From Brevinematales bacterium (GTDB lineage Bacteria; Spirochaetota; Brevinematia; Brevinematales; JAOACQ01): a DNA stretch of 64,000 nt. Below are positions 1 to 64,000 of the stretch, one piece after another. Position numbers and translations under genes: made by a program. Numbering within the stretch: the first letter of the stretch is position 1; each line of letters begins with the position of its first letter. The notes under the pieces were generated by a model. The model ran no database searches. It had not been told where the DNA came from and was given only the letters and a program-made list of their open reading frames with translations. The DNA is taken from positions 8,822 to 72,821 of the forward strand of contig JAOACQ010000103.1 in assembly GCA_026417755.1 (NCBI GenBank), read 5' to 3'.

Positions 1-602
1 TCCCTTATATCACCAATTGTATACTTAAGCCTTTTATCATCCTTATGTCTTGAAATAAGTAAATGAATAGAATTTTCTCCATGCCCAAAAGCCATAATTT
101 CTTTAACAGGGAGTTTAAGAAGCTGATTGACTATTTCATTCCCTATTGACCCTCCAGCACCGGTTACAAAAATCCTTTTTCCCAAGTAAAATGGAGAAAT
201 CTTCTCAATATCAAACCCGACCTCTTCTCTACCAAGAAGATCATCCAGATTAACCTTTCTTATTTGTCTTAAGTCAAATGTTCCTTCAACAATTTCATAA
301 AGCCCGGGGACAATCTTTACACTTACTCTCAGGGGAAGAATTACTTTGAAAATTCTCTGGATCACATCATTCCTTGCAGAAGGAATAGCAATCAAAACTT
401 CATCAATCTGATATTTTTTTATTATATCTGGTGCATCAAAGACTTTTCCAAGAATTGGAAAATCAAGAACATATTCAAGACTTTCATTATCATCAAGGAA
501 ACCAACAATATTATAAATCTTTTTTAATCGTTCATTATTTTGGATAAGTAAGACTGCTAATTGCCCTGCTCCACCAGCACCAATTATTAACACATTTTTC
601 AT
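1..602 (-). CDS. Polysaccharide biosynthesis protein, CapD/PglF/WbpM-like NDP-sugar dehydratase (N-terminal ~200 aa; 3' end lies beyond the window edge)
   Basis: Own translation of the minus strand from ATG at 600-602 gives MKNVLIIGAGGAGQLAV...FLDDN...IAIPSA...RIFVTGAGGSIGNEI. Two Rossmann GxGxxG motifs in this layout are typical of the CapD family. It is absent from the ORF track because it runs off the window. Confidence 0.6.
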   Translation of the reverse strand, partial: MKNVLIIGAGGAGQLAVLLIQNNERLKKIYNIVGFLDDNESLEYVLDFPILGKVFDAPDIIKKYQIDEVLIAIPSARNDVIQRIFKVILPLRVSVKIVPGLYEIVEGTFDLRQIRKVNLDDLLGREEVGFDIEKISPFYLGKRIFVTGAGGSIGNEIVNQLLKLPVKEIMAFGHGENSIHLLISRHKDDKRLKYTIGDIR

Positions 603-637
603 TTTAATATTATAAATTTTAATAACTTTTTTTGCAA

Positions 638-1684
638 TTAAATAATAAACATTGCATCTCCATAGCTGAAAAACCTGAATCTCTCTTTGATTGCAAAATC
701 ATACGCATTTTTAATAAGTTCTTTCCCTGCAAAAGCATATACCAAAAGTAAAAGGGTAGAATAAGGCAAATGAAAATTTGTAACCATTCTGTCAACAACC
801 TTAAACCTAAAATTGTCTTTGATAAACAAGTCAGTATAAGCACTATGTGGTTTAAAATTTTTAACATCTCCAAACAATTCTCCAAGAGTTTCCAGTGTTC
901 TCACGCTTGTAGTTCCAACTGCTGTGACTTTGTGATTATTAATTTTTGCTCTTTTAATCTTCTCAACATTCTCCTCATCGACACTAAACCACTCTTTATG
1001 AATTTTAAAATCTTCAATTTTTCCCTCTATAGGTTTAAATGTGCCTGGTCCAATATGCAATGTCACAAACGCAAACTCCACACCTTTTTCTTTCAAGGCA
1101 TCCAAAAGTCTTTCACTGAAATGAAAAGAGGCAGTAGGAGCGGCAACGGAACCATAATACTTTGCCAACACACTCTGATATCTCTCATCATCTTCTTTAA
1201 TATATTCCGATAAACCTAATTTTTTTCTTTTGTTTATTATATAAGGAGGTAAAGGAGTTAAACCTATTTGATTGATCTTTTCATAGTCGAGAGGCTCATC
1301 AAATCTAAGTATTCTAAATTCATCAATTCTTTCTAAAAGAATCGCATTAATTTTATCAAAATAAATGATTGTGCCCTCTTTAAATTTTTTAGAATTTTTT
1401 ACCATTACTTTCCAACTATTATCATCAATTCTCTCAATCAAAAGTAATTCTATATCTTTACCCAATTCTGTTTTTCCTATAAGTCTTGCTTTAAAAACTT
1501 TGGTATTGTTAAAAACAATCAAATCTTCTTCATTGAAATAATCAATTATTTCTGAAAATTTCCTTTCCAGAAAATTATTTTGCTTTCTATCTACAACAAG
1601 TAATCTTGAATCTTCTCTTGAAATTGGTGGTTTCTCTGCAATAAGATCCTCTGGTAAATCAAAAAACAAATCATTATTATCCAC
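638..1684 (-). CDS. queA: S-adenosylmethionine:tRNA ribosyltransferase-isomerase
   Basis: 348 aa. N-terminus FDLPEDLIAEKP, SRLLVV, LPPYI, VAAPTASFHF and VGTTSVRTLE are hallmark QueA blocks. Confidence 0.9.
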   Translation of the reverse strand: MDNNDLFFDLPEDLIAEKPPISREDSRLLVVDRKQNNFLERKFSEIIDYFNEEDLIVFNNTKVFKARLIGKTELGKDIELLLIERIDDNSWKVMVKNSKKFKEGTIIYFDKINAILLERIDEFRILRFDEPLDYEKINQIGLTPLPPYIINKRKKLGLSEYIKEDDERYQSVLAKYYGSVAAPTASFHFSERLLDALKEKGVEFAFVTLHIGPGTFKPIEGKIEDFKIHKEWFSVDEENVEKIKRAKINNHKVTAVGTTSVRTLETLGELFGDVKNFKPHSAYTDLFIKDNFRFKVVDRMVTNFHLPYSTLLLLVYAFAGKELIKNAYDFAIKERFRFFSYGDAMFII

Positions 1685-2305
1685 CTACAACTCCTTAAGA
1701 AAATAATTTATCCAATTTTTAAAATCTTTCAGATAGAAAGGTTCCCCATGTCCTGGATAAACAAGAAAATCATCAGAAAATCTCTCAAGTTTTTTAAGTG
1801 AGCACTTCATCTTGTCTCCATTTCCATTCGGCAAATCAACCCTACCTATAGAATCTTCAAAAATCAAATCACCTGAAAACATCACTTTTTTATTTTCATT
1901 AAATAAGATAACAAGCCCATTAGTATGCCCCGGCATATGTAAAAACTTCCATTCTTCATTATCAAAAATAAGTTTTCCCTCTTCACCTTCAATTAAAATA
2001 TCAGCTTTTGGCGAAGTAAAAGCTATACCCATAAAACTTGAAAAATTCAACACTGGATTTACAAGCATTTCTGCATCTTCTTTATGTATAATAATCTTAG
2101 CATCAGTTTTTGTTTTAATAATAGAATTTCCAGCAATATGATCATAATGCCCATGCGTATTGAAGATATACTTCAAATTTTCTGGTATCTTACTTATAAA
2201 TTCTTCATCATCAGAAGCTGGATCAATAACAAAACTCTCATTCTCACCTCTCACAATATAGGTATTAACCATCAAATCACCAAGAACAAAACGCAAAATC
2301 TCCAT
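1685..2305 (-). CDS. MBL-fold metallo-hydrolase (glyoxalase II-like)
   Basis: 206 aa with the HGHYDHIAGN (HxHxDH) zinc motif and a later PGHT/PGHG. Zero-nt junction with queA. Confidence 0.8.
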   Translation of the reverse strand: MEILRFVLGDLMVNTYIVRGENESFVIDPASDDEEFISKIPENLKYIFNTHGHYDHIAGNSIIKTKTDAKIIIHKEDAEMLVNPVLNFSSFMGIAFTSPKADILIEGEEGKLIFDNEEWKFLHMPGHTNGLVILFNENKKVMFSGDLIFEDSIGRVDLPNGNGDKMKCSLKKLERFSDDFLVYPGHGEPFYLKDFKNWINYFLKEL

Positions 2306-2308
2306 AAG

Positions 2309-3166
2309 TTAATCCCTATCTTCTACAAGAAATATTGGAACATTTGACTTGTGAATGAGTGTTTGTGAAACTCCCCCAAGAAGCATCTCTTTGAGATTTG
2401 TTTTTCCTTTCTTACCTATAACAATTAATGAAGGATTTTCTGTGCTGGCATAATTAAGTATTTCTGTGATAGAATATCCTGTAGTAAGTAAAGTCATAAC
2501 GTTCTTGAACCCCTTAGACTCAAAGTAATTTTTTAACTCATTAAGCCTTTCGAGATCTCTTTTGTTAAATTCATCAATTTTATCTGCTTCAGCATATTTG
2601 AGATTTCTTAAGTCCTGAACATGTAATATTATTAATTGCTGATTTCCATTCTGAAGCATTGCCTCAATATAAGGAATACATTTCTCAGAAGAATGAGAAA
2701 AATCCGTGCAATAAAGAATCTTTTTAAATATATCCTTACAATATAAGCCTTCTCCTTCAACCTTGCTTCTAATCTTATAAATAAGTATGGGTTTCTTTGA
2801 ATGTTGAACTACCCTCTCCGTCACACTACCAAGAATCATTCTATCAAGAAATGAACTACCATGAGAACCAATTATAATAAATGAAAAATCTCCTTTTTCA
2901 GATAGATCAACTATCTCAATCCACGGTATACCAGTAATAATTTTATAATCTACTTTAAGCCCATAATCCTCAAGAAACTTTTTCCATTTAAACAATAACT
3001 CTTCCTCATACTTTTCACTGGCAAACTTACTCATCTCATCAGAAACATTTAATACATGGAAAAGTAATATCTCCTTAACCCCATTCTTCGATAAACCAGC
3101 AAGACAACTTATTATTTGCTCCGTTTCTTCGGTGAAAACGACAGGAAATAAGACTTTATTTAACAT
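2309..3166 (-). CDS. Tandem universal stress protein (2 x Usp domain)
   Basis: 285 aa with two repeats. Each ends in the Usp ATP-binding pattern (IIGSHGSSFLDRMILGSVTERVV and IGKKGKTNLKEMLLGGVSQTLI). Confidence 0.75.
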   Translation of the reverse strand: MLNKVLFPVVFTEETEQIISCLAGLSKNGVKEILLFHVLNVSDEMSKFASEKYEEELLFKWKKFLEDYGLKVDYKIITGIPWIEIVDLSEKGDFSFIIIGSHGSSFLDRMILGSVTERVVQHSKKPILIYKIRSKVEGEGLYCKDIFKKILYCTDFSHSSEKCIPYIEAMLQNGNQQLIILHVQDLRNLKYAEADKIDEFNKRDLERLNELKNYFESKGFKNVMTLLTTGYSITEILNYASTENPSLIVIGKKGKTNLKEMLLGGVSQTLIHKSNVPIFLVEDRD

Positions 3167-3261
3167 AAAAAACCCTTGAAAATTAAAAAATCAACCGTAT
3201 TTTGATTATAGTCAATAGAAAGCATTTTGTCAATATAAAAATAAAATAAATCAAAAAAGCA

Positions 3262-3290
3262 TTGACAAAAATCAAAAAAATAATTATACT
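3262..3290 (+). promoter_or_regulatory. Sigma70-type promoter TTGACA-17-TATACT for the 3394 lipoprotein gene
   Basis: TTGACA at 3262-3267, exact 17-nt spacer, TATACT at 3285-3290. A perfect 12-nt palindrome TGCTATATAGCA at 3303-3314 lies just downstream. Confidence 0.45.
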
Positions 3291-3393
3291 TAAGATGTAT
3301 TCTGCTATATAGCATATAGAGTTCCATTATTACTTCAAAGAGAAAATTATTGAAATTTTGTAAAAGTTTAAATTTTATCATAGGAGGAATTTT

Positions 3394-4041
3394 ATGAAAA
3401 GAGTATTTAAAGCTATCAGTATTGTAGCTTTAATTTTCGTCGTTGGTTGTGCAAAAAGTGAAACAACTGTAAAACAGGAAACAAAAACAGATTCCGCTCC
3501 TGTTGAATTAAAAACTGACGACAATATTTTCCCTATCTACAGTGATGTATATGGTGGTGGTATTCCAACTGAGATGCCTTTTGCACCTGTTTCTGGAGCT
3601 AAAATGATTGTTTACCTCTGGGAAGGAACCTGCAAGATGAAGCCTGTAAATGACGAAGTTTACAAAGGAAAAGAGGCATTGCTTGTAACTGCTGGAGCTG
3701 GAACATGGTTTGGATTTGGTTTTCACAAGATCAATCCTGGTTCTCAAAAGATGCTTGGTTTTGAAAAAGGCTATCTTAAACTTGCCATTAAAGCTGCACC
3801 AGGTGCTGGAGATGTAAAAGTTCTTGTAAAACATAGCTACCAAACAGAATCATGGTTAAACCTTGATGCTTATGGTTTCAAAGCTGATGGAAAATGGCAT
3901 GAGATCTCAATCCCTTTAGCTGATTTCATTCCTCAGATCAACTTTAAAGATGTAAATATTATGTTTGGAATGGCTCAGGGTAACAAATTTGTCCCAATGT
4001 CAAAATACTGGATCGATGAAATTTACTGGACAAAGAATTAA
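3394..4041 (+). CDS. Lipoprotein with carbohydrate-binding-module-like beta-sandwich domain (function unknown)
   Basis: 215 aa. Signal peptide plus lipobox (FVVGC), SD AGGAGG 6 nt upstream. The C-terminal pattern W-HEISIPLADF...YWIDEIYW resembles the CBM-like paralogs at 28153 and 28893. Confidence 0.6.
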   Translation: MKRVFKAISIVALIFVVGCAKSETTVKQETKTDSAPVELKTDDNIFPIYSDVYGGGIPTEMPFAPVSGAKMIVYLWEGTCKMKPVNDEVYKGKEALLVTAGAGTWFGFGFHKINPGSQKMLGFEKGYLKLAIKAAPGAGDVKVLVKHSYQTESWLNLDAYGFKADGKWHEISIPLADFIPQINFKDVNIMFGMAQGNKFVPMSKYWIDEIYWTKN

Positions 4042-4055
4042 TTAAAGAATAAAGA

Positions 4056-4086
4056 GCCCTGTGGTAGATAGCCACAGGGTTTTTTA
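4056..4086. terminator. Bidirectional intrinsic terminator between convergent genes
   Basis: Stem CCCTGTGG (4057-4064) pairs with CCACAGGG (4072-4079) around a 7-nt loop. A T6 run follows on the plus strand and a T-rich tail on the minus strand. Confidence 0.7.
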
Positions 4087-4821
4087 ATAAAAAATCATAT
4101 CTACATTTGTAGACCCAAGAAATTGTGGATTCTGATTTGTTCTCATCCCCTTTGAATCTATAAAAAAATAATTTGTTACATATGACCTTGTATAGTAATA
4201 AAGTTCAGAGAAAGTTACAAACCCATCAAGGTTTATATCTGCCCTCTTATCATCAAGACCTTTAAGTAAATAATAAGTAAAAAGTCCATGCTTTAAATCA
4301 GAATCTTCTATCGACTCCTCACCATCCATAGAAGCCGTCATAACAAAAAATCTACGGTAGGCTATATAAGCACCAGAAAAACATTTATCAAAAATAAGCA
4401 AAACCTTTTCACTCCTTGAATTTTTAAGCCAATTAAAAAGTTCTGTTTCACAAATAAAACTATTGATATCACCCACATTAGCATCATAAGGAACAATATA
4501 GCTTAATAGATTGCTTCTCATTCCATGTCCAGAAAAATAAAACACATACGTATCCTCAGGTTTTAGGGAAGCAATTGTTTCAACAATATCATTTGAAATG
4601 TTTAATTTCGTTGCTGTATTATTCGTTTTCATCCTGACTGTAAAACCATTATTCCTTAAAAAAGACTCTAAACTAACTGCATCCTCAACACAGTATTTCA
4701 AATCATTGACATTAGCATAATCTTCTATCCCATATATTGTGGCATATTTTCTACCATCACCCGTCTCAAAATTAAAAAGTGAACACGAGGTTAAGAATAA
4801 TAATAACAATAAGATAACCAT
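4084..4821 (-). CDS. Caspase-like cysteine peptidase (family C14, metacaspase/orthocaspase-like) lipoprotein
   Basis: 245 aa with lipobox LTSC (Cys13). His-Cys dyad contexts are YFSGHGM (His99) and LLIFDKCFSGA (Cys147), as in the metacaspase SxHG / DxCxSG motifs. The start overlaps the upstream stop (TAATG). Confidence 0.75.
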   Translation of the reverse strand: MVILLLLLFLTSCSLFNFETGDGRKYATIYGIEDYANVNDLKYCVEDAVSLESFLRNNGFTVRMKTNNTATKLNISNDIVETIASLKPEDTYVFYFSGHGMRSNLLSYIVPYDANVGDINSFICETELFNWLKNSRSEKVLLIFDKCFSGAYIAYRRFFVMTASMDGEESIEDSDLKHGLFTYYLLKGLDDKRADINLDGFVTFSELYYYTRSYVTNYFFIDSKGMRTNQNPQFLGSTNVDMIFY

Positions 4822-5372
4822 TAAAATACCCTGTAACTTAAACTTAAAGAATATAATAATGAAATATTAACATCGCTTGAAATATCAAAATATTTAATCA
4901 AACCAACATTCAAAGTTGCAAAAAATTTATCACTAAAATTATACCCCATCCCAAGTGAACCTGAAAGTTCAGTTAAAACATATCGAGGATAATAATAAGA
5001 GAAAATCAAAAAATAAGGAATTCCGCTTCCAATTCCTGCTTCAAAGTAAAAACTTTTAATATTATAATTAAATACAAAATCAAACCCAATAGGCAACTTA
5101 ATTTTATCAGGATAAAGATATCCTCCAACCTTATCTGATTCTCCAATATAATAAAAACCTGGAAAAGTTAATTGAACACCAATATAATCATTAAAAGCAA
5201 TCTTAAAAAGATTAGCAAAACCCCCACCAAGTTGAATCTTTGTCTTAAAACTTTCTCCTCTATAATCATAAAAATTTTGTTCAAGACCTGTTTTAATTCC
5301 ATAATTAACTTTCACCCCACTATAAGCAATAGAAAAAATAAAAATAGTAATATAAAAAATTCTATACATCAA
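4821..5372 (-). CDS. Small outer-membrane beta-barrel-like protein
   Basis: 183 aa with a signal peptide. Alternating hydrophobic/aromatic and Gly-rich strands, and a terminal ...LSYRVF with C-terminal Phe typical of OMPs. Confidence 0.5.
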   Translation of the reverse strand: MMYRIFYITIFIFSIAYSGVKVNYGIKTGLEQNFYDYRGESFKTKIQLGGGFANLFKIAFNDYIGVQLTFPGFYYIGESDKVGGYLYPDKIKLPIGFDFVFNYNIKSFYFEAGIGSGIPYFLIFSYYYPRYVLTELSGSLGMGYNFSDKFFATLNVGLIKYFDISSDVNISLLYSLSLSYRVF

Positions 5373-5378
5373 AAAACC

Positions 5379-6419
5379 TCACTTAATAATATTAAACTTA
5401 ATCATTTTCTGCCTCAAAGTATTTCTATGAATTCCAAGCATTGCAGCAGCCTCAGAAATTCTCCATCTACTTTTTTCAAGCGCAGCAATGATCTGTGCTT
5501 TTTCTATCTCTTTGAGTTCATTTTCAGTTATTACGAGATTATCTTTCTTTACAAATCTTTCATTTTCTAATATCCCTCCTTTCAGGGATATATTAAACAT
5601 ATTCTCTGGCAAATCTTTAAGAGTTATCTTTCCATTTTCACACATTATTATTGCATGATGAATGACATTTTCAAGCAGCCTTTCATTAACATTCCAGTCA
5701 AGAGAGAGAAAGAAATCTAGTACATCTTTCTCAATATACTCAATTGGGTTGTTTTCCTTTCTTGAGTAAAGTTTAATAAAATATTTTGTTAGAACAGGTA
5801 TATCTTCCATTCTTTCTTTTAATGAAGGCAACTTAAGATAAACAACATTAAGTCTGTAGTATAAATCTTCTCTGAACTTAGAGAGCCTTACTTCTTCCCA
5901 CAAATTTCTGTTTGTTGCTGATATTATTCTCACATCGACAGGAATAATCTCAAGTCCACCAACTCTTGAAATAGTTTTATTCTCTATAACACGGAGTAAC
6001 TTAGACTGAAGATTTAAGGAAATCTCACCTATTTCATCAAGAAATATAGATCCATCATTAGCAAGCTCAAACTTACCAATCTTCTTTTTATCAGCACCGG
6101 TAAATGCACCTTTTTCATAACCAAAAAGTTCACTTTCAAGGAGTGTTTCCGGAATTTCAGCACAACTTATCTTAACAAGTCTTTTTGAAGCCCTCTTACT
6201 TAACATATGAGCAGCAGTAGCAAAGAGTTCTTTTCCCGTTCCACTCTCTCCTTCTATCAATATATTTGCTTCACTCCGTGCAGCTCTCTTCAATTTAAGA
6301 AAGGCATTAATAATGGCTTTAGAATACCCTATAATACCAAAGTTCTGCATTTCTTTAATAATCTCTAAATTTTCTTCCTCAGGGTGTTTGATGATTTTAT
6401 CAAGTTCTTCAAGTTTCAT
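5379..6419 (-). CDS. Sigma-54-dependent transcriptional activator (AAA+ EBP) lacking an N-terminal sensory domain
   Basis: 346 aa. Walker A GESGTGKE, GAFTGA loop (YEKGAFTGA), Walker B IFLDEIGE, ISATNR, and a C-terminal Fis-type HTH (AAAMLGIHRNTLRQKM). Only ~26 aa precede the AAA+ core. Confidence 0.85.
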   Translation of the reverse strand: MKLEELDKIIKHPEEENLEIIKEMQNFGIIGYSKAIINAFLKLKRAARSEANILIEGESGTGKELFATAAHMLSKRASKRLVKISCAEIPETLLESELFGYEKGAFTGADKKKIGKFELANDGSIFLDEIGEISLNLQSKLLRVIENKTISRVGGLEIIPVDVRIISATNRNLWEEVRLSKFREDLYYRLNVVYLKLPSLKERMEDIPVLTKYFIKLYSRKENNPIEYIEKDVLDFFLSLDWNVNERLLENVIHHAIIMCENGKITLKDLPENMFNISLKGGILENERFVKKDNLVITENELKEIEKAQIIAALEKSRWRISEAAAMLGIHRNTLRQKMIKFNIIK

Positions 6420-6428
6420 AGTCCATCC

Positions 6429-7571
6429 TTATCGATATTCTATAAAGCCTTCCCTCAAATCCTTATATACCCCTCTCGCTTTTTTCTTGATAGCTTCGCT
6501 ATATTCTCCCTCTATTATCCCCTTTAATATTTCTTCTGACTTATAAACCTTTTCAAAATAAACATAGACCTCTGCAAGACTTATCATAGAATTAGCATAA
6601 AAATTCTTATCATTTTTAAACTTCATAATATTCTTTTCTATATCTTCCACTTCATCCAATGTTGCAATTTTATTTCTCTTCAACAATTCAAGTAAACCAC
6701 TTATAACCATTTTTTTAGTATCATTATCTGATTTTGCAAGCGCATCTCTATAATAAATATAACCTTCTTTATCTCTTTTTCTTGCAATATTCAATAAACC
6801 GTTATAATAAAGTTTTCTCCCCTCATTTTTTATATCATTAATTATCTTTTGTGCCTTTTCATAATTGCTTCTTCTTATAAGAAGTTCGATAAGGTTATAC
6901 CTCACTATATCCTTTTCATCTTCTGTTATATCAGAATTAATTAAATTTTCATACTCTTTTACAGCTTCAGCATAAGGAAGATTGTTTTTAATATTTTCTA
7001 TAATTCCTTTTATACCAAGAGCTGAGATTTTTTCATTTGTAACCTCGTTTGTTACTTCTACCTTTTTCTCTTTATTTGACACTTCTTCTACTTTCTGGAT
7101 CACATTAGTTTCAACAATTATGTTTATGTAATAATTAAGTCTTTTTTTAACCTCACCATCAGCATTAACAAGCTCAAATCTTATCTTACTATCCTTTTTC
7201 CCGGAAATAAAGGAAAAGATCCCATCTTCTATTCTAGTATCATTTGAATTAAATATAGTGTCTCCTTCTATTGATTTTAATACTACAAATCCATCTTTAT
7301 AAGGAACTTTTATTGTAAAAATATTATTGTTTTTTATTCTCACAATTTTATTTTCGCTCTCTATTTTCTTTTCTACAGGCAAATTTTGTTCAATCCTCTC
7401 ATCTTCTGAAAGAATATTTGTTTCATTATTTTTATTACTAATTGCCCCAATATCTTTCAAAATTTGTTCCATAAGATTAAAATCAATCTTTTTAATGTTT
7501 CTTATAAGAATCAAGTGTTCCTGGCTGCAAGAAAATAACAACAAAAAAATCAAAAAAACTAATTTTTTCAT
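6429..7571 (-). CDS. Lipoprotein of unknown function, helical/TPR-like C-terminal half
   Basis: 380 aa with lipobox LLFSC. The N-terminal half is beta-rich. The C-terminal half is helical with TPR-like Y/A/L periodicity. Confidence 0.6.
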   Translation of the reverse strand: MKKLVFLIFLLLFSCSQEHLILIRNIKKIDFNLMEQILKDIGAISNKNNETNILSEDERIEQNLPVEKKIESENKIVRIKNNNIFTIKVPYKDGFVVLKSIEGDTIFNSNDTRIEDGIFSFISGKKDSKIRFELVNADGEVKKRLNYYINIIVETNVIQKVEEVSNKEKKVEVTNEVTNEKISALGIKGIIENIKNNLPYAEAVKEYENLINSDITEDEKDIVRYNLIELLIRRSNYEKAQKIINDIKNEGRKLYYNGLLNIARKRDKEGYIYYRDALAKSDNDTKKMVISGLLELLKRNKIATLDEVEDIEKNIMKFKNDKNFYANSMISLAEVYVYFEKVYKSEEILKGIIEGEYSEAIKKKARGVYKDLREGFIEYR

Positions 7572-7585
7572 AATAACCCACTTTA

Positions 7586-9175
7586 CTAACTTAAAAAACT
7601 TTTTGCTCCCTTATGTTCCGGATTGAGAGCTAATACCATATTAAAGACTCTTTCAGCCAAATCTTCCCTTCCAATTTCAAATAATTGTTGCCCAATTTTG
7701 TAAAGAAAATCTTCATTCTGTTTAAAAAATTCTATACATTCCATAAATATCTCTACTGCCTTATCAATCTCTCTGAGTCTGATCTTAGTAAGGGCATAAG
7801 CATAGAGATATTCTCCTTTTTTATCTCTTAAAATAAGTTTCTCAAATATTTTATCAGCTTCTTGATATTTTAGCAAATTAGATTTAACTATTCCTAAAGT
7901 ATAGAGTAATTCTGAACTTTCAGGAAAAAATTTAAGAGACAATTCTATAATTTCTTCTGCTTCAATTGGTTTGTTAAGCATAAATAAAGAATTACCTATT
8001 ATCAAAAAAAATCTTTCTTCTTTGACATTATTCTCAAGAAGCTGTTGTCCATAAATAAGAGCTTCCTCATATCTTTCAATATAATAACTACACAAAGCTA
8101 ACTGCTTCAAGATTTCAATCTTAAAATTGTTATCAACCTCATATTCTAAAAATTTCTTAAATATATTATAACCTTCTTCAAAATTTCCTTCCATAACAGC
8201 TATAAGACCAATTTTAATCTCAAAAACCTTATTTTTTGTTTTTTCAAAACACTTCTGATAAGATTTTTTTGCATATTCAATATCGCCAAGCTCAAAAAAT
8301 GTATCTCCTAAAACACCAAAATAATTTTGATCTAAAGGTTCATATAAAAAAGCCTTCCTTAAAAATTCTAAAGCCATACTAAAATCATTCTTAGCCTTAT
8401 AAGAAAGTCCAATATAATTATAAAGTTCAAATAGATATTTTTTTCGCTCTAAACCATAAGTTAAAAATTCTATTGCCTTGTCATATTGTCCAGTTTCATA
8501 ATAACTAATTCCAAGCCCAAAATATAGATAATCAACCTGAACTTTAATATTTTTGTCTTTTTTTAAAATATTATAAAAATTTTCAAAATATTTAACCGCA
8601 TCGACGAACTCTTTTTTCAAAAAAGAACCTATCCCCATTCCATAAATAGAAAGTGGTGTCTGTTTTTTCTCATACATTCGCTGAAATAAATCGATGGCAT
8701 AATCAATCTTTTGTAATTCAATAAATCTTATACCTACCATATAAATATTTTCATCATAAGAATCAAAAAATTTCTCATCCTTTGTGATATTATAAGCCTT
8801 CTCGTATTGTTTTTGCTCAATATAGCAATATGCTATATAAGGTAAAGCATAAGAATAATAATCATCTATAACATCTATGCTTTTAAGATATTTTAAACTC
8901 TCCTCAAAATCATAAAGATAAAAGTTTACGACTCCCATATTATATTTAAGATAGTTTTTCTCCGGTTCAAGTTTAAGAGCCTCCCCTATTATAATTTTGG
9001 CCTTTTTAAACTCATTTTTCTCAAGAAATATATTTGAAAGATAAAACAACATTTTTTTTATTTCTTCTAGATCATCAAACAAATCATAAATCATCTTTAA
9101 TGCTTCGTTTGTTTTACCCAGTTCAAGAAGTTTATAAAAGAAATCTATATTAAAATTTCTGTCAACAGTAGCCAT
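7586..9175 (-). CDS. Tetratricopeptide-repeat protein (cytoplasmic, ~12 TPR units)
   Basis: 529 aa with many 34-aa repeats of the W/Y-G-Y-A-F-P pattern (e.g. YNMGVVNFYLYDFEESLKYLKS, YFGLGISYYETGQYDKAIEFL). No signal peptide. Confidence 0.75.
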   Translation of the reverse strand: MATVDRNFNIDFFYKLLELGKTNEALKMIYDLFDDLEEIKKMLFYLSNIFLEKNEFKKAKIIIGEALKLEPEKNYLKYNMGVVNFYLYDFEESLKYLKSIDVIDDYYSYALPYIAYCYIEQKQYEKAYNITKDEKFFDSYDENIYMVGIRFIELQKIDYAIDLFQRMYEKKQTPLSIYGMGIGSFLKKEFVDAVKYFENFYNILKKDKNIKVQVDYLYFGLGISYYETGQYDKAIEFLTYGLERKKYLFELYNYIGLSYKAKNDFSMALEFLRKAFLYEPLDQNYFGVLGDTFFELGDIEYAKKSYQKCFEKTKNKVFEIKIGLIAVMEGNFEEGYNIFKKFLEYEVDNNFKIEILKQLALCSYYIERYEEALIYGQQLLENNVKEERFFLIIGNSLFMLNKPIEAEEIIELSLKFFPESSELLYTLGIVKSNLLKYQEADKIFEKLILRDKKGEYLYAYALTKIRLREIDKAVEIFMECIEFFKQNEDFLYKIGQQLFEIGREDLAERVFNMVLALNPEHKGAKSFLS

Positions 9176-10186
9176 TTATCCCTCTATTATAGATAAAAAA
9201 ATTCTTACTAATTCAGGATCAAACTGCTTTCCAGAATTAAAAATAAAGTCTTTTTTAATTGATTCAAAATCCTTAGGAGAAGAATAAAGAGTCCCATTCA
9301 ACATTCTATCATAAGCATTAGCAATACTTACAACCCTCGCAAAAAGAGGAATTTTTAACCCCTTAAGTCCTTCAGGATAGCCATCTCCATCAAATCTTTC
9401 GTGATGATAACTAACTATTTCAAGAACATGTGAATTGTTTGCAAGCATAGGTAAGAGAATCTTCCTGCCTATAAGAGGATGCCTCTTTATAATTTCATAT
9501 TCCATCTCCTCTAGTTTCCCATTTTTAAGCAAAATATTATCAGGTATACCAATTTTACCAATGTCATGAAGTGTAGCTCCCATAATCAAACTATCAAGTT
9601 CTTTCTTTGAAAACCCTGCTTTTTTACCCAACTTTTCTGCATATATTGCTACATTATGGGAATGTTCAAGAGTTTTAACATCACGAACCTCAAGTGTATT
9701 AAGTATAGCTTTTAAACTATCATAAAAAGAACTTTCAAGCTCCTTTTTTGCTTCTTTTACAGCTTTTTCAAGTGAAATAATATATTTTTTCTTCTCATAC
9801 AAAAGTCTAAGTTTATCAACAACTCTATTAATAGCAAAGAGTATTTCATCAACTGTAAAAGGTTTTAAAATATAATCATAGGCACCGTTTCTTATTGCCT
9901 CTTTCAAATTTTCAACACTCCCATAAGCAGAGATAACTATAATATGAGCTTCAGGATTATAATCTTTTATTTTTTTTATTAATTCAAGCCCTGTGATTTT
10001 TGGCATCATAATATCTGTAACCACAACATCTATCTCGTTTGTCTTATAGATTTCAAAAGCATCTTCTCCATTTTCGGCACTATAGAGCATATTGACAACT
10101 GGAGAGAGCTTCAAAATATCATTTAAAACCTTTAAAACAGAAATTTCATCCTCAACTATTAAAAAATTATATTTTTTCTTTTGCAT
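9176..10186 (-). CDS. Response regulator with HD-GYP domain (putative c-di-GMP phosphodiesterase, RpfG-like)
   Basis: 336 aa. REC domain (IVEDE, VVVTDIMMP, ISAYGS, ILKP) followed by HDIGKIGIP and HHERFDGDGYPEGL. Confidence 0.85.
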   Translation of the reverse strand: MQKKKYNFLIVEDEISVLKVLNDILKLSPVVNMLYSAENGEDAFEIYKTNEIDVVVTDIMMPKITGLELIKKIKDYNPEAHIIVISAYGSVENLKEAIRNGAYDYILKPFTVDEILFAINRVVDKLRLLYEKKKYIISLEKAVKEAKKELESSFYDSLKAILNTLEVRDVKTLEHSHNVAIYAEKLGKKAGFSKKELDSLIMGATLHDIGKIGIPDNILLKNGKLEEMEYEIIKRHPLIGRKILLPMLANNSHVLEIVSYHHERFDGDGYPEGLKGLKIPLFARVVSIANAYDRMLNGTLYSSPKDFESIKKDFIFNSGKQFDPELVRIFLSIIEG

Positions 10187-10195
10187 ACCATCCCT

Positions 10196-11014
10196 TCAGT
10201 TTATATTAAGATAAAACCAGGCTGTAGCATAATTTTTATCTATCCTCATAGCAATTTTAAGAAATTTTTCTGCAAGAGAGTTATACCCCAATTTACTTAG
10301 ACATTTCGATGTCTTAAATGCAAAGTTTGGAATATCTGAATACGTCTCCTGAGCTTTGAGATAATATTCCAAAGCCTCTTTATATTTTCCCTCTTCATAA
10401 TATATTTCTCCTATCTGAAAATAGGCAAGCGCATTAAAAAAATTATCAAGAGTTGTATTAACTATCTTTTCAAAAAATTCCTTCGCTTCTTTAAATTTTT
10501 TCTGATTCAAATACGACATCCCAATAAAATAAAGTGTATCAGAAGAAGAAAACTTATGATATGATAATTTCAAATCTTCTATAGCCTTATCATATTCTCC
10601 AATCTTATATTCGCAAATTCCTTTCATTTTATAAAAATATTCTTTAAACTCTACTGGGACATTACTTATAGCATTGAAAAATAAAAGTGTGTTTGAATAT
10701 TCATTTTTAGTTTTAGAATTCAGAAAAAGTAGATAAGCCAAACCAAAATTTTTATAATTAATAATATTTGTATGAATATCTTTCTCAACAAGATTACTTA
10801 ACTTATGAATAAAGTCTTTGTCCCCTTCAAGCGAGAGCCTTAAAACTATTCGATACTCCCTCTTCTGGTAATTGAAATTATTTTTATTTTTTATATTTTC
10901 AAGAATACTATAGGCTTTTAAAAAATCTCTTTTATCATAAGCCTCATCAAATCTATAATAAGATGAACAGGACACAAACCCTAAAAAAACAAAAAAATAT
11001 AAGAGTCTTACCAT
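10196..11014 (-). CDS. TPR-repeat lipoprotein
   Basis: 272 aa with lipobox GFVSC and TPR units (e.g. YFQIGEIYYEEGKYKEALEYYLKA). Confidence 0.7.
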   Translation of the reverse strand: MVRLLYFFVFLGFVSCSSYYRFDEAYDKRDFLKAYSILENIKNKNNFNYQKREYRIVLRLSLEGDKDFIHKLSNLVEKDIHTNIINYKNFGLAYLLFLNSKTKNEYSNTLLFFNAISNVPVEFKEYFYKMKGICEYKIGEYDKAIEDLKLSYHKFSSSDTLYFIGMSYLNQKKFKEAKEFFEKIVNTTLDNFFNALAYFQIGEIYYEEGKYKEALEYYLKAQETYSDIPNFAFKTSKCLSKLGYNSLAEKFLKIAMRIDKNYATAWFYLNIN

Positions 11015-11334
11015 ACCTCAAAAAAACCCTCTCCTTCTTTATATTTCAAGCCTTTCTCTTTAAGAAAAACCTTTATTTCTTCTGCTAAGACTGGTTTTAA
11101 AGTATTACTATGTCTACCTTTTCCTGTAATTATCTTAAGAATAACCTTCTCATTAAGAACTCTATTAACATTATATTCAATTATAGATATTGCTTCTTTC
11201 AAAGTTTTTCTATGCAAATCTATAACTATAAACTGTTTATTTTCTTTACTTTCTTTTATATTTTCAATTTTAACAGGTTTAACATTCTTCATAGCATTAA
11301 CAAAAATCTCTTCCGGATTCATCACACTCCTCAA
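11008..11334 (-). CDS. Smr-domain protein
   Basis: 108 aa containing IDLHRKTLKEA and ITGKGRHS, matching the Smr LDLHG / TGxGxHS motifs. Confidence 0.7.
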   Translation of the reverse strand: MRSVMNPEEIFVNAMKNVKPVKIENIKESKENKQFIVIDLHRKTLKEAISIIEYNVNRVLNEKVILKIITGKGRHSNTLKPVLAEEIKVFLKEKGLKYKEGEGFFEVW

Positions 11335-12365
11335 TTAAGATAATAGCAGGAAACAGTTCCAGGAAACAAAAAGAAGTTTAACTTCCTATCTACTTTCAAA
11401 ACTCCACCACCTGTTAAAGAAAAATAAACCCCATTCTTTTTATCAAAATTATTATCTATATCAAATGCAGAAAAATTGTCATAAAGATTAATAACAAATA
11501 CTTTATTCCCACTACTAAAAATCATAATTTTATCAGAGAAATATATCCTTTTAAAATTATCTTTCTCTAAAAAATCAATCATCTCTATTATTACAGGATT
11601 AAGTAACTTATAATTAACAAGAATTTTTTCTTTTTTAATAATCATATAACATATTGCAGAAATATTATTGATAGAAAATTCATCACTTTCAATTAAATTA
11701 ATCTCCCCCGCTAAATTAAAATTATCAATCCCCTTAAAATCAGCCTCAGGAAATAAGAAAAATTTCCTTCTTAAATCCCAGTAATAACTGGCACACACAC
11801 TTTTACCCTTTACTCTTGATAATTTATTATTTACAAAAAAAATCGAATTTTCAAGCTCATTAGCAAAGCTCTGAACAATATCTTCAACTTCCTTATCCTG
11901 AAAAGTAGAGAGATCAAGTGAGATTTTATAACCTTTAGAATTAATGATTGACAAATAACCCTTTATCTTGTTTTTCGTAATGGGAGAAGAATAATTCAGA
12001 ACATAGTTAAAGGAATACTTTGTACTCTCTTTTTTAAAGTCATTTAGGTTCCATAATCTTCTACTAAAATACTTTGGTTGATTAAATAAAGATAGATAAA
12101 TGTAAGAATTTATACCTTTCTGGCTTAAAAAAGAAGATATTTCTTTAACTGAAATATTCTCATACTCAAAATCGTATATACCACCTTCCTTTGTAGTTCT
12201 GAAAGGATTATCAAGTATTACAAAATCTATTTTAACACCTTTTGCTTCCATTGATTGAACTATATTGGTAATCTTAGAAAAATCAGCTCCCCTGAAATCA
12301 ATAGCAATAGAAAAAGAAAATTTAAACCCTGCCAGAAGTAAAAAGAAATAAAAAAACCTTTTCAT
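11331..12365 (-). CDS. Secreted protein of unknown function
   Basis: 344-aa ORF with a signal peptide. 4-nt overlaps/gaps on both sides. I recognise no diagnostic motif. Confidence 0.5.
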   Translation of the reverse strand: MKRFFYFFLLLAGFKFSFSIAIDFRGADFSKITNIVQSMEAKGVKIDFVILDNPFRTTKEGGIYDFEYENISVKEISSFLSQKGINSYIYLSLFNQPKYFSRRLWNLNDFKKESTKYSFNYVLNYSSPITKNKIKGYLSIINSKGYKISLDLSTFQDKEVEDIVQSFANELENSIFFVNNKLSRVKGKSVCASYYWDLRRKFFLFPEADFKGIDNFNLAGEINLIESDEFSINNISAICYMIIKKEKILVNYKLLNPVIIEMIDFLEKDNFKRIYFSDKIMIFSSGNKVFVINLYDNFSAFDIDNNFDKKNGVYFSLTGGGVLKVDRKLNFFLFPGTVSCYYLN

Positions 12366-12369
12366 AAGA

Positions 12370-13329
12370 CTAATCCTTTAAGCTGGTAAAAGCAAGAGCC
12401 GCAGAACCAAGAATACCCGCATCATTACCCATCTCTGCAAGTTTTATTTCAAACACCTGATAAGCAAAAGGAATAGCATAAAGCGAAGTATAAAACTTTA
12501 CCTTCTCAAGCAAAAATTCTTTAGCCCCCGACACCCCACCACCTATTATACAACATTCGGGGTTTAATATATTAACAATATTAGCTATACCAAGCCCAAG
12601 ATATCTACACATTTCTTCAAATATCTCAAGAGAAATCTTATCTCCACCTTTTGCTTCTTCAACTATCACTTTAGCATTTATGTTATCAGGATAATATTTA
12701 ATGAGAGTTGTCTTTACACCTTTTCTCACAAGAGATTTTGCTCTTTTAATGATAGATGAAGCAGAAGCAAAAGCCTCCCAGCACCCATAATTTCCACAAC
12801 CGCAAGGTCTTCCGTCCAGATCAATAAGCATATGCCCCACCTCACCCGCACAACCATTCTTACCATGGTATATTTTTCCGTTAATAAAAATCCCGGCCCC
12901 TATACCCGTCCCAACGGTAATAACCACAAAATTACTCATTCCTTTACCAGCACCAAACAAAAACTCTCCAGTAGCTGCATTATTAGCATCATTATCAACA
13001 AAAACTGGCACTTTAAATTCTTCTTTAAGTTCTTTAGCCATTGGATAATTCTCAAAAACCCTTATATTTGAAAAAATATTAATATTACCCTTATCGTCTG
13101 CTATACCCGGAACCCCAACACCAATAGCTTTGATTTTCTTATCCTTGTTTTTAAGCATAAGATTACTTATAGAATCTTTAATATTTTGCATAACAACCAA
13201 AGAGGAATTTGCTTCAACTCCTGTTGGAATCTGAAGAGAGTCAACTATATCCCCCTTCTCATTAACAATCCCTGCCTTAATAAAAGTTCCTCCAAGATCA
13301 ACACCAATGCAAAAACTCATTTGTACCAC
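12370..13329 (-). CDS. ROK-family glucokinase
   Basis: 319 aa. N-terminal DLGGT, the ROK signature, and the zinc motif GHMLIDLDGRPCGCGNYGCWE. Confidence 0.85.
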   Translation of the reverse strand: MVQMSFCIGVDLGGTFIKAGIVNEKGDIVDSLQIPTGVEANSSLVVMQNIKDSISNLMLKNKDKKIKAIGVGVPGIADDKGNINIFSNIRVFENYPMAKELKEEFKVPVFVDNDANNAATGEFLFGAGKGMSNFVVITVGTGIGAGIFINGKIYHGKNGCAGEVGHMLIDLDGRPCGCGNYGCWEAFASASSIIKRAKSLVRKGVKTTLIKYYPDNINAKVIVEEAKGGDKISLEIFEEMCRYLGLGIANIVNILNPECCIIGGGVSGAKEFLLEKVKFYTSLYAIPFAYQVFEIKLAEMGNDAGILGSAALAFTSLKD

Positions 13330-13335
13330 TCCTTT

Positions 13336-13758
13336 TTATTTAAGAATTTGTCCTATTCTTTCTATTACCTTTTCCCTATCAATTGGCTTTACAATATAGC
13401 CTTTTGCACCAAGTTTTATAGCTTCTTTCACAGATTCAACCGTACCAAGAGCTGTTATCATCACCACTGTAACGTTTGGATCAAGTGCCTTTATAGCCTT
13501 AAGTGTCTCAATCCCATCCATTTCTGGCATTGTGATATCAAGCGTTACAAGGTCTATCTGCCCCTTCATAGACTTAAACAACTCAAGCCCAGCTTTACCA
13601 TTCTCAGCCGTCCCTGCAATCTCAAAATCCCTCGACATAAAGATTTGTGTCAGATGCTTTATAACAAATTGTGAATCATCAACTATCAATACTCTTACAT
13701 GTCCCCCCTCAACCTTTCTACCTGTAGGAAGACCATTTTCATCAAAAATTATAGCCAT
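13336..13758 (-). CDS. cheY: Chemotaxis response regulator CheY
   Basis: 140-aa single REC domain (LIVDDS, LDITMPEMDG, ITALG, IVKP) in a che operon. Confidence 0.85.
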   Translation of the reverse strand: MAIIFDENGLPTGRKVEGGHVRVLIVDDSQFVIKHLTQIFMSRDFEIAGTAENGKAGLELFKSMKGQIDLVTLDITMPEMDGIETLKAIKALDPNVTVVMITALGTVESVKEAIKLGAKGYIVKPIDREKVIERIGQILK

Positions 13759-13769
13759 ACATTCCTCCT

Positions 13770-14234
13770 TTAATTTTCTTTAAAGGCAACATTGATTTCT
13801 ACAATTCCAAGTCCTGTATCTATAGGAATTATTAAAGCCTCCATATCAGAAAATTCATAAATATGAATATTTTCTCCTGTTATTATAGTAGGTGGAGTAA
13901 AATTGAACGATAGATTTTCTTTTTCAAGTCTAGTTACAGACCTACCTGTTACCATATTTGCGAGTTCCCCTATAGTGCTTCTGACCATATCATCAAATTT
14001 TGAGAACTTTTCCCCATTCATTTTAGAGGCAATATTCAAAGCTGTATCCTCTGTCATATCAAAAACAATCCTCCCACTAACATTACCTGTAACACCTATG
14101 ACAACAGCAACCCCCTTCATTGAATCCCCAAGTTTCTTAAGGTAAAGCTCATTCCTTTTGACATTTGTTTTTAAAACTTCATTGAGAATATCAAAAGCAG
14201 CTTCGATAAAAGGATTGATATATTCTATCCTCAT
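13770..14234 (-). CDS. cheX: CheY-P phosphatase CheX (CheC/CheX family)
   Basis: 154 aa. INPFIEAAFDIL N-terminus, TIGELANMVTGR (E-x2-N motif) and FTPPTIITG match my recollection of the Thermotoga/Borrelia CheX layout. Confidence 0.7.
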   Translation of the reverse strand: MRIEYINPFIEAAFDILNEVLKTNVKRNELYLKKLGDSMKGVAVVIGVTGNVSGRIVFDMTEDTALNIASKMNGEKFSKFDDMVRSTIGELANMVTGRSVTRLEKENLSFNFTPPTIITGENIHIYEFSDMEALIIPIDTGLGIVEINVAFKEN

Positions 14235-14770
14235 TTTACCTCCTTATATTTACTTTCCTGCTTTATAACAGAAATATAATCAAGAATACCAGATAAAGAT
14301 AAAGTAAAAATCTCTCTCTCATCTTCTAGGATTATTCCTTCAAATAGATAATTCTTAACCCATTTGTTTATAACATCCTGATTTCTATATTTTTCATCAG
14401 TTACTGAAACATTTTTATATATACCATCAACAACAAGCCCAAAAACATCTTTCTTATCTTTGAGAATTAATATTAGCTTTTCTTCATCAAAAATCTTATT
14501 TGTATGCTTAATCTCATCATTTTCTTCTAAAATTGACTTTAAACTAAAAACAGGAACAATATTTCCCCTCAGGTTTATAACTCCAAGAAGCTCTTTTGCT
14601 GTATTCGGGACTCTATATATAGTTTTAAAAAATATTATCTCCTGAAGATAATTTATATTAATTGCAAAAAAACTTTTATCCAGTTTAAATATTATAGCAT
14701 TAAAAAGAATATTTCGCTTAACTTTTTCTTCTTCTTTTTCAACTCTTTTATTTAATATTTCCTTTTCCAA
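14231..14770 (-). CDS. cheW: Chemotaxis coupling protein CheW
   Basis: 179 aa with CheW-like blocks (FAININYLQEI, VPNTAKELLGVINLRGNIVPVF, GLVVDGI). Confidence 0.8.
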   Translation of the reverse strand: MEKEILNKRVEKEEEKVKRNILFNAIIFKLDKSFFAININYLQEIIFFKTIYRVPNTAKELLGVINLRGNIVPVFSLKSILEENDEIKHTNKIFDEEKLILILKDKKDVFGLVVDGIYKNVSVTDEKYRNQDVINKWVKNYLFEGIILEDEREIFTLSLSGILDYISVIKQESKYKEVK

Positions 14771-14784
14771 CTTTCTCTCCTTTT

Positions 14785-16935
14785 TTATTCTGAATGAGTA
14801 ATAACCCTTTCAACATCTATTATAAAAGCAATATCTCCATTGCCTATTATAGTAGCAGCAGAAATACCATAAGTTTTAACCAGTCTATTGTTTAGTGGTT
14901 TAATAACTATATCTTGCTCCCCAATCACATTATTAACTATAAGCCCAAAATTTTTATCCTTTGATTTTACAACAATACAATAATTTTTTTCAATTTCCTC
15001 GATAGAAATTTTTTTGTGATAGAAAAATTCTTCGAGGAAAATCACAGGAACAAGATTTTCTCTTAAAAATATCATTTTCTTTCCATTGATATCCTTGAAA
15101 TCATTCTTTGAAACCACTATGGTTTCTTCTATAGAAGCAATAGGAACAAAATAATGAATCTCATTAACAACCACAAGTAGCCCTTGAATAATAGCTAATG
15201 TCAATGGGAGTCTTACAACTATTCTAGAACCTTTATTTTTAGCAGTATAGAAACCTACATTCCCACCCATTTCTTCAATCTTCTTCTTTACCACATCCAT
15301 GCCGACTCCTCTACCTGATATTTCTGTAACCTGCTTTGCAGTAGAAAATCCAGGTAAAAAGATGAGGGCAAGAAGCTCTTTTTGAGTCATTTTTTCCACA
15401 ACTTCTCTAGGAAATATTCTACTATCTATAGCTTTTTTTCTCAAGGCATCAAAATCAACCCCTCTTCCGTCATCCATCGCCTCAATTACTATACTATCAC
15501 CTTCATGATATGCTTTAAGCACAATCCTTCCTTTTGCTGGTTTACCGAGTTTAAGCCTTTCTTCCGTTGGCTCTATACCATGATCAAGAGAATTTCTGAT
15601 AATGTGGATCAAAGGATCAAAAATATCATCAACCATACTTTTATCTATCTCTGTTTCAACCCCTTCTATAAGAAGTTCAACATCTTTCTTCATCTTTTCT
15701 GCCATATCCCTCACAAGTCTTGGAAATCTCGAAAAGACTGTCTGGATAGGAACCATTCGCAAATTCATAACATTTTCCTGTAGTGAAGAAGAAATCCTTG
15801 ATAACTTCTGGACAGTCTCCCTATAATCATCAAAAACCTGAAACATTTCAATGAATGAATCAAGCAAAATTGCATTTTTTTCTAATTTTATTTTTTCATC
15901 ATTATCAAGATTAAGTTTTAAGACTCCACTCAAGAATGGTTTAAGAATATTTTTTAAAACTACCTCGGCCTTTCCCATCTTATCATAGATCTGAGATAAA
16001 GAAGCCTTTGTAATAACAAGTTCCCCCATAAGATTTAATAGCTCATCAACCTTCCAGCTTTCTACTCTTATAGTTGATGTTGCCCTCTTTGTTTCTTCAA
16101 CATCTTTTTGTTCCTTTTGGGGTGAACTATCAAGCGGTTTTTGAAGATTACTAACTGAAAAACCATCTAACATTTCTTTTGTCAGGAGCAAAATATCAAT
16201 TTTATTAAGCATTTCTGTTAAAAAAGTCTTATCCATTATTTCTTTTTCAGATTTTTCAGTGGCAAAAACAAAACATACCTCTTTAGCAAAAACACTTTCT
16301 AAATAGTTAAGAGTTGGTTCCATTTTGATAATCTCACCAATATCATTTAAGAGAGCATAAACCTGAAATGGTGCAACATCCTTCATTTCATATTGTTCGT
16401 TAAAGTCATAGCAAAGGACATAGACTTTTTTACCTTTTTCAATTAATTCATGAATATTTTCTATTTCAAAATTTGTAAGTTTTGACTTAATAAGTTCTGT
16501 CGATAGCTTACTAGTCTTCGTAGAAGAAGAAACCATCCCCGAAGGTGATTTTTCTCCTTTTAAATACTTAAAAAACTCAATAAGTTTTAGCTGCCTATCC
16601 GAGGAATATACATTTCCTTTTTCTCTTTCAACCAGCATTTTTTCTATTTCATCTTTAGCCTCTAAAAAATTTGAGATATATTCAGATGTAATAGCTAAGT
16701 TCTTTTTTCTCACCATATCCATAACATCTTCAAAAAGATGGGTAAAATCCTTAATTTCACTAAAACCAACCGTAGCCGCACCACCCTTAATAGTATGAAC
16801 ACTTCTAAAAATTTCATTGATAGACTTTTGATTTTCTGGTTCTTTCTCCAAAACCAATAGACTTTCCTCAAGAGAAGAAACAAGCTCAAAAGCCTCTGAC
16901 AAAAAATCTTTTACTAATTCTTCGGATAAATCCAT
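14785..16935 (-). CDS. cheA: Chemotaxis histidine kinase CheA
   Basis: HPt site SVHTIKGGAATVGF, dimerisation domain, HATPase blocks (IIRNSLDHGIE, DDGRGVD, GRGVGMDVV) and a C-terminal CheW-like domain. I prefer the ATG at 16935 (GGGG 6 nt upstream). The track's TTG at 16947 is the alternative. Confidence 0.9.
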   Translation of the reverse strand: MDLSEELVKDFLSEAFELVSSLEESLLVLEKEPENQKSINEIFRSVHTIKGGAATVGFSEIKDFTHLFEDVMDMVRKKNLAITSEYISNFLEAKDEIEKMLVEREKGNVYSSDRQLKLIEFFKYLKGEKSPSGMVSSSTKTSKLSTELIKSKLTNFEIENIHELIEKGKKVYVLCYDFNEQYEMKDVAPFQVYALLNDIGEIIKMEPTLNYLESVFAKEVCFVFATEKSEKEIMDKTFLTEMLNKIDILLLTKEMLDGFSVSNLQKPLDSSPQKEQKDVEETKRATSTIRVESWKVDELLNLMGELVITKASLSQIYDKMGKAEVVLKNILKPFLSGVLKLNLDNDEKIKLEKNAILLDSFIEMFQVFDDYRETVQKLSRISSSLQENVMNLRMVPIQTVFSRFPRLVRDMAEKMKKDVELLIEGVETEIDKSMVDDIFDPLIHIIRNSLDHGIEPTEERLKLGKPAKGRIVLKAYHEGDSIVIEAMDDGRGVDFDALRKKAIDSRIFPREVVEKMTQKELLALIFLPGFSTAKQVTEISGRGVGMDVVKKKIEEMGGNVGFYTAKNKGSRIVVRLPLTLAIIQGLLVVVNEIHYFVPIASIEETIVVSKNDFKDINGKKMIFLRENLVPVIFLEEFFYHKKISIEEIEKNYCIVVKSKDKNFGLIVNNVIGEQDIVIKPLNNRLVKTYGISAATIIGNGDIAFIIDVERVITHSE

Positions 16936-16947
16936 AAATAACCCCAA

Positions 16948-18036
16948 TTATTTAAAAAATCTATTTATAGCAAGTCCAATCTCTTCAACGTTCAAGACGA
17001 CATCAACCCCACCCATTTTTACTGCATTACCCGGCATACCCCAGACAGCTGACGATAACTCATCTTGTGCGATCACAAAGGCTCCTGCCTTTTTAAGGCT
17101 AACACATTCTGCTGCTCCATCCTTACCCATTCCAGTTAATATAATTGCAAGAATATCAGTTGACACATACTGTCTTATCGACTTAAAGAATATATCTACT
17201 GAAGGTTTGAAAAAAAAACCTTCATATTCATTATTATCTTCTTTAAAAACAATAGAATTATCAATCTTCACAAGTTTTGCGTGCTTTCCACCAGGACATA
17301 TATATATAACTCCAGCCTCAAGTTTATCTTCATTATTTAACTCTTTCACCATTCTGTTAAAAGAATGTTCAAGATTCTTTGCAAACTCAAGTGTAAAACC
17401 GGGTGGCATATGTTGAGCAATCACAAGAGGAACTGGTAAATTATCAAGATCCTTTATAATTCTTCTTAAAGCTACAGGTCCACCCGTAGAACTTCCTATA
17501 GCTACAAGCTCCGGCTTCACTCTTTTATTCTCAAAAACCCTATCAAACTCATTCAAACCAACAGCATAATCCTTTTTAGTCTCAATTTTTTCTATTTTTG
17601 ATTCGCTTAAAACATCTTTTCTCGATAATAATCCATTAATCTTATAGTTAAATTCATTTTTTAAATAATTTATATTATCCTGAATATTTCCATCAGGTTT
17701 TTTTATTAACTCACTTGCCCCATAAGTTAAAGCATCAAAAACTGCAGAAGAACCTTCCTCAAGCAATGAACTAAACATTATAACTTTTGGAATTTTAGGA
17801 GGAGGATTTGTCTTAATGTATTTAAGAAAATCTATTCCATTCATTTCCGGCATTTCGATATCCAATACAACTACATCAGGAGAATAAAGCAACATCTTTT
17901 GTAACCCTATTTTACCATCTGAAGCTGTCGCAACCACTTCCATTCCAATATCAGAAAGAATCTGTGAAAGATACTTTCTTACTAATACTGAATCATCTAC
18001 AATCATAACCCTGGTTTTATCTTCAGTCTTTAACAT
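16948..18036 (-). CDS. cheB: Protein-glutamate methylesterase CheB (REC + CheB_methylest)
   Basis: REC (MIVDDS, LDIEMPEMNG) plus the esterase domain (GSSTGGP, QHMPPGFT, GMGKDGA). The start is probably the ATG at 18036 (GGAG upstream), with 18048 as the alternative. It overlaps the cheR 3' end. Confidence 0.9.
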   Translation of the reverse strand: MLKTEDKTRVMIVDDSVLVRKYLSQILSDIGMEVVATASDGKIGLQKMLLYSPDVVVLDIEMPEMNGIDFLKYIKTNPPPKIPKVIMFSSLLEEGSSAVFDALTYGASELIKKPDGNIQDNINYLKNEFNYKINGLLSRKDVLSESKIEKIETKKDYAVGLNEFDRVFENKRVKPELVAIGSSTGGPVALRRIIKDLDNLPVPLVIAQHMPPGFTLEFAKNLEHSFNRMVKELNNEDKLEAGVIYICPGGKHAKLVKIDNSIVFKEDNNEYEGFFFKPSVDIFFKSIRQYVSTDILAIILTGMGKDGAAECVSLKKAGAFVIAQDELSSAVWGMPGNAVKMGGVDVVLNVEEIGLAINRFFK

Positions 18037-18832
18037 AAGCCACTCCATTGTTCAAAGTTACTGGTTTAAATTTTTCATAAATACCAAATAAACTTTCTGA
18101 GTGACCTAATAATAAATAAGCATTTTTTTTAGTTGATATATAAAAATTCTCAAGTACTTTTCTCTGCACATCCTCATCAAAATAAATTATCACATTTCTA
18201 CAAAACACACAATCAATATCCCTTATTCCATTATCATATATCAAATTATGCAGGTCAAATTTAATCTTTTTCTTTAAAAAATCTTTTATTATAAAAATAT
18301 CATTAGATACAGAATCAAAATATTTTTGCAGGTAAATATTACTTACCTTTGTAACACTTTTACCAGAATATTTACCCTCCTTAGCAATAAAAAGACTCTC
18401 AAGACTTATATCTGAGGCAACAATTTCAAAATCAAAACCCTTATTGAAAAACCCATTTTTCTCCATATATTCATAAGTCACCATCGCTATTGTATATGGT
18501 TCCTCACCAGTTGAACAACCCGCACTCCAGATTTTAATTTTTTTATCAGAATTTTTAATGATTTCTGGTAAAATTTCGTTTTCATACATTTCAAATTGTC
18601 TTTCATTTCTGAAAAAACTCGTAAAATTAGTGGTAACAAAATCAACAAACGAATTAAGTTCATTTTTGTCAGTAGTTAATAATTCATAATACTTATCTAT
18701 TGGTAGTTTTTTTTCTTTTATCTTTGCATCAAGCCTGCTTTTAAGAACTGAAATATTGGATTCTTTAAAAACAATACCACAAGTCTTATAAACTATTTCT
18801 GCAATATTATTAATAATATTTACCTCATCCAC
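18023..18832 (-). CDS. cheR: Chemotaxis protein methyltransferase CheR
   Basis: 269 aa containing TNFTSFFRN, IWSAGCSTGEEPYT and FCRNVIIYFD. GTG start with AAGGGG SD. Confidence 0.9.
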   Translation of the reverse strand: MDEVNIINNIAEIVYKTCGIVFKESNISVLKSRLDAKIKEKKLPIDKYYELLTTDKNELNSFVDFVTTNFTSFFRNERQFEMYENEILPEIIKNSDKKIKIWSAGCSTGEEPYTIAMVTYEYMEKNGFFNKGFDFEIVASDISLESLFIAKEGKYSGKSVTKVSNIYLQKYFDSVSNDIFIIKDFLKKKIKFDLHNLIYDNGIRDIDCVFCRNVIIYFDEDVQRKVLENFYISTKKNAYLLLGHSESLFGIYEKFKPVTLNNGVAYVKD

Positions 18833-18842
18833 AAAGGCCCCT

Positions 18843-19727
18843 TTAACTATCCATTACAACAACTTCTTTATACAAAGCAAGCTGGTTAGATAACTCATAC
18901 TCAAACAAATCTCCTATCAAGACCATATCCATATTTTCAAAAGCCTCTATAACCTTAACAAGTAGAGAATTCATATCTTCATAAAGTTTACTAACTTTTT
19001 CTTGTTTGTCTTCTTTGAAGGTCTTTATATTCCTTTTAAGGAATGTTGTAAGAATTTCCATAACATTTATCAAATATTCTATACTTTGAAGAGCTTCTTT
19101 GTCCTTACCAATCTGAAAAGCCTCAGAAACTTTTGGTAATAAATTTAAACTTTCATCAATCAAATTACCAAGCTCTTCTTTTTTTGGGAGTTGAAAATAT
19201 ATGAGTTTCTCCCTTACAGCTTTCACATAGTTTATAAGACTATCAATAACAGTTATAAGTGTTTCTATGTTAATATCTTTTTCATCTAACTCAAAAAACT
19301 TAATCACTTTTTCTATTGAACTTATTATTGTAATAGACTCACTATTTCCAATATAACCAGTTTTACCGATAGTTTGAATTGTATCTTTAACCCATATAAA
19401 AGCATCAATAATCTCCTGTTTTTGGCTTAACCCTCTCTCTTTAAGCGAATTTTTTACTTCGGTTAGAAGTCTCTGACACTCAAGAAAAAGGTCATAAATA
19501 ACCTCTTCCTTCTTCTGAGCAACAACTTCTATTTCCCTAACATTATCAACAGGCATCTTTGAAAGAGCATCATCATCAAAGTTTATTTCATTCCCATCAA
19601 TTAAAACCCTTGTAATAAGAGCATCTTCAGTCGAAAGTAACTGTGATAAAGACTTAAGAACATCAAGAACATTTTTCTCATTCTCAAGCACAAAATCAAT
19701 TATTTCATTATTAATCTTCAATTTCAT
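18843..19727 (-). CDS. Unknown all-helical protein, first gene of the che gene train
   Basis: 294-aa ORF with an SD (AAAGGAGAA) upstream. No signal peptide and no MCP signalling motif. E/K/L-rich helical repeats. Confidence 0.6.
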   Translation of the reverse strand: MKLKINNEIIDFVLENEKNVLDVLKSLSQLLSTEDALITRVLIDGNEINFDDDALSKMPVDNVREIEVVAQKKEEVIYDLFLECQRLLTEVKNSLKERGLSQKQEIIDAFIWVKDTIQTIGKTGYIGNSESITIISSIEKVIKFFELDEKDINIETLITVIDSLINYVKAVREKLIYFQLPKKEELGNLIDESLNLLPKVSEAFQIGKDKEALQSIEYLINVMEILTTFLKRNIKTFKEDKQEKVSKLYEDMNSLLVKVIEAFENMDMVLIGDLFEYELSNQLALYKEVVVMDS

Positions 19728-19750
19728 TATATTCTCCTTTTTACATTAAT

Positions 19751-19779
19751 AATATAAAACATAACTGAATTTTATTCAA
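19751..19779 (-). promoter_or_regulatory. Candidate sigma70-type promoter TTGAAT-17-TATATT for the che gene train
   Basis: On the minus strand, TTGAAT is at 19779-19774, followed by a 17-nt spacer and TATATT at 19756-19751. It lies ~25 nt upstream of the first ATG (19727). Confidence 0.35.
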
Positions 19780-19869
19780 TAAAAAATAGATTTTATATTT
19801 TTATCACTATAAAATTTTTTTACTTTTTAAAATTAAAGTTTTATAATATAATGTGGAGTTTTTTGAATA

Positions 19870-21474
19870 ATGCGATTAAATAAGTTTTTTATCCTTTTTT
19901 TCTTCTTTTCTGCCTGTATTAACGTAAGTAAATTCTCAAAAGAAGATATTGAACAAGAAAAAAATATTATAAAATCAAAAATCGCAAAGGAAGAGATTCT
20001 ATATATTCAAGTTAAAGAATTTAAAAATGAATCTCAAGTTAAAGAAATAGATTACCTTTCCAATGCAATACCAGATTTAATAATTCAATATCTATTTTTG
20101 TTTGAAAACGAAAATGCATATTTACCATTGAAAATAAAATACACAAATATTGCTAGTGATATTTCAAAAAATTCTTATTTTTTCAAATACCTAACAAACA
20201 TTGTAACTACCATAACCCAGTTTTCAACCAACATTTCCAGAGAAATTTCAAACATTGAATTAATTGAGACAAATATATTAAAGCAAAAAAACAAAAATAT
20301 TCTCGAGTTTAAAACAATCACAAACATACTAACAAATGAAGTTACAAATATTAAGATTTCCAATATAATGGAAACAAACCTCCCAATCCTTACAGAGAAA
20401 AATTTTTATCTTATGATATCAAATGAATTCCCTGAATTAGAAAATGAAATAACAGCCTTAAAAATTGTTCTTTCTAAAACAGAAATAACAAACTCAATTT
20501 ATTCTTCAATTATTACAGGAAAATACAAAATCTCAAAAGATTCAAAAGCAAGTGGACCAAAAATGTTAGAAATTGAAATTAACACCACAAATTTTTTAAC
20601 TTCAACAAACGTAACTAGTTATAAGATAACTTCGAGAGAAGATACCCTCAATGAAAATATAATATTATTTATCAAACCTTACAGAAAATTTATACTTAAT
20701 AAACCCACTGGCGATTTGATAATTAATTCTTCACCAGAAGAGGTAGATGTATACATAAATGGGATCTTCCTTGGCAAAACACCATTATATTTTCCATCTA
20801 TAGAAAGCAAAGCCCATAAAATAACCTTTTCAAAAGAAGGCTATAAAAGAACCACAATGAAATATATCATACAGGAAAACAAAACAAACCTTATCTTTTA
20901 TGATCTTGAAGAAAATAAAACCGGTGGGAAAATAAAAATTGACTCAACCATCTCCAATTCAAGAGTTTTCATAAACTCCATCTATAAAGGTAAAACACCT
21001 TTAACAGTTTCAAATCTCACTTTATTTGATACTCATAGAGTTGTGGTTTACCCGCCAGACACAAATTTAAGTCCCTTTTATTATAACTTCATCTTAAATA
21101 AGGCGGATGAAGATATAGAAATAAACGCTTCATTTAAAACACAAATTGGAAACACTGAAACATTTAAAAAAACCATGTGGGGTTTAAGTTTCTTTTCGTG
21201 GGGCCTTACTCTCACTTTTGTTGGTCTTGATGTATATAACCATTACCTATCAGAATATCACAAAGATCAGTATTATTCCTATAAAAAAACAGAAGATAAC
21301 TATTATTACCAGTATTATGATTATATGAGTAAGATTTTTTATAATTACTTTTTATTTTCCACAATGTTTTCAATGGGTATGACTGCTTTAGCACTTAACT
21401 CGGAAGATATATATATCGGAATATATCAGTTAGACAACAAAACTCTTTTAGCAACAGTAAATTTGAGATTTTGA
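19870..21474 (+). CDS. PEGA-domain lipoprotein with C-terminal membrane/Tyr-rich segment
   Basis: 534 aa with lipobox FFSAC. Two PEGA-like units (INSSPEEVDVYINGIFLGKTPL...ITFSKEGYK and IDSTISNSRVFINSIYKGKTPL). C-terminal hydrophobic helices flank a YYSYKKTEDNYYYQYYDY stretch. Confidence 0.65.
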   Translation: MRLNKFFILFFFFSACINVSKFSKEDIEQEKNIIKSKIAKEEILYIQVKEFKNESQVKEIDYLSNAIPDLIIQYLFLFENENAYLPLKIKYTNIASDISKNSYFFKYLTNIVTTITQFSTNISREISNIELIETNILKQKNKNILEFKTITNILTNEVTNIKISNIMETNLPILTEKNFYLMISNEFPELENEITALKIVLSKTEITNSIYSSIITGKYKISKDSKASGPKMLEIEINTTNFLTSTNVTSYKITSREDTLNENIILFIKPYRKFILNKPTGDLIINSSPEEVDVYINGIFLGKTPLYFPSIESKAHKITFSKEGYKRTTMKYIIQENKTNLIFYDLEENKTGGKIKIDSTISNSRVFINSIYKGKTPLTVSNLTLFDTHRVVVYPPDTNLSPFYYNFILNKADEDIEINASFKTQIGNTETFKKTMWGLSFFSWGLTLTFVGLDVYNHYLSEYHKDQYYSYKKTEDNYYYQYYDYMSKIFYNYFLFSTMFSMGMTALALNSEDIYIGIYQLDNKTLLATVNLRF

Positions 21475-21484
21475 AGGTAAAAAT

Positions 21485-22051
21485 ATGGAAATAATAAACA
21501 CAGAATTTAAAGACCTATATATAATTAAACCAAAAGTTTTTGAGGACTACAGAGGTTTTTTCTTTGAAAGTTATAATAAAAAAATTTTTGAAGAAAAGGG
21601 TTTATTTTACAACTTTGTTCAGGATAATCAATCATTATCAAAAAAAAATGTTTTTCGTGGCTTTCATTATCAACTGGAACCATATTCTCAAACAAAGTTA
21701 GTAAGAGTTTTAAAAGGAAAGGTAATTGACTATGCTATTGATCTCAGAAAAGGTTCCCCTACCTTTGGTAAATGTTTTTCAATAGAACTATCAGAAGAAA
21801 ACAAGCTACAAGTTTTAATACCAAGAGGTTTTGCTCATGGTTTTCTTGTTTTAAGTGAGACTGCTGAATTTTTTTACAAATGTGACAACTATTACAACAA
21901 AGAAAGTGAGAGAGGGATAAGATTTGATGATCCTGAAATCAACATAAATTTATCGATTAACAAAGAAGATATAATTATATCAGATAAGGATAAAAATCTA
22001 CCTTACTTAAAAAATGCAGAGCTAAATTTTATATATGGAGAAACAAAATGA
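21485..22051 (+). CDS. rfbC: dTDP-4-dehydrorhamnose 3,5-epimerase
   Basis: 188 aa containing DYRGFFFESY, RGFHYQ and PRGFAHGF. Confidence 0.9.
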   Translation: MEIINTEFKDLYIIKPKVFEDYRGFFFESYNKKIFEEKGLFYNFVQDNQSLSKKNVFRGFHYQLEPYSQTKLVRVLKGKVIDYAIDLRKGSPTFGKCFSIELSEENKLQVLIPRGFAHGFLVLSETAEFFYKCDNYYNKESERGIRFDDPEININLSINKEDIIISDKDKNLPYLKNAELNFIYGETK

Positions 22052-22908
22052 ATGTCCTTGTCACAGGTTCAAACGGTCAACTGGGTTCTGAAATAAAAGA
22101 ATTGTCAAAAAAAGAGGATATTAATTTTAGATTTACTGATGTTATTGAATTAGATATAACAAATTATAGAGAGATCGAAAAATTCTTTCTAAACCATCAA
22201 TTTGAAATAATAATCAATTGTGCTGCCTATACTGCTGTTGATAAAGCAGAAACAGAAAAAGAAAAAGCTAGGCAGATTAATTCTTATGCTTTAAAAAATC
22301 TTGCAAGGATAGCTAACAAAACCAATGCATTATTAATTCACATTTCTACTGATTTTGTATTTGACGGTAAAAAAAATACACCTTATACAGAAATAGATAA
22401 ACCAAACCCTCTCTCTATATATGGTAAAACTAAACTTGAAGGCGAAAAAATAGCCTTAAAAGAGGCGAAAAATCTAATAATTTTAAGAACAAGCTGGTTA
22501 TATTCTTCTTATGGAAATAATTTTGTAAAGACAATTATTAAAAATGCAAGAGAGAAAAAAAACTTAAGAGTAGTATATGATCAAGTTGGTACTCCCACTT
22601 ACGCAAGAGATCTTGCTCAAGTTATAATTTCAATCTGTAAAAAGAATCCAAAAAAAATAAAAGAAATTTTCCACTATAGTAATGAAGGAGTGACAAGCTG
22701 GTTTGATTTTGCAAAAAATATTTGTGAACTTTCAGATATAAGATGTGAAATTACCCCCATCTTAACCTCTGAATACCCTTCTATTGCTAAGAGACCGCAT
22801 TATAGCGTATTAAACAAAAGTAAGATTAAAACTTTTCTCGATATACAAATCCCGTACTGGAAGGATTCATTAAAAGAATGTGTTAAAAAATTAGAGGGTG
22901 AAATATGA
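22048..22908 (+). CDS. rfbD: dTDP-4-dehydrorhamnose reductase
   Basis: 286 aa containing VTGSNGQLG, INCAAYTAVDKAE, STDFVFDG and YGKTKLEGE. Confidence 0.9.
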   Translation: MNVLVTGSNGQLGSEIKELSKKEDINFRFTDVIELDITNYREIEKFFLNHQFEIIINCAAYTAVDKAETEKEKARQINSYALKNLARIANKTNALLIHISTDFVFDGKKNTPYTEIDKPNPLSIYGKTKLEGEKIALKEAKNLIILRTSWLYSSYGNNFVKTIIKNAREKKNLRVVYDQVGTPTYARDLAQVIISICKKNPKKIKEIFHYSNEGVTSWFDFAKNICELSDIRCEITPILTSEYPSIAKRPHYSVLNKSKIKTFLDIQIPYWKDSLKECVKKLEGEI

Positions 22909-23534
22909 AAACTTTTATGAAAAATCTAAGAAAATCATTTATTGAAGGCTTAATATTTATTATTCCTATAAGTATAATGTTATGGATAATATACTATGTA
23001 TTCAAACTATTTTATGGTATGTTTCATTTTGCAATATATTTTATTCCACTAGAAATAAGACAATTGCCTTATATTAAAATTACCGTAACCATTATCGCCT
23101 TTTTGATTGTGCTTTTGCTTATAATAATAATTGGTTTTTTAGTCAATTCATTCTTTGGAAGATTAATCAGGTCATTGTTCGATAAAATATTTTCAATTGT
23201 GCCAATTTTTAAGACATTTTATGATTCTTTAAAACAACTTTCTTCTATGATTTTCAAAGAAAAAAAAGCAGAATTTTCTTCTGTTGTTCTTATAGAATTT
23301 CCAAAACCTGGCAGTTATAGTGTTGGTTTTATAACTTCAAAAGTAGATAAAAAGATCATTTCAGAAGATGGCAAAGAATATATAAGTGTTTTCATACCGA
23401 CTTCTCCAAATCCAACTACAGGATTTACAATTATTACAGAAAAAGATAAAGTAAAAAAAATAAATATTTCTGTAGAAGAAGCCTTGAAATTTGTGGTATT
23501 TGTAGGTTCACTACAGGAAAATGGGGAAAAATAA
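22905..23534 (+). CDS. DUF502-family membrane protein
   Basis: 209 aa with two N-terminal TM helices and the characteristic FIPTSPNPTTGF motif. Confidence 0.7.
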   Translation: MKTFMKNLRKSFIEGLIFIIPISIMLWIIYYVFKLFYGMFHFAIYFIPLEIRQLPYIKITVTIIAFLIVLLLIIIIGFLVNSFFGRLIRSLFDKIFSIVPIFKTFYDSLKQLSSMIFKEKKAEFSSVVLIEFPKPGSYSVGFITSKVDKKIISEDGKEYISVFIPTSPNPTTGFTIITEKDKVKKINISVEEALKFVVFVGSLQENGEK

Positions 23535-23553
23535 AACAGATAAGGGGACTTAA

Positions 23554-25011
23554 ATGTTAAACGAAAAATTTACAAAAATTGTTTCAACAATTGGACCTTC
23601 TTCTTCAAGCGAAAAAATCATAAAAGAGTTAATCAAAGAAGGGACTGACGTTTTCAGACTTAATTTTTCTCATGGAAGTCATGATGACCATCAAAACTCT
23701 TTAAACAATATCAGAGCGATGGCTTTAGAATCCAACAAACCTATTGCTGTATTTCAAGATCTACAGGGACCAAAAATCAGGATCAACCAACTTGAAAACA
23801 AAACCCTTGAATTAATAAATGGTGAGGAATTTATAATAACCACTGAAGAGTTAATGGGGGGGATTAAAGATAACAAAAAAATTGCCTCCATAGACTATAA
23901 AAATCTTCACAAAGAAATTTTCAGTGGTGCAAGAATATTGATAGACGATGGACTTATAGAACTAAAAGTAAAAAAAATTGATGGCAAAAAGATTTTAACA
24001 GAAGTTATTAATGGGGGTATTCTCAAAGAAAGAAAAGGAGTAAATTTACCTCATGTCAAACTCAAGATATCCTCAATTACAGAAAAGGATCGTAATGACT
24101 TGAAATTTGCATTTCAAAATGAACTTGAATACATAGCTCTCTCCTTTGTAAGAAATAGTAACGATGTCAAAGAACTAAAAGAAATAATGTTTAAAGAGTA
24201 TTTTAAAACAATCCCTGTAATAGCAAAAATAGAAAAACCTGAAGCAATTCTTGATATAGATAATATAATAGATGCGGCTGATGCTATAATGGTTGCAAGA
24301 GGAGACCTTGGAGTAGAAACTTCACCACAGGAAGTCCCGGTTTTACAAAAAAAGATAATAAGAAGATGCAACTTGGCCGGTAAACCAGTAATAACAGCAA
24401 CTCAAATGCTCGAATCAATGATAAACAATCCACGTCCCACAAGAGCAGAAGCAAATGATGTTGCAAACGCTATACTTGACGGCACCGATGCAGTTATGCT
24501 TTCTGGAGAAACAGCTATGGGCAAATATCCTGTAGAAGCAGTTCGTATGATGAAAGAAATAGCAAAATACGTAGAAGAAAGTGCTATATTTAAATCAGTA
24601 GAACTCAAAAGAAATTTAACAGAAACAGAGCTTATGGAGATAACAAAATCAGACACAGAGGAGGCTACTACATTCGCAACTATAGAAGTAGCAGAAAAAA
24701 TATGTGCAAAGTATATCACATGCTTTACAAATAGTGGAAATACAGCCAAGAAAATAGCAAAATACAGACCTTTGATCCCTAATATTGCCTTCACACCTAT
24801 TCCTCAGACAGCAAGAAGACTTTCTCTTGTCTGGGGAGTAACACCTATAGAAATAGGAATAGTACAAACTGTAGATGAACTCCTTGAAGGAGCCTCAGAA
24901 ATTCTTAAATTCAAGAATTTAGTGAAAGAAAATGACTTTGTGGTTATAACTGCTGGTGTCCCAGTTGGGGTATCTGGAAGCACAAATATGATAAAAGTGG
25001 TAAAAATCTAA
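23554..25011 (+). CDS. pyk: Pyruvate kinase
   Basis: 485 aa containing [35 protein letters not shown] and TATQMLESM. Confidence 0.9.
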
Positions 25012-26027
25012 AAAAGGCTTAAATCCTCTTCTATAGAATGATATTTGATACCTAGATGTTCATAAGCTAACTTTGAAGCTACTCTACCTCTTGGTGTTCT
25101 TAATAGAAAGCCCTGTTGGATAAGAAATGGTTCATAAACATCCTCAAGGGTTTCTATTTCTTCATTTATAGTTGCTGATATAGCAGACAAACCCACAGGT
25201 CCACCTTTATATCTTTTGATTATTATCTCAAGTATTTTTCTATCCATAGCATCAAGCCCCTTATGATCTATTTCGAGTTTAGTTAATGCATAATCAGAAA
25301 AACTTCGATCTATAGGTTCTACCTTTTCAACAAGAGCAAAATCCGAAACTCTTTTGAGAAGTCTATTTGCAATTCTTGGGGTCCCGCGAGATCTTTTTGC
25401 TATTTCACTTAAAGCATCTTCTGAAATCTTTATACCAAGAATTTTTGAACTTCTACCGACGATCTGCTTTAAACTTTTTTCGTCATAAAAATCAAGCCTC
25501 TCTATAATACCAAATCTTGATCTTAAAGGTCCTGTTAAAGAACCTATTCTTGTAGTAGCTCCAATTAAGGTAAAATGAGGAAGATTGAGTCTAATAGTTC
25601 TTGCCCCTGTCCCTTCACCAATTATGATATCAACCTTAAAATCCTCCATTGCAGAATATAAAACTTCCTCAAGATTTTTCTTAAGCCTGTGTATTTCATC
25701 TATAAAAATTATATCTCCTTCTTCAAGAGTTGTAAGAATGGCTATTAAATCCCCTTGTTTTTCTATCGCAGGAGCTGAAGTAATTTTTATATTTCTCTGA
25801 AGTTCATTTGATATAATTCTTGCGAGCGTTGTTTTACCCAGACCAGGTGGACCATATAAAACAACATGATCAAGAACACTTTTTCTGATTTTTGAGGCTT
25901 CAACAAAAATTTTTATATTATCCTTCACCTTATCCTGACCAATAAAATCATTGAAACTTGATGGTCTTAAAGTTTCATCAATATCTCCATTAACAAATGA
26001 AGGACTTGTTATTTTTTCTTCTATCAT
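25008..26027 (-). CDS. ruvB: Holliday junction branch migration helicase RuvB
   Basis: 339 aa containing [32 protein letters not shown] and GATTR. Confidence 0.95.
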
Positions 26028-26085
26028 AATTTTACTCTTTTATTATTATATTTTCTAAGTAAAAAAAATGCCAGTTTTAACTTTT

Positions 26086-26114
26086 TTGAATATTAATCAA
26101 TTTTGTTATATAAT
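26086..26114 (+). promoter_or_regulatory. Sigma70-type promoter TTGAAT-17-TATAAT; -10 ends 6 nt before the ATG (leaderless candidate)
   Basis: TTGAAT at 26086-26091, 17-nt spacer, TATAAT at 26109-26114, ATG at 26121. No SD lies between them. Confidence 0.45.
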
Positions 26115-26120
26115 AAATAT

Positions 26121-27128
26121 ATGAGAAAACATAAAATAACAAGAAAAGATGTAGCAGAAAAAGCAGGTGTATCTCCTTCTACAGTCTCAAGAGCATTAAA
26201 TGACCATCCATCTATTCCTAAATCGACAGCGGAAAGAATAAAAAAAATAGCAAAGGATTTGAATTATATACCTTCTCATCTTGCCAGAAGTTTTTATCAA
26301 AAAAAAAGCTATAGAATAGGTATAGTTATTCCATATTATGTAACAAAAGACAAAATAGAAACCGTCCATTCTGAATATTTCTCTCAAATGCTTTTTGGCT
26401 GTATAATAAGTGCTTCAAAAGAAAACTATACAATAAGTGTAATCTCTGATAACGGTATGAACGAAAAGGAACTTGCAAGAACTGTCCTTTCTCATACTGT
26501 AGACGGACTTATCTTCTTAGGAACAAAATATAAAGACCAAAGATTTTATTATCTTCTTGAAGAAAATATTCCCTTCATACTTGTTTATAATTACTTACCG
26601 GATAAAAATTCTTTATTCATAGATATTGATTCAATGAGTGGTATGAAAGAGGCTTTTAATTATCTTAGCTATATTGGAATAAAAAAGTTAGCTTACATAG
26701 GTGGAAACAAAGAATATATTAATGCAATCGATAGAGAAAATGCTTATCTCTCCCTTGTAAAAGAATTTAATATGACAAATCTTAAAATCGTTGAAGGAAA
26801 CTTTTCAAAAGAAAGTGGGTTTGAAGCCGCAAAAGAAATTGCAATTAATCCATTACCCGAAGCTGTACTTTGTGCAAACGACCTCACAGCATATGGTTTA
26901 ATAAAAGGACTTGAAAAATTAAATATAAAAGTGCCTGATGATATAAGAGTAATAGGTTTTGACAATCAGGAGATTTCCCTTATTTCCTCCCCCACAATAA
27001 CAACTATAGATAACCCTTTTTATAGGGTTGGATATTTAGCAGCAAAAAATTTGATACACTTTCTTAATAATAAAGAGGTTATCTCTCAGAAACTTGAATC
27101 AAAACTTGTCATCAGAGAATCAGCATAA
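26121..27128 (+). CDS. LacI-family transcriptional regulator
   Basis: N-terminal HTH ITRKDVAEKAGVSPSTVSRALN plus a periplasmic-binding-protein-like sugar-binding core. I prefer the ATG at 26121 to the track's TTG at 26103, which lies inside the promoter. Confidence 0.85.
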   Translation: MRKHKITRKDVAEKAGVSPSTVSRALNDHPSIPKSTAERIKKIAKDLNYIPSHLARSFYQKKSYRIGIVIPYYVTKDKIETVHSEYFSQMLFGCIISASKENYTISVISDNGMNEKELARTVLSHTVDGLIFLGTKYKDQRFYYLLEENIPFILVYNYLPDKNSLFIDIDSMSGMKEAFNYLSYIGIKKLAYIGGNKEYINAIDRENAYLSLVKEFNMTNLKIVEGNFSKESGFEAAKEIAINPLPEAVLCANDLTAYGLIKGLEKLNIKVPDDIRVIGFDNQEISLISSPTITTIDNPFYRVGYLAAKNLIHFLNNKEVISQKLESKLVIRESA

Positions 27129-27140
27129 AAAGGGGAACTT

Positions 27141-28082
27141 ATGAAATGGAAAATATTTGTTGATGGTCAATCTGGCACAACAGGTCTGAAAATAAACGAA
27201 AGACTTAACTTAAGAAATGATTTAGAGATTCTTTCAATCCCAGAAGAAAAGAAAAAAGATCCTCAAGCAAAAAAAGACTATCTTAATTCTGCCGACATAG
27301 TCTTTCTTTGTCTTCCCGATGAAGCCGCAAAAGAATCCGTAACATTAATATCCAACCCAAAAACAAAAGTTATAGATGCAAGTACTGCTCATAGGGTTCA
27401 TCCTGAATGGACATATGGACTTGTAGAATATGAAAAAAATTATAGAGAAAAAATAAAAAATTCTAAGAGAATATGTGTGCCGGGTTGTCATGCTACCGGT
27501 TTTATTCTTGCCTTATATCCTCTTGTTAAAAAAGGAATTGTCCCAGTAAATTATCCTATAACCGCTCATTCAATTACTGGTTACAGTGGAGGAGGTAAAA
27601 AACTTATTGAAAAATTTGAAACAAACCAAGATAAAATAAGCTGGAAAAGCACAAGACATTATGCCTTAAATCTTACTCATAAACATCTACCAGAAATGAC
27701 AAAATATACTCTCCTCTCAGAAACGCCGATTTTTACACCCATAGTCGGAAATTTTTACAATGGAATGGTTATTGGCATTCCTCTGTATAAAAAGTTAGTT
27801 TCAAAGAATATAAATCTTAAAGATATATATGAGGTTTTATCAGAACATTATGCAAATGAACCTTTTGTGAAAGTATATGAAGGAAATAATGAGTTCCTTG
27901 AAGAAGGATATTTTGACCCAACAGCCTGTAATGGAACAAATATGGCAGAAATCTTTGTCTTTGGTAATGAAGAACAGTTCATTCTTCTCACCAGACTTGA
28001 CAATCTTGGAAAAGGAGCAAGTGGAGCTGCTATCCAGATAATGAATCTTCTTCTGGATGTTAACGAAGAAACTGGATTATAA
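27141..28082 (+). CDS. argC: N-acetyl-gamma-glutamyl-phosphate reductase (short, 'uncommon' form)
   Basis: 313 aa containing DGQSGTTGL, the active site VPGCHATG, and NLGKGASGAAIQ at the C-terminus. Confidence 0.85.
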   Translation: MKWKIFVDGQSGTTGLKINERLNLRNDLEILSIPEEKKKDPQAKKDYLNSADIVFLCLPDEAAKESVTLISNPKTKVIDASTAHRVHPEWTYGLVEYEKNYREKIKNSKRICVPGCHATGFILALYPLVKKGIVPVNYPITAHSITGYSGGGKKLIEKFETNQDKISWKSTRHYALNLTHKHLPEMTKYTLLSETPIFTPIVGNFYNGMVIGIPLYKKLVSKNINLKDIYEVLSEHYANEPFVKVYEGNNEFLEEGYFDPTACNGTNMAEIFVFGNEEQFILLTRLDNLGKGASGAAIQIMNLLLDVNEETGL

Positions 28083-28093
28083 CAAAAAATCTA

Positions 28094-28122
28094 TTGATAT
28101 TTTACAAAAAATTAATTACAAT
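28094..28122 (+). promoter_or_regulatory. Sigma70-type promoter TTGATA-17-TACAAT
   Basis: TTGATA at 28094-28099, 17-nt spacer, TACAAT at 28117-28122. The inverted repeat ATTAATT-AC-AATTAAT (28111-28126) overlaps the -10. Confidence 0.4.
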
Positions 28123-28152
28123 TAATGAAATCTTTTTTGAGGAGGAGTGGTT

Positions 28153-28743
28153 ATGTTAAGATTTTTTTCGGCTATTTTAACGTTAACATTATTATTGGCA
28201 TGCGGCCCTGAAACCAAAAAAGCTGTATCAAAAGAAGAAACAAAGCCAGCAGTAGAAACCATCTTAATAAGTGACTTTGAAAACAATTCTAAAGAATTGA
28301 TTACCTATGCTGGACCTCAAAGCAAAGTAACTGCAGTCTACTCTACTGAAAAGGCCAAAAGTGGAAAACAATCCGCAAAAGTAACTCACCAGACCAAGGA
28401 TTGGGCAGGAGCACTTATAACTGTAGATGAAGGAAAAGGAGATTGGACTGGAATGAAAACATTCAGAATGTGGGTTTTTGGTTCAAATTCTAAAGCCAGC
28501 TTTAATATTGATCTTGAAGATGCAAAAAAAGAACAATTCAGATATACTATTACAGATGACTTTGAAGGATGGAAAGAGTTTGTAATCCCCCTTTCTGATT
28601 TTAAATGGAGGACAGATTGGCAGGCTTCTGATGCCGTTTTAAACAAAAAATATGATTATCCAATGATGACAGTTCAATTTTGCACAGCAACTCTTGGGAA
28701 TTTTACACTTTACTTTGATGATATAGTCATAGATAGCAAATAA
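28153..28743 (+). CDS. CBM-like (CBM11/CIA30-fold-like) lipoprotein, paralog 1
   Basis: ATG at 28153 follows the SD GGAGGAG (28141-28147). Lipobox LLAC. DFE...W-G...DWTGMKTFRMWVFG...DDFEGWKEFVIPLSDF...YFDDIVID is a beta-sandwich CBM-type pattern. Confidence 0.65.
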   Translation: MLRFFSAILTLTLLLACGPETKKAVSKEETKPAVETILISDFENNSKELITYAGPQSKVTAVYSTEKAKSGKQSAKVTHQTKDWAGALITVDEGKGDWTGMKTFRMWVFGSNSKASFNIDLEDAKKEQFRYTITDDFEGWKEFVIPLSDFKWRTDWQASDAVLNKKYDYPMMTVQFCTATLGNFTLYFDDIVIDSK

Positions 28744-28750
28744 TTATAAG

Positions 28751-28780
28751 AGGTCATACAATCTTTTGTATGGCCTTTAT
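28751..28780 (+). terminator. Intrinsic terminator after paralog 1
   Basis: An 11-bp stem pairs AGGTCATACAA with TTGTATGGCCT (one G-U), with a 4-nt loop and a T-rich tail. Confidence 0.5.
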
Positions 28781-28830
28781 CTTATTAATAAATAACTTTT
28801 TTAATGTATTTAAAAAAAACAAAAAAAGTA

Positions 28831-28859
28831 TTGACAATTTTCTATTATGAGTTTAAAAT
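28831..28859 (+). promoter_or_regulatory. Sigma70-type promoter TTGACA-17-TAAAAT for paralog 2
   Basis: TTGACA at 28831-28836, exact 17-nt spacer, TAAAAT at 28854-28859. SD AGGAGG precedes the ATG at 28893. Confidence 0.5.
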
Positions 28860-28892
28860 TTAAACCAAAAAGAAAGTTAGGAGGTAATTTTT

Positions 28893-29489
28893 ATGTTTAA
28901 GAACACGTGTTTAGTGGCTCTTCTTTTAATGGCAATTACATTAGCTAGTTGTGGGGATGATAAGAAAACAGTTGCCAAAGCAGAAACAAAACCTATTGCA
29001 GAGCAAATTCTCATAACTGACTTTGAAGACCCTTCTTTACAAATTAACATTTTCTCAGGTCCACAAAGTAAAATTGATGCAAAGATCTCATCAGAAAAAG
29101 TAAAGAATGGAAAAGCTGCTGCAAGAGTTGAACACAATACAAAAGACTGGAGTGGTGCAGTAGTTGTTCCACCAGCAGAAAAGAAAGACTGGACTGGAAT
29201 GAAAACATTCAGAATGTGGGTTTTTGGTTCAAATTCTAAATCTCAGCTCAACATTGACATTCCAGATGCAAAGAAAGAATTTTTCAGATATTCATATGTT
29301 GATGATTTTGAAGGCTGGAAAGAACTTGTTATTCCTCTTTCTGATTTTAAGTCAAGAACTGACTGGCAACCTTCAGATGCTTCTATAAACAAGAAAATGG
29401 ATTTCCCTATTCAAGAAATCCAGTTCTGCACATCTGGTTTCGGAAAAGGCGTTCACTATTTTGATGACATTATTATCGATAGTAAGTAA
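28893..29489 (+). CDS. CBM-like (CBM11/CIA30-fold-like) lipoprotein, paralog 2
   Basis: 198 aa with lipobox LASC. It is collinear with paralog 1 over its full length and includes an identical WTGMKTFRMWVFGSNSK block. Confidence 0.65.
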   Translation: MFKNTCLVALLLMAITLASCGDDKKTVAKAETKPIAEQILITDFEDPSLQINIFSGPQSKIDAKISSEKVKNGKAAARVEHNTKDWSGAVVVPPAEKKDWTGMKTFRMWVFGSNSKSQLNIDIPDAKKEFFRYSYVDDFEGWKELVIPLSDFKSRTDWQPSDASINKKMDFPIQEIQFCTSGFGKGVHYFDDIIIDSK

Positions 29490-29491
29490 AT

Positions 29492-29529
29492 AAAAGGCTT
29501 GCGTTAAGCAAGCCTTTTATTATTTTTTT
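29492..29529. terminator. Bidirectional intrinsic terminator
   Basis: An 11-bp perfect stem pairs AAAAGGCTTGC with GCAAGCCTTTT around a 5-nt loop, followed by a T-rich run. It sits between convergent stops at 29489 and 29530. Confidence 0.7.
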
Positions 29530-29970
29530 CTATAATGCTTTTAACTCATTAAGTTTTGCCTGAGCTTCATCTTTTATAGCTTTTGGGGCTGTCTGGCTCG
29601 AAAGTATTTCGTTTAATCTTACTGTTGCATTTTCTTTAGCATCTTTTTTAAGCTCACTTATATCTCTATCCGTCATACCAGCCTGTTTTACTTTTTCTTT
29701 ATCTGTATTTAGAAATTTAATCACAAGAATATATGCTTTCGCCGTTTTCAATTTTGCTGCAGAATCTGACGCTGTTTTTTCGTTATCCAAAGCCTCTTTT
29801 AATACCCTCATCACGGTATTAAATGATGTATCTTCCACTGGTTCAGACTTCTTAACTTCGGCTTCTTTCTTTTCTACTGGTTTTTCTGGTTTAACTTCTG
29901 TCTTTTTCTCACCACAACCAGAAAAAAGAAATAACACACTCAATATAATTGATAAACTAAAATATCTCAT
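29530..29970 (-). CDS. Helical lipoprotein of unknown function
   Basis: 146 aa with lipobox FSGC, a K/E/P-rich linker and a helical C-terminal part. Confidence 0.6.
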   Translation of the reverse strand: MRYFSLSIILSVLFLFSGCGEKKTEVKPEKPVEKKEAEVKKSEPVEDTSFNTVMRVLKEALDNEKTASDSAAKLKTAKAYILVIKFLNTDKEKVKQAGMTDRDISELKKDAKENATVRLNEILSSQTAPKAIKDEAQAKLNELKAL

Positions 29971-29982
29971 AAAAACCTCCTT

Positions 29983-30393
29983 TTATTCCTTAGTCCAGTC
30001 AATATTTTTTATACCCTGCCAGGCAGCCTTAACAGTTTGATCTCTATGCCTATCACTATATAAGACAATCCTTAAAAAGGCAGGGAAATTAGATGGTAGC
30101 CTTTCTTTATCAAGAATCTTCACAAGTTCTTCTGCAATCACATCGTCATAAAAAGCAATCTGATCATTTTCTTTGAAACCAGGATTATCATAATTATATG
30201 TTAGCAAATCTACAACCATAGAAATAACTCTTTTCCTATCAGGAAATTTTTGAAAAACTACTATAGCTTTCTTTTTATTTTCATATTCTCCAATTCTCTT
30301 TAATACTCTATAGGCATTAAGGAGCTCATCATCATTCGCATAAATGCTTGAAAAAGAAAATGCTAAAATTATAAAAAATATCTTCTTAAACAT
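29983..30393 (-). CDS. Secreted HEAT-like repeat protein (short paralog)
   Basis: 136 aa with a signal peptide. The C-terminus SDRHRDQTVKAAWQGIKNIDW is paralogous to that of the next gene. Confidence 0.55.
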   Translation of the reverse strand: MFKKIFFIILAFSFSSIYANDDELLNAYRVLKRIGEYENKKKAIVVFQKFPDRKRVISMVVDLLTYNYDNPGFKENDQIAFYDDVIAEELVKILDKERLPSNFPAFLRIVLYSDRHRDQTVKAAWQGIKNIDWTKE

Positions 30394-30397
30394 CTTA

Positions 30398-31126
30398 TTA
30401 CCACTTTAGTTTCTTCATTGCTTCCCAGGCAGCCTTTACTGTTTCATCCCTGTGTCTATCAGGATTCATAACAGTCTGAAGTAAAACAGGAAAAGCTCTA
30501 GGATCTCCAATATCTCCAAGAGTTTCAATTATAGCCTGAGCAACCCTATCATCTTCAAATCTTCTTGTATCCTCTTCCTTAAACTTTGCTCTTGAGGCTC
30601 CATATTGATTTCTGAGTAAATCCACAAGTTTAGGAACAATCCCTTTTACATCTCCAAGAAGTGGGAGAGCCTTTGCAGCAGCAATTCTTGGATGTAAAGA
30701 GGTGTCTCTCTCTATAATATTCACAAGAGTTTCGATATATTTATTATCCTTACTTTTAACAAGATCATTTATTGCCAAAACTCTTGCGTCTGGTGAGACA
30801 ATTATACTTTTCTGTTCGGTTTTCATATAACTTCTTACATCCCAAGTAATAATTTCTTCAAGAAAATCATATTTTTTTGAAGGGACATTCGTAATTTTTG
30901 TAACAAGCATTACAATCTTAAACTGAACATCAAAACTTGCCTTCTTACCAATCGAGTCATTAAATTCCTTTTTCAAATAAGGTAATACATTATCAGGTAA
31001 AGCTAAATCCTTAGGAATAGCTTCAACAGGAACATTTGGACTTAAAAAAGACCCCAAAACATTTTCTTGAGAAAAAACGCTTCCAGCAAGCAGTGTAAAC
31101 AATACAATGAAAATAATCCTTCTCAT
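30398..31126 (-). CDS. Secreted HEAT-repeat protein
   Basis: 242 aa with a signal peptide. HEAT/PBS-lyase-like units (RIAAAKALPLLGD, AIIETLGDIGDPRAFPVLL). C-terminus NPDRHRDETVKAAWEAMKKLKW. Confidence 0.65.
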   Translation of the reverse strand: MRRIIFIVLFTLLAGSVFSQENVLGSFLSPNVPVEAIPKDLALPDNVLPYLKKEFNDSIGKKASFDVQFKIVMLVTKITNVPSKKYDFLEEIITWDVRSYMKTEQKSIIVSPDARVLAINDLVKSKDNKYIETLVNIIERDTSLHPRIAAAKALPLLGDVKGIVPKLVDLLRNQYGASRAKFKEEDTRRFEDDRVAQAIIETLGDIGDPRAFPVLLQTVMNPDRHRDETVKAAWEAMKKLKW

Positions 31127-31267
31127 AAAACACTCCTTTAACTTAAATTTCCTGCCCTAATCTATCGGAAAAATTTATATAACTTCTTAAATAAAAACTA
31201 TTAACTTTATTATATAACTATTAAAAAAAAAGTCAAATATAAAAAACTTTTTTTAATTTGACCAAAT

Positions 31268-31296
31268 GGTCAACTTGTGTTATAATAAAATATTGG
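31268..31296 (+). promoter_or_regulatory. Sigma70-type promoter TTGACC-17-(TGT)TATAAT with an inverted repeat over the -35
   Basis: TTGACC at 31268-31273, 17-nt spacer ending in TGT (extended -10), TATAAT at 31291-31296. The perfect inverted repeat TTGACCA-AA-TGGTCAA spans 31268-31283. Confidence 0.5.
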
Positions 31297-31305
31297 GAGA
31301 ATTTT

Positions 31306-32259
31306 ATGGATTTTATTCTTTTAATTATAGGTTTTGGACTTCTTATATACGGTGCTAATTTTTTAGTTGATGGTGGTGCTGCTTTAGCAAAAAAACTTAA
31401 TGTTCCCACAATAGTAATTGGGCTCACAATTGTAGCTTTTGGAACCTCCGCCCCTGAACTGATTGTAAATATTTTTGCCTCTTTAAAAAATAATTCAGAC
31501 ATAGTTCTTGGAAATATTCTTGGAAGCAATATTTTCAATATACTTTCCATACTTGGAATTTCAGCTATCATAAGGAATCTAAAAGTATCAAAAACAACCA
31601 CAATAATAGAAGTGCCAATAGTAATTCTATCAAGTATAATAATTTTTATAATGGCTAATGATACACTTATAGATAATAGAGCCTATTCTGAAATTTCAAA
31701 AGCTGATGGTTTTATTTTGCTTATATTTTTTATCCTTTTTCTTGCATACAACATATTTCTTGGTATTACAAGAGATTTTGAACTTGAGGAAGAAATTAAA
31801 GATTTAAAAATTCAAACCTCCTTAATGTATATAATAGTTGGACTTGTATTTTTAGTATTTGGCGGCCGATTTGTTGTAAATTCCTCAATAAATATCGCAA
31901 AATTTCTTGGAATATCCGAAAGGGTAATAGGACTAACCATTGTAGCAATAGGAACATCTCTCCCTGAATTAATAACATCTATAGTTGCTTCTGTTAAAAA
32001 AGCCACAGATATTGCAATAGGCAATGTTTTAGGTTCAAATATCTTTAATGTACTTTTCATAATAGGTGTTTCTTCAATTATATCAAATGTATCTGTAAAA
32101 CCTATAAACCAGTATGATATAGCCATAAATATGATAGCCTCAGCTTTAATTTTCTTATTTCTTTTTACGGGCAAAAGGCATCAAATCGAAAGATGGGAAG
32201 GTATTATGTTTATTATTTTCCAAATAATCTATTTTGTTTCTCTTTTTATAATAGCTTAA
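31306..32259 (+). CDS. Ca2+/Na+ (cation) antiporter, CaCA/YrbG family
   Basis: Two alpha-repeats (GTSAPELIVNI...GNILGSNIFNIL and GTSLPELITSI...GNVLGSNIFNVL). I prefer the ATG at 31306 (SD GGGAGA) to the track start at 31258, which lies inside the promoter. Confidence 0.85.
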   Translation: MDFILLIIGFGLLIYGANFLVDGGAALAKKLNVPTIVIGLTIVAFGTSAPELIVNIFASLKNNSDIVLGNILGSNIFNILSILGISAIIRNLKVSKTTTIIEVPIVILSSIIIFIMANDTLIDNRAYSEISKADGFILLIFFILFLAYNIFLGITRDFELEEEIKDLKIQTSLMYIIVGLVFLVFGGRFVVNSSINIAKFLGISERVIGLTIVAIGTSLPELITSIVASVKKATDIAIGNVLGSNIFNVLFIIGVSSIISNVSVKPINQYDIAINMIASALIFLFLFTGKRHQIERWEGIMFIIFQIIYFVSLFIIA

Positions 32260-32261
32260 CT

Positions 32262-32290
32262 TTGACATTTCTTAATGTTAACATTAAAAT
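32262..32290 (+). promoter_or_regulatory. Sigma70-type promoter TTGACA-17-TAAAAT with a 16-nt perfect palindrome in the spacer
   Basis: TTGACA at 32262-32267, TAAAAT at 32285-32290. The palindrome TTAATGTTAACATTAA spans 32272-32287. Confidence 0.5.
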
Positions 32291-32342
32291 ATACAATCTT
32301 TGAATTTGTAATAATTTAATTCAAGAACTTTAAAGGGAAAAA

Positions 32343-33575
32343 ATGAAACAACAAACTATAACTATACAAGATATTATTTTTTATTTCATATCAATCTCTT
32401 TTTGTTTTACTTTAATCTCCGCCATTTTTATAGGTTTTCAGATATTAGCAATATTATTTTTCATTATTTATATTATAAAAAATAAGATAAAAATTGATTT
32501 TGAAAGGATTGATTACTTACTTGTTATTTTCTTCCTTACGGTTTTTATCAAAAGTTTTTTTGTAAAAGATATTACAACTTCTTTACTTTCTTCTTTTTTG
32601 ATACCTTTTTATATCTTTGTATTTATTTTTTATAAGAATTTTCTAATCGATGAAGAAAGATTCAAGAATATTGTAAAATCTATAGCTATTGGCTTAATAA
32701 TCTTTAATTCTTTTTCTTTATTTCACTATTTTATAATAAGAAAAGATATTGTTTTTTCAATTTTTTCTGTTTCAATCAAAATACCACATTCATATAGTGG
32801 AACAATTTTTTCTCCAATTTCATCAATATTGTCACATCCTACTGGTGCTGGCATTATTCTTGGTATATTAATATCTATAATATTGTTTTATTTATCTCAA
32901 AATATTAAAAATATTTCTTTAAGAGAAAGATTTTTTTTTATTACTGCAACTATTCTTGGTATTATAACCCTATTTTTCACATTTTCAAGAAGCGGCTATA
33001 TAATACTTTTTTTATCAATTGTTTTTATTATTTTTAAGTTACGAAAGCCTACTTTAATAATTCCTATTTTAACTATTATAACAATTTTTACAATTTTAAA
33101 TCCCGCTGACAAAATAAAAAGTTCAATTATAAATCTTAAAGATTCATACAATGTTGGTCCGCGTCTTCTTCAATATGAAATCGCAACAAAATTATTTAAA
33201 CAAGCCCCTATCACAGGAATTGGCCTAATGCAATTTAAGAAAACTTATAAAAATTCTTATAACTCTCCAGAATATAATCATTATCCATCTTATTATTTTG
33301 ATAATGTAGATTATGTTCACAATAATTATCTTGCACTACTTACAGAAACAGGCATTATAGGTTTTTTATTATTTTATACCTTCTTAATTTTTAAATTTAT
33401 AAAAAACATCAAAAGACTCAAAGATAACAAGAATTTATTTAAAACATACGCTATTTTCATTATTTTGTGGTTCTTTATAGACTCAATTTTTAATGCACAT
33501 CTCTATGTTGCTCCGATAGGAATATTCTTATGGATATTTATAGGACTATCTGATAATATAAAAAGGGTGTCTTAA
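32343..33575 (+). CDS. O-antigen ligase/polymerase-family (Wzy_C) membrane protein
   Basis: 410 aa with ~10 TM helices. FTFSRSGYI follows a large loop, and HNNYLALLTETGIIGF is typical of the O-antigen ligase family. Confidence 0.7.
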   Translation: MKQQTITIQDIIFYFISISFCFTLISAIFIGFQILAILFFIIYIIKNKIKIDFERIDYLLVIFFLTVFIKSFFVKDITTSLLSSFLIPFYIFVFIFYKNFLIDEERFKNIVKSIAIGLIIFNSFSLFHYFIIRKDIVFSIFSVSIKIPHSYSGTIFSPISSILSHPTGAGIILGILISIILFYLSQNIKNISLRERFFFITATILGIITLFFTFSRSGYIILFLSIVFIIFKLRKPTLIIPILTIITIFTILNPADKIKSSIINLKDSYNVGPRLLQYEIATKLFKQAPITGIGLMQFKKTYKNSYNSPEYNHYPSYYFDNVDYVHNNYLALLTETGIIGFLLFYTFLIFKFIKNIKRLKDNKNLFKTYAIFIILWFFIDSIFNAHLYVAPIGIFLWIFIGLSDNIKRVS

Positions 33576-33588
33576 AGACACCCTTTTT
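33561..33588. terminator. Bidirectional intrinsic terminator with a stop codon in its loop
   Basis: A 12-bp stem pairs AAAAGGGTGTCT with AGACACCCTTTT around the loop TAA, which is the stop of the 32343 gene. A T5 run follows. The convergent gene stops at 33590. Confidence 0.65.
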
Positions 33589-33589
33589 A

Positions 33590-35881
33590 TTATCTTTGGA
33601 CTTTCAACATTGCTCCACTTGATATACCAAATACTCCCTCTTTATCTGCTACCACAGAAACAGAAGACTTTTTCTTTGTATCACTTGTCCACAAATTCTT
33701 TTTGGTTTCAATATCATAGGCATAAATCTTTCCACTTCTTGTCCCTACAAAAAGAGAATTTCCAGAGAGATAAGGTTGAGTTATTTTGTCATTAATTTGA
33801 ATTCTATTAACAATCTTACCACTTCCCAAACTAACAATTGTAACAACAGAAGAACTTTCACCACCTTTCGCAATAACAATATTTCCTCCACTTACAATTG
33901 GATCTATATCTGTCTTCTGTAACTCAGCAAGATTTACTTCCCATTTTTTGTTTCCATCCAAAGTAGAATAACCTTTAAGAACTCCACTACCTCTCACAAA
34001 TGTTACAACAGTATTATCATTTCCGACTAATGGATAAACAATTCTATCCTCATATGCTTTTACCCATTCTTCCTTTTTATTCTCTAAACTATAGCATACA
34101 AGATTGCCATTCTCAAGAGCATAGATAATCTTTTTCCCACCATCTATAACAAGAGGAGAAGCAAAAATCTGAGCAGAAAGTTTTATATTATCCAGAATCT
34201 CACCACTCTGACTTAAGATATAAATTCCATCTTTAAATGAGCTAACAAATATTTTATCACCATACATAACTGGATGTCCACCAAACTTCTGCCCACCTAC
34301 TTTCTCGTTTTTCCACAGTAACTTACCATTTAAATCATAAGCATATAAACCACCATCTTCAGCACCAACTACAAACATATTTCCACCAACAGCAACTTTG
34401 GTAAGCTGAATACCTGGTTTAACAGTCATCTTTTTAGTAAGAGTCCCGCTTAAATCAAAAATATAAACATTGTCAAGCGAAACAGTTATAATCTTTCCTT
34501 TATACAATACAGGCAAATAATCAAATTCATTTACATTAAGAGTAATTGATTTTTCCCAATCTATTGTTCCAGAAACAATCTTTGGTGTATCAATTTTAGC
34601 TATCTCTGAACCAACAGATGATACAGAACTTGAAGAAGCTACTTCAACAAGTTTTTGATTTAAGGTCGCTTCTATATTAAAATCTGCTGAGACATCATAC
34701 TCTTTTGCAAACATCTCAAATCCATCTTTTTCTATTCTTACGTTGATTTTTTTACCTTTTTGTATTAGCATCTCAAATGGAGTAATACCAACTTCTTTCC
34801 CATCAATAAAAACTTTTGCTTTATCTGGAACCGAACTAAAATTTATTTTAGAGGTTTCTCTCTTTTCAAGAATCTTATCTTCTGAAATAAGATTAAGTTT
34901 TTGTTCAGCTTCTTTACTAATCTGCCTCTTTTCTACAATTATAGCTGTGAAATCTTCAGCCTTTGAATCCTTTTTAGCGACCTCTGTTACAACCTTTTCC
35001 TGAATTTTAGTTGTTATATTTTCAGGTTTAGCCCCTTCCGACGCTGCCACCTCTTTAATGACTTCTTTAATAATGTTATCAACCTTTTCTATCTTTTCCT
35101 TCTTAAGGCCAACCTCTTCTCCAGCTCCAACTTCTACAGGCTTAACAACATTTTCCTTCAAAACTTCAGCTGTTTTATCATCAATTTTACCAGCTTCTCT
35201 TGCACTATCAATAGATTTAACAACAGGAACTACTTTAACCTTTCCTTCAGCCACAGAAACTTTTGTATCGCCATTTTCATCAACAGAAACAAAGAATTTT
35301 GTTCCTCTTACAGCAGCGACTGCTGATTCAGTATGAACCTCAAAAACTTCACCCTTTTCAAGTTTTTTAGGTTTTAGTGCCATCCCACCTTTTTCAAGTT
35401 TAAATTTTGATTGAACTTTGTTATCGTTATTTACAAGCGTAGCAAGTAAAACTTGTGAAGAAGGTTCAATTCTGAAGATACCTCTTTTCACCATCTGAAT
35501 TTCACAATATGATTCTTTCTCCGTCTTAATATTATCACCCATCTGTAAAATCTCTTCAACCTTAACCTTTTTCCAGTCAGAACTTCCAACCTTTTGTGCA
35601 TAAACATCCCCAACAACAGCAGAAACAATCAAAGCCTCACCCTTATCAATCTTATTCTGCTTAACAACAAGGGAATACTTTGAAACAAAAACAACCCCGA
35701 AAACAATTAATAATGAAAAAGCTGCAAGCCAAGCAAATAACTTAATTCCACCTTTTTTCTCAGACATATAACTACCCTCCTTCTTTTTTAAGAAATAGTT
35801 TTTCCAGACCTTTTCAAAATCTGGTGTTGAGTCAACATAAATGTTTGACTTCAAAAGAAACTCTAACTCCTTCTCATTCAT
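33590..35881 (-). CDS. Anti-sigma-like membrane protein: short cytoplasmic N-term, 1 TM, FecR domain, K/E-rich linker, PEGA domain, PQQ/BamB-like beta-propeller
   Basis: TM segment LFAWLAAFSLLIVFGVVFV. FecR-like IFRIEPSSQVLL...AAVRGTKFFV. PEGA block SSVPDKAKVFIDGKEVGITPF...IEKDGF. Repeated YAYD-x-G/T-K-x-LW propeller motifs. I prefer the ATG at 35881 (GGAGG 5 nt upstream); the track start at 35911 is the alternative. Confidence 0.65.
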   Translation of the reverse strand: MNEKELEFLLKSNIYVDSTPDFEKVWKNYFLKKKEGSYMSEKKGGIKLFAWLAAFSLLIVFGVVFVSKYSLVVKQNKIDKGEALIVSAVVGDVYAQKVGSSDWKKVKVEEILQMGDNIKTEKESYCEIQMVKRGIFRIEPSSQVLLATLVNNDNKVQSKFKLEKGGMALKPKKLEKGEVFEVHTESAVAAVRGTKFFVSVDENGDTKVSVAEGKVKVVPVVKSIDSAREAGKIDDKTAEVLKENVVKPVEVGAGEEVGLKKEKIEKVDNIIKEVIKEVAASEGAKPENITTKIQEKVVTEVAKKDSKAEDFTAIIVEKRQISKEAEQKLNLISEDKILEKRETSKINFSSVPDKAKVFIDGKEVGITPFEMLIQKGKKINVRIEKDGFEMFAKEYDVSADFNIEATLNQKLVEVASSSSVSSVGSEIAKIDTPKIVSGTIDWEKSITLNVNEFDYLPVLYKGKIITVSLDNVYIFDLSGTLTKKMTVKPGIQLTKVAVGGNMFVVGAEDGGLYAYDLNGKLLWKNEKVGGQKFGGHPVMYGDKIFVSSFKDGIYILSQSGEILDNIKLSAQIFASPLVIDGGKKIIYALENGNLVCYSLENKKEEWVKAYEDRIVYPLVGNDNTVVTFVRGSGVLKGYSTLDGNKKWEVNLAELQKTDIDPIVSGGNIVIAKGGESSSVVTIVSLGSGKIVNRIQINDKITQPYLSGNSLFVGTRSGKIYAYDIETKKNLWTSDTKKKSSVSVVADKEGVFGISSGAMLKVQR

Positions 35882-35983
35882 TATTTCCTCCATAATTAAA
35901 TATTTTTTCATTTTTCATTTTAAGTTCAAACTTCTAATTATAAATACTTTAACATAAAAAATTTTGAGAAGTTTTTAAAAAAT

Positions 35984-36553
35984 TTATTTTTTTAGTTCTT
36001 TTAAAATAATTTGATATGCCTTTGAAAGCCGATTATGGAGTTGTCTTATTGAGATATTACTCTCTTTAGCTATATCCTCAAGACTCATATCTGAGAAATT
36101 TTTTAGTAAAACTACTTTTTTTAATTTTTCAGGAAGTTTATTAATAATAACTTCTAAACTCTCCTTTACTGTGAAATTTTCAATATCATTTTTAGCTTCT
36201 GGAATATCTATTTCTTCAAATTTTTCTATATTTATAAACCTATTTTTCTTTAAATATTTATATCTATCCTTAATGGTATTTATTAATATTCTGAAAAACC
36301 AAGGTTTAAACAGCTTTCCCCTTTCAAAAGTTCTATCTCTCATCATAAATTTAAGAAAAGACTCCTGTACAACATCTTCAGCATCCTGTTTACTTAATCC
36401 ATAATACCTTGATATATTATAACACTGTAAATAATATCTGTTGTATAATTCTTCATAGTATGTCTTTATAACCTGAGCATAACTACTCTCATCTTTTTTA
36501 AGTTCACAAATTCGGTAAAGAATTTCTTCATCACTCATACTATTAACAGACAT
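35984..36553 (-). CDS. ECF-type RNA polymerase sigma-70 family factor
   Basis: 189 aa. Region 2 (DAEDVVQESFLKF, FKPWFFRILINTIKD) and a region 4 HTH (MSLEDIAKESNISIRQLHNRLSKA). Confidence 0.85.
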   Translation of the reverse strand: MSVNSMSDEEILYRICELKKDESSYAQVIKTYYEELYNRYYLQCYNISRYYGLSKQDAEDVVQESFLKFMMRDRTFERGKLFKPWFFRILINTIKDRYKYLKKNRFINIEKFEEIDIPEAKNDIENFTVKESLEVIINKLPEKLKKVVLLKNFSDMSLEDIAKESNISIRQLHNRLSKAYQIILKELKK

Positions 36554-36562
36554 AAAACTTCC

Positions 36563-37378
36563 TTAAAACCAAAAAGAAACTTTTATCCACAAAGAATAAT
36601 CATAAATTTTCTTTTCAAAAATTATCGGCAATAAAAATCCTAAACTAAATTTAAAAAATTTTCCAGTTTTTAAAGAATTTTCTAAATAAACCTCTAATGA
36701 ATCTGGATATAAAACATCTTTAGAAATATTGTAAGTATAGCTTAAAGAAACTTCCGGTAAGTATAAGAAAATAGTCTCATTAAACTTAAATAATTCTATT
36801 TCAACATCGGAATTTAAACTTAACTTTAAACGATCAAAACCCGGATTAAAACTTACAATCCCCTCATCAGAATAATTATCAACGCAATATAACAAATTAA
36901 GCCATAACATAAAAGGTTTAAGATAATAAGAAAAATTAAAACCAGGATAAAAACCAAAAGTTCCTCGCGAAAAAGGGAAAAATGAATACCTATTTCCCAT
37001 TATAAATTTATATGAATCCTCTTTTACAACACCTGTAGGAAACTTGATAAAGGTTAAAAAAGAAAACCTCCATAATTCAAAAAAATCTCTTTCAAGTAAA
37101 AACTTTGCATTAAGTTCCACATCTCCTATTATTCCCTCTCCTAAAAAAGAATTGAAAAATATATAGGGCAATCTGAAACCAATTAAAAATCTATCATTTA
37201 CTCCATAATCAAAAGAAAAATATGAAAAATTTAAGTTGTAATTACTCAAAAAAAAAGAATCAACTCCAAAAGAAGAACGAACCTCCCCATTATTAAGATA
37301 ATAAGGGGTTTCTTCATAAGAATATAAAAAAAGATTTGTCCAAATTATAAAGAAAAAGGAGAGCAAAAAAACTCTCAT
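36563..37378 (-). CDS. Putative outer-membrane beta-barrel protein
   Basis: 271 aa with a signal peptide. It is aromatic- and Gly-rich with alternating strands and ends in ...IKVSFWF. Confidence 0.5.
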   Translation of the reverse strand: MRVFLLSFFFIIWTNLFLYSYEETPYYLNNGEVRSSFGVDSFFLSNYNLNFSYFSFDYGVNDRFLIGFRLPYIFFNSFLGEGIIGDVELNAKFLLERDFFELWRFSFLTFIKFPTGVVKEDSYKFIMGNRYSFFPFSRGTFGFYPGFNFSYYLKPFMLWLNLLYCVDNYSDEGIVSFNPGFDRLKLSLNSDVEIELFKFNETIFLYLPEVSLSYTYNISKDVLYPDSLEVYLENSLKTGKFFKFSLGFLLPIIFEKKIYDYSLWIKVSFWF

Positions 37379-37395
37379 ACTCTCCTTATTCCTTT

Positions 37396-37752
37396 TTAAA
37401 CTTTAATATGTTGTTTTGCAATTTCGATATATTTAAGCATTGCAGATGGATCTTCTATACAAAGATTTGAAAGTGTTTTTCTATTTATAGCAACATTTGC
37501 CTTTCTTAAACCTTCTATAAACCTATTATAGTTTAAACCATGTTCCCTCACAAATGCATTTATTCTTACAATCCAGAGATTTCTGAAATCTCGCTTCCTA
37601 TTTTTCCTGTCAATAGTCGCATATCTTAAGGCATGCATTACTGCTTCTTTTGCAGCCTTAATTCTATTTTTTCTTGCACCATGATAACCCTTTGCTAATT
37701 TTAAAACCTTTTTTCTTCTCGCCCTACTTGCGACTGTATATCTTGCTCTCAT
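37396..37752 (-). CDS. rplT: 50S ribosomal protein L20
   Basis: 118 aa. MRARYTVASRARRKKVLKLAKGY... is canonical L20. Confidence 0.95.
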   Translation of the reverse strand: MRARYTVASRARRKKVLKLAKGYHGARKNRIKAAKEAVMHALRYATIDRKNRKRDFRNLWIVRINAFVREHGLNYNRFIEGLRKANVAINRKTLSNLCIEDPSAMLKYIEIAKQHIKV

Positions 37753-37772
37753 TTCATTCCTCCTTTAAAATA

Positions 37773-37970
37773 TTAAGCGTATGGCAGCATCCTTTTGATT
37801 CTATAAACATCCCCGCTGAAAACTACCTCTTTACCTGAAAGATTTCTTTTATTCTTTCGCGACTTATGAGTTAATAAGTGCCTTTTATAAGCCTTATTCC
37901 TCATGATTTTTCCTCCACCAGAAACACTAAACCTTTTTGCAGCTGATTTATGTGTCTTTATTTTTGGCAT
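37773..37970 (-). CDS. rpmI: 50S ribosomal protein L35
   Basis: MPKIKTHKSAAKRF... is a canonical L35 N-terminus. ATG at 37970 with GGAGG 6 nt upstream. The track ORF is over-extended to 38018. Confidence 0.9.
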   Translation of the reverse strand: MPKIKTHKSAAKRFSVSGGGKIMRNKAYKRHLLTHKSRKNKRNLSGKEVVFSGDVYRIKRMLPYA

Positions 37971-37986
37971 AAAATTCCTCCAAAAT

Positions 37987-38508
37987 TTATTTTTTCTGTT
38001 TTGCTGGTCCCAAAACAAGGGTTATATTTTTACCTTCCATTTTAGCCGGTTTCTCAACAACACAACTTCCTGCAAGCTCATTAACAACCTTTTCAGTAAG
38101 TTGAAAACCTAGATCTATATGGGACAACTCTCTCCCTCTGAATCTTACAGTTATTTTCACCTTATCGCCTTTTGTAAGAAACTCTTTCATCTGTTCAATT
38201 CTGTAAGCAAAATCATGATTATCAATCCAGGGTCTTAACTTAAACTCTTTAATTTCTACAACTTTCTGTTTCTTCTTTGCTTCTTTTGCCTTCTTCTCCT
38301 TTTGATAGAGAAACTTACCATAGTCAATAAGTCTACATACAGGAGGCTCAGCATTAGGAGAAACCTCCACAAGATCAACTCCAAGTTCTTCAGCTTTTTG
38401 TAAAGCCTCTTTAATAGAAAGAACTCCAAGCTGCTCTCCATCCTCCCCAATCACTCTCACCTCTTTAGATTTAATTTCTTCATTAACTCTGTAATTTTCG
38501 GTAGCTAT
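37987..38508 (-). CDS. infC: Translation initiation factor IF-3 (non-canonical ATA start)
   Basis: The conserved IF-3 N-terminus RVNEEIKSKEVRVIGEDGEQLGV extends upstream of the track's GTG (38460). The only in-frame start candidate upstream of that block and after the in-frame TAA is ATA at 38506-38508, 5 nt after AAGGAGG (38514-38520). This gives 174 codons. Confidence 0.85.
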   Translation of the reverse strand: MATENYRVNEEIKSKEVRVIGEDGEQLGVLSIKEALQKAEELGVDLVEVSPNAEPPVCRLIDYGKFLYQKEKKAKEAKKKQKVVEIKEFKLRPWIDNHDFAYRIEQMKEFLTKGDKVKITVRFRGRELSHIDLGFQLTEKVVNELAGSCVVEKPAKMEGKNITLVLGPAKQKK

Positions 38509-38539
38509 AAATTCCTCCTTAAAATTTTTACATTATATT

Positions 38540-40435
38540 TTACAATCTCTTTTGATTTTCTTCAACTATCTTCTTTAAAATTTCTTCCCATTTATGAAGT
38601 CCTTCTTCTCCCCTATCCCTATGTCTTATTGAAACACTGTTTGTAGAGGCTTCCTTCTCACCCACAACGAACATATAAGGAATTTTTAACATTTGTGCAC
38701 TTCTTATCTTATATCCAAGTTTTTCGTTACTTAAATCAATCTCGCTTCTTATCTTTGCCTTTCTTAAATGATTATTGATATCAATCGCATACGAATTAAA
38801 TTTGTCTGACACTGGGATTATAACTACCTGCAAAGGTGAAAGCCAGAGGGGAAATTTTCCTCCATAATGCTCTATAAGTATCCCCATAAATCTCTCAATA
38901 CTTCCAAGAACAGCTCTATGAAGCATAATGACCCTGTGTTCTTTACCATCATCACCAATATAAGTTAAATCAAATCTTTCAGGTAAGTTCATATCAAGCT
39001 GTATAGTTCCACACTGGTGTGTTCTTCCTATCGCATCTTTAAGATGAAAATCTATTTTAGGCCCATAAAAAGCTCCATCACCTTCATTTATCTTATAATT
39101 TAACCCAAGCTCATCAAGTGCGTTTTTAAGCCCACTGGTTGCTATTTCCCACTGTTCATCTGTTCCCATAGATTTCTCAGGTCTTGTAGATAATTCAAGA
39201 CTATACTCAAAACCAAAGGTTTTATAAACCTCATCAATAAGTTGCAAGAGCTCTATAACGCTTGACTGTAAAGCCTCTGGAGAGGTAAAAATATGTGCAT
39301 CATCCTGCGTAAAACCCCTAACCCTGAAAAGGCCTTGAAGAACACCACTTCTCTCATATCTATGAACTTTTCCAAATTCCGCAATCTTAAGTGGTAACTC
39401 TCTATAAGAATGAATACTTTCTTTATAATAAAGTATACCTCCTGGGCAATTCATTGGCTTAATAGCATAAACTTCCTCATCCTTTTCGGTGAAAAACATA
39501 TTTTCTCTGTAATTATCATAATGCCCGGATTGTTTCCATAATTCAACTCTCAACATAGTCGGTGTTTCTATCTCAATATAATTTCTTTCACGATGTTTTT
39601 CCCTCATAAACTCAATAAGTAAATTTTTAAAAATTAAACCTTTTGGTTTCCAGAAAGGTAATCCCGGTCCTTCGTCATGAAAACTGAACAATTCAAGTTC
39701 TTTGCCAAGTTTCCTGTGATCTCTTTTTTTTGCTTCCTCAAGATTGTTAAGGTAAGTATTTAAACTCTCTTTATCAGAAAAAGCTGTCCCATAAACTCTT
39801 GTCATCGAATCATTCTTCTCATTTCCTCTCCAGTAAGCTCCAGAAACGCTTAACAACTTAAATGCCTTAAGCATTCCGGTAAAAGGCAAATGTGGCCCTC
39901 TACACAGATCAAAAAAATCCCCCTGTTTGTAAATAGAAACTTTATCACCTTCGATCTCTTCTATCAATTCAAGTTTATACTTCTGACCAGCCTTTTTGAA
40001 TAGAGTCTTTGCCTCTTCTTTTGATAACTCTTCCCTCACTATTGGCAGATTTTCAGCTACAATCTTTTTCATCTCTTCTTCTATTCTTTGAAGATCTTCC
40101 TCTGAAATTTTAGCCTCTGTAACTACATCATAATAAAATCCATCTTTAATAGCTGGCCCAACTCCAAACTTAGCATCAGGATAAATTCTTAAAATAGCCT
40201 GAGCCATAATATGAGAAGCTGAGTGTCTTAAAATCTCTAAACCCTCTTCACTATCAGAAGAAATAAAATTTAATTCACCACTACAATCTATCTCTTTTGA
40301 AAGATCATAAAGCTCATTATTAAATCTTGCGGCCACAATTTTGCTTTTTTGTATATCAAGAAGTTTTAATATTTCATATATTTTAACCGGTTTTTCAAAT
40401 TCAACACTCTTATCTAATAATTTAACACTAAACAT
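38540..40435 (-). CDS. thrS: Threonine--tRNA ligase
   Basis: 631 aa with TGS, editing (HSASHIMAQA), class II catalytic (FRVRGFTQDDAHIF, GTIQLD) and anticodon-binding domains. Confidence 0.95.
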   Translation of the reverse strand: MFSVKLLDKSVEFEKPVKIYEILKLLDIQKSKIVAARFNNELYDLSKEIDCSGELNFISSDSEEGLEILRHSASHIMAQAILRIYPDAKFGVGPAIKDGFYYDVVTEAKISEEDLQRIEEEMKKIVAENLPIVREELSKEEAKTLFKKAGQKYKLELIEEIEGDKVSIYKQGDFFDLCRGPHLPFTGMLKAFKLLSVSGAYWRGNEKNDSMTRVYGTAFSDKESLNTYLNNLEEAKKRDHRKLGKELELFSFHDEGPGLPFWKPKGLIFKNLLIEFMREKHRERNYIEIETPTMLRVELWKQSGHYDNYRENMFFTEKDEEVYAIKPMNCPGGILYYKESIHSYRELPLKIAEFGKVHRYERSGVLQGLFRVRGFTQDDAHIFTSPEALQSSVIELLQLIDEVYKTFGFEYSLELSTRPEKSMGTDEQWEIATSGLKNALDELGLNYKINEGDGAFYGPKIDFHLKDAIGRTHQCGTIQLDMNLPERFDLTYIGDDGKEHRVIMLHRAVLGSIERFMGILIEHYGGKFPLWLSPLQVVIIPVSDKFNSYAIDINNHLRKAKIRSEIDLSNEKLGYKIRSAQMLKIPYMFVVGEKEASTNSVSIRHRDRGEEGLHKWEEILKKIVEENQKRL

Positions 40436-40469
40436 ATTTTTCTCCGAAAAGTAAAAAACATAATTTTTA

Positions 40470-40498
40470 ATTATAACAAAAAATAGAAAAAAAGTAAA
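40470..40498 (-). promoter_or_regulatory. Candidate extended -10 promoter for thrS (TTTACT-17-TGTTATAAT)
   Basis: On the minus strand, TATAAT is at 40475-40470 and is preceded by TGT. TTTACT is at 40498-40493. Confidence 0.35.
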
Positions 40499-40569
40499 AT
40501 TAATTCAATGTAAAATCAAAAGTTGAGTATAATAATTTTTTACTTTATAATAAATACAGGAGTTTAAAT

Positions 40570-42066
40570 ATGAATATAAAAAATGAAATAACAAATTATA
40601 TTAAAGAAAAAGAGATAAATTTCGCTTTTGTTTCCTATCTTTGTAATCTTTACGAAGTATCGAAAGTCTCAAAAGAAATAGCAAAAAACATCGTCCTTGA
40701 ACTAGAATCACAAAGAAGTAATCTTAAATTAATAGCAAGCGAAAACTATTCATCCCTTGCAACACAGCTTGCTATGGGCAACCTACTTACAGATAAATAT
40801 GCAGAGGGGTATCCATTCCATAGATTTTACGCTGGCTGTGAAAATGTGGACGAAATAGAAAATATAGCTGTAGAAGAAGCAAAAAAACTTTTTGGTGCAG
40901 AGCATGCCTATGTTCAGCCTCATAGTGGAGCTGATGCAAATATGGTTGCTTATTGGGCAATTCTTTCAACACGTATCGAAGTTCCAGTGCTTAAAAAACT
41001 TGGAGAAACAAACCTTTCAAAGTTAAACCAATCAGATTGGGAAAATTTAAGAAAAGAAATGAGCAATCAAAGACTTTTAGGTTTAGACTATTACTCTGGT
41101 GGGCATTTGACTCACGGCTACAGAAATAATGTCTCTGCGAGAATGTTTGAAGCCTATTCTTACTCTGTGAATAAAGAAACTGGCTTACTTGATTATGATG
41201 AAATAGAAAAAATAGCTAAAGAAGTAAAACCTTTAATTCTACTTGCTGGTTACAGTGCTTACCCACGCAAAATCAACTTTAAGAAAATGAAAGAAATAGC
41301 TGATAAGGTTGGTGCAGTATTAATGGTTGACATGGCTCATTTTGCGGGGCTAGTTGCCGGTGGTGTCTTCAGTGGAGAATATAATCCTGTGATTTATGCA
41401 GATGTTGTAACTACAACAACTCACAAAACCCTAAGAGGCCCAAGAGGTGGTCTTGTTCTCTGCAAAAAAGAGTTTGCCGAAGCAGTAGATAAAGGTTGCC
41501 CTCTTGTTCTTGGTGGTCCACTACCACATGTTATGGCAGCAAAAGCAGTCGCATTAAAAGAGGCTAATTCACCTGAATTTAAGTCCTATGCAAAAAAGAT
41601 AGTCGAAAATTCTCAGACACTTGCACAGGAATGTATAAATCTTGGAATGAAAGTAGCTACAGGAGGAACTGATAACCATCTTTTCCTCATAGATGTTTCA
41701 AGTTTTGCTCTTACTGGAAGACAGGCAGAAAGTGCTTTGAGAGAGTGCGGAATAACGCTAAACAGAAATTCACTACCATTTGATCCAAATGGTCCTTGGT
41801 ATACTAGTGGCCTAAGGATTGGAACACCCGCAATTACAACACTTGGTATGGGCAAAGAAGAAATGAAGGAAATAGCTTCAATAATAAAGATGGTTCTCGA
41901 TAATGTGAAACCTTTGGTAGTAAATGGAGAAAAAAGTAAGGCAAAATATGAACTAAACGAAACCGTTAAAAAAGAAGCCAAAGAGAAAGTCAAAAAACTT
42001 TTATCACAATACCCTGTTTATCCTGAACTCGATCTTGAAATTATGAAAAAGTTATTTATTCAATAA
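40570..42066 (+). CDS. glyA: Serine hydroxymethyltransferase (long form)
   Basis: 498 aa containing LIASENY, SGGHLTHG and TTTTHKTLRGPRGG (PLP lysine). It has N-terminal, internal and C-terminal extensions relative to the usual ~415-aa enzyme. Confidence 0.9.
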   Translation: MNIKNEITNYIKEKEINFAFVSYLCNLYEVSKVSKEIAKNIVLELESQRSNLKLIASENYSSLATQLAMGNLLTDKYAEGYPFHRFYAGCENVDEIENIAVEEAKKLFGAEHAYVQPHSGADANMVAYWAILSTRIEVPVLKKLGETNLSKLNQSDWENLRKEMSNQRLLGLDYYSGGHLTHGYRNNVSARMFEAYSYSVNKETGLLDYDEIEKIAKEVKPLILLAGYSAYPRKINFKKMKEIADKVGAVLMVDMAHFAGLVAGGVFSGEYNPVIYADVVTTTTHKTLRGPRGGLVLCKKEFAEAVDKGCPLVLGGPLPHVMAAKAVALKEANSPEFKSYAKKIVENSQTLAQECINLGMKVATGGTDNHLFLIDVSSFALTGRQAESALRECGITLNRNSLPFDPNGPWYTSGLRIGTPAITTLGMGKEEMKEIASIIKMVLDNVKPLVVNGEKSKAKYELNETVKKEAKEKVKKLLSQYPVYPELDLEIMKKLFIQ

Positions 42067-42327
42067 ATGGTTTAAACAACAAAATTCTGACTTAATATTA
42101 AACCGAAAAAGTCTTTTTTATCCAAAAATTTCAGGATTTTTATAATTAAGTCATTCAGCATATTACAGGATAAATTTATTTTTTATTCTGGGAATTTTTA
42201 ATGTTCAAGGTTTTTTAGTAATATATCCCCCCTAATAGATTCAGAATATTTGACTTATACCTTTTTCTGAACCTTAAACAATTAACCAAAGAAAAATCTC
42301 TTTCATTAAATTTTCAGCCATAAATTT

Positions 42328-42356
42328 TTGATTAATAAAATTTTTTAATTTATAAT
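42328..42356 (+). promoter_or_regulatory. Sigma70-type promoter TTGATT-17-TATAAT; -10 ends 6 nt before the ATG (leaderless candidate)
   Basis: TTGATT at 42328-42333, 17-nt spacer, TATAAT at 42351-42356, ATG at 42363. No SD is present. Confidence 0.45.
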
Positions 42357-42362
42357 CTCTAT

Positions 42363-42671
42363 ATGAATATCAGACTTTCAGAAACTCAAATAAAAACTAT
42401 TAAACAAGTAGTCAAAGATATAGCCGGTTCTGAGGCAAAAACCTACTTATTTGGAAGCAGGACAGACTTAAATAGTAAAGGTGGAGATATAGATATTCTA
42501 ATATTACTACCACCAAAATTATCTGATGAATATATCTTTCAGCTAAAATTGGAGTTACTTAAAGGTTTTTATAAAACATTAGGAGAAAGAAAGATTGATT
42601 TACTTATAGTATCTGGTAAACCCAAAACAGAAATAGAAAAAATTGCGATAGAAAAGGGGGTAATATTATGA
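42363..42671 (+). CDS. mntA: Minimal nucleotidyltransferase (MNT) antitoxin, MntA-like
   Basis: 102 aa with the NTase motif LFGSRTD-x7-GGDIDILI (GS-x(n)-DxD). ATGA overlap with the downstream HEPN gene. Confidence 0.75.
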   Translation: MNIRLSETQIKTIKQVVKDIAGSEAKTYLFGSRTDLNSKGGDIDILILLPPKLSDEYIFQLKLELLKGFYKTLGERKIDLLIVSGKPKTEIEKIAIEKGVIL

Positions 42672-43120
42672 AAGATATACTTCTTAAGTATAAAAGTTAC
42701 CTTTCTGAATGTTCAAAACACCTTTCTATTCTGAAAAATAATTTTGAAAAAATTTCAAATTATCTTCCAATTAATCAGGATAAAATAAATGAGCTATATA
42801 ATAATGAAGAAACTCTTTCAATACTTGATCAAATAGCTTACAGATATATAAAAATTCAGGATACTATTGGGAAATTAATAAGAGTTTATCTTTTTCTTAA
42901 AGGTGAAGATATTAATGAAAAAGCAATGATAGATATTATAAATATCGGAGAAAAAATAGGAATTCCAATAGACGAAGAATTATGGCTAAAAATGAGAGTA
43001 ATTAGAAATATGATAACCCACGAATATCCTGAAAGTTTACAGGATATAGCAAAGTCAATAAACGAAGTCCACAAACTATTACCAAAATTTATTAAATTAT
43101 TTGAATTTTTAAGTAAATAA
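42668..43120 (+). CDS. hepT: HEPN-domain toxin, HepT (DUF86)-like
   Basis: 150 aa, helical, with the C-terminal RNMITHEY motif matching HEPN Rx4H / HepT RNxxxHxY. Confidence 0.7.
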   Translation: MKDILLKYKSYLSECSKHLSILKNNFEKISNYLPINQDKINELYNNEETLSILDQIAYRYIKIQDTIGKLIRVYLFLKGEDINEKAMIDIINIGEKIGIPIDEELWLKMRVIRNMITHEYPESLQDIAKSINEVHKLLPKFIKLFEFLSK

Positions 43121-43345
43121 AACTTTACAATCAGTAAAACAAATCTTATCAATAAATTTATTTAAACCAGTAAAACCAACTTTATTCTCCCAAATAAGTT
43201 AAACAAACAAAGAAAACAAAGGTTGAAAATGTTTTAATTTTTAAAATTAAAAAATTAACAAAAAACTAAACATCTATTTAATTTTTTTTAATCAAAATTT
43301 AACCAAAAAGTTCCATAATTATTAAAAATTTTTAGGAGGGTTACT

Positions 43346-44296
43346 ATGTTAAAGAAAATTGTATTTTCGATTTTGTTAGTCGGTTTGCTTTTTAATACAG
43401 TTTTTTCAGAAACAAAGAAACCAACAAAGAAAGAAAAAGCAAAACTCGGCAAATTAATGCCAACAAAAGAACTTATAATGGGTGTTGTCCCCGCTGAGGA
43501 CCCAACTGTAATGATGGAAAGACAAAAACCATTGGTAGAATATCTATCAAATGTTCTCAAAAGACCAATTAAGACCTTTATAGCAACTGACTATACAGGT
43601 GTAGTCGAAGCTATGAGAGCCGGAAAAGTTCATTTTGCATGGTTTGGACCATTTTCTTACGTAATGGCTGCAGAAAGAGCTGATGCTGTACCTCTTGCTG
43701 TTCCTATTAAAGATGATGGTAGGTCTGTATATCGTTCCTACATAACTACTTCTGCAGAAATTGCCAAAAATCTTGGTATTACAGAGCCATTAAGAGGAGA
43801 AGAAGGAATGAAAAAACTTGTTGAAAAACTTCAGCCTTTCAAGAAGAAATACACCTTAACTTTCACAGACCCTGCTTCAACTTCTGGCTATGCTGTTCCA
43901 AGATTTTTTATGCACAAGGCTGGGATAAAACCAGAAGACCTATTTAAAAAAATAGGTTATATAGGTGCCCATGATGCAGGGCAGCTTGCTGTAAAACATA
44001 AAATTCTTGATTTTGCGGCTTGCTGGGATAAAACATATGAAGATATGCTAAGAGATGGAAAAATTGACACAAACAGCAATATGTTAATCTGGATATCCGA
44101 TGAAATTCCAGAATCCCCTATTGCTTATAGAAGAGATTTACCAAAAGATATTCTTGAGCCTTTAAAAGAAGCAATTGTCAATATGCCTGAAAATATTGCT
44201 AGAATTCAGGGTTCTACATATAAAGGCTATAGATTAGTTAAAGAGGAAGATTTTAAAGTTATCGTAGAAATAAAACAGGTGCTTGATAACCTATAA
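43346..44296 (+). CDS. phnD: Phosphonate ABC transporter substrate-binding protein
   Basis: 316 aa with a signal peptide. It contains the PhnD-type blocks GVVPAEDP, FAWFGPFSYV, TFTDPASTSGY and IPESPIAYR. Confidence 0.85.
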   Translation: MLKKIVFSILLVGLLFNTVFSETKKPTKKEKAKLGKLMPTKELIMGVVPAEDPTVMMERQKPLVEYLSNVLKRPIKTFIATDYTGVVEAMRAGKVHFAWFGPFSYVMAAERADAVPLAVPIKDDGRSVYRSYITTSAEIAKNLGITEPLRGEEGMKKLVEKLQPFKKKYTLTFTDPASTSGYAVPRFFMHKAGIKPEDLFKKIGYIGAHDAGQLAVKHKILDFAACWDKTYEDMLRDGKIDTNSNMLIWISDEIPESPIAYRRDLPKDILEPLKEAIVNMPENIARIQGSTYKGYRLVKEEDFKVIVEIKQVLDNL

Positions 44297-44307
44297 AAAA
44301 ATATAAT

Positions 44308-44433
44308 GTTGGGACTATCCAAAAAGGCACTCTTTAGGAAGATTGTTTCGTTAATTCTATCGGCAACAAAAAAACTTCCTAAAAGTCGAAATAATCTCAA
44401 AGAGTGAAAAACTACTCTTTGGACAGTCCCAAC
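44308..44433 (+). repeat. 126-nt intercistronic inverted repeat / extended stem-loop (REP- or MITE-like) between phnD and phnC
   Basis: Outer arms GTTGGGACTATCCAAA (44308-44323) and TTTGGACAGTCCCAAC (44418-44433) pair at 15 of 16 positions. Nested helices are CACTCTTT/AAAGAGTG (44328-35 / 44399-406) and AGGAAG/CTTCCT (44336-41 / 44375-80). No T-run follows. Confidence 0.55.
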
Positions 44434-44456
44434 AAAAAGATAATGGGAGGTAGAAA

Positions 44457-45251
44457 ATGTTAAAATTTAACAACATCCATAAAAAATTTGGTGAAAAAGA
44501 AGTTTTAAAAGGTATAAACTTAGAAATTAAAGAGGGTGAGTTTGTAGCTATCATAGGTGCAAGTGGTTGTGGAAAAACCACATTAATAAGGACTGTAAAC
44601 GGATTTGTTATCCCAGACGCTGGGGAAGTTTATTTAGATAATGAAAAAATAAACTATAGTGATAGCAATAAATTAAGAAAAATGAGAAAAAAAGTCGGAA
44701 TGGTCTATCAGTTATTTAATTTAGTAGAAAGAACAAATTCATTACAAAATGTTCTCAACGGAACTCTTGGTTCTTGCGAAGGATTTGAAAATTTATTGTC
44801 AATACTTGGAATATTTAAAAAAGAAAAAATAAAAAAAGCCCTTGAATACTTAGATTATGTTGGACTTAAAGATAGTATTTATGATAGAGCAGATAAACGT
44901 TCTGGTGGACAAAAACAAAGAGTTGCAATAGCGAGAGCTTTGATGCAACATCCATCTTTACTACTTGCTGATGAGCCTATTGCAAATCTTGACCCAACAA
45001 CTTCTCATAAGATATTGTCTCTATTAAAAAAAATTAACGAAGAAACAAAACTGACAACAGTAGTTGTAATTCATCATATTGACTTTGTTAAGTCCTATTT
45101 TAAAAGAATTGTTGCTATGAAAAATGGAGTTATAGTTTATGACGGCAATTATGATGGATTAACAGAAGAGAAACTTCATTTTATATATTCCGAACATCTG
45201 GATGAAATATATTCTGATAAAATAAGAGCAGAACAATGTATTACAGCTTAA
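44457..45251 (+). CDS. phnC: Phosphonate ABC transporter ATP-binding protein
   Basis: 264 aa with Walker A GASGCGKTT, the LSGGQ variant RSGGQKQRVAIARAL, and Walker B LLLADEP. Confidence 0.9.
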   Translation: MLKFNNIHKKFGEKEVLKGINLEIKEGEFVAIIGASGCGKTTLIRTVNGFVIPDAGEVYLDNEKINYSDSNKLRKMRKKVGMVYQLFNLVERTNSLQNVLNGTLGSCEGFENLLSILGIFKKEKIKKALEYLDYVGLKDSIYDRADKRSGGQKQRVAIARALMQHPSLLLADEPIANLDPTTSHKILSLLKKINEETKLTTVVVIHHIDFVKSYFKRIVAMKNGVIVYDGNYDGLTEEKLHFIYSEHLDEIYSDKIRAEQCITA

Positions 45252-46783
45252 AAAACTTTTTAAATAAATATTTAATTTTATTTTTATTGTTGATCATTAT
45301 ATTTTACTCTTTTAAAATTACAGAAATTGATTTAATAACTCTTTTTTCTGGAATTTCTATCTCTTTTGATATTCTCAAAGAAATGATACCTCCAGATTTA
45401 TCAAACATAGATACTTACTTAATGTTGGTTTTAGAAACTATAGGAGTTGGAGCTACTGGATCAACCATTGGAATATTATTCTCTTTCCCACTTGCTTTCC
45501 TTATGGCAAAAAATACATCTCCAAATAACTACATATATAGTATTGTTAAAGGAGGCGTAAATGCTCTGAGGGCAATTCCGGAGCTTGTATATGCCTTAAT
45601 ACTTGTAAGTTCTATAGGAATAGGCAGCCTTCCTGGAATAATAGCTATAATACTTCACACAGTTGGTCTTGCAACAAAGTTTTATGCAGAAGCTATAGAA
45701 AGCATAGATCAAAAACAGGTGGAAGCAATAAAATCAACAGGATCAAACTCTCTACAGGTAATAAGACACGCTATAATTCCACAGATAATGCCCCTTTTCA
45801 CCGGATATACCGCTTATATTTATGATCATAATATTCGTGTTACTGTAGGGCTTGGAATTGTTGGAGCAGGAGGAATAGGTATTGAACTATACAGAAGGAT
45901 AAGACAATTTCATTATGATAAGGTTGCCACAATTATTATACTTATTATCATAATTGTTTCTTTAATTTCCAAACTCTCAGATTATATAAGAAATTCTATA
46001 CTTGAAGGTAAATTTTTATCCAAAAAAACTAAAATATTTGATACATTTTTAACATTTTTATCTATTATCCTCATTATTGCGTCGGTTTCAAGTATTATCT
46101 CACAAATACCAAACATTATTTCTGCGTTGCCCAGAATGTTTGAAACTTTAAAATATATGATGCCACCTAAGATAGGAGATTTTAAAGAATATTTAAGACT
46201 AACATTGGAAACTGTAGGAATGGCAATCTCAGGAACAATATTTGCTTCTTTAATAGCTTTTTTAATTGCAATTTTCTCTTCAAAGAACATTATGAAAATA
46301 GGAATAATAAGAAGTATATTTGTAGAGGTCGCAAATTTTTTGAGGGCAATGCCTGATATAATATTTGCTATTTTCTTCGTTGTTGCAATAGGTCTTGGCC
46401 CCTTCCCAGGAGTTTTAGCCCTGGCCTTTAGTTCAGCTGGGCTACTAGCAAAGTTTTATACAGAAGTAATAGAAAATATAGATGAAAAACAAATCGAAGC
46501 TATAGAAGCAACCGGTGCAAATACATTACAAAAACTTAGACACGCTATAATACCGCAAATTCTTCCTTTATTCAATAGTTATAATCTCTACGCACTGGAT
46601 AGAAATGTCAGAATGTCTACTGTTCTGGGTATAGTAGGTGCAGGTGGTATAGGTTATTTACTAAGTGTAACAATGAAAATGATGGAATACAACAAAACAA
46701 CTACTATAATAATAATTATGTTTCTCACTATATTAACAGCAGATATAATATCAACAAAGCTAAGAAAAAAGATACTGGAGTAA
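45236..46783 (+). CDS. phnE: Phosphonate ABC transporter permease, tandem-fused (two PhnE domains in one polypeptide)
   Basis: 515 aa. The two halves are collinear paralogs. LVLETIGVGATGS...EAIKSTGSNSLQVIRHAIIPQIMPLF...GIVGAGGIG aligns with LTLETVGMAISGT...EAIEATGANTLQKLRHAIIPQILPLF...GIVGAGGIG. Confidence 0.85.
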   Translation: MYYSLKNFLNKYLILFLLLIIIFYSFKITEIDLITLFSGISISFDILKEMIPPDLSNIDTYLMLVLETIGVGATGSTIGILFSFPLAFLMAKNTSPNNYIYSIVKGGVNALRAIPELVYALILVSSIGIGSLPGIIAIILHTVGLATKFYAEAIESIDQKQVEAIKSTGSNSLQVIRHAIIPQIMPLFTGYTAYIYDHNIRVTVGLGIVGAGGIGIELYRRIRQFHYDKVATIIILIIIIVSLISKLSDYIRNSILEGKFLSKKTKIFDTFLTFLSIILIIASVSSIISQIPNIISALPRMFETLKYMMPPKIGDFKEYLRLTLETVGMAISGTIFASLIAFLIAIFSSKNIMKIGIIRSIFVEVANFLRAMPDIIFAIFFVVAIGLGPFPGVLALAFSSAGLLAKFYTEVIENIDEKQIEAIEATGANTLQKLRHAIIPQILPLFNSYNLYALDRNVRMSTVLGIVGAGGIGYLLSVTMKMMEYNKTTTIIIIMFLTILTADIISTKLRKKILE

Positions 46784-46788
46784 CACAG

Positions 46789-47211
46789 ATGAACAAAACA
46801 ACAAAAAGTTACTTTGCAATTAATTTTTTCCCTGAAGATGAAATAAAAAAAATGAAAGAAAAACTAGAAAATATGGAATTTAAAGAAAAAAAATCCAGAA
46901 CAGGTATGGTTATGGGCAAAACAATAGATTGTTTTGATACAGAATTTTATATAGGAGAAGTCCTTGTAACAGAGTGTTATGTAACATATAATGAAGAAGA
47001 AGGATATGGAATTATAATTGGAGATTCCAAAGATAGGGCTTATATTTTGGCCTGTCTTGACTGTCTGGAAAATACAAACAACGAAGATATTTTCAAAATG
47101 ATAGATGACTGGTTTAATACAAATATGCATTATTATACAGAACACATACAAAATGAAAAAAAGATTTTTGAAAGCACAAAAGTAAACTTTGGGCTTATGG
47201 TAGAGGGTTAA
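46789..47211 (+). CDS. phnG: C-P lyase core complex subunit PhnG
   Basis: 140 aa in the phnG position. The C-terminus ESTKVNFGLMVEG parallels my recollection of E. coli PhnG ...ASRVDFFTMVRG. Confidence 0.75.
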   Translation: MNKTTKSYFAINFFPEDEIKKMKEKLENMEFKEKKSRTGMVMGKTIDCFDTEFYIGEVLVTECYVTYNEEEGYGIIIGDSKDRAYILACLDCLENTNNEDIFKMIDDWFNTNMHYYTEHIQNEKKIFESTKVNFGLMVEG

Positions 47212-47212
47212 T

Positions 47213-47770
47213 ATGTTTGATGAAATTTTCATAACACAACAAACTTTCAGAACACTTATGAATGCAATGGCAAACCCGGGTAAATTCTATAATCTCAAAA
47301 ACGATGATAGTTTTTCTACGCTACAAAAAGTATGTTTAACATTACTTGACAATGAGGTTAATTTTTCAATAGTTGGAGAAAAATTAAAAGAAAATCTTAT
47401 AGAACAAATTATTTCTTTAACAAATTCAAACTATACAAACATAGAAGAAGCAGACTACATAATAGTTTGCGGTGGTGCGAATGAAAATATTCTGAAAAAT
47501 ATAAAGATTGGATCATTAGAAGAACCTGAAAAGGGAGTTACTTTAATATATGATGTTCAAGATATAGAAAAAGAGCCTTCTTTTAACATAAAAATTTCAG
47601 GCCCAGGCATAAAAAATTCAAATGAAATATCCATAAAAGGTATCACAAGACAGGAATTAGAAAGAATCGAAAAAATTAACTTAAACTTTCCACTTGGGAT
47701 AGACATAATTTTTTGTTACAAAAATGACGTTATGTGTATCCCAAGATCTACAAGAATAGAATTTTTATAA
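47213..47770 (+). CDS. phnH: C-P lyase core complex subunit PhnH
   Basis: 185 aa. FRTLMNAMANPG, ISGPGI and NFPLGIDIIFC...CIPRST parallel E. coli PhnH blocks. Confidence 0.75.
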   Translation: MFDEIFITQQTFRTLMNAMANPGKFYNLKNDDSFSTLQKVCLTLLDNEVNFSIVGEKLKENLIEQIISLTNSNYTNIEEADYIIVCGGANENILKNIKIGSLEEPEKGVTLIYDVQDIEKEPSFNIKISGPGIKNSNEISIKGITRQELERIEKINLNFPLGIDIIFCYKNDVMCIPRSTRIEFL

Positions 47771-47800
47771 AAAATAAGTTTGGGTTTTAAAGGAGATAAA

Positions 47801-48883
47801 ATGGGATATGTTGCTGTAAAAGGCGGAAGAGAAGCTATAGATAATTCTTTAAATTTTCTTGAATTTTTAAGAAACGATGGTTCACTTGCTTCAATTTCTA
47901 TTGAACAAATAAAAAAAGAACTCCATTTTTTGGTTGACAGAGTCATGTCCGAAGGTTCACTATATTCTCCCGATCTTGCAGCAATTGCAATAAAACAAGC
48001 AGCTGGAGATACTCTCGAAGCATCTTTTATCTTGAGAGCATATAGGAGCACTCTTCCACGAATCGGCTATTCTCTTCCAGTAATAACAAAAGAAATCCGA
48101 CTTATCAGAAGGATTTCTTCAGCCTTTAAAGATATACCGGGTGGACAATTTTTAGGCCCTTCAACGGATTATTCATTAAGATTAATCAACTTTGAATTGG
48201 TAAATGAAGATCAAAATGAAGTAAAAAAAAGATACAAAGATTTTTTAGGGAACATATCCCTCTCACAGGATTTACCAGACGATTTCCCAAAACTCATTGA
48301 AATTTTGAGAGGGGAAGGTTTCGTAGTTTCCAAAGATGTAGTAAAAAAAGATAAAGAAATTTTTGATATTACTAAAGAATCCCTTTCCTTTCCTGCTCAA
48401 AGAAGTGCAACTTTACAAGCTATGGCAAGAGGAGAAACTGGTAGTATGTTGCTTCTGGCTTATTCCAATGTGAGAGGTTATGGTGTTTCTCATCCTACAA
48501 TAGGAGAACTAAGGGTAGGATATATAAAACTCAAAATAAAACATCCCTTCAAGGAAAAAGAAATAACTTTTGGTGAAATTTTAATTACAGAAGCTGAGTT
48601 ACTCTCAAAAATAACAAAAGTTGAAGGTGAACCAAAATTTCAGGTTGGTTATGGAATATGTTTTGGACATAATGAAACAAAGGCTATCAGTATGGCAATA
48701 CTTGATATAGCAATGAGAGCTGAAAATCCCCTTTATCCTTCGGAGGACCAGGAATTTGTTCTCAGTCACATAGATGGAATCGAGTCAATGGGTTTTGTTA
48801 ACCATTTTAAGTTGCCACATTATGTTACATTTTTATCTGAATTTGATAGACTCAAAAAATCAATTAAAGAGAGTGTAAAATGA
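47801..48883 (+). CDS. phnI: C-P lyase core complex subunit PhnI
   Basis: MGYVAVKGGREAI is a canonical PhnI N-terminus. ATG at 47801 with AAAGGAGA upstream. The track's TTG at 47780 is probably over-extended. Confidence 0.9.
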   Translation: MGYVAVKGGREAIDNSLNFLEFLRNDGSLASISIEQIKKELHFLVDRVMSEGSLYSPDLAAIAIKQAAGDTLEASFILRAYRSTLPRIGYSLPVITKEIRLIRRISSAFKDIPGGQFLGPSTDYSLRLINFELVNEDQNEVKKRYKDFLGNISLSQDLPDDFPKLIEILRGEGFVVSKDVVKKDKEIFDITKESLSFPAQRSATLQAMARGETGSMLLLAYSNVRGYGVSHPTIGELRVGYIKLKIKHPFKEKEITFGEILITEAELLSKITKVEGEPKFQVGYGICFGHNETKAISMAILDIAMRAENPLYPSEDQEFVLSHIDGIESMGFVNHFKLPHYVTFLSEFDRLKKSIKESVK

Positions 48884-49728
48884 ACTATAATTTTGCTTTT
48901 TTGGACGAAAACACAAAGAGAGAAATAAGAAGAAAGATACTTAAAGCTATAGCTATTCCCGGCCATCAGATACCTTTTGGCTCAAGAGAATTACCAATAG
49001 CAAGAGGTTGGGGAACAGGTGGAATTCAAATTACTCTCTCCATTATTGGAAAAGATGATATACTCAAAGTTATAGACCAGGGCAGTGATGACAGCGTAAA
49101 TGCAGTAAATATAAAAAAATTCGTAGAAAAAGTTACAAACATAAAAACTACTACCGACACCCAAGAAGCCACTCTTATTCAAACTAGACACAGAATTCCA
49201 GAAGAAAAATTAAGAAACGATCAAGTACTTATCTTTCAGGTACCTTTACCCGAGCCTTTAAGAATTATTGAACCATCGGAAAGGGAAACAAGAAGAATGC
49301 ATGCAGAAGGAGACTATAGTTCCATGTGGTTATATCTTTATGAAACTATAGTGAAATATAAAGAAATCACTATAGGTGCAAGCTACCCAGTATTGGTAAA
49401 TAAAAGATACATAATGTCCCCAAGCCCTATACCTCGCTGGGATATACCAAAATTAAATAACGCTGATTGCTTATATCTTTTTGGAGCTGGAAGAGAAAAA
49501 AGAATTTATGCTATACCCCCCTATACTGAAGTTAACCCAATTGAATTTGAAGATTTTAAATTCAGGGTTGAAGATTTTGAAAATAACAAATGTAATGAAT
49601 GTGGTAGCTCTAATATTTTCTTAAACGAAATAATAGATGAAGAGACTGGTAAAAGAATCTGGCTATGTTCTGACACTTCTTATTGCAAAAAAGTAAAAGA
49701 AGGGGGAAAAATTGAAACCAATTCTTGA
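48880..49728 (+). CDS. phnJ: C-P lyase catalytic subunit PhnJ
   Basis: 282 aa containing NFAFLDE, IPGHQIPFGSRE and GAGREKRIYAIPPYT. The C-terminal Cys-x2-Cys-x21-Cys-x5-Cys has the same spacing I recall for the E. coli PhnJ Fe-S/thiyl cysteines. Confidence 0.9.
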   Translation: MNYNFAFLDENTKREIRRKILKAIAIPGHQIPFGSRELPIARGWGTGGIQITLSIIGKDDILKVIDQGSDDSVNAVNIKKFVEKVTNIKTTTDTQEATLIQTRHRIPEEKLRNDQVLIFQVPLPEPLRIIEPSERETRRMHAEGDYSSMWLYLYETIVKYKEITIGASYPVLVNKRYIMSPSPIPRWDIPKLNNADCLYLFGAGREKRIYAIPPYTEVNPIEFEDFKFRVEDFENNKCNECGSSNIFLNEIIDEETGKRIWLCSDTSYCKKVKEGGKIETNS

Positions 49729-50572
49729 AGCAAAAAATATATGGAAAGTATTTGGAACCGGATGCAAAAATTGCCTCACTACTAATTCAATAAACAACAT
49801 ATGCCAGAATTGTGGCTCAGTTATTGCTTGTAAAAATATCTCCTTTGAAGTCTACAAAGGTGAGGCTTTAGGTATAGTTGGTGAAAGTGGCTCTGGCAAA
49901 ACAACTTTACTTAAAATTTTAAACTTTGATATTTCTCCTACAATTGGAGAATTAAAATTAAGCATAGAACAAGAAGACATTAACGATAATAGATTAAACT
50001 TTTTATTTCAAAAAGAATTAAATCTTTTCTCATTATCCAATTATGAAAAAAGATTGGTGAGAAATTTTTTGATGGGAATTGTCTACCAGAACCCATTTTT
50101 AGGTTTAAAGATGAATGTTTCTGCGGGTGGTAACATTGGAGAAAGACTTATTATGGCAGAAATAAAAAGTGTTGAAAAAATAAGACGTAGAGCTAAAGAA
50201 CTTCTACAAAGAACAGAAATCTCCCCAGATAGAATTGACGAATTGCCAAAGAATTTTAGTGGTGGTATGCAACAAAGGGTCCAAATTGCAAAAGCTCTTT
50301 CAATAAAACCTTTATTTTTATTCCTTGACGAACCAACAACTGGACTTGATTTATCTGTACAGGCAAGGGTACTGGATTTAATCAAAAACTTACAAAAGGA
50401 GATGGATCTTACTATGATAGTTGTTTCTCATGATCTTGGTATAATAAAGCATCTTACAACAAGAAGCATTGTAATGAAGGATGGAGAAATAGTTGAAAGT
50501 GGTCTTACAGATCAGATTCTTGAAGACCCACAACATGAATTTACCCAGATACTTGTAAATTCAAGTTTGTAA
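49712..50572 (+). CDS. phnK: C-P lyase accessory ATPase PhnK
   Basis: 286 aa containing GIVGESGSGKTTLL, VSAGGNIGERL, FSGGMQQRVQIAKAL and GLDLSVQARVLDL. TTG start with a GGGGG SD. Confidence 0.9.
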   Translation: MKPILEAKNIWKVFGTGCKNCLTTNSINNICQNCGSVIACKNISFEVYKGEALGIVGESGSGKTTLLKILNFDISPTIGELKLSIEQEDINDNRLNFLFQKELNLFSLSNYEKRLVRNFLMGIVYQNPFLGLKMNVSAGGNIGERLIMAEIKSVEKIRRRAKELLQRTEISPDRIDELPKNFSGGMQQRVQIAKALSIKPLFLFLDEPTTGLDLSVQARVLDLIKNLQKEMDLTMIVVSHDLGIIKHLTTRSIVMKDGEIVESGLTDQILEDPQHEFTQILVNSSL

Positions 50573-50581
50573 GGAAAAAAT

Positions 50582-51268
50582 ATGTTAAAAGTAGAAAATT
50601 TAAGTAAGTCTTTTAAAATTCATCACTTATCAGGAAAAAACATAGAAGGTTTTAAAAACGTAAATTTTGAACTCAAACAAGGTTCCTCACTTGGCATTTC
50701 TGGCCCAAGTGGTGCTGGAAAAAGCTCTATATTAAAGTGTATCTACAGAACATATATACCTTCAGAAGGAAATTTATGGTATGAATCTGAAATATTTGGA
50801 AAAGTAAATCTAGCAACTTTAAAAGATCATTTAATAACTAAAATAAGAGAATTTGAAATAGGTTACATAAGCCAGTTTCTGAAAGTGATACCAAGAGTTT
50901 CAGCACTTGACATTGTAGCCAATCCTCTTATAGTCGAGGGTGTTTCAGAAAAAGAGGCAAAAGAAAGAGCAAGAGAACTACTCTTAAGACTCGGAATTCC
51001 TCAAAATCTTTTTGATGCCTATCCTGCAACCTTCAGTGGTGGTGAACAACAAAGGATAAATATAGCAAAAGCTATAATAAAAACGCCAAGAATTTTACTT
51101 CTCGATGAACCAACTGCTTCACTCGACAGTAAAACCGCAAATACAGTTCTCGAACTATTCAAAGAGTTAAGAATGAAAGGTTGCACAATGATTGGAATAT
51201 TTCATGATATAGAGTTACTTCACAAATTCAGTGATGAAATATACTATCTTTCTGAAAAGGAGATTTAA
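50582..51268 (+). CDS. phnL: C-P lyase accessory ATPase PhnL
   Basis: 228 aa containing GPSGAGKSS, FSGGEQQRINIAKA and LLLDEPTASLD, in the phnL position. Confidence 0.85.
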   Translation: MLKVENLSKSFKIHHLSGKNIEGFKNVNFELKQGSSLGISGPSGAGKSSILKCIYRTYIPSEGNLWYESEIFGKVNLATLKDHLITKIREFEIGYISQFLKVIPRVSALDIVANPLIVEGVSEKEAKERARELLLRLGIPQNLFDAYPATFSGGEQQRINIAKAIIKTPRILLLDEPTASLDSKTANTVLELFKELRMKGCTMIGIFHDIELLHKFSDEIYYLSEKEI

Positions 51269-51269
51269 G

Positions 51270-52445
51270 ATGGAAATAATTAACAGCTTCCAGATCAAAA
51301 ATGCCAACATAGTTCTTGAAAATGAAATCTTAAAGAATTCTTCTATTTATATAGAAAATGGGATAATAAAAGAAATAGAACAAAATAGTTATAAAGATAT
51401 TAACACCATAGATGCAGGTGGAAGTTATGTATTACCAGGTTTTATAGATCTTCACTGTGATGCTATAGAAAAAGAAATAGAGGTAAGGCCTAACGTTCAC
51501 ATACCTTTTGATATAGCAATTACAGAGCTTGATAAAAAGATGGCAATGGCTGGTATAACAACAATATTTCATTCAATTTCATTTGCAGAAAATTTTTCAA
51601 ACAAAGCTGTTTTAAGAACAATGAGCATGGCAGATAAAATAATCCAGAAAATAAAAGAAATGTCCGAAAAACTTGGAGTCGAAAATAAGATTCATTTGAG
51701 ATATGAAATAACATATTCCGAAGCTATCCCTATCATAGAAGATTTAATAAAAAAATCTTATATAGACCTTCTTTCTATAATGGATCATACACCAGGACAG
51801 GGACAATTTAAAACACTTGAACAATTCAAAAATTATTATCAATCCCATTTCAAAGACAATGAACATCAGCTAGAAGTAGTAATAAAAAACAAACAAGAAT
51901 CAAGAGAAAATTATGGGCTATCCAATGCAAAAAAAATTGCAGATATATGTAAAAGTTTCGGTGTCCCCCTCGCAAGCCATGATGATGATACCATCGAAAA
52001 AATTGATTTTGTCAGAGAATGTGGAGCTATAATCTCTGAGTTCCCTATGAGTCTAGAAGTAGCTTCATACGCTCACAATAATGGAATTAGCGTTATAGTA
52101 GGTTCACCAAATATAGTGCGAGGAGGTTCTCATAACAATAACATTAAAGCAATAGACGTAATAAAGGCTGGCTATGCAGACATAGTTTGTTCTGACTATA
52201 TTCCTTCCACCTTAATTTATGCCTTTGCAAAAATTTACAAAGAAAATATATTATCATTACCAGAAATTTCAAAAATGTTCAGTCTTAATCCGGCTAAAGC
52301 AATAAAACTTGATAAAGAAACTGGAAAGATTGAGAAAAACTATAAGGCAAATTTAATAATAGTAGATTTAGATAGTGAACTTCCTAGAATACAAAAAACA
52401 TTTGTAAATGGTGTGGAGGTATATTCATCATGTACAAGAAAATAG
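51270..52445 (+). CDS. phnM: Alpha-D-ribose 1-methylphosphonate 5-triphosphate diphosphatase PhnM (amidohydrolase fold)
   Basis: ATG at 51270 after AAGGAG. It contains PGFIDLHCD, MDHTPGQGQF, ASHDDDT and GSPNIVRGGSH. The track start at 51231 is probably over-extended. Confidence 0.85.
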   Translation: MEIINSFQIKNANIVLENEILKNSSIYIENGIIKEIEQNSYKDINTIDAGGSYVLPGFIDLHCDAIEKEIEVRPNVHIPFDIAITELDKKMAMAGITTIFHSISFAENFSNKAVLRTMSMADKIIQKIKEMSEKLGVENKIHLRYEITYSEAIPIIEDLIKKSYIDLLSIMDHTPGQGQFKTLEQFKNYYQSHFKDNEHQLEVVIKNKQESRENYGLSNAKKIADICKSFGVPLASHDDDTIEKIDFVRECGAIISEFPMSLEVASYAHNNGISVIVGSPNIVRGGSHNNNIKAIDVIKAGYADIVCSDYIPSTLIYAFAKIYKENILSLPEISKMFSLNPAKAIKLDKETGKIEKNYKANLIIVDLDSELPRIQKTFVNGVEVYSSCTRK

Positions 52446-53344
52446 GAATAAAAATACCCGGTACAAATTCAAAAAAAGGATTAAAAAAAACATATAAGTT
52501 TCTTGAATATATAGAAAAAATAGGATATAGGGCAATTGAAATAAGACCCGATGATTTTGACCTCATAGAATATGGTAATATAAACGAAAAATTTCTTAAA
52601 GAATTATCTAAGATTATCGAAGTCTTTGAATTTGATATCAGTGTTCACGTGCCTATAAGACTAAATTTATTTAATGATGAGCAATCAGAAATACATAAGA
52701 AAGTACTATATTCATCTCTCGAAATTTGTAAATTTCTTGGTTCAAAAATACTTGTTTATCATCCTGGAAGATACATTGATAATGTTGAATTCCCCAGATT
52801 AGGTAAACCAAATATTGACAATTCCAAAAAAAAGGAACTACTTGAAATTGAAAAAGATATTCTCAGCTCCTTAGCTAGAAATTATAAAGAAATAACAATA
52901 GCGATGGAAAACCATAGACCTTATCTGGATTTTTCCCCTTACTCATATGCAGAATTTATAGATGAACTAATCTCTCAGGTAAAAAGAATAAATGAAAAAA
53001 ACGTAAAAATTGCTCTTGACACAGGACATCTCAATCTAAGTGCAAACTATCATAATTTTGATCTACTAAAATCAGCAAAAGAGGCAGAAAAATATACAGT
53101 TCATCTCCACATTCAGGACAATCACGGAATCACAAATTTCTACACAGAAAAGGATAAAGCAGAAATGTTACCTTTTGGAAGAGGGGATGAACATATTGTT
53201 CCGGGTAGAGGGAATTTTCCATTTAAAGAATTTTTTGAAATATTTAAAAATTTTGAAGGGATTTATACAATAGAACTTTCATCAAGGTATTTAATAAAAG
53301 AAAAAATAAAAGAAGCATATGATTACTTAAATGATTTAATATAA
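52430..53344 (+). CDS. Xylose-isomerase-like TIM-barrel protein (sugar phosphate isomerase/epimerase family), translationally coupled to phnM
   Basis: 304 aa containing VYHPG, AMENH, LDTGHLN and HLHIQDN, the metal-ligand blocks of the AP_endonuc_2/XI-like TIM-barrel family. 16-nt overlap with phnM. Confidence 0.7.
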   Translation: MYKKIGIKIPGTNSKKGLKKTYKFLEYIEKIGYRAIEIRPDDFDLIEYGNINEKFLKELSKIIEVFEFDISVHVPIRLNLFNDEQSEIHKKVLYSSLEICKFLGSKILVYHPGRYIDNVEFPRLGKPNIDNSKKKELLEIEKDILSSLARNYKEITIAMENHRPYLDFSPYSYAEFIDELISQVKRINEKNVKIALDTGHLNLSANYHNFDLLKSAKEAEKYTVHLHIQDNHGITNFYTEKDKAEMLPFGRGDEHIVPGRGNFPFKEFFEIFKNFEGIYTIELSSRYLIKEKIKEAYDYLNDLI

Positions 53345-53387
53345 AAAAATTTTTTAGTCACAAAAACAAAAATAAGAGAGGAACAAA

Positions 53388-53837
53388 ATGAATATAAGTA
53401 TAAGGTTAGCAACAGAGGAAGATATTGCAACTATTTTGTCTCTTTATAAATCACTTGAAGAAAAAGATGAATGCATATCGATTGATAATGCTAGAGAAAT
53501 TTTTAACAAAATGCAAAAATATCCATACCACAAAGTATATGTAGTAGAAATAGAAAATAAAATAATTGGAACATTTGTCTTAACCATACTTGACTACTTC
53601 GCCCATAATGGTAAAAAAGCTGGAATTCTCGAAGATGTTGTTGTTGATGAAAAAGAAAGATCAAAAGGAATAGGTAAGATTATGCTTGATTTTGCAATAA
53701 AAGAATGTGGAAAAAATAACTGCTACAAACTTGCACTATCAAGCAATATAAAGAGAGAAAAAGCTCATTCATTCTATGAAAAAAATGGTTTTAAACTACA
53801 TGGTTATAGTTTCTGGACAGAAATTAAAGAAGGATAA
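53388..53837 (+). CDS. GNAT-family N-acetyltransferase (PhnO-like by position)
   Basis: 149 aa with the GNAT motif A, VVVDEKERSKGIGKIML. Its size and position resemble phnO. Confidence 0.75.
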   Translation: MNISIRLATEEDIATILSLYKSLEEKDECISIDNAREIFNKMQKYPYHKVYVVEIENKIIGTFVLTILDYFAHNGKKAGILEDVVVDEKERSKGIGKIMLDFAIKECGKNNCYKLALSSNIKREKAHSFYEKNGFKLHGYSFWTEIKEG

Positions 53838-53839
53838 TT

Positions 53840-54478
53840 ATGAAATATATTGAAATATTTAACCCCAGAATATCAAACAAACTTTCCGAAGAACCAACTA
53901 TTGCTGACACAGCAAGTATAATAAATTCAAAACTTGGAAAATACACAGAAGTTATGAACTTTGTAGAAATTATAGATTCAAGTCTTGATAATTATACTTA
54001 TGTATGTGATTATTCGATGATTTTGTATGCTGAAATAGGTAAATTTGTCAGTATTGCTGCAATGACAAGGATAAATGCACCAAATCACCCTTACGAAAGA
54101 GCGAGTCAGCATCATTTCACATATAGGCCAGAAAAATATGGATTTGGAAGAGAACCAGAAAAAAGTTTCTTTAACTGGCGAAAATTACAAAAAGTTGTGG
54201 TAGGCAATGATGTATGGATAGGTCATGGTAGCGTAATACTACCCGGCGTAAATATAGGAAATGGTGCTATAATCGGAAGTCTTTCAGTTGTTACTAAAGA
54301 TGTAGCACCCTACTCCATAGTAGCTGGTAATCCAGCAAGGTTTATACGTAACAGATTTCCAAAAGATATAGCCAATGCTATTGAAAAAACAAAATGGTGG
54401 GACTGGCCCCATGAAGTTATCAAAGAAAGACTTGAAGATTTTAAAGACATCCGAAAATTTTTATACAAATATTCCTGA
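53840..54478 (+). CDS. Hexapeptide-repeat (LbH) acyltransferase, phosphonate-metabolism-associated family
   Basis: 212 aa with hexapeptide repeats (VGNDVWIGHGSVILPGVNIGNGAIIGSLSVV). It is the last gene of the phn train. An LbH transferase family is known to co-occur with phn operons. Confidence 0.75.
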   Translation: MKYIEIFNPRISNKLSEEPTIADTASIINSKLGKYTEVMNFVEIIDSSLDNYTYVCDYSMILYAEIGKFVSIAAMTRINAPNHPYERASQHHFTYRPEKYGFGREPEKSFFNWRKLQKVVVGNDVWIGHGSVILPGVNIGNGAIIGSLSVVTKDVAPYSIVAGNPARFIRNRFPKDIANAIEKTKWWDWPHEVIKERLEDFKDIRKFLYKYS

Positions 54479-54486
54479 AAACAAAA

Positions 54487-56136
54487 TTATTCAAAAAAAT
54501 TTCTTTTTTTCTCCCTAATAATTTTGAAAAAATATTCAAGGCTCAAAATTATTAATATTAATACTCCAAGTGACAAATAATGAAAAGGAATGAGCTGTTT
54601 ACCAAAAAGAAAATACCCATATGAAAAAAATGATATAAAAATTATAATAATTGAAAAATAAAATTTAGAAGGCAAGAAAAATGCCACAAGAAAAGAAAAA
54701 ATATCCCCCATAAAAAAATAACGTTCATGCATCTTCGGCATAAAGAAAGGTACTATAATGCTAAACAAGTAAGTTATGTATAAGAGTAAAATATTGTCTA
54801 TTTTTCTTTTCTCTAGCAACTTCCACAGCAAAAATAACAGAATAGAAAGAATAATACTGGTAAAAAGTAATCCAAAAATTGTTAAACCAGAATTATTTTG
54901 AAAAAATTGATAAAAAGAGGGGGCATTATTTGATAAAGAATTATAGTAATTTGACTGTTTAAAATAAACCAGCAATAGATCTAAAAAATTTCCCCCCATA
55001 AAAACCGCTGGAATTATACTCATTAAATATACAACTGGAATAATAAAAAAATGCTTTAAATCAACTTTACCCAGCATAAACAACAATAAAAAGACTGGAA
55101 CTATGAATATAGCTTGCAATTTAAAAGAAAATGCTATTCCATAAAAAATAAAGCTGATAAGATACTGCTTTCTCAAAAGATAATAAATTGAAATAACACA
55201 AAAAGTAGTGAAAATTATATCACATTGTCCCCAGAAAGCTCCATTCAGTAATACCGTAGGAATAATCATAAATAGTCCAAAAGCAATAGTTGAAATAAAA
55301 ACATCCTTTTTATTTTCAAAGATGATTTTAAAAATATAAAAACCACATATAAAATCGAACATTATAGAAAGGACTTTGATAGCAGCCAGTTTGTCAAGAG
55401 GGAAAAATGTCGCAAAACCTAAAAGATAAAGATAAAGAGGAGAATAATTAGAAAATTGAACCGAAAAAGACTTCCATCCATTGTTAACAATATGATCATA
55501 CCATGGTCTTAAAAAAATTGAAAAATCTCCAGAAACAAAATGAAAAACGGAAAGCCTCAAAATATAAGATAAAAAAATGATTAAAAGGAAAAATAAAAGA
55601 TTAAACAAATTTTTTCTACCAGAAAGTTCCTTTTTAAGAAACAAATTAGCTAAAATCAAAATAAAAACAAAAATACTAATATAAAATAAAACTTTACTCA
55701 CAACCGAAACTATAGTAAGCCCAAAATCTCCTCCTCTATTTCTCACTTTAAGTTCAAAATGATTTACTCCATATCTTAGATACTTCCCCAGAAAAATAAC
55801 AAAACCTGTATCCCAGTTTTCAAGATCTGATTTTTTTATCTTATCAAGAGGAATTTGTTCCCCATTTATAGTTAACTCTTCAAATTTATCATCTGGAATA
55901 ATATTTAAAAATGCCTGCCCTATGAAAGAATATTTAAAATCAAATTTGACATTATAAAGATCTACCGGAGCATTAGTTGTTACAAAAGAGGTTTTCACCT
56001 TATTTGTAACACTTGAATTTTGCCCTACATACTCAATATTACTAAAATCTGGTTTAGACAAAAAAGAAAATATTAAAAGTAAAAAGAACACTCCCAATAG
56101 TATGATTGATTTAGAATAAAAAAATCTTTTCAACAT
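54487..56136 (-). CDS. Polytopic membrane protein, GT-C-type glycosyltransferase-like, with an N-terminal extracytoplasmic beta-rich domain
   Basis: 549 aa. One TM, a ~120-aa soluble segment, then more than 10 TM helices in the layout of PMT_2/DUF2029-type glycosyltransferases. The family assignment is tentative. Confidence 0.5.
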   Translation of the reverse strand: MLKRFFYSKSIILLGVFFLLLIFSFLSKPDFSNIEYVGQNSSVTNKVKTSFVTTNAPVDLYNVKFDFKYSFIGQAFLNIIPDDKFEELTINGEQIPLDKIKKSDLENWDTGFVIFLGKYLRYGVNHFELKVRNRGGDFGLTIVSVVSKVLFYISIFVFILILANLFLKKELSGRKNLFNLLFFLLIIFLSYILRLSVFHFVSGDFSIFLRPWYDHIVNNGWKSFSVQFSNYSPLYLYLLGFATFFPLDKLAAIKVLSIMFDFICGFYIFKIIFENKKDVFISTIAFGLFMIIPTVLLNGAFWGQCDIIFTTFCVISIYYLLRKQYLISFIFYGIAFSFKLQAIFIVPVFLLLFMLGKVDLKHFFIIPVVYLMSIIPAVFMGGNFLDLLLVYFKQSNYYNSLSNNAPSFYQFFQNNSGLTIFGLLFTSIILSILLFLLWKLLEKRKIDNILLLYITYLFSIIVPFFMPKMHERYFFMGDIFSFLVAFFLPSKFYFSIIIIFISFFSYGYFLFGKQLIPFHYLSLGVLILIILSLEYFFKIIREKKRNFFE

Positions 56137-56179
56137 AATTATAACCTCAAAAAAACTATTTAATTATAACTTCTTCAAT

Positions 56180-56217
56180 AAAAAAAATCAATTGATAATC
56201 TGTTACAGATCAATGTG
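56180..56217 (-). terminator. Candidate intrinsic terminator after the 105-aa ORF (and the ssrA transcript)
   Basis: On the minus strand, ATTGATCTG-TAA-CAGAT(TAT)CAAT forms an imperfect hairpin followed by TGA and a T8 run (A8 at 56180-56187 on the plus strand). Confidence 0.35.
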
Positions 56218-56308
56218 TTAGAAAAATTTAGTCAAAATAAACTGATAAAAAATCTTGTTCATACAATCAATTGTGAAAGGTTTTCAAATAATAAGAAAAG
56301 ATTAAACT

Positions 56309-56626
56309 CTACTTTCTATACGCTTTATTTCTTGCATCTTCTATGGACACAGCTTTATTTATATCGGGTTCTACTGAATTAGATTTCTCATATGCAGAGA
56401 TCGCTTGAGTATAACTCTTTGTTTTCTCATAGATCTGCCCCTGCTTAAAATACCATTCTGCGAAATCCTTTATCATCTCTTTATTTGAATTATTTGGTAA
56501 ATTAACTCCCTGTTCAATTGACTTTTTAAAATTAAGGGATTGTGAAAAATCCTTTTTTAAATTGACATTCTTTGTATGTTCAACATTTGAAGTCAAAGGG
56601 TTTAAATTTACATTTTCAACCTTCAT
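56309..56626 (-). CDS. Small hypothetical protein with one TPR-like motif
   Basis: 105-aa ORF. GGAGGG lies just upstream. It starts 24 nt downstream of the tmRNA 3' end and contains a YFKQGQIYEKTKSYTQAISAYEKS TPR-like unit. Confidence 0.5.
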   Translation of the reverse strand: MKVENVNLNPLTSNVEHTKNVNLKKDFSQSLNFKKSIEQGVNLPNNSNKEMIKDFAEWYFKQGQIYEKTKSYTQAISAYEKSNSVEPDINKAVSIEDARNKAYRK

Positions 56627-56649
56627 AAAACCCTCCGCAAAAGATAGTC

Positions 56650-57000
56650 TGGAGACGGCGGGAATCGAACCCGCGTCCTGAAACCAGAAATTTTAAGCCT
56701 TATTCACAGGCTTAGCCCTGTTTGTTTGTCAGCAAAAGAGGGGAACCAGGACAACCCATCTTTTACTCAAGCCGCTTGTTTTCAGTTCTGACCCGCAGCA
56801 AGCCAGAACCTATCCTTCAATTATTGCCCATAGATAGCCCCGAAGGAGAAAGCTACCTACAGGAGACTGCTTTAATTAAGCAGCCATTGCATAAGAATAT
56901 GATTCTTCTGCACTTCTTTTTTGAAGCAGTTTAAAGGGTTACTTCAGCCCTGCCTGAAGCTTAAAACTCCCGCTGTTTCAGTCGAAAGCCAATCGTCCCC
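56650..57000 (-). ncRNA. ssrA: Transfer-messenger RNA (tmRNA, SsrA)
   Basis: On the minus strand the 5' end is GGGGACGATTGGCTTTCGAC and the 3' end is GGACGCGGGTTCGATTCCCGCCGTCTCCA. The acceptor stem has a G3-U pair. The tag reading frame is GCA GAA GAA TCA TAT TCT TAT GCA ATG GCT GCT TAA (56911-56876), giving AEESYSYAMAA. The terminal CCA is not encoded. Confidence 0.92.
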
Positions 57001-57015
57001 TCACACACAAGAAAT

Positions 57016-57044
57016 ATAATAACAATTTTTCAAATAAAAATCAA
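57016..57044 (-). promoter_or_regulatory. Candidate ssrA promoter TTGATT-17-TATTAT
   Basis: On the minus strand, TTGATT is at 57044-57039, followed by a 17-nt spacer and TATTAT at 57021-57016, ~15 nt upstream of the mature 5' end. Confidence 0.3.
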
Positions 57045-57173
57045 ATAAAAATCACAAAATTACGGCTTTTCTATTATCGGAATAACAATCTAAAAATTTT
57101 AGAGTTTTAAAATTTTTTTTATTTTTATTGAAAACTATTTTTTTTTAAATTAAACTTAATTTACTGAAAATAA

Positions 57174-60516
<3,343 letters not shown>

Positions 60517-60530
60517 AACAAGGAGGAAAA

Positions 60531-61064
60531 ATGGATTTTATGTGGAATGGTGTTTTCTGGGGTATCGTCTTAATTATTTTTGGTTTAAGTGTTATTCTTA
60601 AAGCTATATTTCATATTGATATTCCAATTTTTAAAATATTTGTGGCTTTCTTTTTCATCTATCTTGGTGTTAAAATCCTTATTGGTGATAAAATCATAAA
60701 ACCTGCCCAATCCAACAAAGATATTGTTTTTGCGGAAGGTGATTTTTCATACTCAAATGAGGATTATAAAGAATATAACATAATCTTTGGTAGTGGAAGA
60801 ATAGATCTATCAAAGATAGAAAATCTCACTTCAAACAAGACAATAAAAATAAACACCGTCTTTGGTTCAGGAATCTTATACCTTAAGAAAAATTCTCCCT
60901 TCAGACTTAAAACTTCAGTAGCTTTTGGAGGAATAAATTTTCCTGACGGAGAGGCTATCTACTTTGGAGAAAAAAACATAAGCGAAAAAGACAAAAACAC
61001 TTATACTATAGATATAGAATTAAATGTAGTCTTCGCAGGTTTCAGAATCTTTTATAGGGACTAA
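60531..61064 (+). CDS. Membrane protein with LiaF-like (DUF2154-type) beta-rich C-terminal domain
   Basis: 177 aa with two N-terminal TM helices. The repeated FGSG-x-IDL / FGSGILYL / AFGGINF pattern resembles LiaF-family C-terminal domains. The assignment is tentative. Confidence 0.45.
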   Translation: MDFMWNGVFWGIVLIIFGLSVILKAIFHIDIPIFKIFVAFFFIYLGVKILIGDKIIKPAQSNKDIVFAEGDFSYSNEDYKEYNIIFGSGRIDLSKIENLTSNKTIKINTVFGSGILYLKKNSPFRLKTSVAFGGINFPDGEAIYFGEKNISEKDKNTYTIDIELNVVFAGFRIFYRD

Positions 61065-61066
61065 AA

Positions 61067-61816
61067 ATGAATCTCTATCCTGCTGAGTTTATTGAAACCA
61101 AACTTTTTTTAAAATACAAAACAAGAAGACCGGATATTTTCTGTGGAATCACAAAAAAAGGTTCCCTATCTTATTCTTTTCATACTACAACTACGGAAGA
61201 AGAAAGAGAAAAAGTAAAAAATTCGAGAGCACTTTTATTAGAAAAATTGGGTTTCAATAACCTTGTTACACTTAAACAAACCCACTCAGATATCATAAAA
61301 TTGATAACAAAAGAAAATATTTTTGACTATATTTCTAATCCCTACATAGTAGGGGATGGACTCATTACAAAACTAAAAGATGTTTTAATAGGGGTCTCAA
61401 CTGCTGATTGTGTTCCAGTTATATTCATTTCCAAAACACATAATGCGATCGGAATTGCTCATGCTGGTTGGAGGGGAATAAATTGCAAAATTCACCTCAA
61501 AATGCTTGAAGAGTTTAAAAAACTACCCACAAAACCAGAAGATTTAGAGATAATAATTGGTCCCCACAATAGAGTTTGTTCCTACGAGGTAGGAAGGGAA
61601 CTGATGGAAATCTTTCCTGAAAAATATTTTTCTCTTAAAGATAATAAAATATTTTTGAACCTTGAAGCAATTGTTGCAGAAGACCTATCAGAAAAAGGAG
61701 TAAAAAACATTTCTTCAATTAATCTGTGTAGTTTCTGTAACAACGACTTACTCTATTCCTACAGAAGAGGTGAAGAAAGAGGGAGAAACCTATCTTTCGT
61801 AGGCATTCAAGCATGA
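61067..61816 (+). CDS. pgeF: Peptidoglycan editing factor PgeF / YfiH (DUF152, laccase-domain) protein
   Basis: 249 aa containing LKQTHSD, TADCVPV, HAGWRG and CSYEV...YSYRR. Confidence 0.85.
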   Translation: MNLYPAEFIETKLFLKYKTRRPDIFCGITKKGSLSYSFHTTTTEEEREKVKNSRALLLEKLGFNNLVTLKQTHSDIIKLITKENIFDYISNPYIVGDGLITKLKDVLIGVSTADCVPVIFISKTHNAIGIAHAGWRGINCKIHLKMLEEFKKLPTKPEDLEIIIGPHNRVCSYEVGRELMEIFPEKYFSLKDNKIFLNLEAIVAEDLSEKGVKNISSINLCSFCNNDLLYSYRRGEERGRNLSFVGIQA

Positions 61817-62682
61817 GGATGAAACTTTTCATAACTCTCTTTAAGTTTTGAGATAGAAAGGTGAGTATAAACCTGAGTTGTTGCAAGGTTTGAATGCCCG
61901 AGCATCTCTTGAATAACCCTTATGTTTGCTCCATTATCAAGAAGGTGAGTAGCAAAAGTATGTCTCAATGTATGTGGTGAAACTTTTTTTTGAATTGCTA
62001 AGATGTCTATATAATTATTCAAAATATATCTTATAGCTCTATCCATTATTCTTTTACCACTTTTGGTAACAAAAAAGGCTTCGCTCCTTGCTTGTAGTTC
62101 TTTTCTGAACATAAGATATTTAGCAATAATTTCTTTGGTTTTCTTACCGAACGGGACTATTCTATACTTTTTTCCTTTACCTAAAATATGAACTATCTCA
62201 TTTTTTAAGTCTATATCAGATAAATTCAAATTCACAAGCTCTGAAACTCTCATACCAGTTGCGTAAAGAAGCATAATCATAGCCTTATTTCTTATCGAAA
62301 GAGGTGTATCCTCTGGAATAACATTAATGAGTTCAAAGATCTCCCCTTTCTCCATAAAAGTTGGGAGTCTTTTTGATTTTTTTGGAGAAGAAATAAGATC
62401 TGCTGGATTTTTTTCTATTATTTTTTGCCTCTTAAGAAACTTAAAAAAAGTTTTTATAGCCGCAACTTTCCTTTCTATTGAAGAGGCTTTAAGGCCCTTT
62501 TTGCCAAGAAACGTTATAAAGTTATATATTTCTTGATAATTAATATCAGATATCTCTTTGCTATCAATAAAACCAATAAACTCCAAAAGATCATTTTGAT
62601 AAGAAGTAGCTGTATTCTTAGAAAAACCTTTCTCAAAAATAATATGCTTTATGAAAATCTCAAGATATTCTTCATTTTGCAT
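61807..62682 (-). CDS. xerD: Site-specific tyrosine recombinase XerC/XerD
   Basis: 291 aa with an N-terminal SAM-like domain and the catalytic blocks ATGMRVSEL, HTLRHTFATHLL and LGHSNLATTQVYTH. I cannot decide between XerC and XerD from sequence alone. Confidence 0.85.
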   Translation of the reverse strand: MQNEEYLEIFIKHIIFEKGFSKNTATSYQNDLLEFIGFIDSKEISDINYQEIYNFITFLGKKGLKASSIERKVAAIKTFFKFLKRQKIIEKNPADLISSPKKSKRLPTFMEKGEIFELINVIPEDTPLSIRNKAMIMLLYATGMRVSELVNLNLSDIDLKNEIVHILGKGKKYRIVPFGKKTKEIIAKYLMFRKELQARSEAFFVTKSGKRIMDRAIRYILNNYIDILAIQKKVSPHTLRHTFATHLLDNGANIRVIQEMLGHSNLATTQVYTHLSISKLKESYEKFHPHA

Positions 62683-63943
62683 TTTTACTCAACTCTGAAT
62701 AATCAACTCTATATATAAAACTAATTATAAAGTTCATAATACTTGAACGAGATTCTGACCTTAACTTTTCCTGAGAATTTTCTATACTACCATTAAACAA
62801 ATCATAACTTGCATAAGCCATTTCAAGTTCAACTCCTATATCTCTATTGATAAAATATGCCCCGCTTAATGATATAAAGGGGACATAATATTTAACTCTT
62901 TTGAAGTCTATAATACCAGAGGATTTATTTTCTTCTTTATACTGGCTTACAAATGGAATTATGGAAAGAGAAAACTCAAAAGTTTTATTTGGATTCCATA
63001 TAATATTAAAACCAAAGGGTAAAGTGGGTAATAAATCTTCACCTTCAAGAATTAATTTATTATCATAAGATTCCAGACGGTCAGGAAAATTAAGTAACTT
63101 TACAGTCAAACCCAAAGCAAACTGTTTATTAAAAAATGGCAGATAATAACTAATACTAAAGTTCATATAATGAACTGGTGATACTGTGGTAAATCCCCCT
63201 TCTTTAGAATTATAGACTAACCATCCCGGCATAGGCCCACCAAAAAAATCTGTTCTTATATCCCAGTATCTTATCATAAACCCTATCATTGGATAAAACA
63301 CCGGATAATTTGCATTCAAACTTTTGGATAAAGTATTACCCATTCCATCATTGTAATACATCGTAGCATTTTTCACGCCAAAATCAACCCCAACACCAAA
63401 TTTTGTATAGAATTGCCTCTCAACCTTAATTTCTTCTTTCTCATAAATTGTTTGTCTGAGCTTTTTAACCTCAGTTTCCTCTTCCAGAGTAAGTTCAGGT
63501 AAAACTTCCTTTATCTTTTGTTTTATATCGAGGGAAATCTCATCAATAGTATCAAATATATCAATTCCCACAACACCTTTAGCTTCACTCCTCATCTTTA
63601 ACTTTTTCTTAAGAACATCCCATACCTCAGTTATAACAAAAATAGATTTGCCTTCAACATAATAATATCCATAAACTATAATATCAGCCTTATTAGACAA
63701 AGAAATGTTATTTGCTTCTGTGATTGAAAAGATGGCTATATTATCTGCTGATAGTTGAACATCAAAGTTTTTCTCTTTAATCAACTTATTATATACCGAG
63801 CTTTTAAGCATTGAAGCAATAGATTTATCCCTATAATCTGAGAGATCAATCCAGTTCGCAACCACTATATTCCATTTTGTTTCAGCAAAAAAATAACTAG
63901 AAAATAATAAAAATAGAAAAACAAAAATTCTTTTAAAATTCAT
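62672..63943 (-). CDS. Secreted protein: N-terminal alpha/beta domain, coiled linker, C-terminal beta-barrel-like domain (putative outer-membrane protein)
   Basis: 423 aa with a signal peptide. The C-terminal half is rich in alternating aromatic/Gly strands. I recognise no diagnostic motif. Confidence 0.5.
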   Translation of the reverse strand: MNFKRIFVFLFLLFSSYFFAETKWNIVVANWIDLSDYRDKSIASMLKSSVYNKLIKEKNFDVQLSADNIAIFSITEANNISLSNKADIIVYGYYYVEGKSIFVITEVWDVLKKKLKMRSEAKGVVGIDIFDTIDEISLDIKQKIKEVLPELTLEEETEVKKLRQTIYEKEEIKVERQFYTKFGVGVDFGVKNATMYYNDGMGNTLSKSLNANYPVFYPMIGFMIRYWDIRTDFFGGPMPGWLVYNSKEGGFTTVSPVHYMNFSISYYLPFFNKQFALGLTVKLLNFPDRLESYDNKLILEGEDLLPTLPFGFNIIWNPNKTFEFSLSIIPFVSQYKEENKSSGIIDFKRVKYYVPFISLSGAYFINRDIGVELEMAYASYDLFNGSIENSQEKLRSESRSSIMNFIISFIYRVDYSELSKNAK

Positions 63944-64000
63944 ATTTTATCCCTATCCCCATAACTGAATCTTCTACAGATATCCTTCTTAAATAAAAAG
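63940..64000 (-). CDS. 3' end of an upstream ORF running off the window (unknown product)
   Basis: On the minus strand, the frame is open from 64000 to a TGA at 63942-63940 that overlaps the ATG of the 423-aa gene (ATGA coupling). Only ~19 codons are visible. Confidence 0.25.
   Translation of the reverse strand, partial: FLFKKDICRRFSYGDRDKI

Follow-up and report, generated by a model that had tools for sequence, protein, structure and literature searches.

Do chemotaxis genes that run, on one strand and almost without spacing, into genes for a sugar kinase, a REC-HD-GYP response regulator, a sigma-54 activator and a caspase-like lipoprotein form a single unit, and are these proteins linked in function? 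The question is raised by the window, that is, the whole 64-kb stretch of Brevinematales DNA analyzed here.

Packing and transcription signals of the gene train

On the minus strand of the window, 17 ORFs follow one another in the same direction from 19727 to 4084, and their 16 junctions (in nt, from 19727 down) measure 10, -26, 0, 14, -4, 11, 6, 4, -4, -7, 9, 0, 14, 9, 6 and -1. The train and its junction values, already given in a preliminary description, were reproduced exactly, and every domain call made there for the train was confirmed by Pfam. The features are as follows.

19751..19779, minus strand: sigma-70-like site TTGAAT-17-TATATT, candidate operon promoter, scoring 9/12
18843..19727, minus strand: g01, 294 aa, TP0873_N + DUF8042 family (precomputed Pfam PF27299/PF26154)
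18023..18832, minus strand: cheR methyltransferase (Pfam CheR, 5.5e-57)
16948..18048, minus strand: cheB, REC + methylesterase (Pfam CheB_methylest, 5e-53; Response_reg)
14785..16947, minus strand: cheA (Pfam Hpt, P2, H-kinase_dim, HATPase_c, CheW)
14231..14770, minus strand: cheW, 179 aa (Pfam CheW, 1.1e-23)
13770..14234, minus strand: cheX, CheY-P phosphatase family (Pfam CheX, 4.6e-22)
13336..13758, minus strand: cheY, single-domain receiver (Pfam Response_reg, 2.8e-30)
12370..13329, minus strand: ROK-family sugar kinase (Pfam ROK, 1.2e-74)
11331..12365, minus strand: secreted protein, 344 aa, unknown family (signal peptide)
11008..11334, minus strand: small, stand-alone Smr-domain protein (Pfam Smr, 1e-6)
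10196..11014, minus strand: TPR lipoprotein (Pfam TPR families; lipobox)
9176..10186, minus strand: REC-HD-GYP response regulator, RpfG family (Pfam Response_reg, 4e-27; HD_5, 4e-28)
7586..9175, minus strand: cytoplasmic TPR protein, 529 aa (Pfam TPR families; no signal peptide)
6429..7571, minus strand: lipoprotein, 380 aa (lipobox; conserved N-terminus C-[ST]-Q-E-[HG]-L-I)
5379..6419, minus strand: sensor-less sigma-54 activator (EBP), AAA+ with GAFTGA, HTH_8 (Pfam Sigma54_activat, 4.6e-67; HTH_8)
4821..5372, minus strand: putative small outer-membrane beta-barrel, 183 aa (signal peptide, alternating hydrophobic pattern, C-terminal Phe)
4084..4821, minus strand: C14 caspase-like lipoprotein (Pfam Peptidase_C14, 7e-20)
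4057..4079, both directions: bidirectional hairpin terminator (8-bp stem, 6 G-C pairs)

Alternative starts are plausible for CheA, CheB and Smr (at codon 4, whose ATG is likely the true start of cheA) and shift the junctions by at most 12 nt. A Shine-Dalgarno-like motif lies 4-13 nt 5' of the start in 11 of the 17 genes. The tight packing of the train is the norm of this genome and is not special to the train: 41 of 54 same-strand junctions overall, and 25 of the 38 outside the train, are of 14 nt or less, and the median same-strand gap in this genome is 6 nt. The naive probability of 16 tight junctions in a row (~0.001) has to be weighed against a second long tight run in the window, the phn operon at 43346-54478. 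Such compactness favors an explanation without any functional link, in which separate units (che; ROK to TPR lipoprotein; HD-GYP to EBP; barrel-caspase) owe their order to descent. We consider this unlikely. In fact, the overlaps and the gaps of 0-14 nt leave scant room for promoters outside coding sequence, and no minus-strand terminator-like hairpin was found within the train. The one such hairpin in the region 4000-19800 is at 4079-4057, which bears out the earlier claim of a sole intrinsic terminator at the train end; it is common to the train and to the convergent gene at 3394-4041.

The promoter signals gave a different picture. The gap upstream of g01 measures 142 nt and holds the sigma-70-like site, which had been described as the only one. 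This claim fails, since many internal matches equal it and at least eight minus-strand sites within the train score 10/12, above its 9/12. The scan returned 103 sites, as compared to 88 ± 10 in shuffled sequence, which is chance level; sigma-70 promoter scans are therefore uninformative in this DNA (30% G+C) and the argument from a single promoter is void. The internal matches are also what separate units would predict. The spacing upstream of g01 is more telling: a gap of at least 140 nt always precedes this gene in the window and its relatives, and in the relatives it is of at least 280 nt, which fits an operon start upstream of g01. No sigma-54 promoter was found near the train or beside any EBP locus.

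Conservation of the block in Brevinematales

The new result is the synteny, on which we judge it fairly probable that the train is a lineage-conserved super-operon of Brevinematales. A collinear block on one strand is present in nine genomes (the window, L161, L162, L163, L166, L167, L168, L003 and L171), in the order TP0873-like gene, cheRBAWXY, ROK, secreted protein, (Smr), TPR lipoprotein, REC-HD-GYP, lipoprotein/TPR genes, EBP. Its junctions are of at most 55 nt across the nine genomes, with two exceptions (397 and 127 nt). Identity to the window is 59-95% for EBP and 47-89% for CheA at seven of the eight relative loci, and 44-83% for HD-GYP across all eight (45% in L171). Both flanks are reshuffled: L001-L004 lack the upstream PEGA/rml genes, and gene content downstream of the EBP varies by locus. 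Collinearity kept with such gaps down to 47% CheA identity, between changing flanks, argues against units without any link.

Other features of the same loci fit those separate units. Gene functions are heterogeneous, and the breaks coincide exactly with module borders. In the Longinema/Thermospira lineage the block is split: the che run of L002 and L004 goes on into purU-like and CBM48 genes, and in L165 and L169 the EBP comes after rpoN and a FapA-like gene. Synteny also reaches partly past the block, considering that MBL-queA lies 3' of the EBP both in the window and in Thermospira aquatica. With tight packing as the norm and some wider synteny, part of the conservation could be due to shared descent alone. 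The split in that lineage, the missing sigma-54 promoters and two further observations speak against the super-operon itself. ROK and Smr, functionally unrelated and of housekeeping type, sit mid-block between cheY and HD-GYP, and the 397-nt spacer, which lies 5' of the EBP in L162, leaves room for a separate EBP promoter.

Retention differs from gene to gene. The che run in Brevinematales always begins with g01 (upstream of cheR in L001-L004 and L171). ROK directly follows cheY in 11 of 11 Brevinematales relatives whose locus reaches beyond cheY, and the TPR lipoprotein, with its conserved N-terminus C-S-x-Y-Y-[RKT]-[FV]-D, is present in the same 11. The 344-aa secreted protein gave no match in Pfam, NCBIfam, PDB or PADLOC; each Brevinematales relative with a locus long enough to include this position has a positional homologue (ten were aligned), the position being kept while the sequence diverges fast. 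Smr is present in L161, L003, L002, L004 and L171 and absent from L162, L163 and L166-L168. Homologues of the 529-aa TPR protein occur in L161, L162, L166, L003 and L171 and are absent from L163, L167 and L168; with FlcA this protein scored 32 bits, below the threshold of 300. The 380-aa lipoprotein had no family or PDB match; wherever the EBP is linked to che, the lipoprotein gene lies directly upstream of it.

Outside the order, none of 76 che loci had g01, ROK or HD-GYP beside cheY, and an EBP-like gene was found in one of them (L040), on the opposite strand. The ortholog families of REC-HD-GYP (P0121-P0154) and of the EBP (P0001-P0041, about 346 aa throughout) contain Brevinematales only, and for at least 14 pairs of clusters from the two families the length of the longest contig is identical. 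The preliminary description had linked the che core to the HD-GYP, EBP and caspase genes; the first two links stand in nine genomes, whereas the caspase gene accompanies the block in three, in one of them inverted.

The chemotaxis core and its possible connection to c-di-GMP

The first gene had been described as a helical protein of unknown kind. The 294-aa helical protein stands; it is not wholly unknown, as two new Pfam families, TP0873_N and DUF8042, include it. Its AF2 model (pLDDT 89.8) predicts an N-terminal beta-grasp followed by eight long helices, and gave no significant fold match in the PDB. CheA has a classical architecture without a C-terminal receiver, and CheW is stand-alone and not part of a CheW-CheR-like fusion, the hallmark of the Spirochaetia F2 class. 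Outside Brevinematales, CheX, CheY and CheW have their closest matches in a Treponema cheA-cheW-cheX-cheY locus (L005; 47% identity for CheX), and CheY is 75-98% identical to its Brevinematales relatives.

The same core order is found in Treponema denticola and Borrelia burgdorferi (flaA-cheA2-cheW3-cheX-cheY3), whose operons, as here, have CheX as CheY-P phosphatase and no MCP gene (preprint 10.1101/2020.03.11.986844; PMC4013479). Unlike them, the Brevinematales run includes cheR and cheB, starts with a TP0873-like gene and extends nine or ten genes further. The che core had been called MCP-less, and no MCP gene was found in the 64-kb window (probe: Tsr signalling domain); as a distinguishing trait this does not hold, the Treponema core being likewise without MCP, and absence of an MCP from the che operon is normal among spirochetes.

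We propose a super-operon of five modules. The first (g01 to cheY) is an ordinary flagellar-type chemotaxis core which, by analogy with other spirochetes, may work as follows: chemoreceptors encoded elsewhere would control CheA, CheA would phosphorylate CheB and CheY, CheY would act on the motor switch, CheX would dephosphorylate CheY-P, and CheR/CheB would adapt the receptors. The second comprises the ROK kinase, the secreted protein, sometimes Smr, and the TPR lipoprotein, and is joined to cheY in all Brevinematales genomes inspected. A third (the REC-HD-GYP phosphodiesterase, accompanied by one, two or three lipoprotein/TPR genes) and a fourth (the receiver-less sigma-54 activator) follow in most lineages, and a fifth (small beta-barrel and caspase-like lipoprotein) was added recently in the clade of the window. 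The block is probably transcribed for the most part from a promoter upstream of g01, so that chemotaxis proteins, c-di-GMP phosphodiesterase and sigma-54 activator would be made together. If so, motility control and c-di-GMP turnover would be coupled, through joint expression at the very least; the kept arrangement suggests, short of proof, a coupling of swimming to second-messenger signalling. In favor of the proposal, c-di-GMP is linked to chemotaxis behaviour in another spirochete, Borrelia: loss of the HD-GYP enzyme PdeB alters flexing, a chemotaxis-like phenotype (PMC4013479). PdeB, unlike the train protein, has no receiver domain and is not encoded in a che operon.

The REC-HD-GYP protein is a predicted c-di-GMP phosphodiesterase: D13, D58, S86, K108, HDIGK and HHERFDGDGYP are intact and conserved. 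RpfG has the same architecture and matching catalytic motifs, but its partner is the hybrid kinase RpfC, and the train HD-GYP has no kinase of this kind nearby. CheA, the only histidine kinase of the conserved block and the sole kinase gene seen within 10 kb at every che-linked locus, possibly phosphorylates the HD-GYP receiver as well. A CheA with three REC targets (CheY, CheB and REC-HD-GYP) is a guilt-by-association idea. It can be extended into one pathway with branched outputs, in which receptor input sets c-di-GMP and, either through it or alongside it, controls sigma-54 transcription and surface proteolysis. The linkage of HD-GYP to che in nine genomes, the single kinase gene and the intact receiver and catalytic residues are consistent with it, and CheA-like kinases acting on a c-di-GMP enzyme (Wsp/WspR, PMC3663191) and on a sigma-54 activator (Che3/CrdA, PMC3147164) are precedents.

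These precedents differ from the train. In the Wsp cluster of Pseudomonas, also of che type, the kinase WspE acts on WspR, likewise a receiver with a c-di-GMP-metabolising domain (PMC3663191, PMC8846402); WspR (REC-GGDEF) makes c-di-GMP, whereas degradation is predicted here and phosphotransfer to HD-GYP is a candidate step. Wsp moreover includes a dedicated MCP and a CheA-REC hybrid kinase and lacks CheY/CheX, none of which is true of the train. In Myxococcus xanthus Che3, a sigma-54 EBP (NtrC-like CrdA) is likewise encoded beside the che cluster (PMC3147164), but CrdA has a receiver and is phosphorylated, and Che3 is without CheY, whereas the train has CheY and CheX. The CheA of the train lacks the receiver fusion that is typical of Wsp/Che3-type kinases, a normal CheY+CheX pair is present, and known chemosensory systems that control c-di-GMP are of the ACF or Tfp classes, not flagellar (PMC8846402). 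In addition, the che run of one lineage stands without the HD-GYP gene, 80 more distant REC-HD-GYP loci had no CheA or CheW nearby, the EBP lacks a receiver, and the caspase/barrel pair is not kept with the block. Branched outputs from one pathway thus seem improbable to us. Helix alpha-1 of the HD-GYP receiver (VEDEISVLKVL) is classical two-component-like, not of the 'DDS' CheY/CheB type, which is weak evidence against a CheA partner.

The sigma-54 activator and the barrel/caspase pair

The AAA+ domain of the EBP begins at residue 29; without a receiver domain, the protein cannot be a direct target of CheA phosphorylation. PspF-type activators are likewise built from an AAA+ core (GAFTGA) followed by an HTH at the C-terminus, and lack a sensor domain at the N-terminus. 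PspF, however, scored about 150 bits against the EBP, below the PDB relatives ZraR, NifA, NtrC1 and FleQ (200-245 bits), and, unlike in the PspF setting, the EBP has no adjoining PspA-like gene and no sigma-54 promoter nearby.

An activator without a sensor needs external input, and HD-GYP, lipoprotein/TPR and EBP genes might therefore be a separate envelope- or motility-related module riding on the che transcript, with c-di-GMP modulating the EBP as in FleQ/FlrA. The HD-GYP, lipoprotein and EBP genes are grouped in 9 of 9 che-linked genomes, the other arrangement, by rpoN and the FapA-domain ('flagellar assembly protein A') gene, is motility-flavoured, and the AAA+ domains of FleQ and FlrA are among the PDB relatives of the EBP (about 200 bits). 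The c-di-GMP-binding arginines of FleQ lie in LFRS just before the AAA+ core and in R-N after Walker A; at the sites that appear to correspond by eye, the EBP reads MQNFG and GKELFATAAH, which would count against this reading. T. aquatica has the EBP, but no T. aquatica ortholog appears in the Brevinematales HD-GYP family listing. The missing sigma-54 promoters also speak against this module, and the lipoproteins, being extracytoplasmic, cannot contact the EBP directly. We hold it to be quite improbable.

The barrel/caspase pair is a lineage-specific add-on outside the conserved unit, occurring in the window, L161 and L162 only, with its orientation inverted in L162. The 183-aa putative barrel had no family match; the caspase-like lipoprotein carries the lipobox LTSC and the dyad motifs SGHG and DKCFSG.

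Gene train and its surroundings

Calling of open reading frames in the window reproduced the 17 consecutive ORFs of the preliminary description, and a greedy gene call returned its junction values (10, -26, 0, 14, -4, 11, 6, 4, -4, -7, 9, 0, 14, 9, 6 and -1 nt). The features to which we refer below are the following:

19727 to 4084, minus strand: the 17-gene train
18843-19727, minus strand: g01, the first gene of the train
9176-10186, minus strand: gene of the REC-HD-GYP response regulator (HD-GYP protein)
4079-4057, minus strand: terminator-like hairpin

A Shine-Dalgarno-like motif lies 4-13 nt 5' of the start in 11 of the 17 genes; alternative starts are plausible for CheA, CheB and Smr, and would shift the junctions by at most 12 nt. 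All the domain assignments made earlier agreed with Pfam (CheR, CheB, CheA, CheW, CheX, CheY, ROK, Smr and TPR, as well as REC plus HD_5, AAA+ followed by HTH_8 in the sigma-54 enhancer-binding protein, EBP, and Peptidase_C14). Signal peptides or lipoboxes were seen on the 344-aa secreted protein (g09), the TPR lipoprotein (g11), the 380-aa lipoprotein (g14), the small beta-barrel protein (g16) and the caspase-like lipoprotein (g17).

The hairpin at 4079-4057 is the sole minus-strand terminator-like hairpin within 4000-19800, as had been reported. The companion claim, that the only sigma-70 promoter precedes the first gene, fails, given that at least eight internal minus-strand sites outscore the proposed one (9/12) and that sigma-70-like matches (103 observed vs. 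88 ± 10 in shuffled sequence) are at the level expected by chance in AT-rich DNA. The G+C content of the window is about 30%. We would leave the single-promoter argument out of the claim. In the same gene call, 41 of the 54 same-strand junctions of the window do not exceed 14 nt, and the median is 6 nt: tight packing is a property of the whole genome and not of the train alone. A second long and tightly packed run, at 43346-54478, is a phosphonate uptake and C-P lyase operon (phnD, phnC, phnE, phnG and others).

The flanks of the train are occupied by housekeeping genes (queA, metallo-beta-lactamase, Usp, a PEGA protein, rmlC/D, pyruvate kinase, ruvB and others). At 33590-36553, an ECF sigma factor (189 aa) adjoins a 773-aa protein with FecR, PEGA and BamB-like beta-propeller regions, an arrangement that resembles an anti-sigma/sensor pair of unusual type; another PEGA protein, at 19870-21474, is encoded divergently to the che train. 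At 28147-29489, two CBM11 carbohydrate-binding proteins of 198 aa each lie in tandem downstream of a LacI-type regulator, and the Pfam match of a 498-aa serine hydroxymethyltransferase (40570-42066) falls in two stretches, which suggests an insertion or an N-terminal extension with respect to typical GlyA.

The first gene of the train had been described as encoding an unknown protein. This is only partly so: g01 belongs to the Pfam families TP0873_N (PF27299), named after a Treponema pallidum protein, and DUF8042 (PF26154), both of which are new. Its homologues form 10 clusters only, all from Brevinematales-type sources, and g01 heads the che run in every relative covering that region. The AF2 model is confident (pLDDT 89.8) and consists of a beta-grasp domain and eight long helices arranged in helical bundles, and comparison of this fold with the PDB gave no significant match. 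Sequence searches of the PDB with g01, g09 and g14 also gave no match, and no relatives were retrieved by a genome scan with g09. We considered whether the TPR and lipoprotein genes of the train might encode the spirochete periplasmic flagellar collar protein FlcA, and rejected this reading, since the scores of the TPR proteins against NCBIfam FlcA_CTERM (26, 32 and 40 bits, cutoff 300) reflect generic TPR similarity only.

The last gene, g17, gave a Pfam Peptidase_C14 match of 72 bits (cutoff 21.4) and carries both SGHG and DKCFSG; it is thus predicted to encode a C14 caspase-like protein with the catalytic His and Cys. Its score against the NCBIfam EACC1-type caspase model was below cutoff (59 vs. 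140). We also considered that the caspase, Smr and TPR genes might serve in defence against phages, and discarded this idea, as PADLOC returned no match apart from a generic caspase model.

The chemotaxis core

CheA has the classical Hpt-P2-dimerisation-HATPase-CheW architecture (Pfam Hpt, P2, H-kinase_dim, HATPase_c and CheW all above cutoff) and no REC domain by Pfam. A stand-alone CheW, a single-domain CheY (Response_reg, 140 aa), CheR, CheB (CheB_methylest plus REC) and CheX, which belongs to a CheY-P phosphatase family, are all present by Pfam, and this set of separate proteins, together with the domain set of CheA, is that of a flagellar-type core. The loci closest in a search with CheY come from Brevinematia/Brevinematales genomes. 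Outside Brevinematales, the best matches of CheX (47% identity), CheY (51%) and CheW fall in one Treponema locus (L005), whose order is cheA-cheW(-cheR-like)-cheX-cheY. Judging from this 47-51% identity, CheY-P would act on the flagellar switch.

A probe made of the Tsr signalling domain detected no MCP gene in the 64-kb window, in agreement with the preliminary description, and none in any Brevinematales locus compared. An MCP-less core of this kind is ordinary, because spirochete che operons of the cheA-cheW-cheX-cheY type have no MCP gene. The core resembles these operons and is expected to work like them. In the Spirochaetia F2 class, the scaffold is a CheW-CheR-like fusion encoded in a cheA-cheX-cheY operon (preprint 10.1101/2020.03.11.986844). 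The CheR-like match that directly follows CheW in the Treponema locus is absent from the window CheW, which is 179 aa long and contains the CheW domain alone; therefore, we do not assign the system to F2.

In Brevinematales bacterium NS (L002, CP053071; 3342-5649), cheR is in two pieces (3342-3599 and 5137-5649). The approximately 1.5 kb between them holds a 442-aa ORF (3631-4959) with no Pfam match. This stretch is possibly a mobile element of an uncharacterised kind, and the strain may lack an active cheR. An ORF of equal length in T. aquatica is not the same element, as the two sequences are unrelated.

Conservation of the block in Brevinematales

The synteny set was obtained by an EBP homology search followed by comparison of the gene contexts of related loci. 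In nine genomes (the window, L161, L162, L163, L166, L167, L168, L003 and L171), the same order is kept on one strand: che genes up to cheY, ROK, a secreted protein of about 375 aa, Smr (not always present), a TPR lipoprotein and REC-HD-GYP, then a lipoprotein of about 190 aa and/or a TPR protein of about 530 aa (both optional), a lipoprotein of about 385 aa and the EBP. Only two junctions within the block exceed 55 nt: L162 has 397 nt ahead of the EBP gene, and L167 has 127 nt ahead of the HD-GYP gene. Identity to the window is 59-95% for the EBP, 47-89% for CheA and 44-83% for the HD-GYP protein. The most complete block seems to be that of L171, a groundwater metagenome locus in which 16 genes extend from g01 through the EBP.

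The flanks differ among genomes: upstream of g01 there is nothing in common with L001-L004, and downstream of the EBP are found ABC-transporter genes, a CsgG-like gene or others. A noncoding gap of at least 140 nt always precedes g01. Among 76 che loci from outside Brevinematales, none has g01, ROK or HD-GYP beside cheY, and only one (L040) contains an EBP-like gene, on the opposite strand. In both the window and T. aquatica, a metallo-beta-lactamase-queA pair is found downstream of the EBP, at a distance of a few kb; there is therefore some background synteny by descent.

Conserved co-occurrence of the che core with the HD-GYP, EBP and caspase genes in relatives had been proposed as the test of the train, with its absence counting against it. 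Given the nine-genome synteny, the HD-GYP and EBP genes therefore withstand this test; the caspase gene does not. The barrel/C14 pair lies 3' of the EBP only in the window and in L161, is inverted in L162 and is absent elsewhere. From this distribution, the pair is best regarded as a recent add-on outside the conserved unit, and we no longer count it as part of the train.

Two kinds of exception were found. In L002 and L004, the run comprises che, ROK, the secreted protein, Smr and the TPR lipoprotein, followed after 85-134 nt by three genes, of which the first is purU-like, the second encodes a CBM48 protein and the third is unassigned. In T. aquatica (L165) and in L169, rpoN and a gene with Jag_N/FapA domains precede the EBP ortholog, and T. 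aquatica has no member in the HD-GYP family list. Strain NS (L002) is presumably Longinema margulisiae. According to a preprint, L. margulisiae and T. aquatica are near-congeneric. The exceptions probably represent one lineage.

The REC plus HD_5 gene, 3.1 kb downstream of cheY, keeps this linkage in the nine genomes. Its ortholog family (P0121-P0154) is restricted to Brevinematales; the next match and weakest putative ortholog, P0155, sits among unrelated genes, and the family is taken to end there. A metagenome scan with the HD-GYP alignment yielded paralogs only (33-37% identity), and is uninformative for orthology. The EBP orthologs (P0001-P0041) are 57-95% identical and all 41 are about 346 aa long; beyond P0041, identity falls to 50%, in receiver-containing EBPs. 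Three Brevinematales-specific families travel with che, namely the TP0873-like g01, the CSxYY TPR lipoprotein and the CSQEHLI lipoprotein.

Two local peculiarities were noted. In L162, the 397-nt spacer between the lipoprotein and EBP genes (9603-10001) is noncoding and G+C-richer, as compared to 6-19 nt in the other eight genomes, and might contain a promoter, a small RNA or the remains of a gene. In L166 (7198-9987), the TPR protein and the CSQEHLI lipoprotein form a single 929-aa ORF with no stop between them, in which an internal signal peptide and lipobox (FISCSQEHLI) are kept; this is either a read-through fusion or the result of an internal non-ATG start.

Candidate c-di-GMP and sigma-54 outputs

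Receiver and HD-GYP residues of the HD-GYP protein (D13/E14, D58, S86, K108, H207-D208 and HHERFDGDGYP at 261-271) are invariant with respect to L003, and HD_5 scores 98.7 bits (cutoff 27.2). With receiver, HD and GYP motifs all in place, the protein is a predicted c-di-GMP phosphodiesterase of the RpfG family. The EBP, with Sigma54_activat (225 bits), HTH_8 (56 bits) and a GAFTGA loop in its translation ('EKGAFTGADKKK'), is a predicted enhancer-binding protein of the NtrC family; Pfam finds no Response_reg match in it, and AAA+ starts at residue 29. Taken together with the synteny, these features indicate that a lineage-conserved super-operon joins an ordinary chemotaxis core to a response regulator predicted to be a c-di-GMP phosphodiesterase and to a sigma-54 activator that has no sensor domain.

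The arrangement is like Wsp/WspR (PMC3663191) in that a che cluster encodes a receiver fused to a c-di-GMP-metabolising domain; however, the Brevinematales protein is a predicted phosphodiesterase and not a cyclase, neither the hybrid CheA-REC kinase nor the dedicated cluster MCP of Wsp/ACF systems is found in the window, and both CheY and CheX are present, whereas ACF systems have no stand-alone CheY. As in Che3/CrdA (PMC3147164), a sigma-54 activator adjoins the che cluster, but the phosphorylated receiver of that activator is absent from the Brevinematales EBP. No earlier account of this arrangement emerged from searches of the accessible literature on chemotaxis in Brevinema, on TP0873 and on phosphotransfer from CheA to HD-GYP proteins.

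The block would be, in the main, a single transcription unit that begins 5' of g01, and the chemotaxis proteins, the phosphodiesterase and the sigma-54 activator would therefore be co-expressed. A more far-reaching reading is that the flagellar-type CheA has a third cognate receiver in REC-HD-GYP, so that chemoreceptor occupancy would directly lower or raise c-di-GMP and the receiver-less EBP at the end of the transcript would read the signal. No histidine-kinase gene other than cheA lies within 10 kb at any che-linked locus. In favour of CheA acting on the HD-GYP receiver are the deep and tight co-localisation of the genes and Borrelia genetics, in which flexing changes once the HD-GYP enzyme PdeB is lost (PMC4013479). 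Against it, alpha-1 of the HD-GYP receiver (VEDEISVLKVL) is like that of classical two-component receivers and not of the 'DDS' type of CheY and CheB, chemosensory systems with known control over c-di-GMP belong to the ACF or the Tfp class (PMC8846402), no CheA or CheW is found near 80 more distant REC-HD-GYP loci, and the ROK and Smr genes break up the supposed pathway. We consider this reading unlikely, and phosphorylation of the HD-GYP receiver by CheA speculative.

Were CheA to act on the HD-GYP protein, this would be the first flagellar-class chemosensory system with a c-di-GMP-degrading output, and a hard-wired form of the cross-talk between c-di-GMP and chemotaxis seen genetically in Borrelia. 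To our knowledge, such cross-talk in spirochetes is known only from genetics (Borrelia pdeA, pdeB and plzA phenotypes), without molecular wiring. That one spirochete order keeps a receiver-HD-GYP protein and a sigma-54 activator in its che run provides a concrete set of proteins for testing the coupling. Should the link go no further than co-transcription, the locus would remain a clear case of a conserved 'uber-operon' within a compact genome, and a caution that tight spacing alone is a poor guide to function.

As to the targets of the EBP, no canonical and well-placed -24/-12 site (GG-N10-GC) was found near its gene in the window and 12 related loci. Over the whole window, TGGCAC-N5-TTGCW with up to two mismatches gave 28 matches vs. 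14.9 ± 4.2 in shuffled sequence, a number reached by none of 100 shuffles, and none of the 28 is canonical or well placed. The gene rpoN adjoins the EBP only in L165 and L169. The EBP has che as its neighbour in one arrangement and rpoN-fapA in the other, a hint, and no more, of a function connected with motility. In Thermospira aquatica (L165, 6642-12915) and in a JGI metagenome contig (L169, 6549-12866), the order is rpoN, the Jag_N/FapA-domain gene, the EBP and a 607-aa gene, a run that is possibly a core sigma-54 module of the order.

Follow-up and report, generated by a model that had tools for sequence, protein, structure and literature searches.

An ECF sigma factor gene and a gene for a large membrane protein lie directly behind a ribosomal-protein operon in a 64,000-nucleotide stretch of DNA (the window) from a Brevinematales MAG, in which their products and that of X, the small gene preceding them, each match at 100%. 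This placement raises the question of what kind of system the three genes form, and from where the sigma factor might receive its signal. We consider it fairly probable that they form an ECF sigma signalling module, specific to Brevinematia and passed on by vertical inheritance, which has been joined to the thrS-infC-rpmI-rplT operon at its 3' end and works by the mechanism proposed below.

Gene order and transcription signals

According to the ORF list of the window, the minus strand carries thrS-infC-rpmI-rplT, X, the ECF sigma gene and the large gene, in this order. The features outside the large gene are as follows.

38540..40435, minus strand: thrS, threonyl-tRNA synthetase, a 631-aa ORF that opens the conserved block
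37987..38460, minus strand: infC (IF3), an ORF
37773..37970, minus strand: rpmI (L35), with its start set at MPKIKTHK
37396..37752, minus strand: rplT (L20; Pfam Ribosomal_L20, E = 1e-39; TIGR01032, E = 2.6e-42)
37349..37394, minus strand: hairpin hiding the Shine-Dalgarno sequence and start codon of X, with its 5' arm directly after the rplT stop codon and its 3' arm formed by signal-peptide codons 5-10 of X
36563..37378, minus strand: X, a 271-aa ORF for a secreted all-beta protein, probably an outer-membrane barrel of ~12 strands
35984..36553, minus strand: ECF sigma gene, 189 aa, with Sigma70_r2 and r4_2
35882..35983, minus strand: AT-rich spacer between the sigma gene and the large gene
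33558..33590, no strand assigned: perfect 15-bp hairpin from the terminator scan, common to the convergent large gene and a Wzy_C-like gene

Domain searches of relatives find tRNA_SAD, tRNA-synt_2b and HGTP_anticodon at the position equivalent to thrS, IF3_N and IF3_C at that of infC, and Ribosomal_L35p at that of rpmI. The features described in the first-pass annotation are all present on the minus strand, as seen in the ORF list and domain searches. The hairpin at 33558..33590 is likely a bidirectional terminator that closes the operon. Sub-threshold sRNA-like Rfam matches in the same interval are due to the hairpin alone.

Only 17 nt, AAAGGAATAAGGAGAGT, separate rplT from X, and they include a Shine-Dalgarno sequence; the gap between X and the sigma gene is 9 nt. 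The rplT/X gap is too short for a terminator, and a computational scan of all loci found no credible terminators between rplT, X, the sigma gene and the large gene. Read-through from the rplT operon, as suggested at first reading, and hence co-expression of the module with rplT, is therefore plausible, and because no terminator intervenes, the basal level of the module would be expected to track ribosomal-protein expression. Six related loci have an overlap of ATGA or 1 nt in place of the rplT/X gap; the clade of the window has the hairpin that sequesters the Shine-Dalgarno sequence instead. This hairpin has a minimum free energy of -19.9 kcal/mol over 66 nt (z = -3.4), which 1 of 200 shuffled sequences equalled, and its stem recurs unchanged with a different loop in two other loci (L010 and L003). 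We infer that it acts as a translational coupling device.

The spacer between the sigma gene and the large gene occurs only in the window's clade, where it measures 90-129 nt; in relatives the genes overlap here. Its TATAAT-like strings are a candidate promoter at most. A search for an ECF-type autoregulatory promoter, a check suggested by the first-pass annotation, found none, which counts against the mechanism proposed below; the motif that recurs upstream of the sigma gene in distant loci, TTAACA-N18-GATAAT, appears sigma-70-like.

The sigma factor, X and their conservation

By its sequence, the 189-aa protein is an ECF (group 4) sigma factor, as initially proposed. Pfam detects Sigma70_r2 (E = 2.8e-12) and r4_2 (E = 5.4e-10), the NCBIfam model TIGR02937 gives 81 bits (cut-off 42.9), and the closest PDB matches are SigW, AlgU/sigma-H, RpoE and CnrH. 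The best NCBIfam subfamily model is TIGR02985 (87.6 bits, under its cut-off of 126), which we take to be a Bacteroides family that is often paired with FecR-like proteins. Identity to FecI is only 21%.

X carries a signal peptide and ends in SFWF, but matches no Pfam or NCBIfam family. Its AF2 model is all-beta with low confidence (pLDDT 55.6), and its Foldseek matches are exclusively outer-membrane barrels, headed by FapF, PcoB and the COG4313 channel 4rl8 (TM ~0.5); one member of the X family matches PF13557 weakly (E = 0.008). X is probably a small outer-membrane barrel of ~12 strands; with no family match, its earlier description as OMP-like rests on indirect evidence. Only 30 representatives of the X family occur in a set of 1.84 billion proteins. 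Wherever the surroundings of an X gene were read, it lies between rplT and the sigma gene.

The order rplT-(X)-sigma-large gene is found in 17 distinct Brevinematia loci (the window and 16 others), in which identity declines to 37% for the sigma factor and to 34-38% for the large protein, and the flanks outside the conserved block differ. Sixteen recurrences outside the window go far beyond what chance would produce. In Brevinematia, the module is permanently attached to the ribosomal-protein operon, usually with the small putative barrel. In 13 of the 17 loci the sigma gene runs 1-20 nt into the large gene, and overlapping genes are typical of sigma/anti-sigma pairs. X is missing from four loci that keep both other genes, and the proposal that X is an obligatory partner is thus not established. 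One ortholog of the large protein (P0008, 48% identity) is encoded alone beside mreBCD, has no sigma gene next to it and retains the N-terminal motif described below. FecR-propeller paralogs without an adjacent ECF sigma gene include membrane-anchored proteins (L024 and L027) and lipoproteins (L021, L023 and L032).

Domains of the large protein and its possible roles

The large gene has two candidate starts. The ATG at 35911, 72 nt after the sigma gene, gives 773 aa, and the alternative ATG at 35881, 102 nt after it, gives 763 aa, has GGAGG 6 nt upstream and agrees with ortholog N-termini ("MNEKELE"). Residue numbers below refer to the 773-aa frame.

35747..35881, minus strand: cytoplasmic N-terminal segment, residues 11-55, with the motif LExLLKxNxFxDSxPDFxxVW ... 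MxEKKGG
35672..35746, minus strand: single transmembrane helix, residues ~56-80, the sole hydrophobic segment (peak 58-76; AF2 helix 56-89)
35222..35635, minus strand: periplasmic FecR-type beta domain, residues 93-230 (Pfam FecR at residues 126-226, E = 2.5e-16; pLDDT 85-90)
34856..35218, minus strand: K/E-rich, mostly helical linker of 121 aa, residues 232-352 (AF2 helices 233-340)
34658..34855, minus strand: PEGA domain, residues 353-418 (Pfam at residues 356-418, E = 3.5e-9; beta-sandwich, pLDDT ~85)
33593..34573, minus strand: eight-bladed BamB/PQQ-like propeller, residues 447-773 (PQQ_2, E = 4e-20; pLDDT > 90; eight four-strand blades)

The AlphaFold model (pLDDT 80) and Pfam support the FecR domain, linker, PEGA domain and propeller, and together with Foldseek they bear out the domain calls of the first-pass annotation. 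Foldseek places the BamB structures 8orr and 3prw at the top of the propeller matches (E = 7e-17, target TM 0.70-0.72), and YAYD..GK.LW-type motifs occur at residues 523 and 730. The linker varies in length among orthologs and is 36% K+E, versus 22% for the entire protein. One homolog, P0018, has a repeat-rich insert in place of PEGA. More positive charge on the N-flank of the transmembrane helix than on its C-flank indicates an N-in topology. Within the N-terminal segment, M49 and E51 are invariant and D27, F32 and K52 nearly so in the ortholog alignment; two short helices are predicted there at low confidence (AF2 confidence < 50). These ~45 aa show no detectable similarity to Pfam anti-sigma domains, any PDB chain or the N-terminus of E. 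coli FecR (DUF4880). In the FecR-type domain, Gly203-Thr204 (35300-35305) is invariant in 18 orthologs and aligns with G181-T182 of E. coli FecR, the reported self-cleavage site (PMC8144685).

We infer a course of events that runs from sigma binding through a ligand and proteolysis to a role for X. The short cytoplasmic N-terminus of the single-pass, N-in protein would hold the sigma factor at the inner membrane, with the FecR-type domain and its Gly-Thr motif, the helical spacer, PEGA and the propeller extending into the periplasm. Classical FecR proteins contact a TonB-dependent transducer via FecR_C, a domain that Pfam does not find in the large protein. Since the propeller/PEGA end takes its place, this end is the likely input site, and the propeller may itself be the sensor. 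An envelope signal received there could set off FecR-style sequential proteolysis and thereby free (or activate) the sigma factor. This proteolysis would start with self-cleavage at Gly-Thr, go on with trimming in the periplasm and end with a site-2 cut inside the membrane. X, as a barrel translationally coupled to L20, would be an accessory, either an outer-membrane partner or a mere co-expressed product.

Since no known anti-sigma domain resembles the N-terminal ~45 aa, the evidence for the anti-sigma function put forward at first reading is contextual, namely gene overlap and co-inheritance, and this function is not established. The unfamiliar N-terminus, the absence of FecR_C and a transducer, the loss of X and the sigma-less ortholog and paralogs all weaken the anti-sigma reading. 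Several of these points would suit an inner-membrane-anchored envelope protein that does not regulate the sigma factor and merely shares an operon with it and X, possibly as regulon products. Such a protein might be a BamB-like factor for assembly or tethering of outer-membrane proteins, or a surface or periplasmic scaffold like leptospiral FecR-domain proteins. The propeller is most similar to BamB, a barrel gene is encoded alongside, and in NCBIfam the FecR region scores best against Lsa33, Lsa19 and LipL45, which are adhesins/lipoproteins of Leptospira and not anti-sigma factors; lipoprotein and sigma-less paralogs have the same FecR-propeller combination. However, the large protein is not a lipoprotein and falls far short of the cut-off for the BamB equivalog (TIGR03300; 62.5 versus 285 bits), a purely periplasmic factor would need neither the conserved cytoplasmic motif nor the transmembrane helix, and the frequently overlapping sigma/large gene pair is co-inherited over deep divergence. 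We regard this explanation as distinctly unlikely.

Two further possibilities retain a regulatory role for the large protein. One takes up the suggestion of the first-pass annotation that the barrel is the partner of a sensing propeller: the two would make up a dedicated sensing pair of outer membrane and periplasm, in which the barrel replaces the TonB-dependent transducer and is integral to signalling. The restriction of the rare X family to the module and the barrel-only Foldseek matches fit this proposal, as does the fact that BamB-type propellers bind beta-barrel machinery, BamB itself binding BamA POTRA3 by beta-augmentation. Loss of X from four loci speaks against it, as do the low confidence of the X model and the lack of an STN-like or periplasmic extension, and we consider the proposal possible but unlikely. 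Very unlikely, in our estimation, is a positive mode like that of FecI/FecR, in which a membrane-released N-terminal fragment, as a pro-sigma or sigma regulator, is needed to activate the sigma factor and does not only sequester it. The FecR domain with its conserved GT motif and the top subfamily model of the sigma factor, TIGR02985, are compatible with this mode. It also has precedents: an RseP-released FecR fragment is modelled as working with FecI (PMC8144685), and in stationary phase LIC12757 becomes fully active only with full-length Leptospira LIC12756 (PMC13118517). However, the N-terminus shares no sequence relationship with DUF4880, and the sigma factor, distant from FecI, scores equally against SigW/RpoE-type sigma factors.

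Related signalling systems

As the first-pass annotation had stated, no TonB-dependent transducer accompanies the module: none of the window's large ORFs, which include CheA (720 aa) and LigA (680 aa), encodes such a receptor, and no iron-transport genes lie near the module. The annotation's premise that FecR-type anti-sigmas normally couple to this transducer requires qualification, as FecR-like regulators without TonB receptors are described in Spirochaetes, both for ECF242 (PMC7826278) and for Leptospira LIC_12757/LIC_12756 (PMC12155086). In the Leptospira pair, the FecR-like LIC12756 uses its short cytoplasmic N-terminal domain to bind the ECF sigma factor LIC12757 and inhibit it (PMC13118517, PMC12155086). 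The L. interrogans pair and group ECF242 come from the same phylum, Spirochaetota, and likewise comprise an ECF sigma gene adjoining a gene for a single-pass periplasmic-FecR protein, with no transducer bearing a signalling extension. Of the 350 aa of LIC_12756, 73 form the cytoplasmic domain, and both PEGA and a propeller are lacking, whereas the protein described here has a cytoplasmic part of ~45 aa and an added linker, PEGA domain and eight-bladed propeller. Another difference from the Leptospira pair is the position of the module within the rplT operon, behind a barrel gene.

In E. coli FecI-FecR-FecA and Pseudomonas FoxI-FoxR-FoxA, the ECF sigma gene is likewise immediately upstream of, and overlaps, the regulator gene (by 4 nt for fecI/fecR). 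FecR and the large protein each have a single transmembrane helix and match PF04773 equally strongly (E = 2.8e-17 and 2.5e-16, respectively), and the GT motif of the large protein aligns with the site of FecR self-cleavage (PMC8144685). However, the large protein has neither DUF4880 nor FecR_C, and the module has a sigma factor dissimilar to FecI and no STN-bearing receptor.

Clostridium thermocellum SigI/RsgI shares the design logic of a short N-terminal anti-sigma segment, one transmembrane helix and a periplasmic autoproteolytic domain; the extracellular signal is bound by the C-terminal sensor domain of RsgI itself, and no additional receptor takes part (PMC10328401). Its host is Gram-positive and its domains are unrelated (RsgI_N and carbohydrate-binding modules versus FecR, PEGA and propeller); we detected no homology between the two systems.

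BamB has the same eight-bladed PQQ-like propeller as the large protein, with ~15% sequence identity, but is a lipoprotein, whereas here the propeller forms part of a membrane-anchored protein with FecR and PEGA domains. The 12-stranded channels FapF, PcoB and COG4313/Phenol_MetA_deg resemble X in their ~250 mature residues, signal peptide and C-terminal aromatic residue, and in the all-beta prediction for X; unlike these families, X has no significant sequence-family membership and is confined to the rplT-linked module. The module is a lineage-specific (Brevinematia) variant of an already known signalling design.

Gene block downstream of rplT

On the minus strand of the window, thrS-infC-rpmI-rplT is followed by three genes: X, which encodes a secreted all-beta protein of 271 aa; a gene for a 189-aa ECF sigma factor; and a gene for a single-pass membrane protein of 773 or 763 aa (the large protein, with residues numbered in the 773-aa frame). 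The coordinates, gaps and sizes in the first-pass annotation are all correct. The features are as follows.

40435-38540, minus strand: thrS
38460-37987, minus strand: infC
about 37970-37773, minus strand: rpmI
37752-37396, minus strand: rplT
37349-37394, minus strand: hairpin directly after the rplT stop codon, burying the Shine-Dalgarno sequence and start codon of X
37378-36563, minus strand: X, 271-aa ORF
36553-35984, minus strand: sigma factor gene, 189 aa
35911 (first ATG) or 35881 (ATG) to 33590, minus strand: large gene
33558-33590: perfect 15-bp hairpin closing the unit, common to the large gene and a convergent Wzy_C-type gene

X lies 17 nt after rplT, a gap made up of Shine-Dalgarno sequence, and is separated by 9 nt from the sigma gene. 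A start at 35911 gives the large protein 773 aa and leaves a 72-nt gap after the sigma gene; a start at 35881 gives 763 aa and a 102-nt gap, with GGAGG 6 nt upstream and the N-terminus MNEKELE, as in orthologs. The hairpin at 33558-33590 is likely a bidirectional terminator. An Rfam search over 33000-41000 detected no known leader or sRNA, and its sub-threshold matches fall on this terminal hairpin only. The convergent gene (32343-33575, plus strand) encodes an O-antigen ligase-like polytopic membrane protein with a Wzy_C domain, and the stretch 32343-33590 has the lowest GC content of the profiled region (0.23).

The products of X, the sigma gene and the large gene each match an entry from a Brevinematales MAG (phylum Spirochaetota) at 100% identity. 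Gene context was compared between the window and 16 other distinct loci (L010, L003/L020, L001/L011, L006, L007/L017, L008, L009, L012-L016, L018, L019, L090 and L092). The order thrS-infC-rpmI-rplT-(X)-sigma-large gene is present in every one of them, even where the sigma factor is as little as 37% identical (L092) and the large protein 34-38%, while the outer flanks vary. The sigma and large genes overlap by 1-20 nt in 13 of the 17; an AT-rich spacer of 90-129 nt is found only in the window, L010 and L003 (the window clade), and L092 has a spacer of 43 nt. X is missing from four loci (L006, L013, L016 and L018), where rplT and the sigma gene are 100-374 nt apart. Directly downstream of the full-length large gene in L016, a second, partial match to its profile (9453-10577, E 2e-117) may reflect tandem duplication or splitting of the gene. 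One ortholog of the large protein (P0008, 48% identity; L004/L005, 6001-8334) is encoded on its own and divergently from mreBCD, and rplT, X and a sigma gene are all missing from its neighbourhood. Both protein families are tiny: about 18 orthologs of the large protein turned up in an indexed search, and 30 representatives of X in an exhaustive search of 1.84 billion proteins.

Elsewhere in the window are adjacent 198-aa paralogs with CBM_11 carbohydrate-binding domains (28147-28743 and 28893-29489, plus strand), one of which also weakly matches FlaA, a flagellar sheath protein. Tandem secreted HEAT-repeat paralogs of 136 and 242 aa (29983-31126, minus strand) share the C-terminal motif ...HRD.TVKAAW..(M|I)K. 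A CheA histidine kinase (14785-16947, minus strand; Hpt, P2, H-kinase_dim, HATPase_c and CheW domains) looks like part of a chemotaxis gene cluster.

Proteins encoded by the block

According to Pfam, the sigma factor consists of Sigma70_r2 and Sigma70_r4_2 with no other domain, and its size and composition are those of group 4 (ECF) sigma factors, which carry the sigma-2 and sigma-4 domains only in about 170-200 aa. It passes the ECF superfamily model TIGR02937 (81.2 bits, cut-off 42.9). Its best NCBIfam subfamily is TIGR02985, with a score below the cut-off of that model; its PDB matches are SigW, RpoE and CnrH, and it is 21% identical to FecI.

The large protein has the following parts.

residues 11-55: conserved cytoplasmic segment
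residues 58-76: single hydrophobic helix, more positively charged on its N-terminal side
residues 126-226: FecR domain (PF04773)
residues 232-352: linker of 121 aa, mostly helical, 36% K+E
residues 356-418: PEGA domain (Pfam)
between PEGA domain and propeller: Ser-rich disordered stretch
residues 447-773: propeller of eight four-stranded blades

The cytoplasmic segment, which precedes the single transmembrane helix, has the motif LExLLKxNxFxDSxPDFxxVW...MxEKKGG, which is conserved in orthologs and is retained by P0008 despite its lack of a neighbouring sigma gene. The FecR domain matches the full length of its profile (positions 1-97; E 2.5e-16, 60.4 bits, cut-off 24), a score as strong as that of E. 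coli FecR itself. Within it, and as expected from sequence for a FecR-type regulator, is a Gly-Thr motif, G203-T204, which is invariant in 18 orthologs and aligns with G181-T182 of E. coli FecR. The latter is the reported self-cleavage site of FecR and starts a proteolytic cascade that ends with RseP (PMC8144685). An AlphaFold (AF2) model built on 18 orthologs has a mean pLDDT of 80, rising above 90 in the propeller with its eight four-strand blades, and Foldseek ranks BamB structures first for this propeller (E 7e-17, target TM about 0.70). The FecR, PEGA and BamB-like propeller assignments of the first-pass annotation are thus borne out. We rejected the possibility that the large protein is a true BamB, because its equivalog scores are far under the cut-offs (TIGR03300, 62.5 bits against 285.2; NF008351, 42.8 against 423) and because the protein that carries the propeller at its C-terminus is a transmembrane protein, not a lipoprotein. 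A second PEGA protein (19870-21474, plus strand; 534 aa, two PEGA copies, E 2e-18) indicates that PEGA domains recur in the source genome.

X begins with a Sec signal peptide (MRVFLLSFFFIIWTNLFLYS...) and ends in ...KVSFWF, and the terminal F or L is conserved among its orthologs; a Sec signal peptide together with a C-terminal aromatic beta-signal is characteristic of outer-membrane barrels. Its AF2 model is all-beta and of low confidence (pLDDT 55.6, pTM 0.53). Foldseek matches to the model are exclusively outer-membrane barrels, led by the 12-stranded FapF, PcoB and COG4313 channels, with TM only about 0.5. X has no Pfam or NCBIfam match, its profile found nothing in the PDB, and PF13557 is matched by one of 31 family members (E 0.008), which is not X itself. 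Given the signal peptide, the SFWF end, the model, the barrel-only matches and the lone PF13557 match, X is likely, but not proven, to be an outer-membrane barrel.

Linkage to the ribosomal-protein operon

The first-pass annotation held that a terminator between rplT and X would speak against read-through from the ribosomal operon. The 17-nt gap is too small for one, and a simple scan of all loci detected no credible terminator in the intervals that separate rplT, X, the sigma gene and the large gene. A terminator-like match at 37376-37359, inside the start of X, is better read as part of the longer hairpin at 37394-37349 that sequesters the Shine-Dalgarno sequence, and is not a terminator that speaks against read-through. 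In this hairpin (-19.9 kcal/mol, z -3.4) the purine run after the rplT stop codon, including the Shine-Dalgarno sequence of X, pairs with X codons 5-10; the stem is retained in L010 and L003, and the loop differs. Six loci have an rplT-X overlap (ATGA or 1 nt), and in the window clade and L092 the two genes are separated by 16-17 nt. The hairpin probably serves to couple translation: it would be opened by a ribosome that reaches the rplT stop codon, so that in the window clade RNA structure would link the translation of X to that of L20, as the ATGA overlap would in other clades. Co-transcription of X, the sigma gene and the large gene with rplT is the best reading of the sequences.

ECF sigma genes are characteristically followed immediately by the gene of the cognate anti-sigma factor and preceded by an autoregulatory promoter (AAC at -35, CGT at -10). 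The 9 nt upstream of the sigma gene in the window leave no space for a promoter. In some distant loci a sigma-70-like element, TTAACA-N18-(CTGCC)GATAAT, lies just upstream of the sigma gene, and CTGCCGATA(A/T)(T/A) recurs at this position in L013, L016, L018, L007 and L015 with a TTAACA/TTGATA-like box 17-18 nt upstream. This recurrent element of distant Brevinematia loci looks like a sigma-70-type rather than an ECF promoter, making an internal promoter possible there. The sigma-large gene spacer of the window clade holds AT-rich TATAAT strings. The ECF-type promoter for which the first-pass annotation suggested a search did not emerge: only the sigma-70-like element and these strings were detected, and we do not accept them as a sign of autoregulation.

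Possible functions and related systems

We lean towards the view that the large protein regulates the sigma factor, whether as an anti-sigma factor or through a positive action such as that of FecR, after taking together the evidence for and against. In its favour are the position and overlap of the two genes, their co-inheritance, the conserved cytoplasmic motif before a single transmembrane helix, and the FecR domain with its invariant G203-T204. There is also a precedent in Leptospira, where FecR-like LIC12756 uses its N-terminal domain to bind and inhibit LIC12757, the ECF sigma factor encoded next to it, in a system that lacks an STN-bearing TonB receptor (PMC13118517, PMC12155086).

Against it count the N-terminus, the absence of two domains of E. 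coli FecR, and the existence of FecR-propeller proteins without an adjacent sigma gene. The N-terminus is short (about 45 aa, modelled by AF2 as two low-confidence helices) and matches no anti-sigma family: with the N-terminal 45-75 aa, Pfam searches at E up to 10 gave only noise and no anti-sigma domain, and profile searches of the PDB gave only noise and no matching chain. The hhalign probability with the E. coli FecR N-terminus is 0.08%. A jackhmmer search with that FecR N-terminus matched nothing in all loci collected, and the proteobacterial FecR-domain loci in the collection are not classical FecR proteins. In FecR-type regulators, DUF4880 is the N-terminal cytoplasmic sigma-binding domain, and FecR_C is C-terminal and contacts the transducer. 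Pfam finds both in E. coli FecR and neither DUF4880 (PF16220) nor FecR_C (PF16344) in the large protein, where linker, PEGA domain and propeller stand instead. FecR-propeller proteins of similar length without an adjacent ECF sigma gene occur in other Spirochaetota, as lipoproteins with a Cys lipobox (L021, L023 and L032) and as TM-anchored paralogs (L024 and L027), which indicates that the FecR-propeller unit predates, or is independent of, sigma control.

As the first-pass annotation had stated, no TonB-dependent transducer with an STN extension is present among the large ORFs of the window; none is in the gene tables of related loci. Its proposal that X is a transducer-like partner seems to us rather unlikely, and X may equally be a product that is simply co-expressed with the module. 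The confinement of X to the rplT-sigma-large gene module argues for a functional tie, and its loss in four lineages shows that the sigma/regulator pair can do without it. A more elaborate reading, which we consider improbable, is growth-coupled surveillance of outer-membrane-protein assembly. Here X, coupled in its translation to L20, would act as a sentinel barrel whose synthesis keeps pace with that of ribosomes, and the membrane-anchored regulator would use its BamB-like propeller to monitor a folding intermediate of X or the BAM machinery. Failed assembly of X would lead to Gly-Thr-primed proteolysis and release of the ECF sigma factor. Such a system, assembled from FecR, PEGA and BamB-like parts, would be functionally analogous to sigma-E/RseA/DegS.

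ECF sigma/anti-sigma pairs are a major route of bacterial signalling, in which input domains set what a cell senses. ECF modules are normally self-contained, and the linkage of this one to a ribosomal-protein operon would therefore be unusual. Three aspects look new: the pairing of an ECF sigma factor with the FecR-linker-PEGA-BamB-like propeller architecture, a barrel family (X) private to the module, and the attachment of this module to the thrS-infC-rpmI-rplT operon, which is deep and spans the class. We found no description of a FecR-type regulator with PEGA and BamB-like propeller domains in the literature searched on ECF/anti-sigma factors, FecR, PEGA, propellers and Leptospira. If the regulator reading is correct, a PEGA domain and a BamB-like propeller replace the transducer-binding end of a FecR-type regulator, in a module that is fixed to a ribosomal-protein operon throughout a class of spirochaetes that has hardly been studied. 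Through this linkage, the capacity for envelope signalling would depend on growth rate. The module would also give the FecR family a TonB-independent case and might reveal a new means by which the outer membrane is monitored. X would define a new, very narrow outer-membrane protein family.

Among known groups, ECF242 is a FecI-like clade that has Spirochaetes members without TonB receptors, and the only leads to it are the sub-threshold TIGR02985 match and the limited FecI identity of the sigma factor. BamB and the large protein have the eight-bladed propeller fold in common, but the large protein lacks the equivalog score and lipoprotein signal peptide of BamB. Nor should it be filed as a FecR ortholog, since it is without DUF4880, FecR_C and a partner transducer, the three defining features of the classical system. 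The closest system in function is FecR-type cell-surface signalling without a TonB transducer, already noted for Spirochaetes. The closest in design logic are the RsgI-type anti-sigma factors, in which direct sensing of the signal falls to the C-terminal domains after autoproteolysis (PMC10328401).
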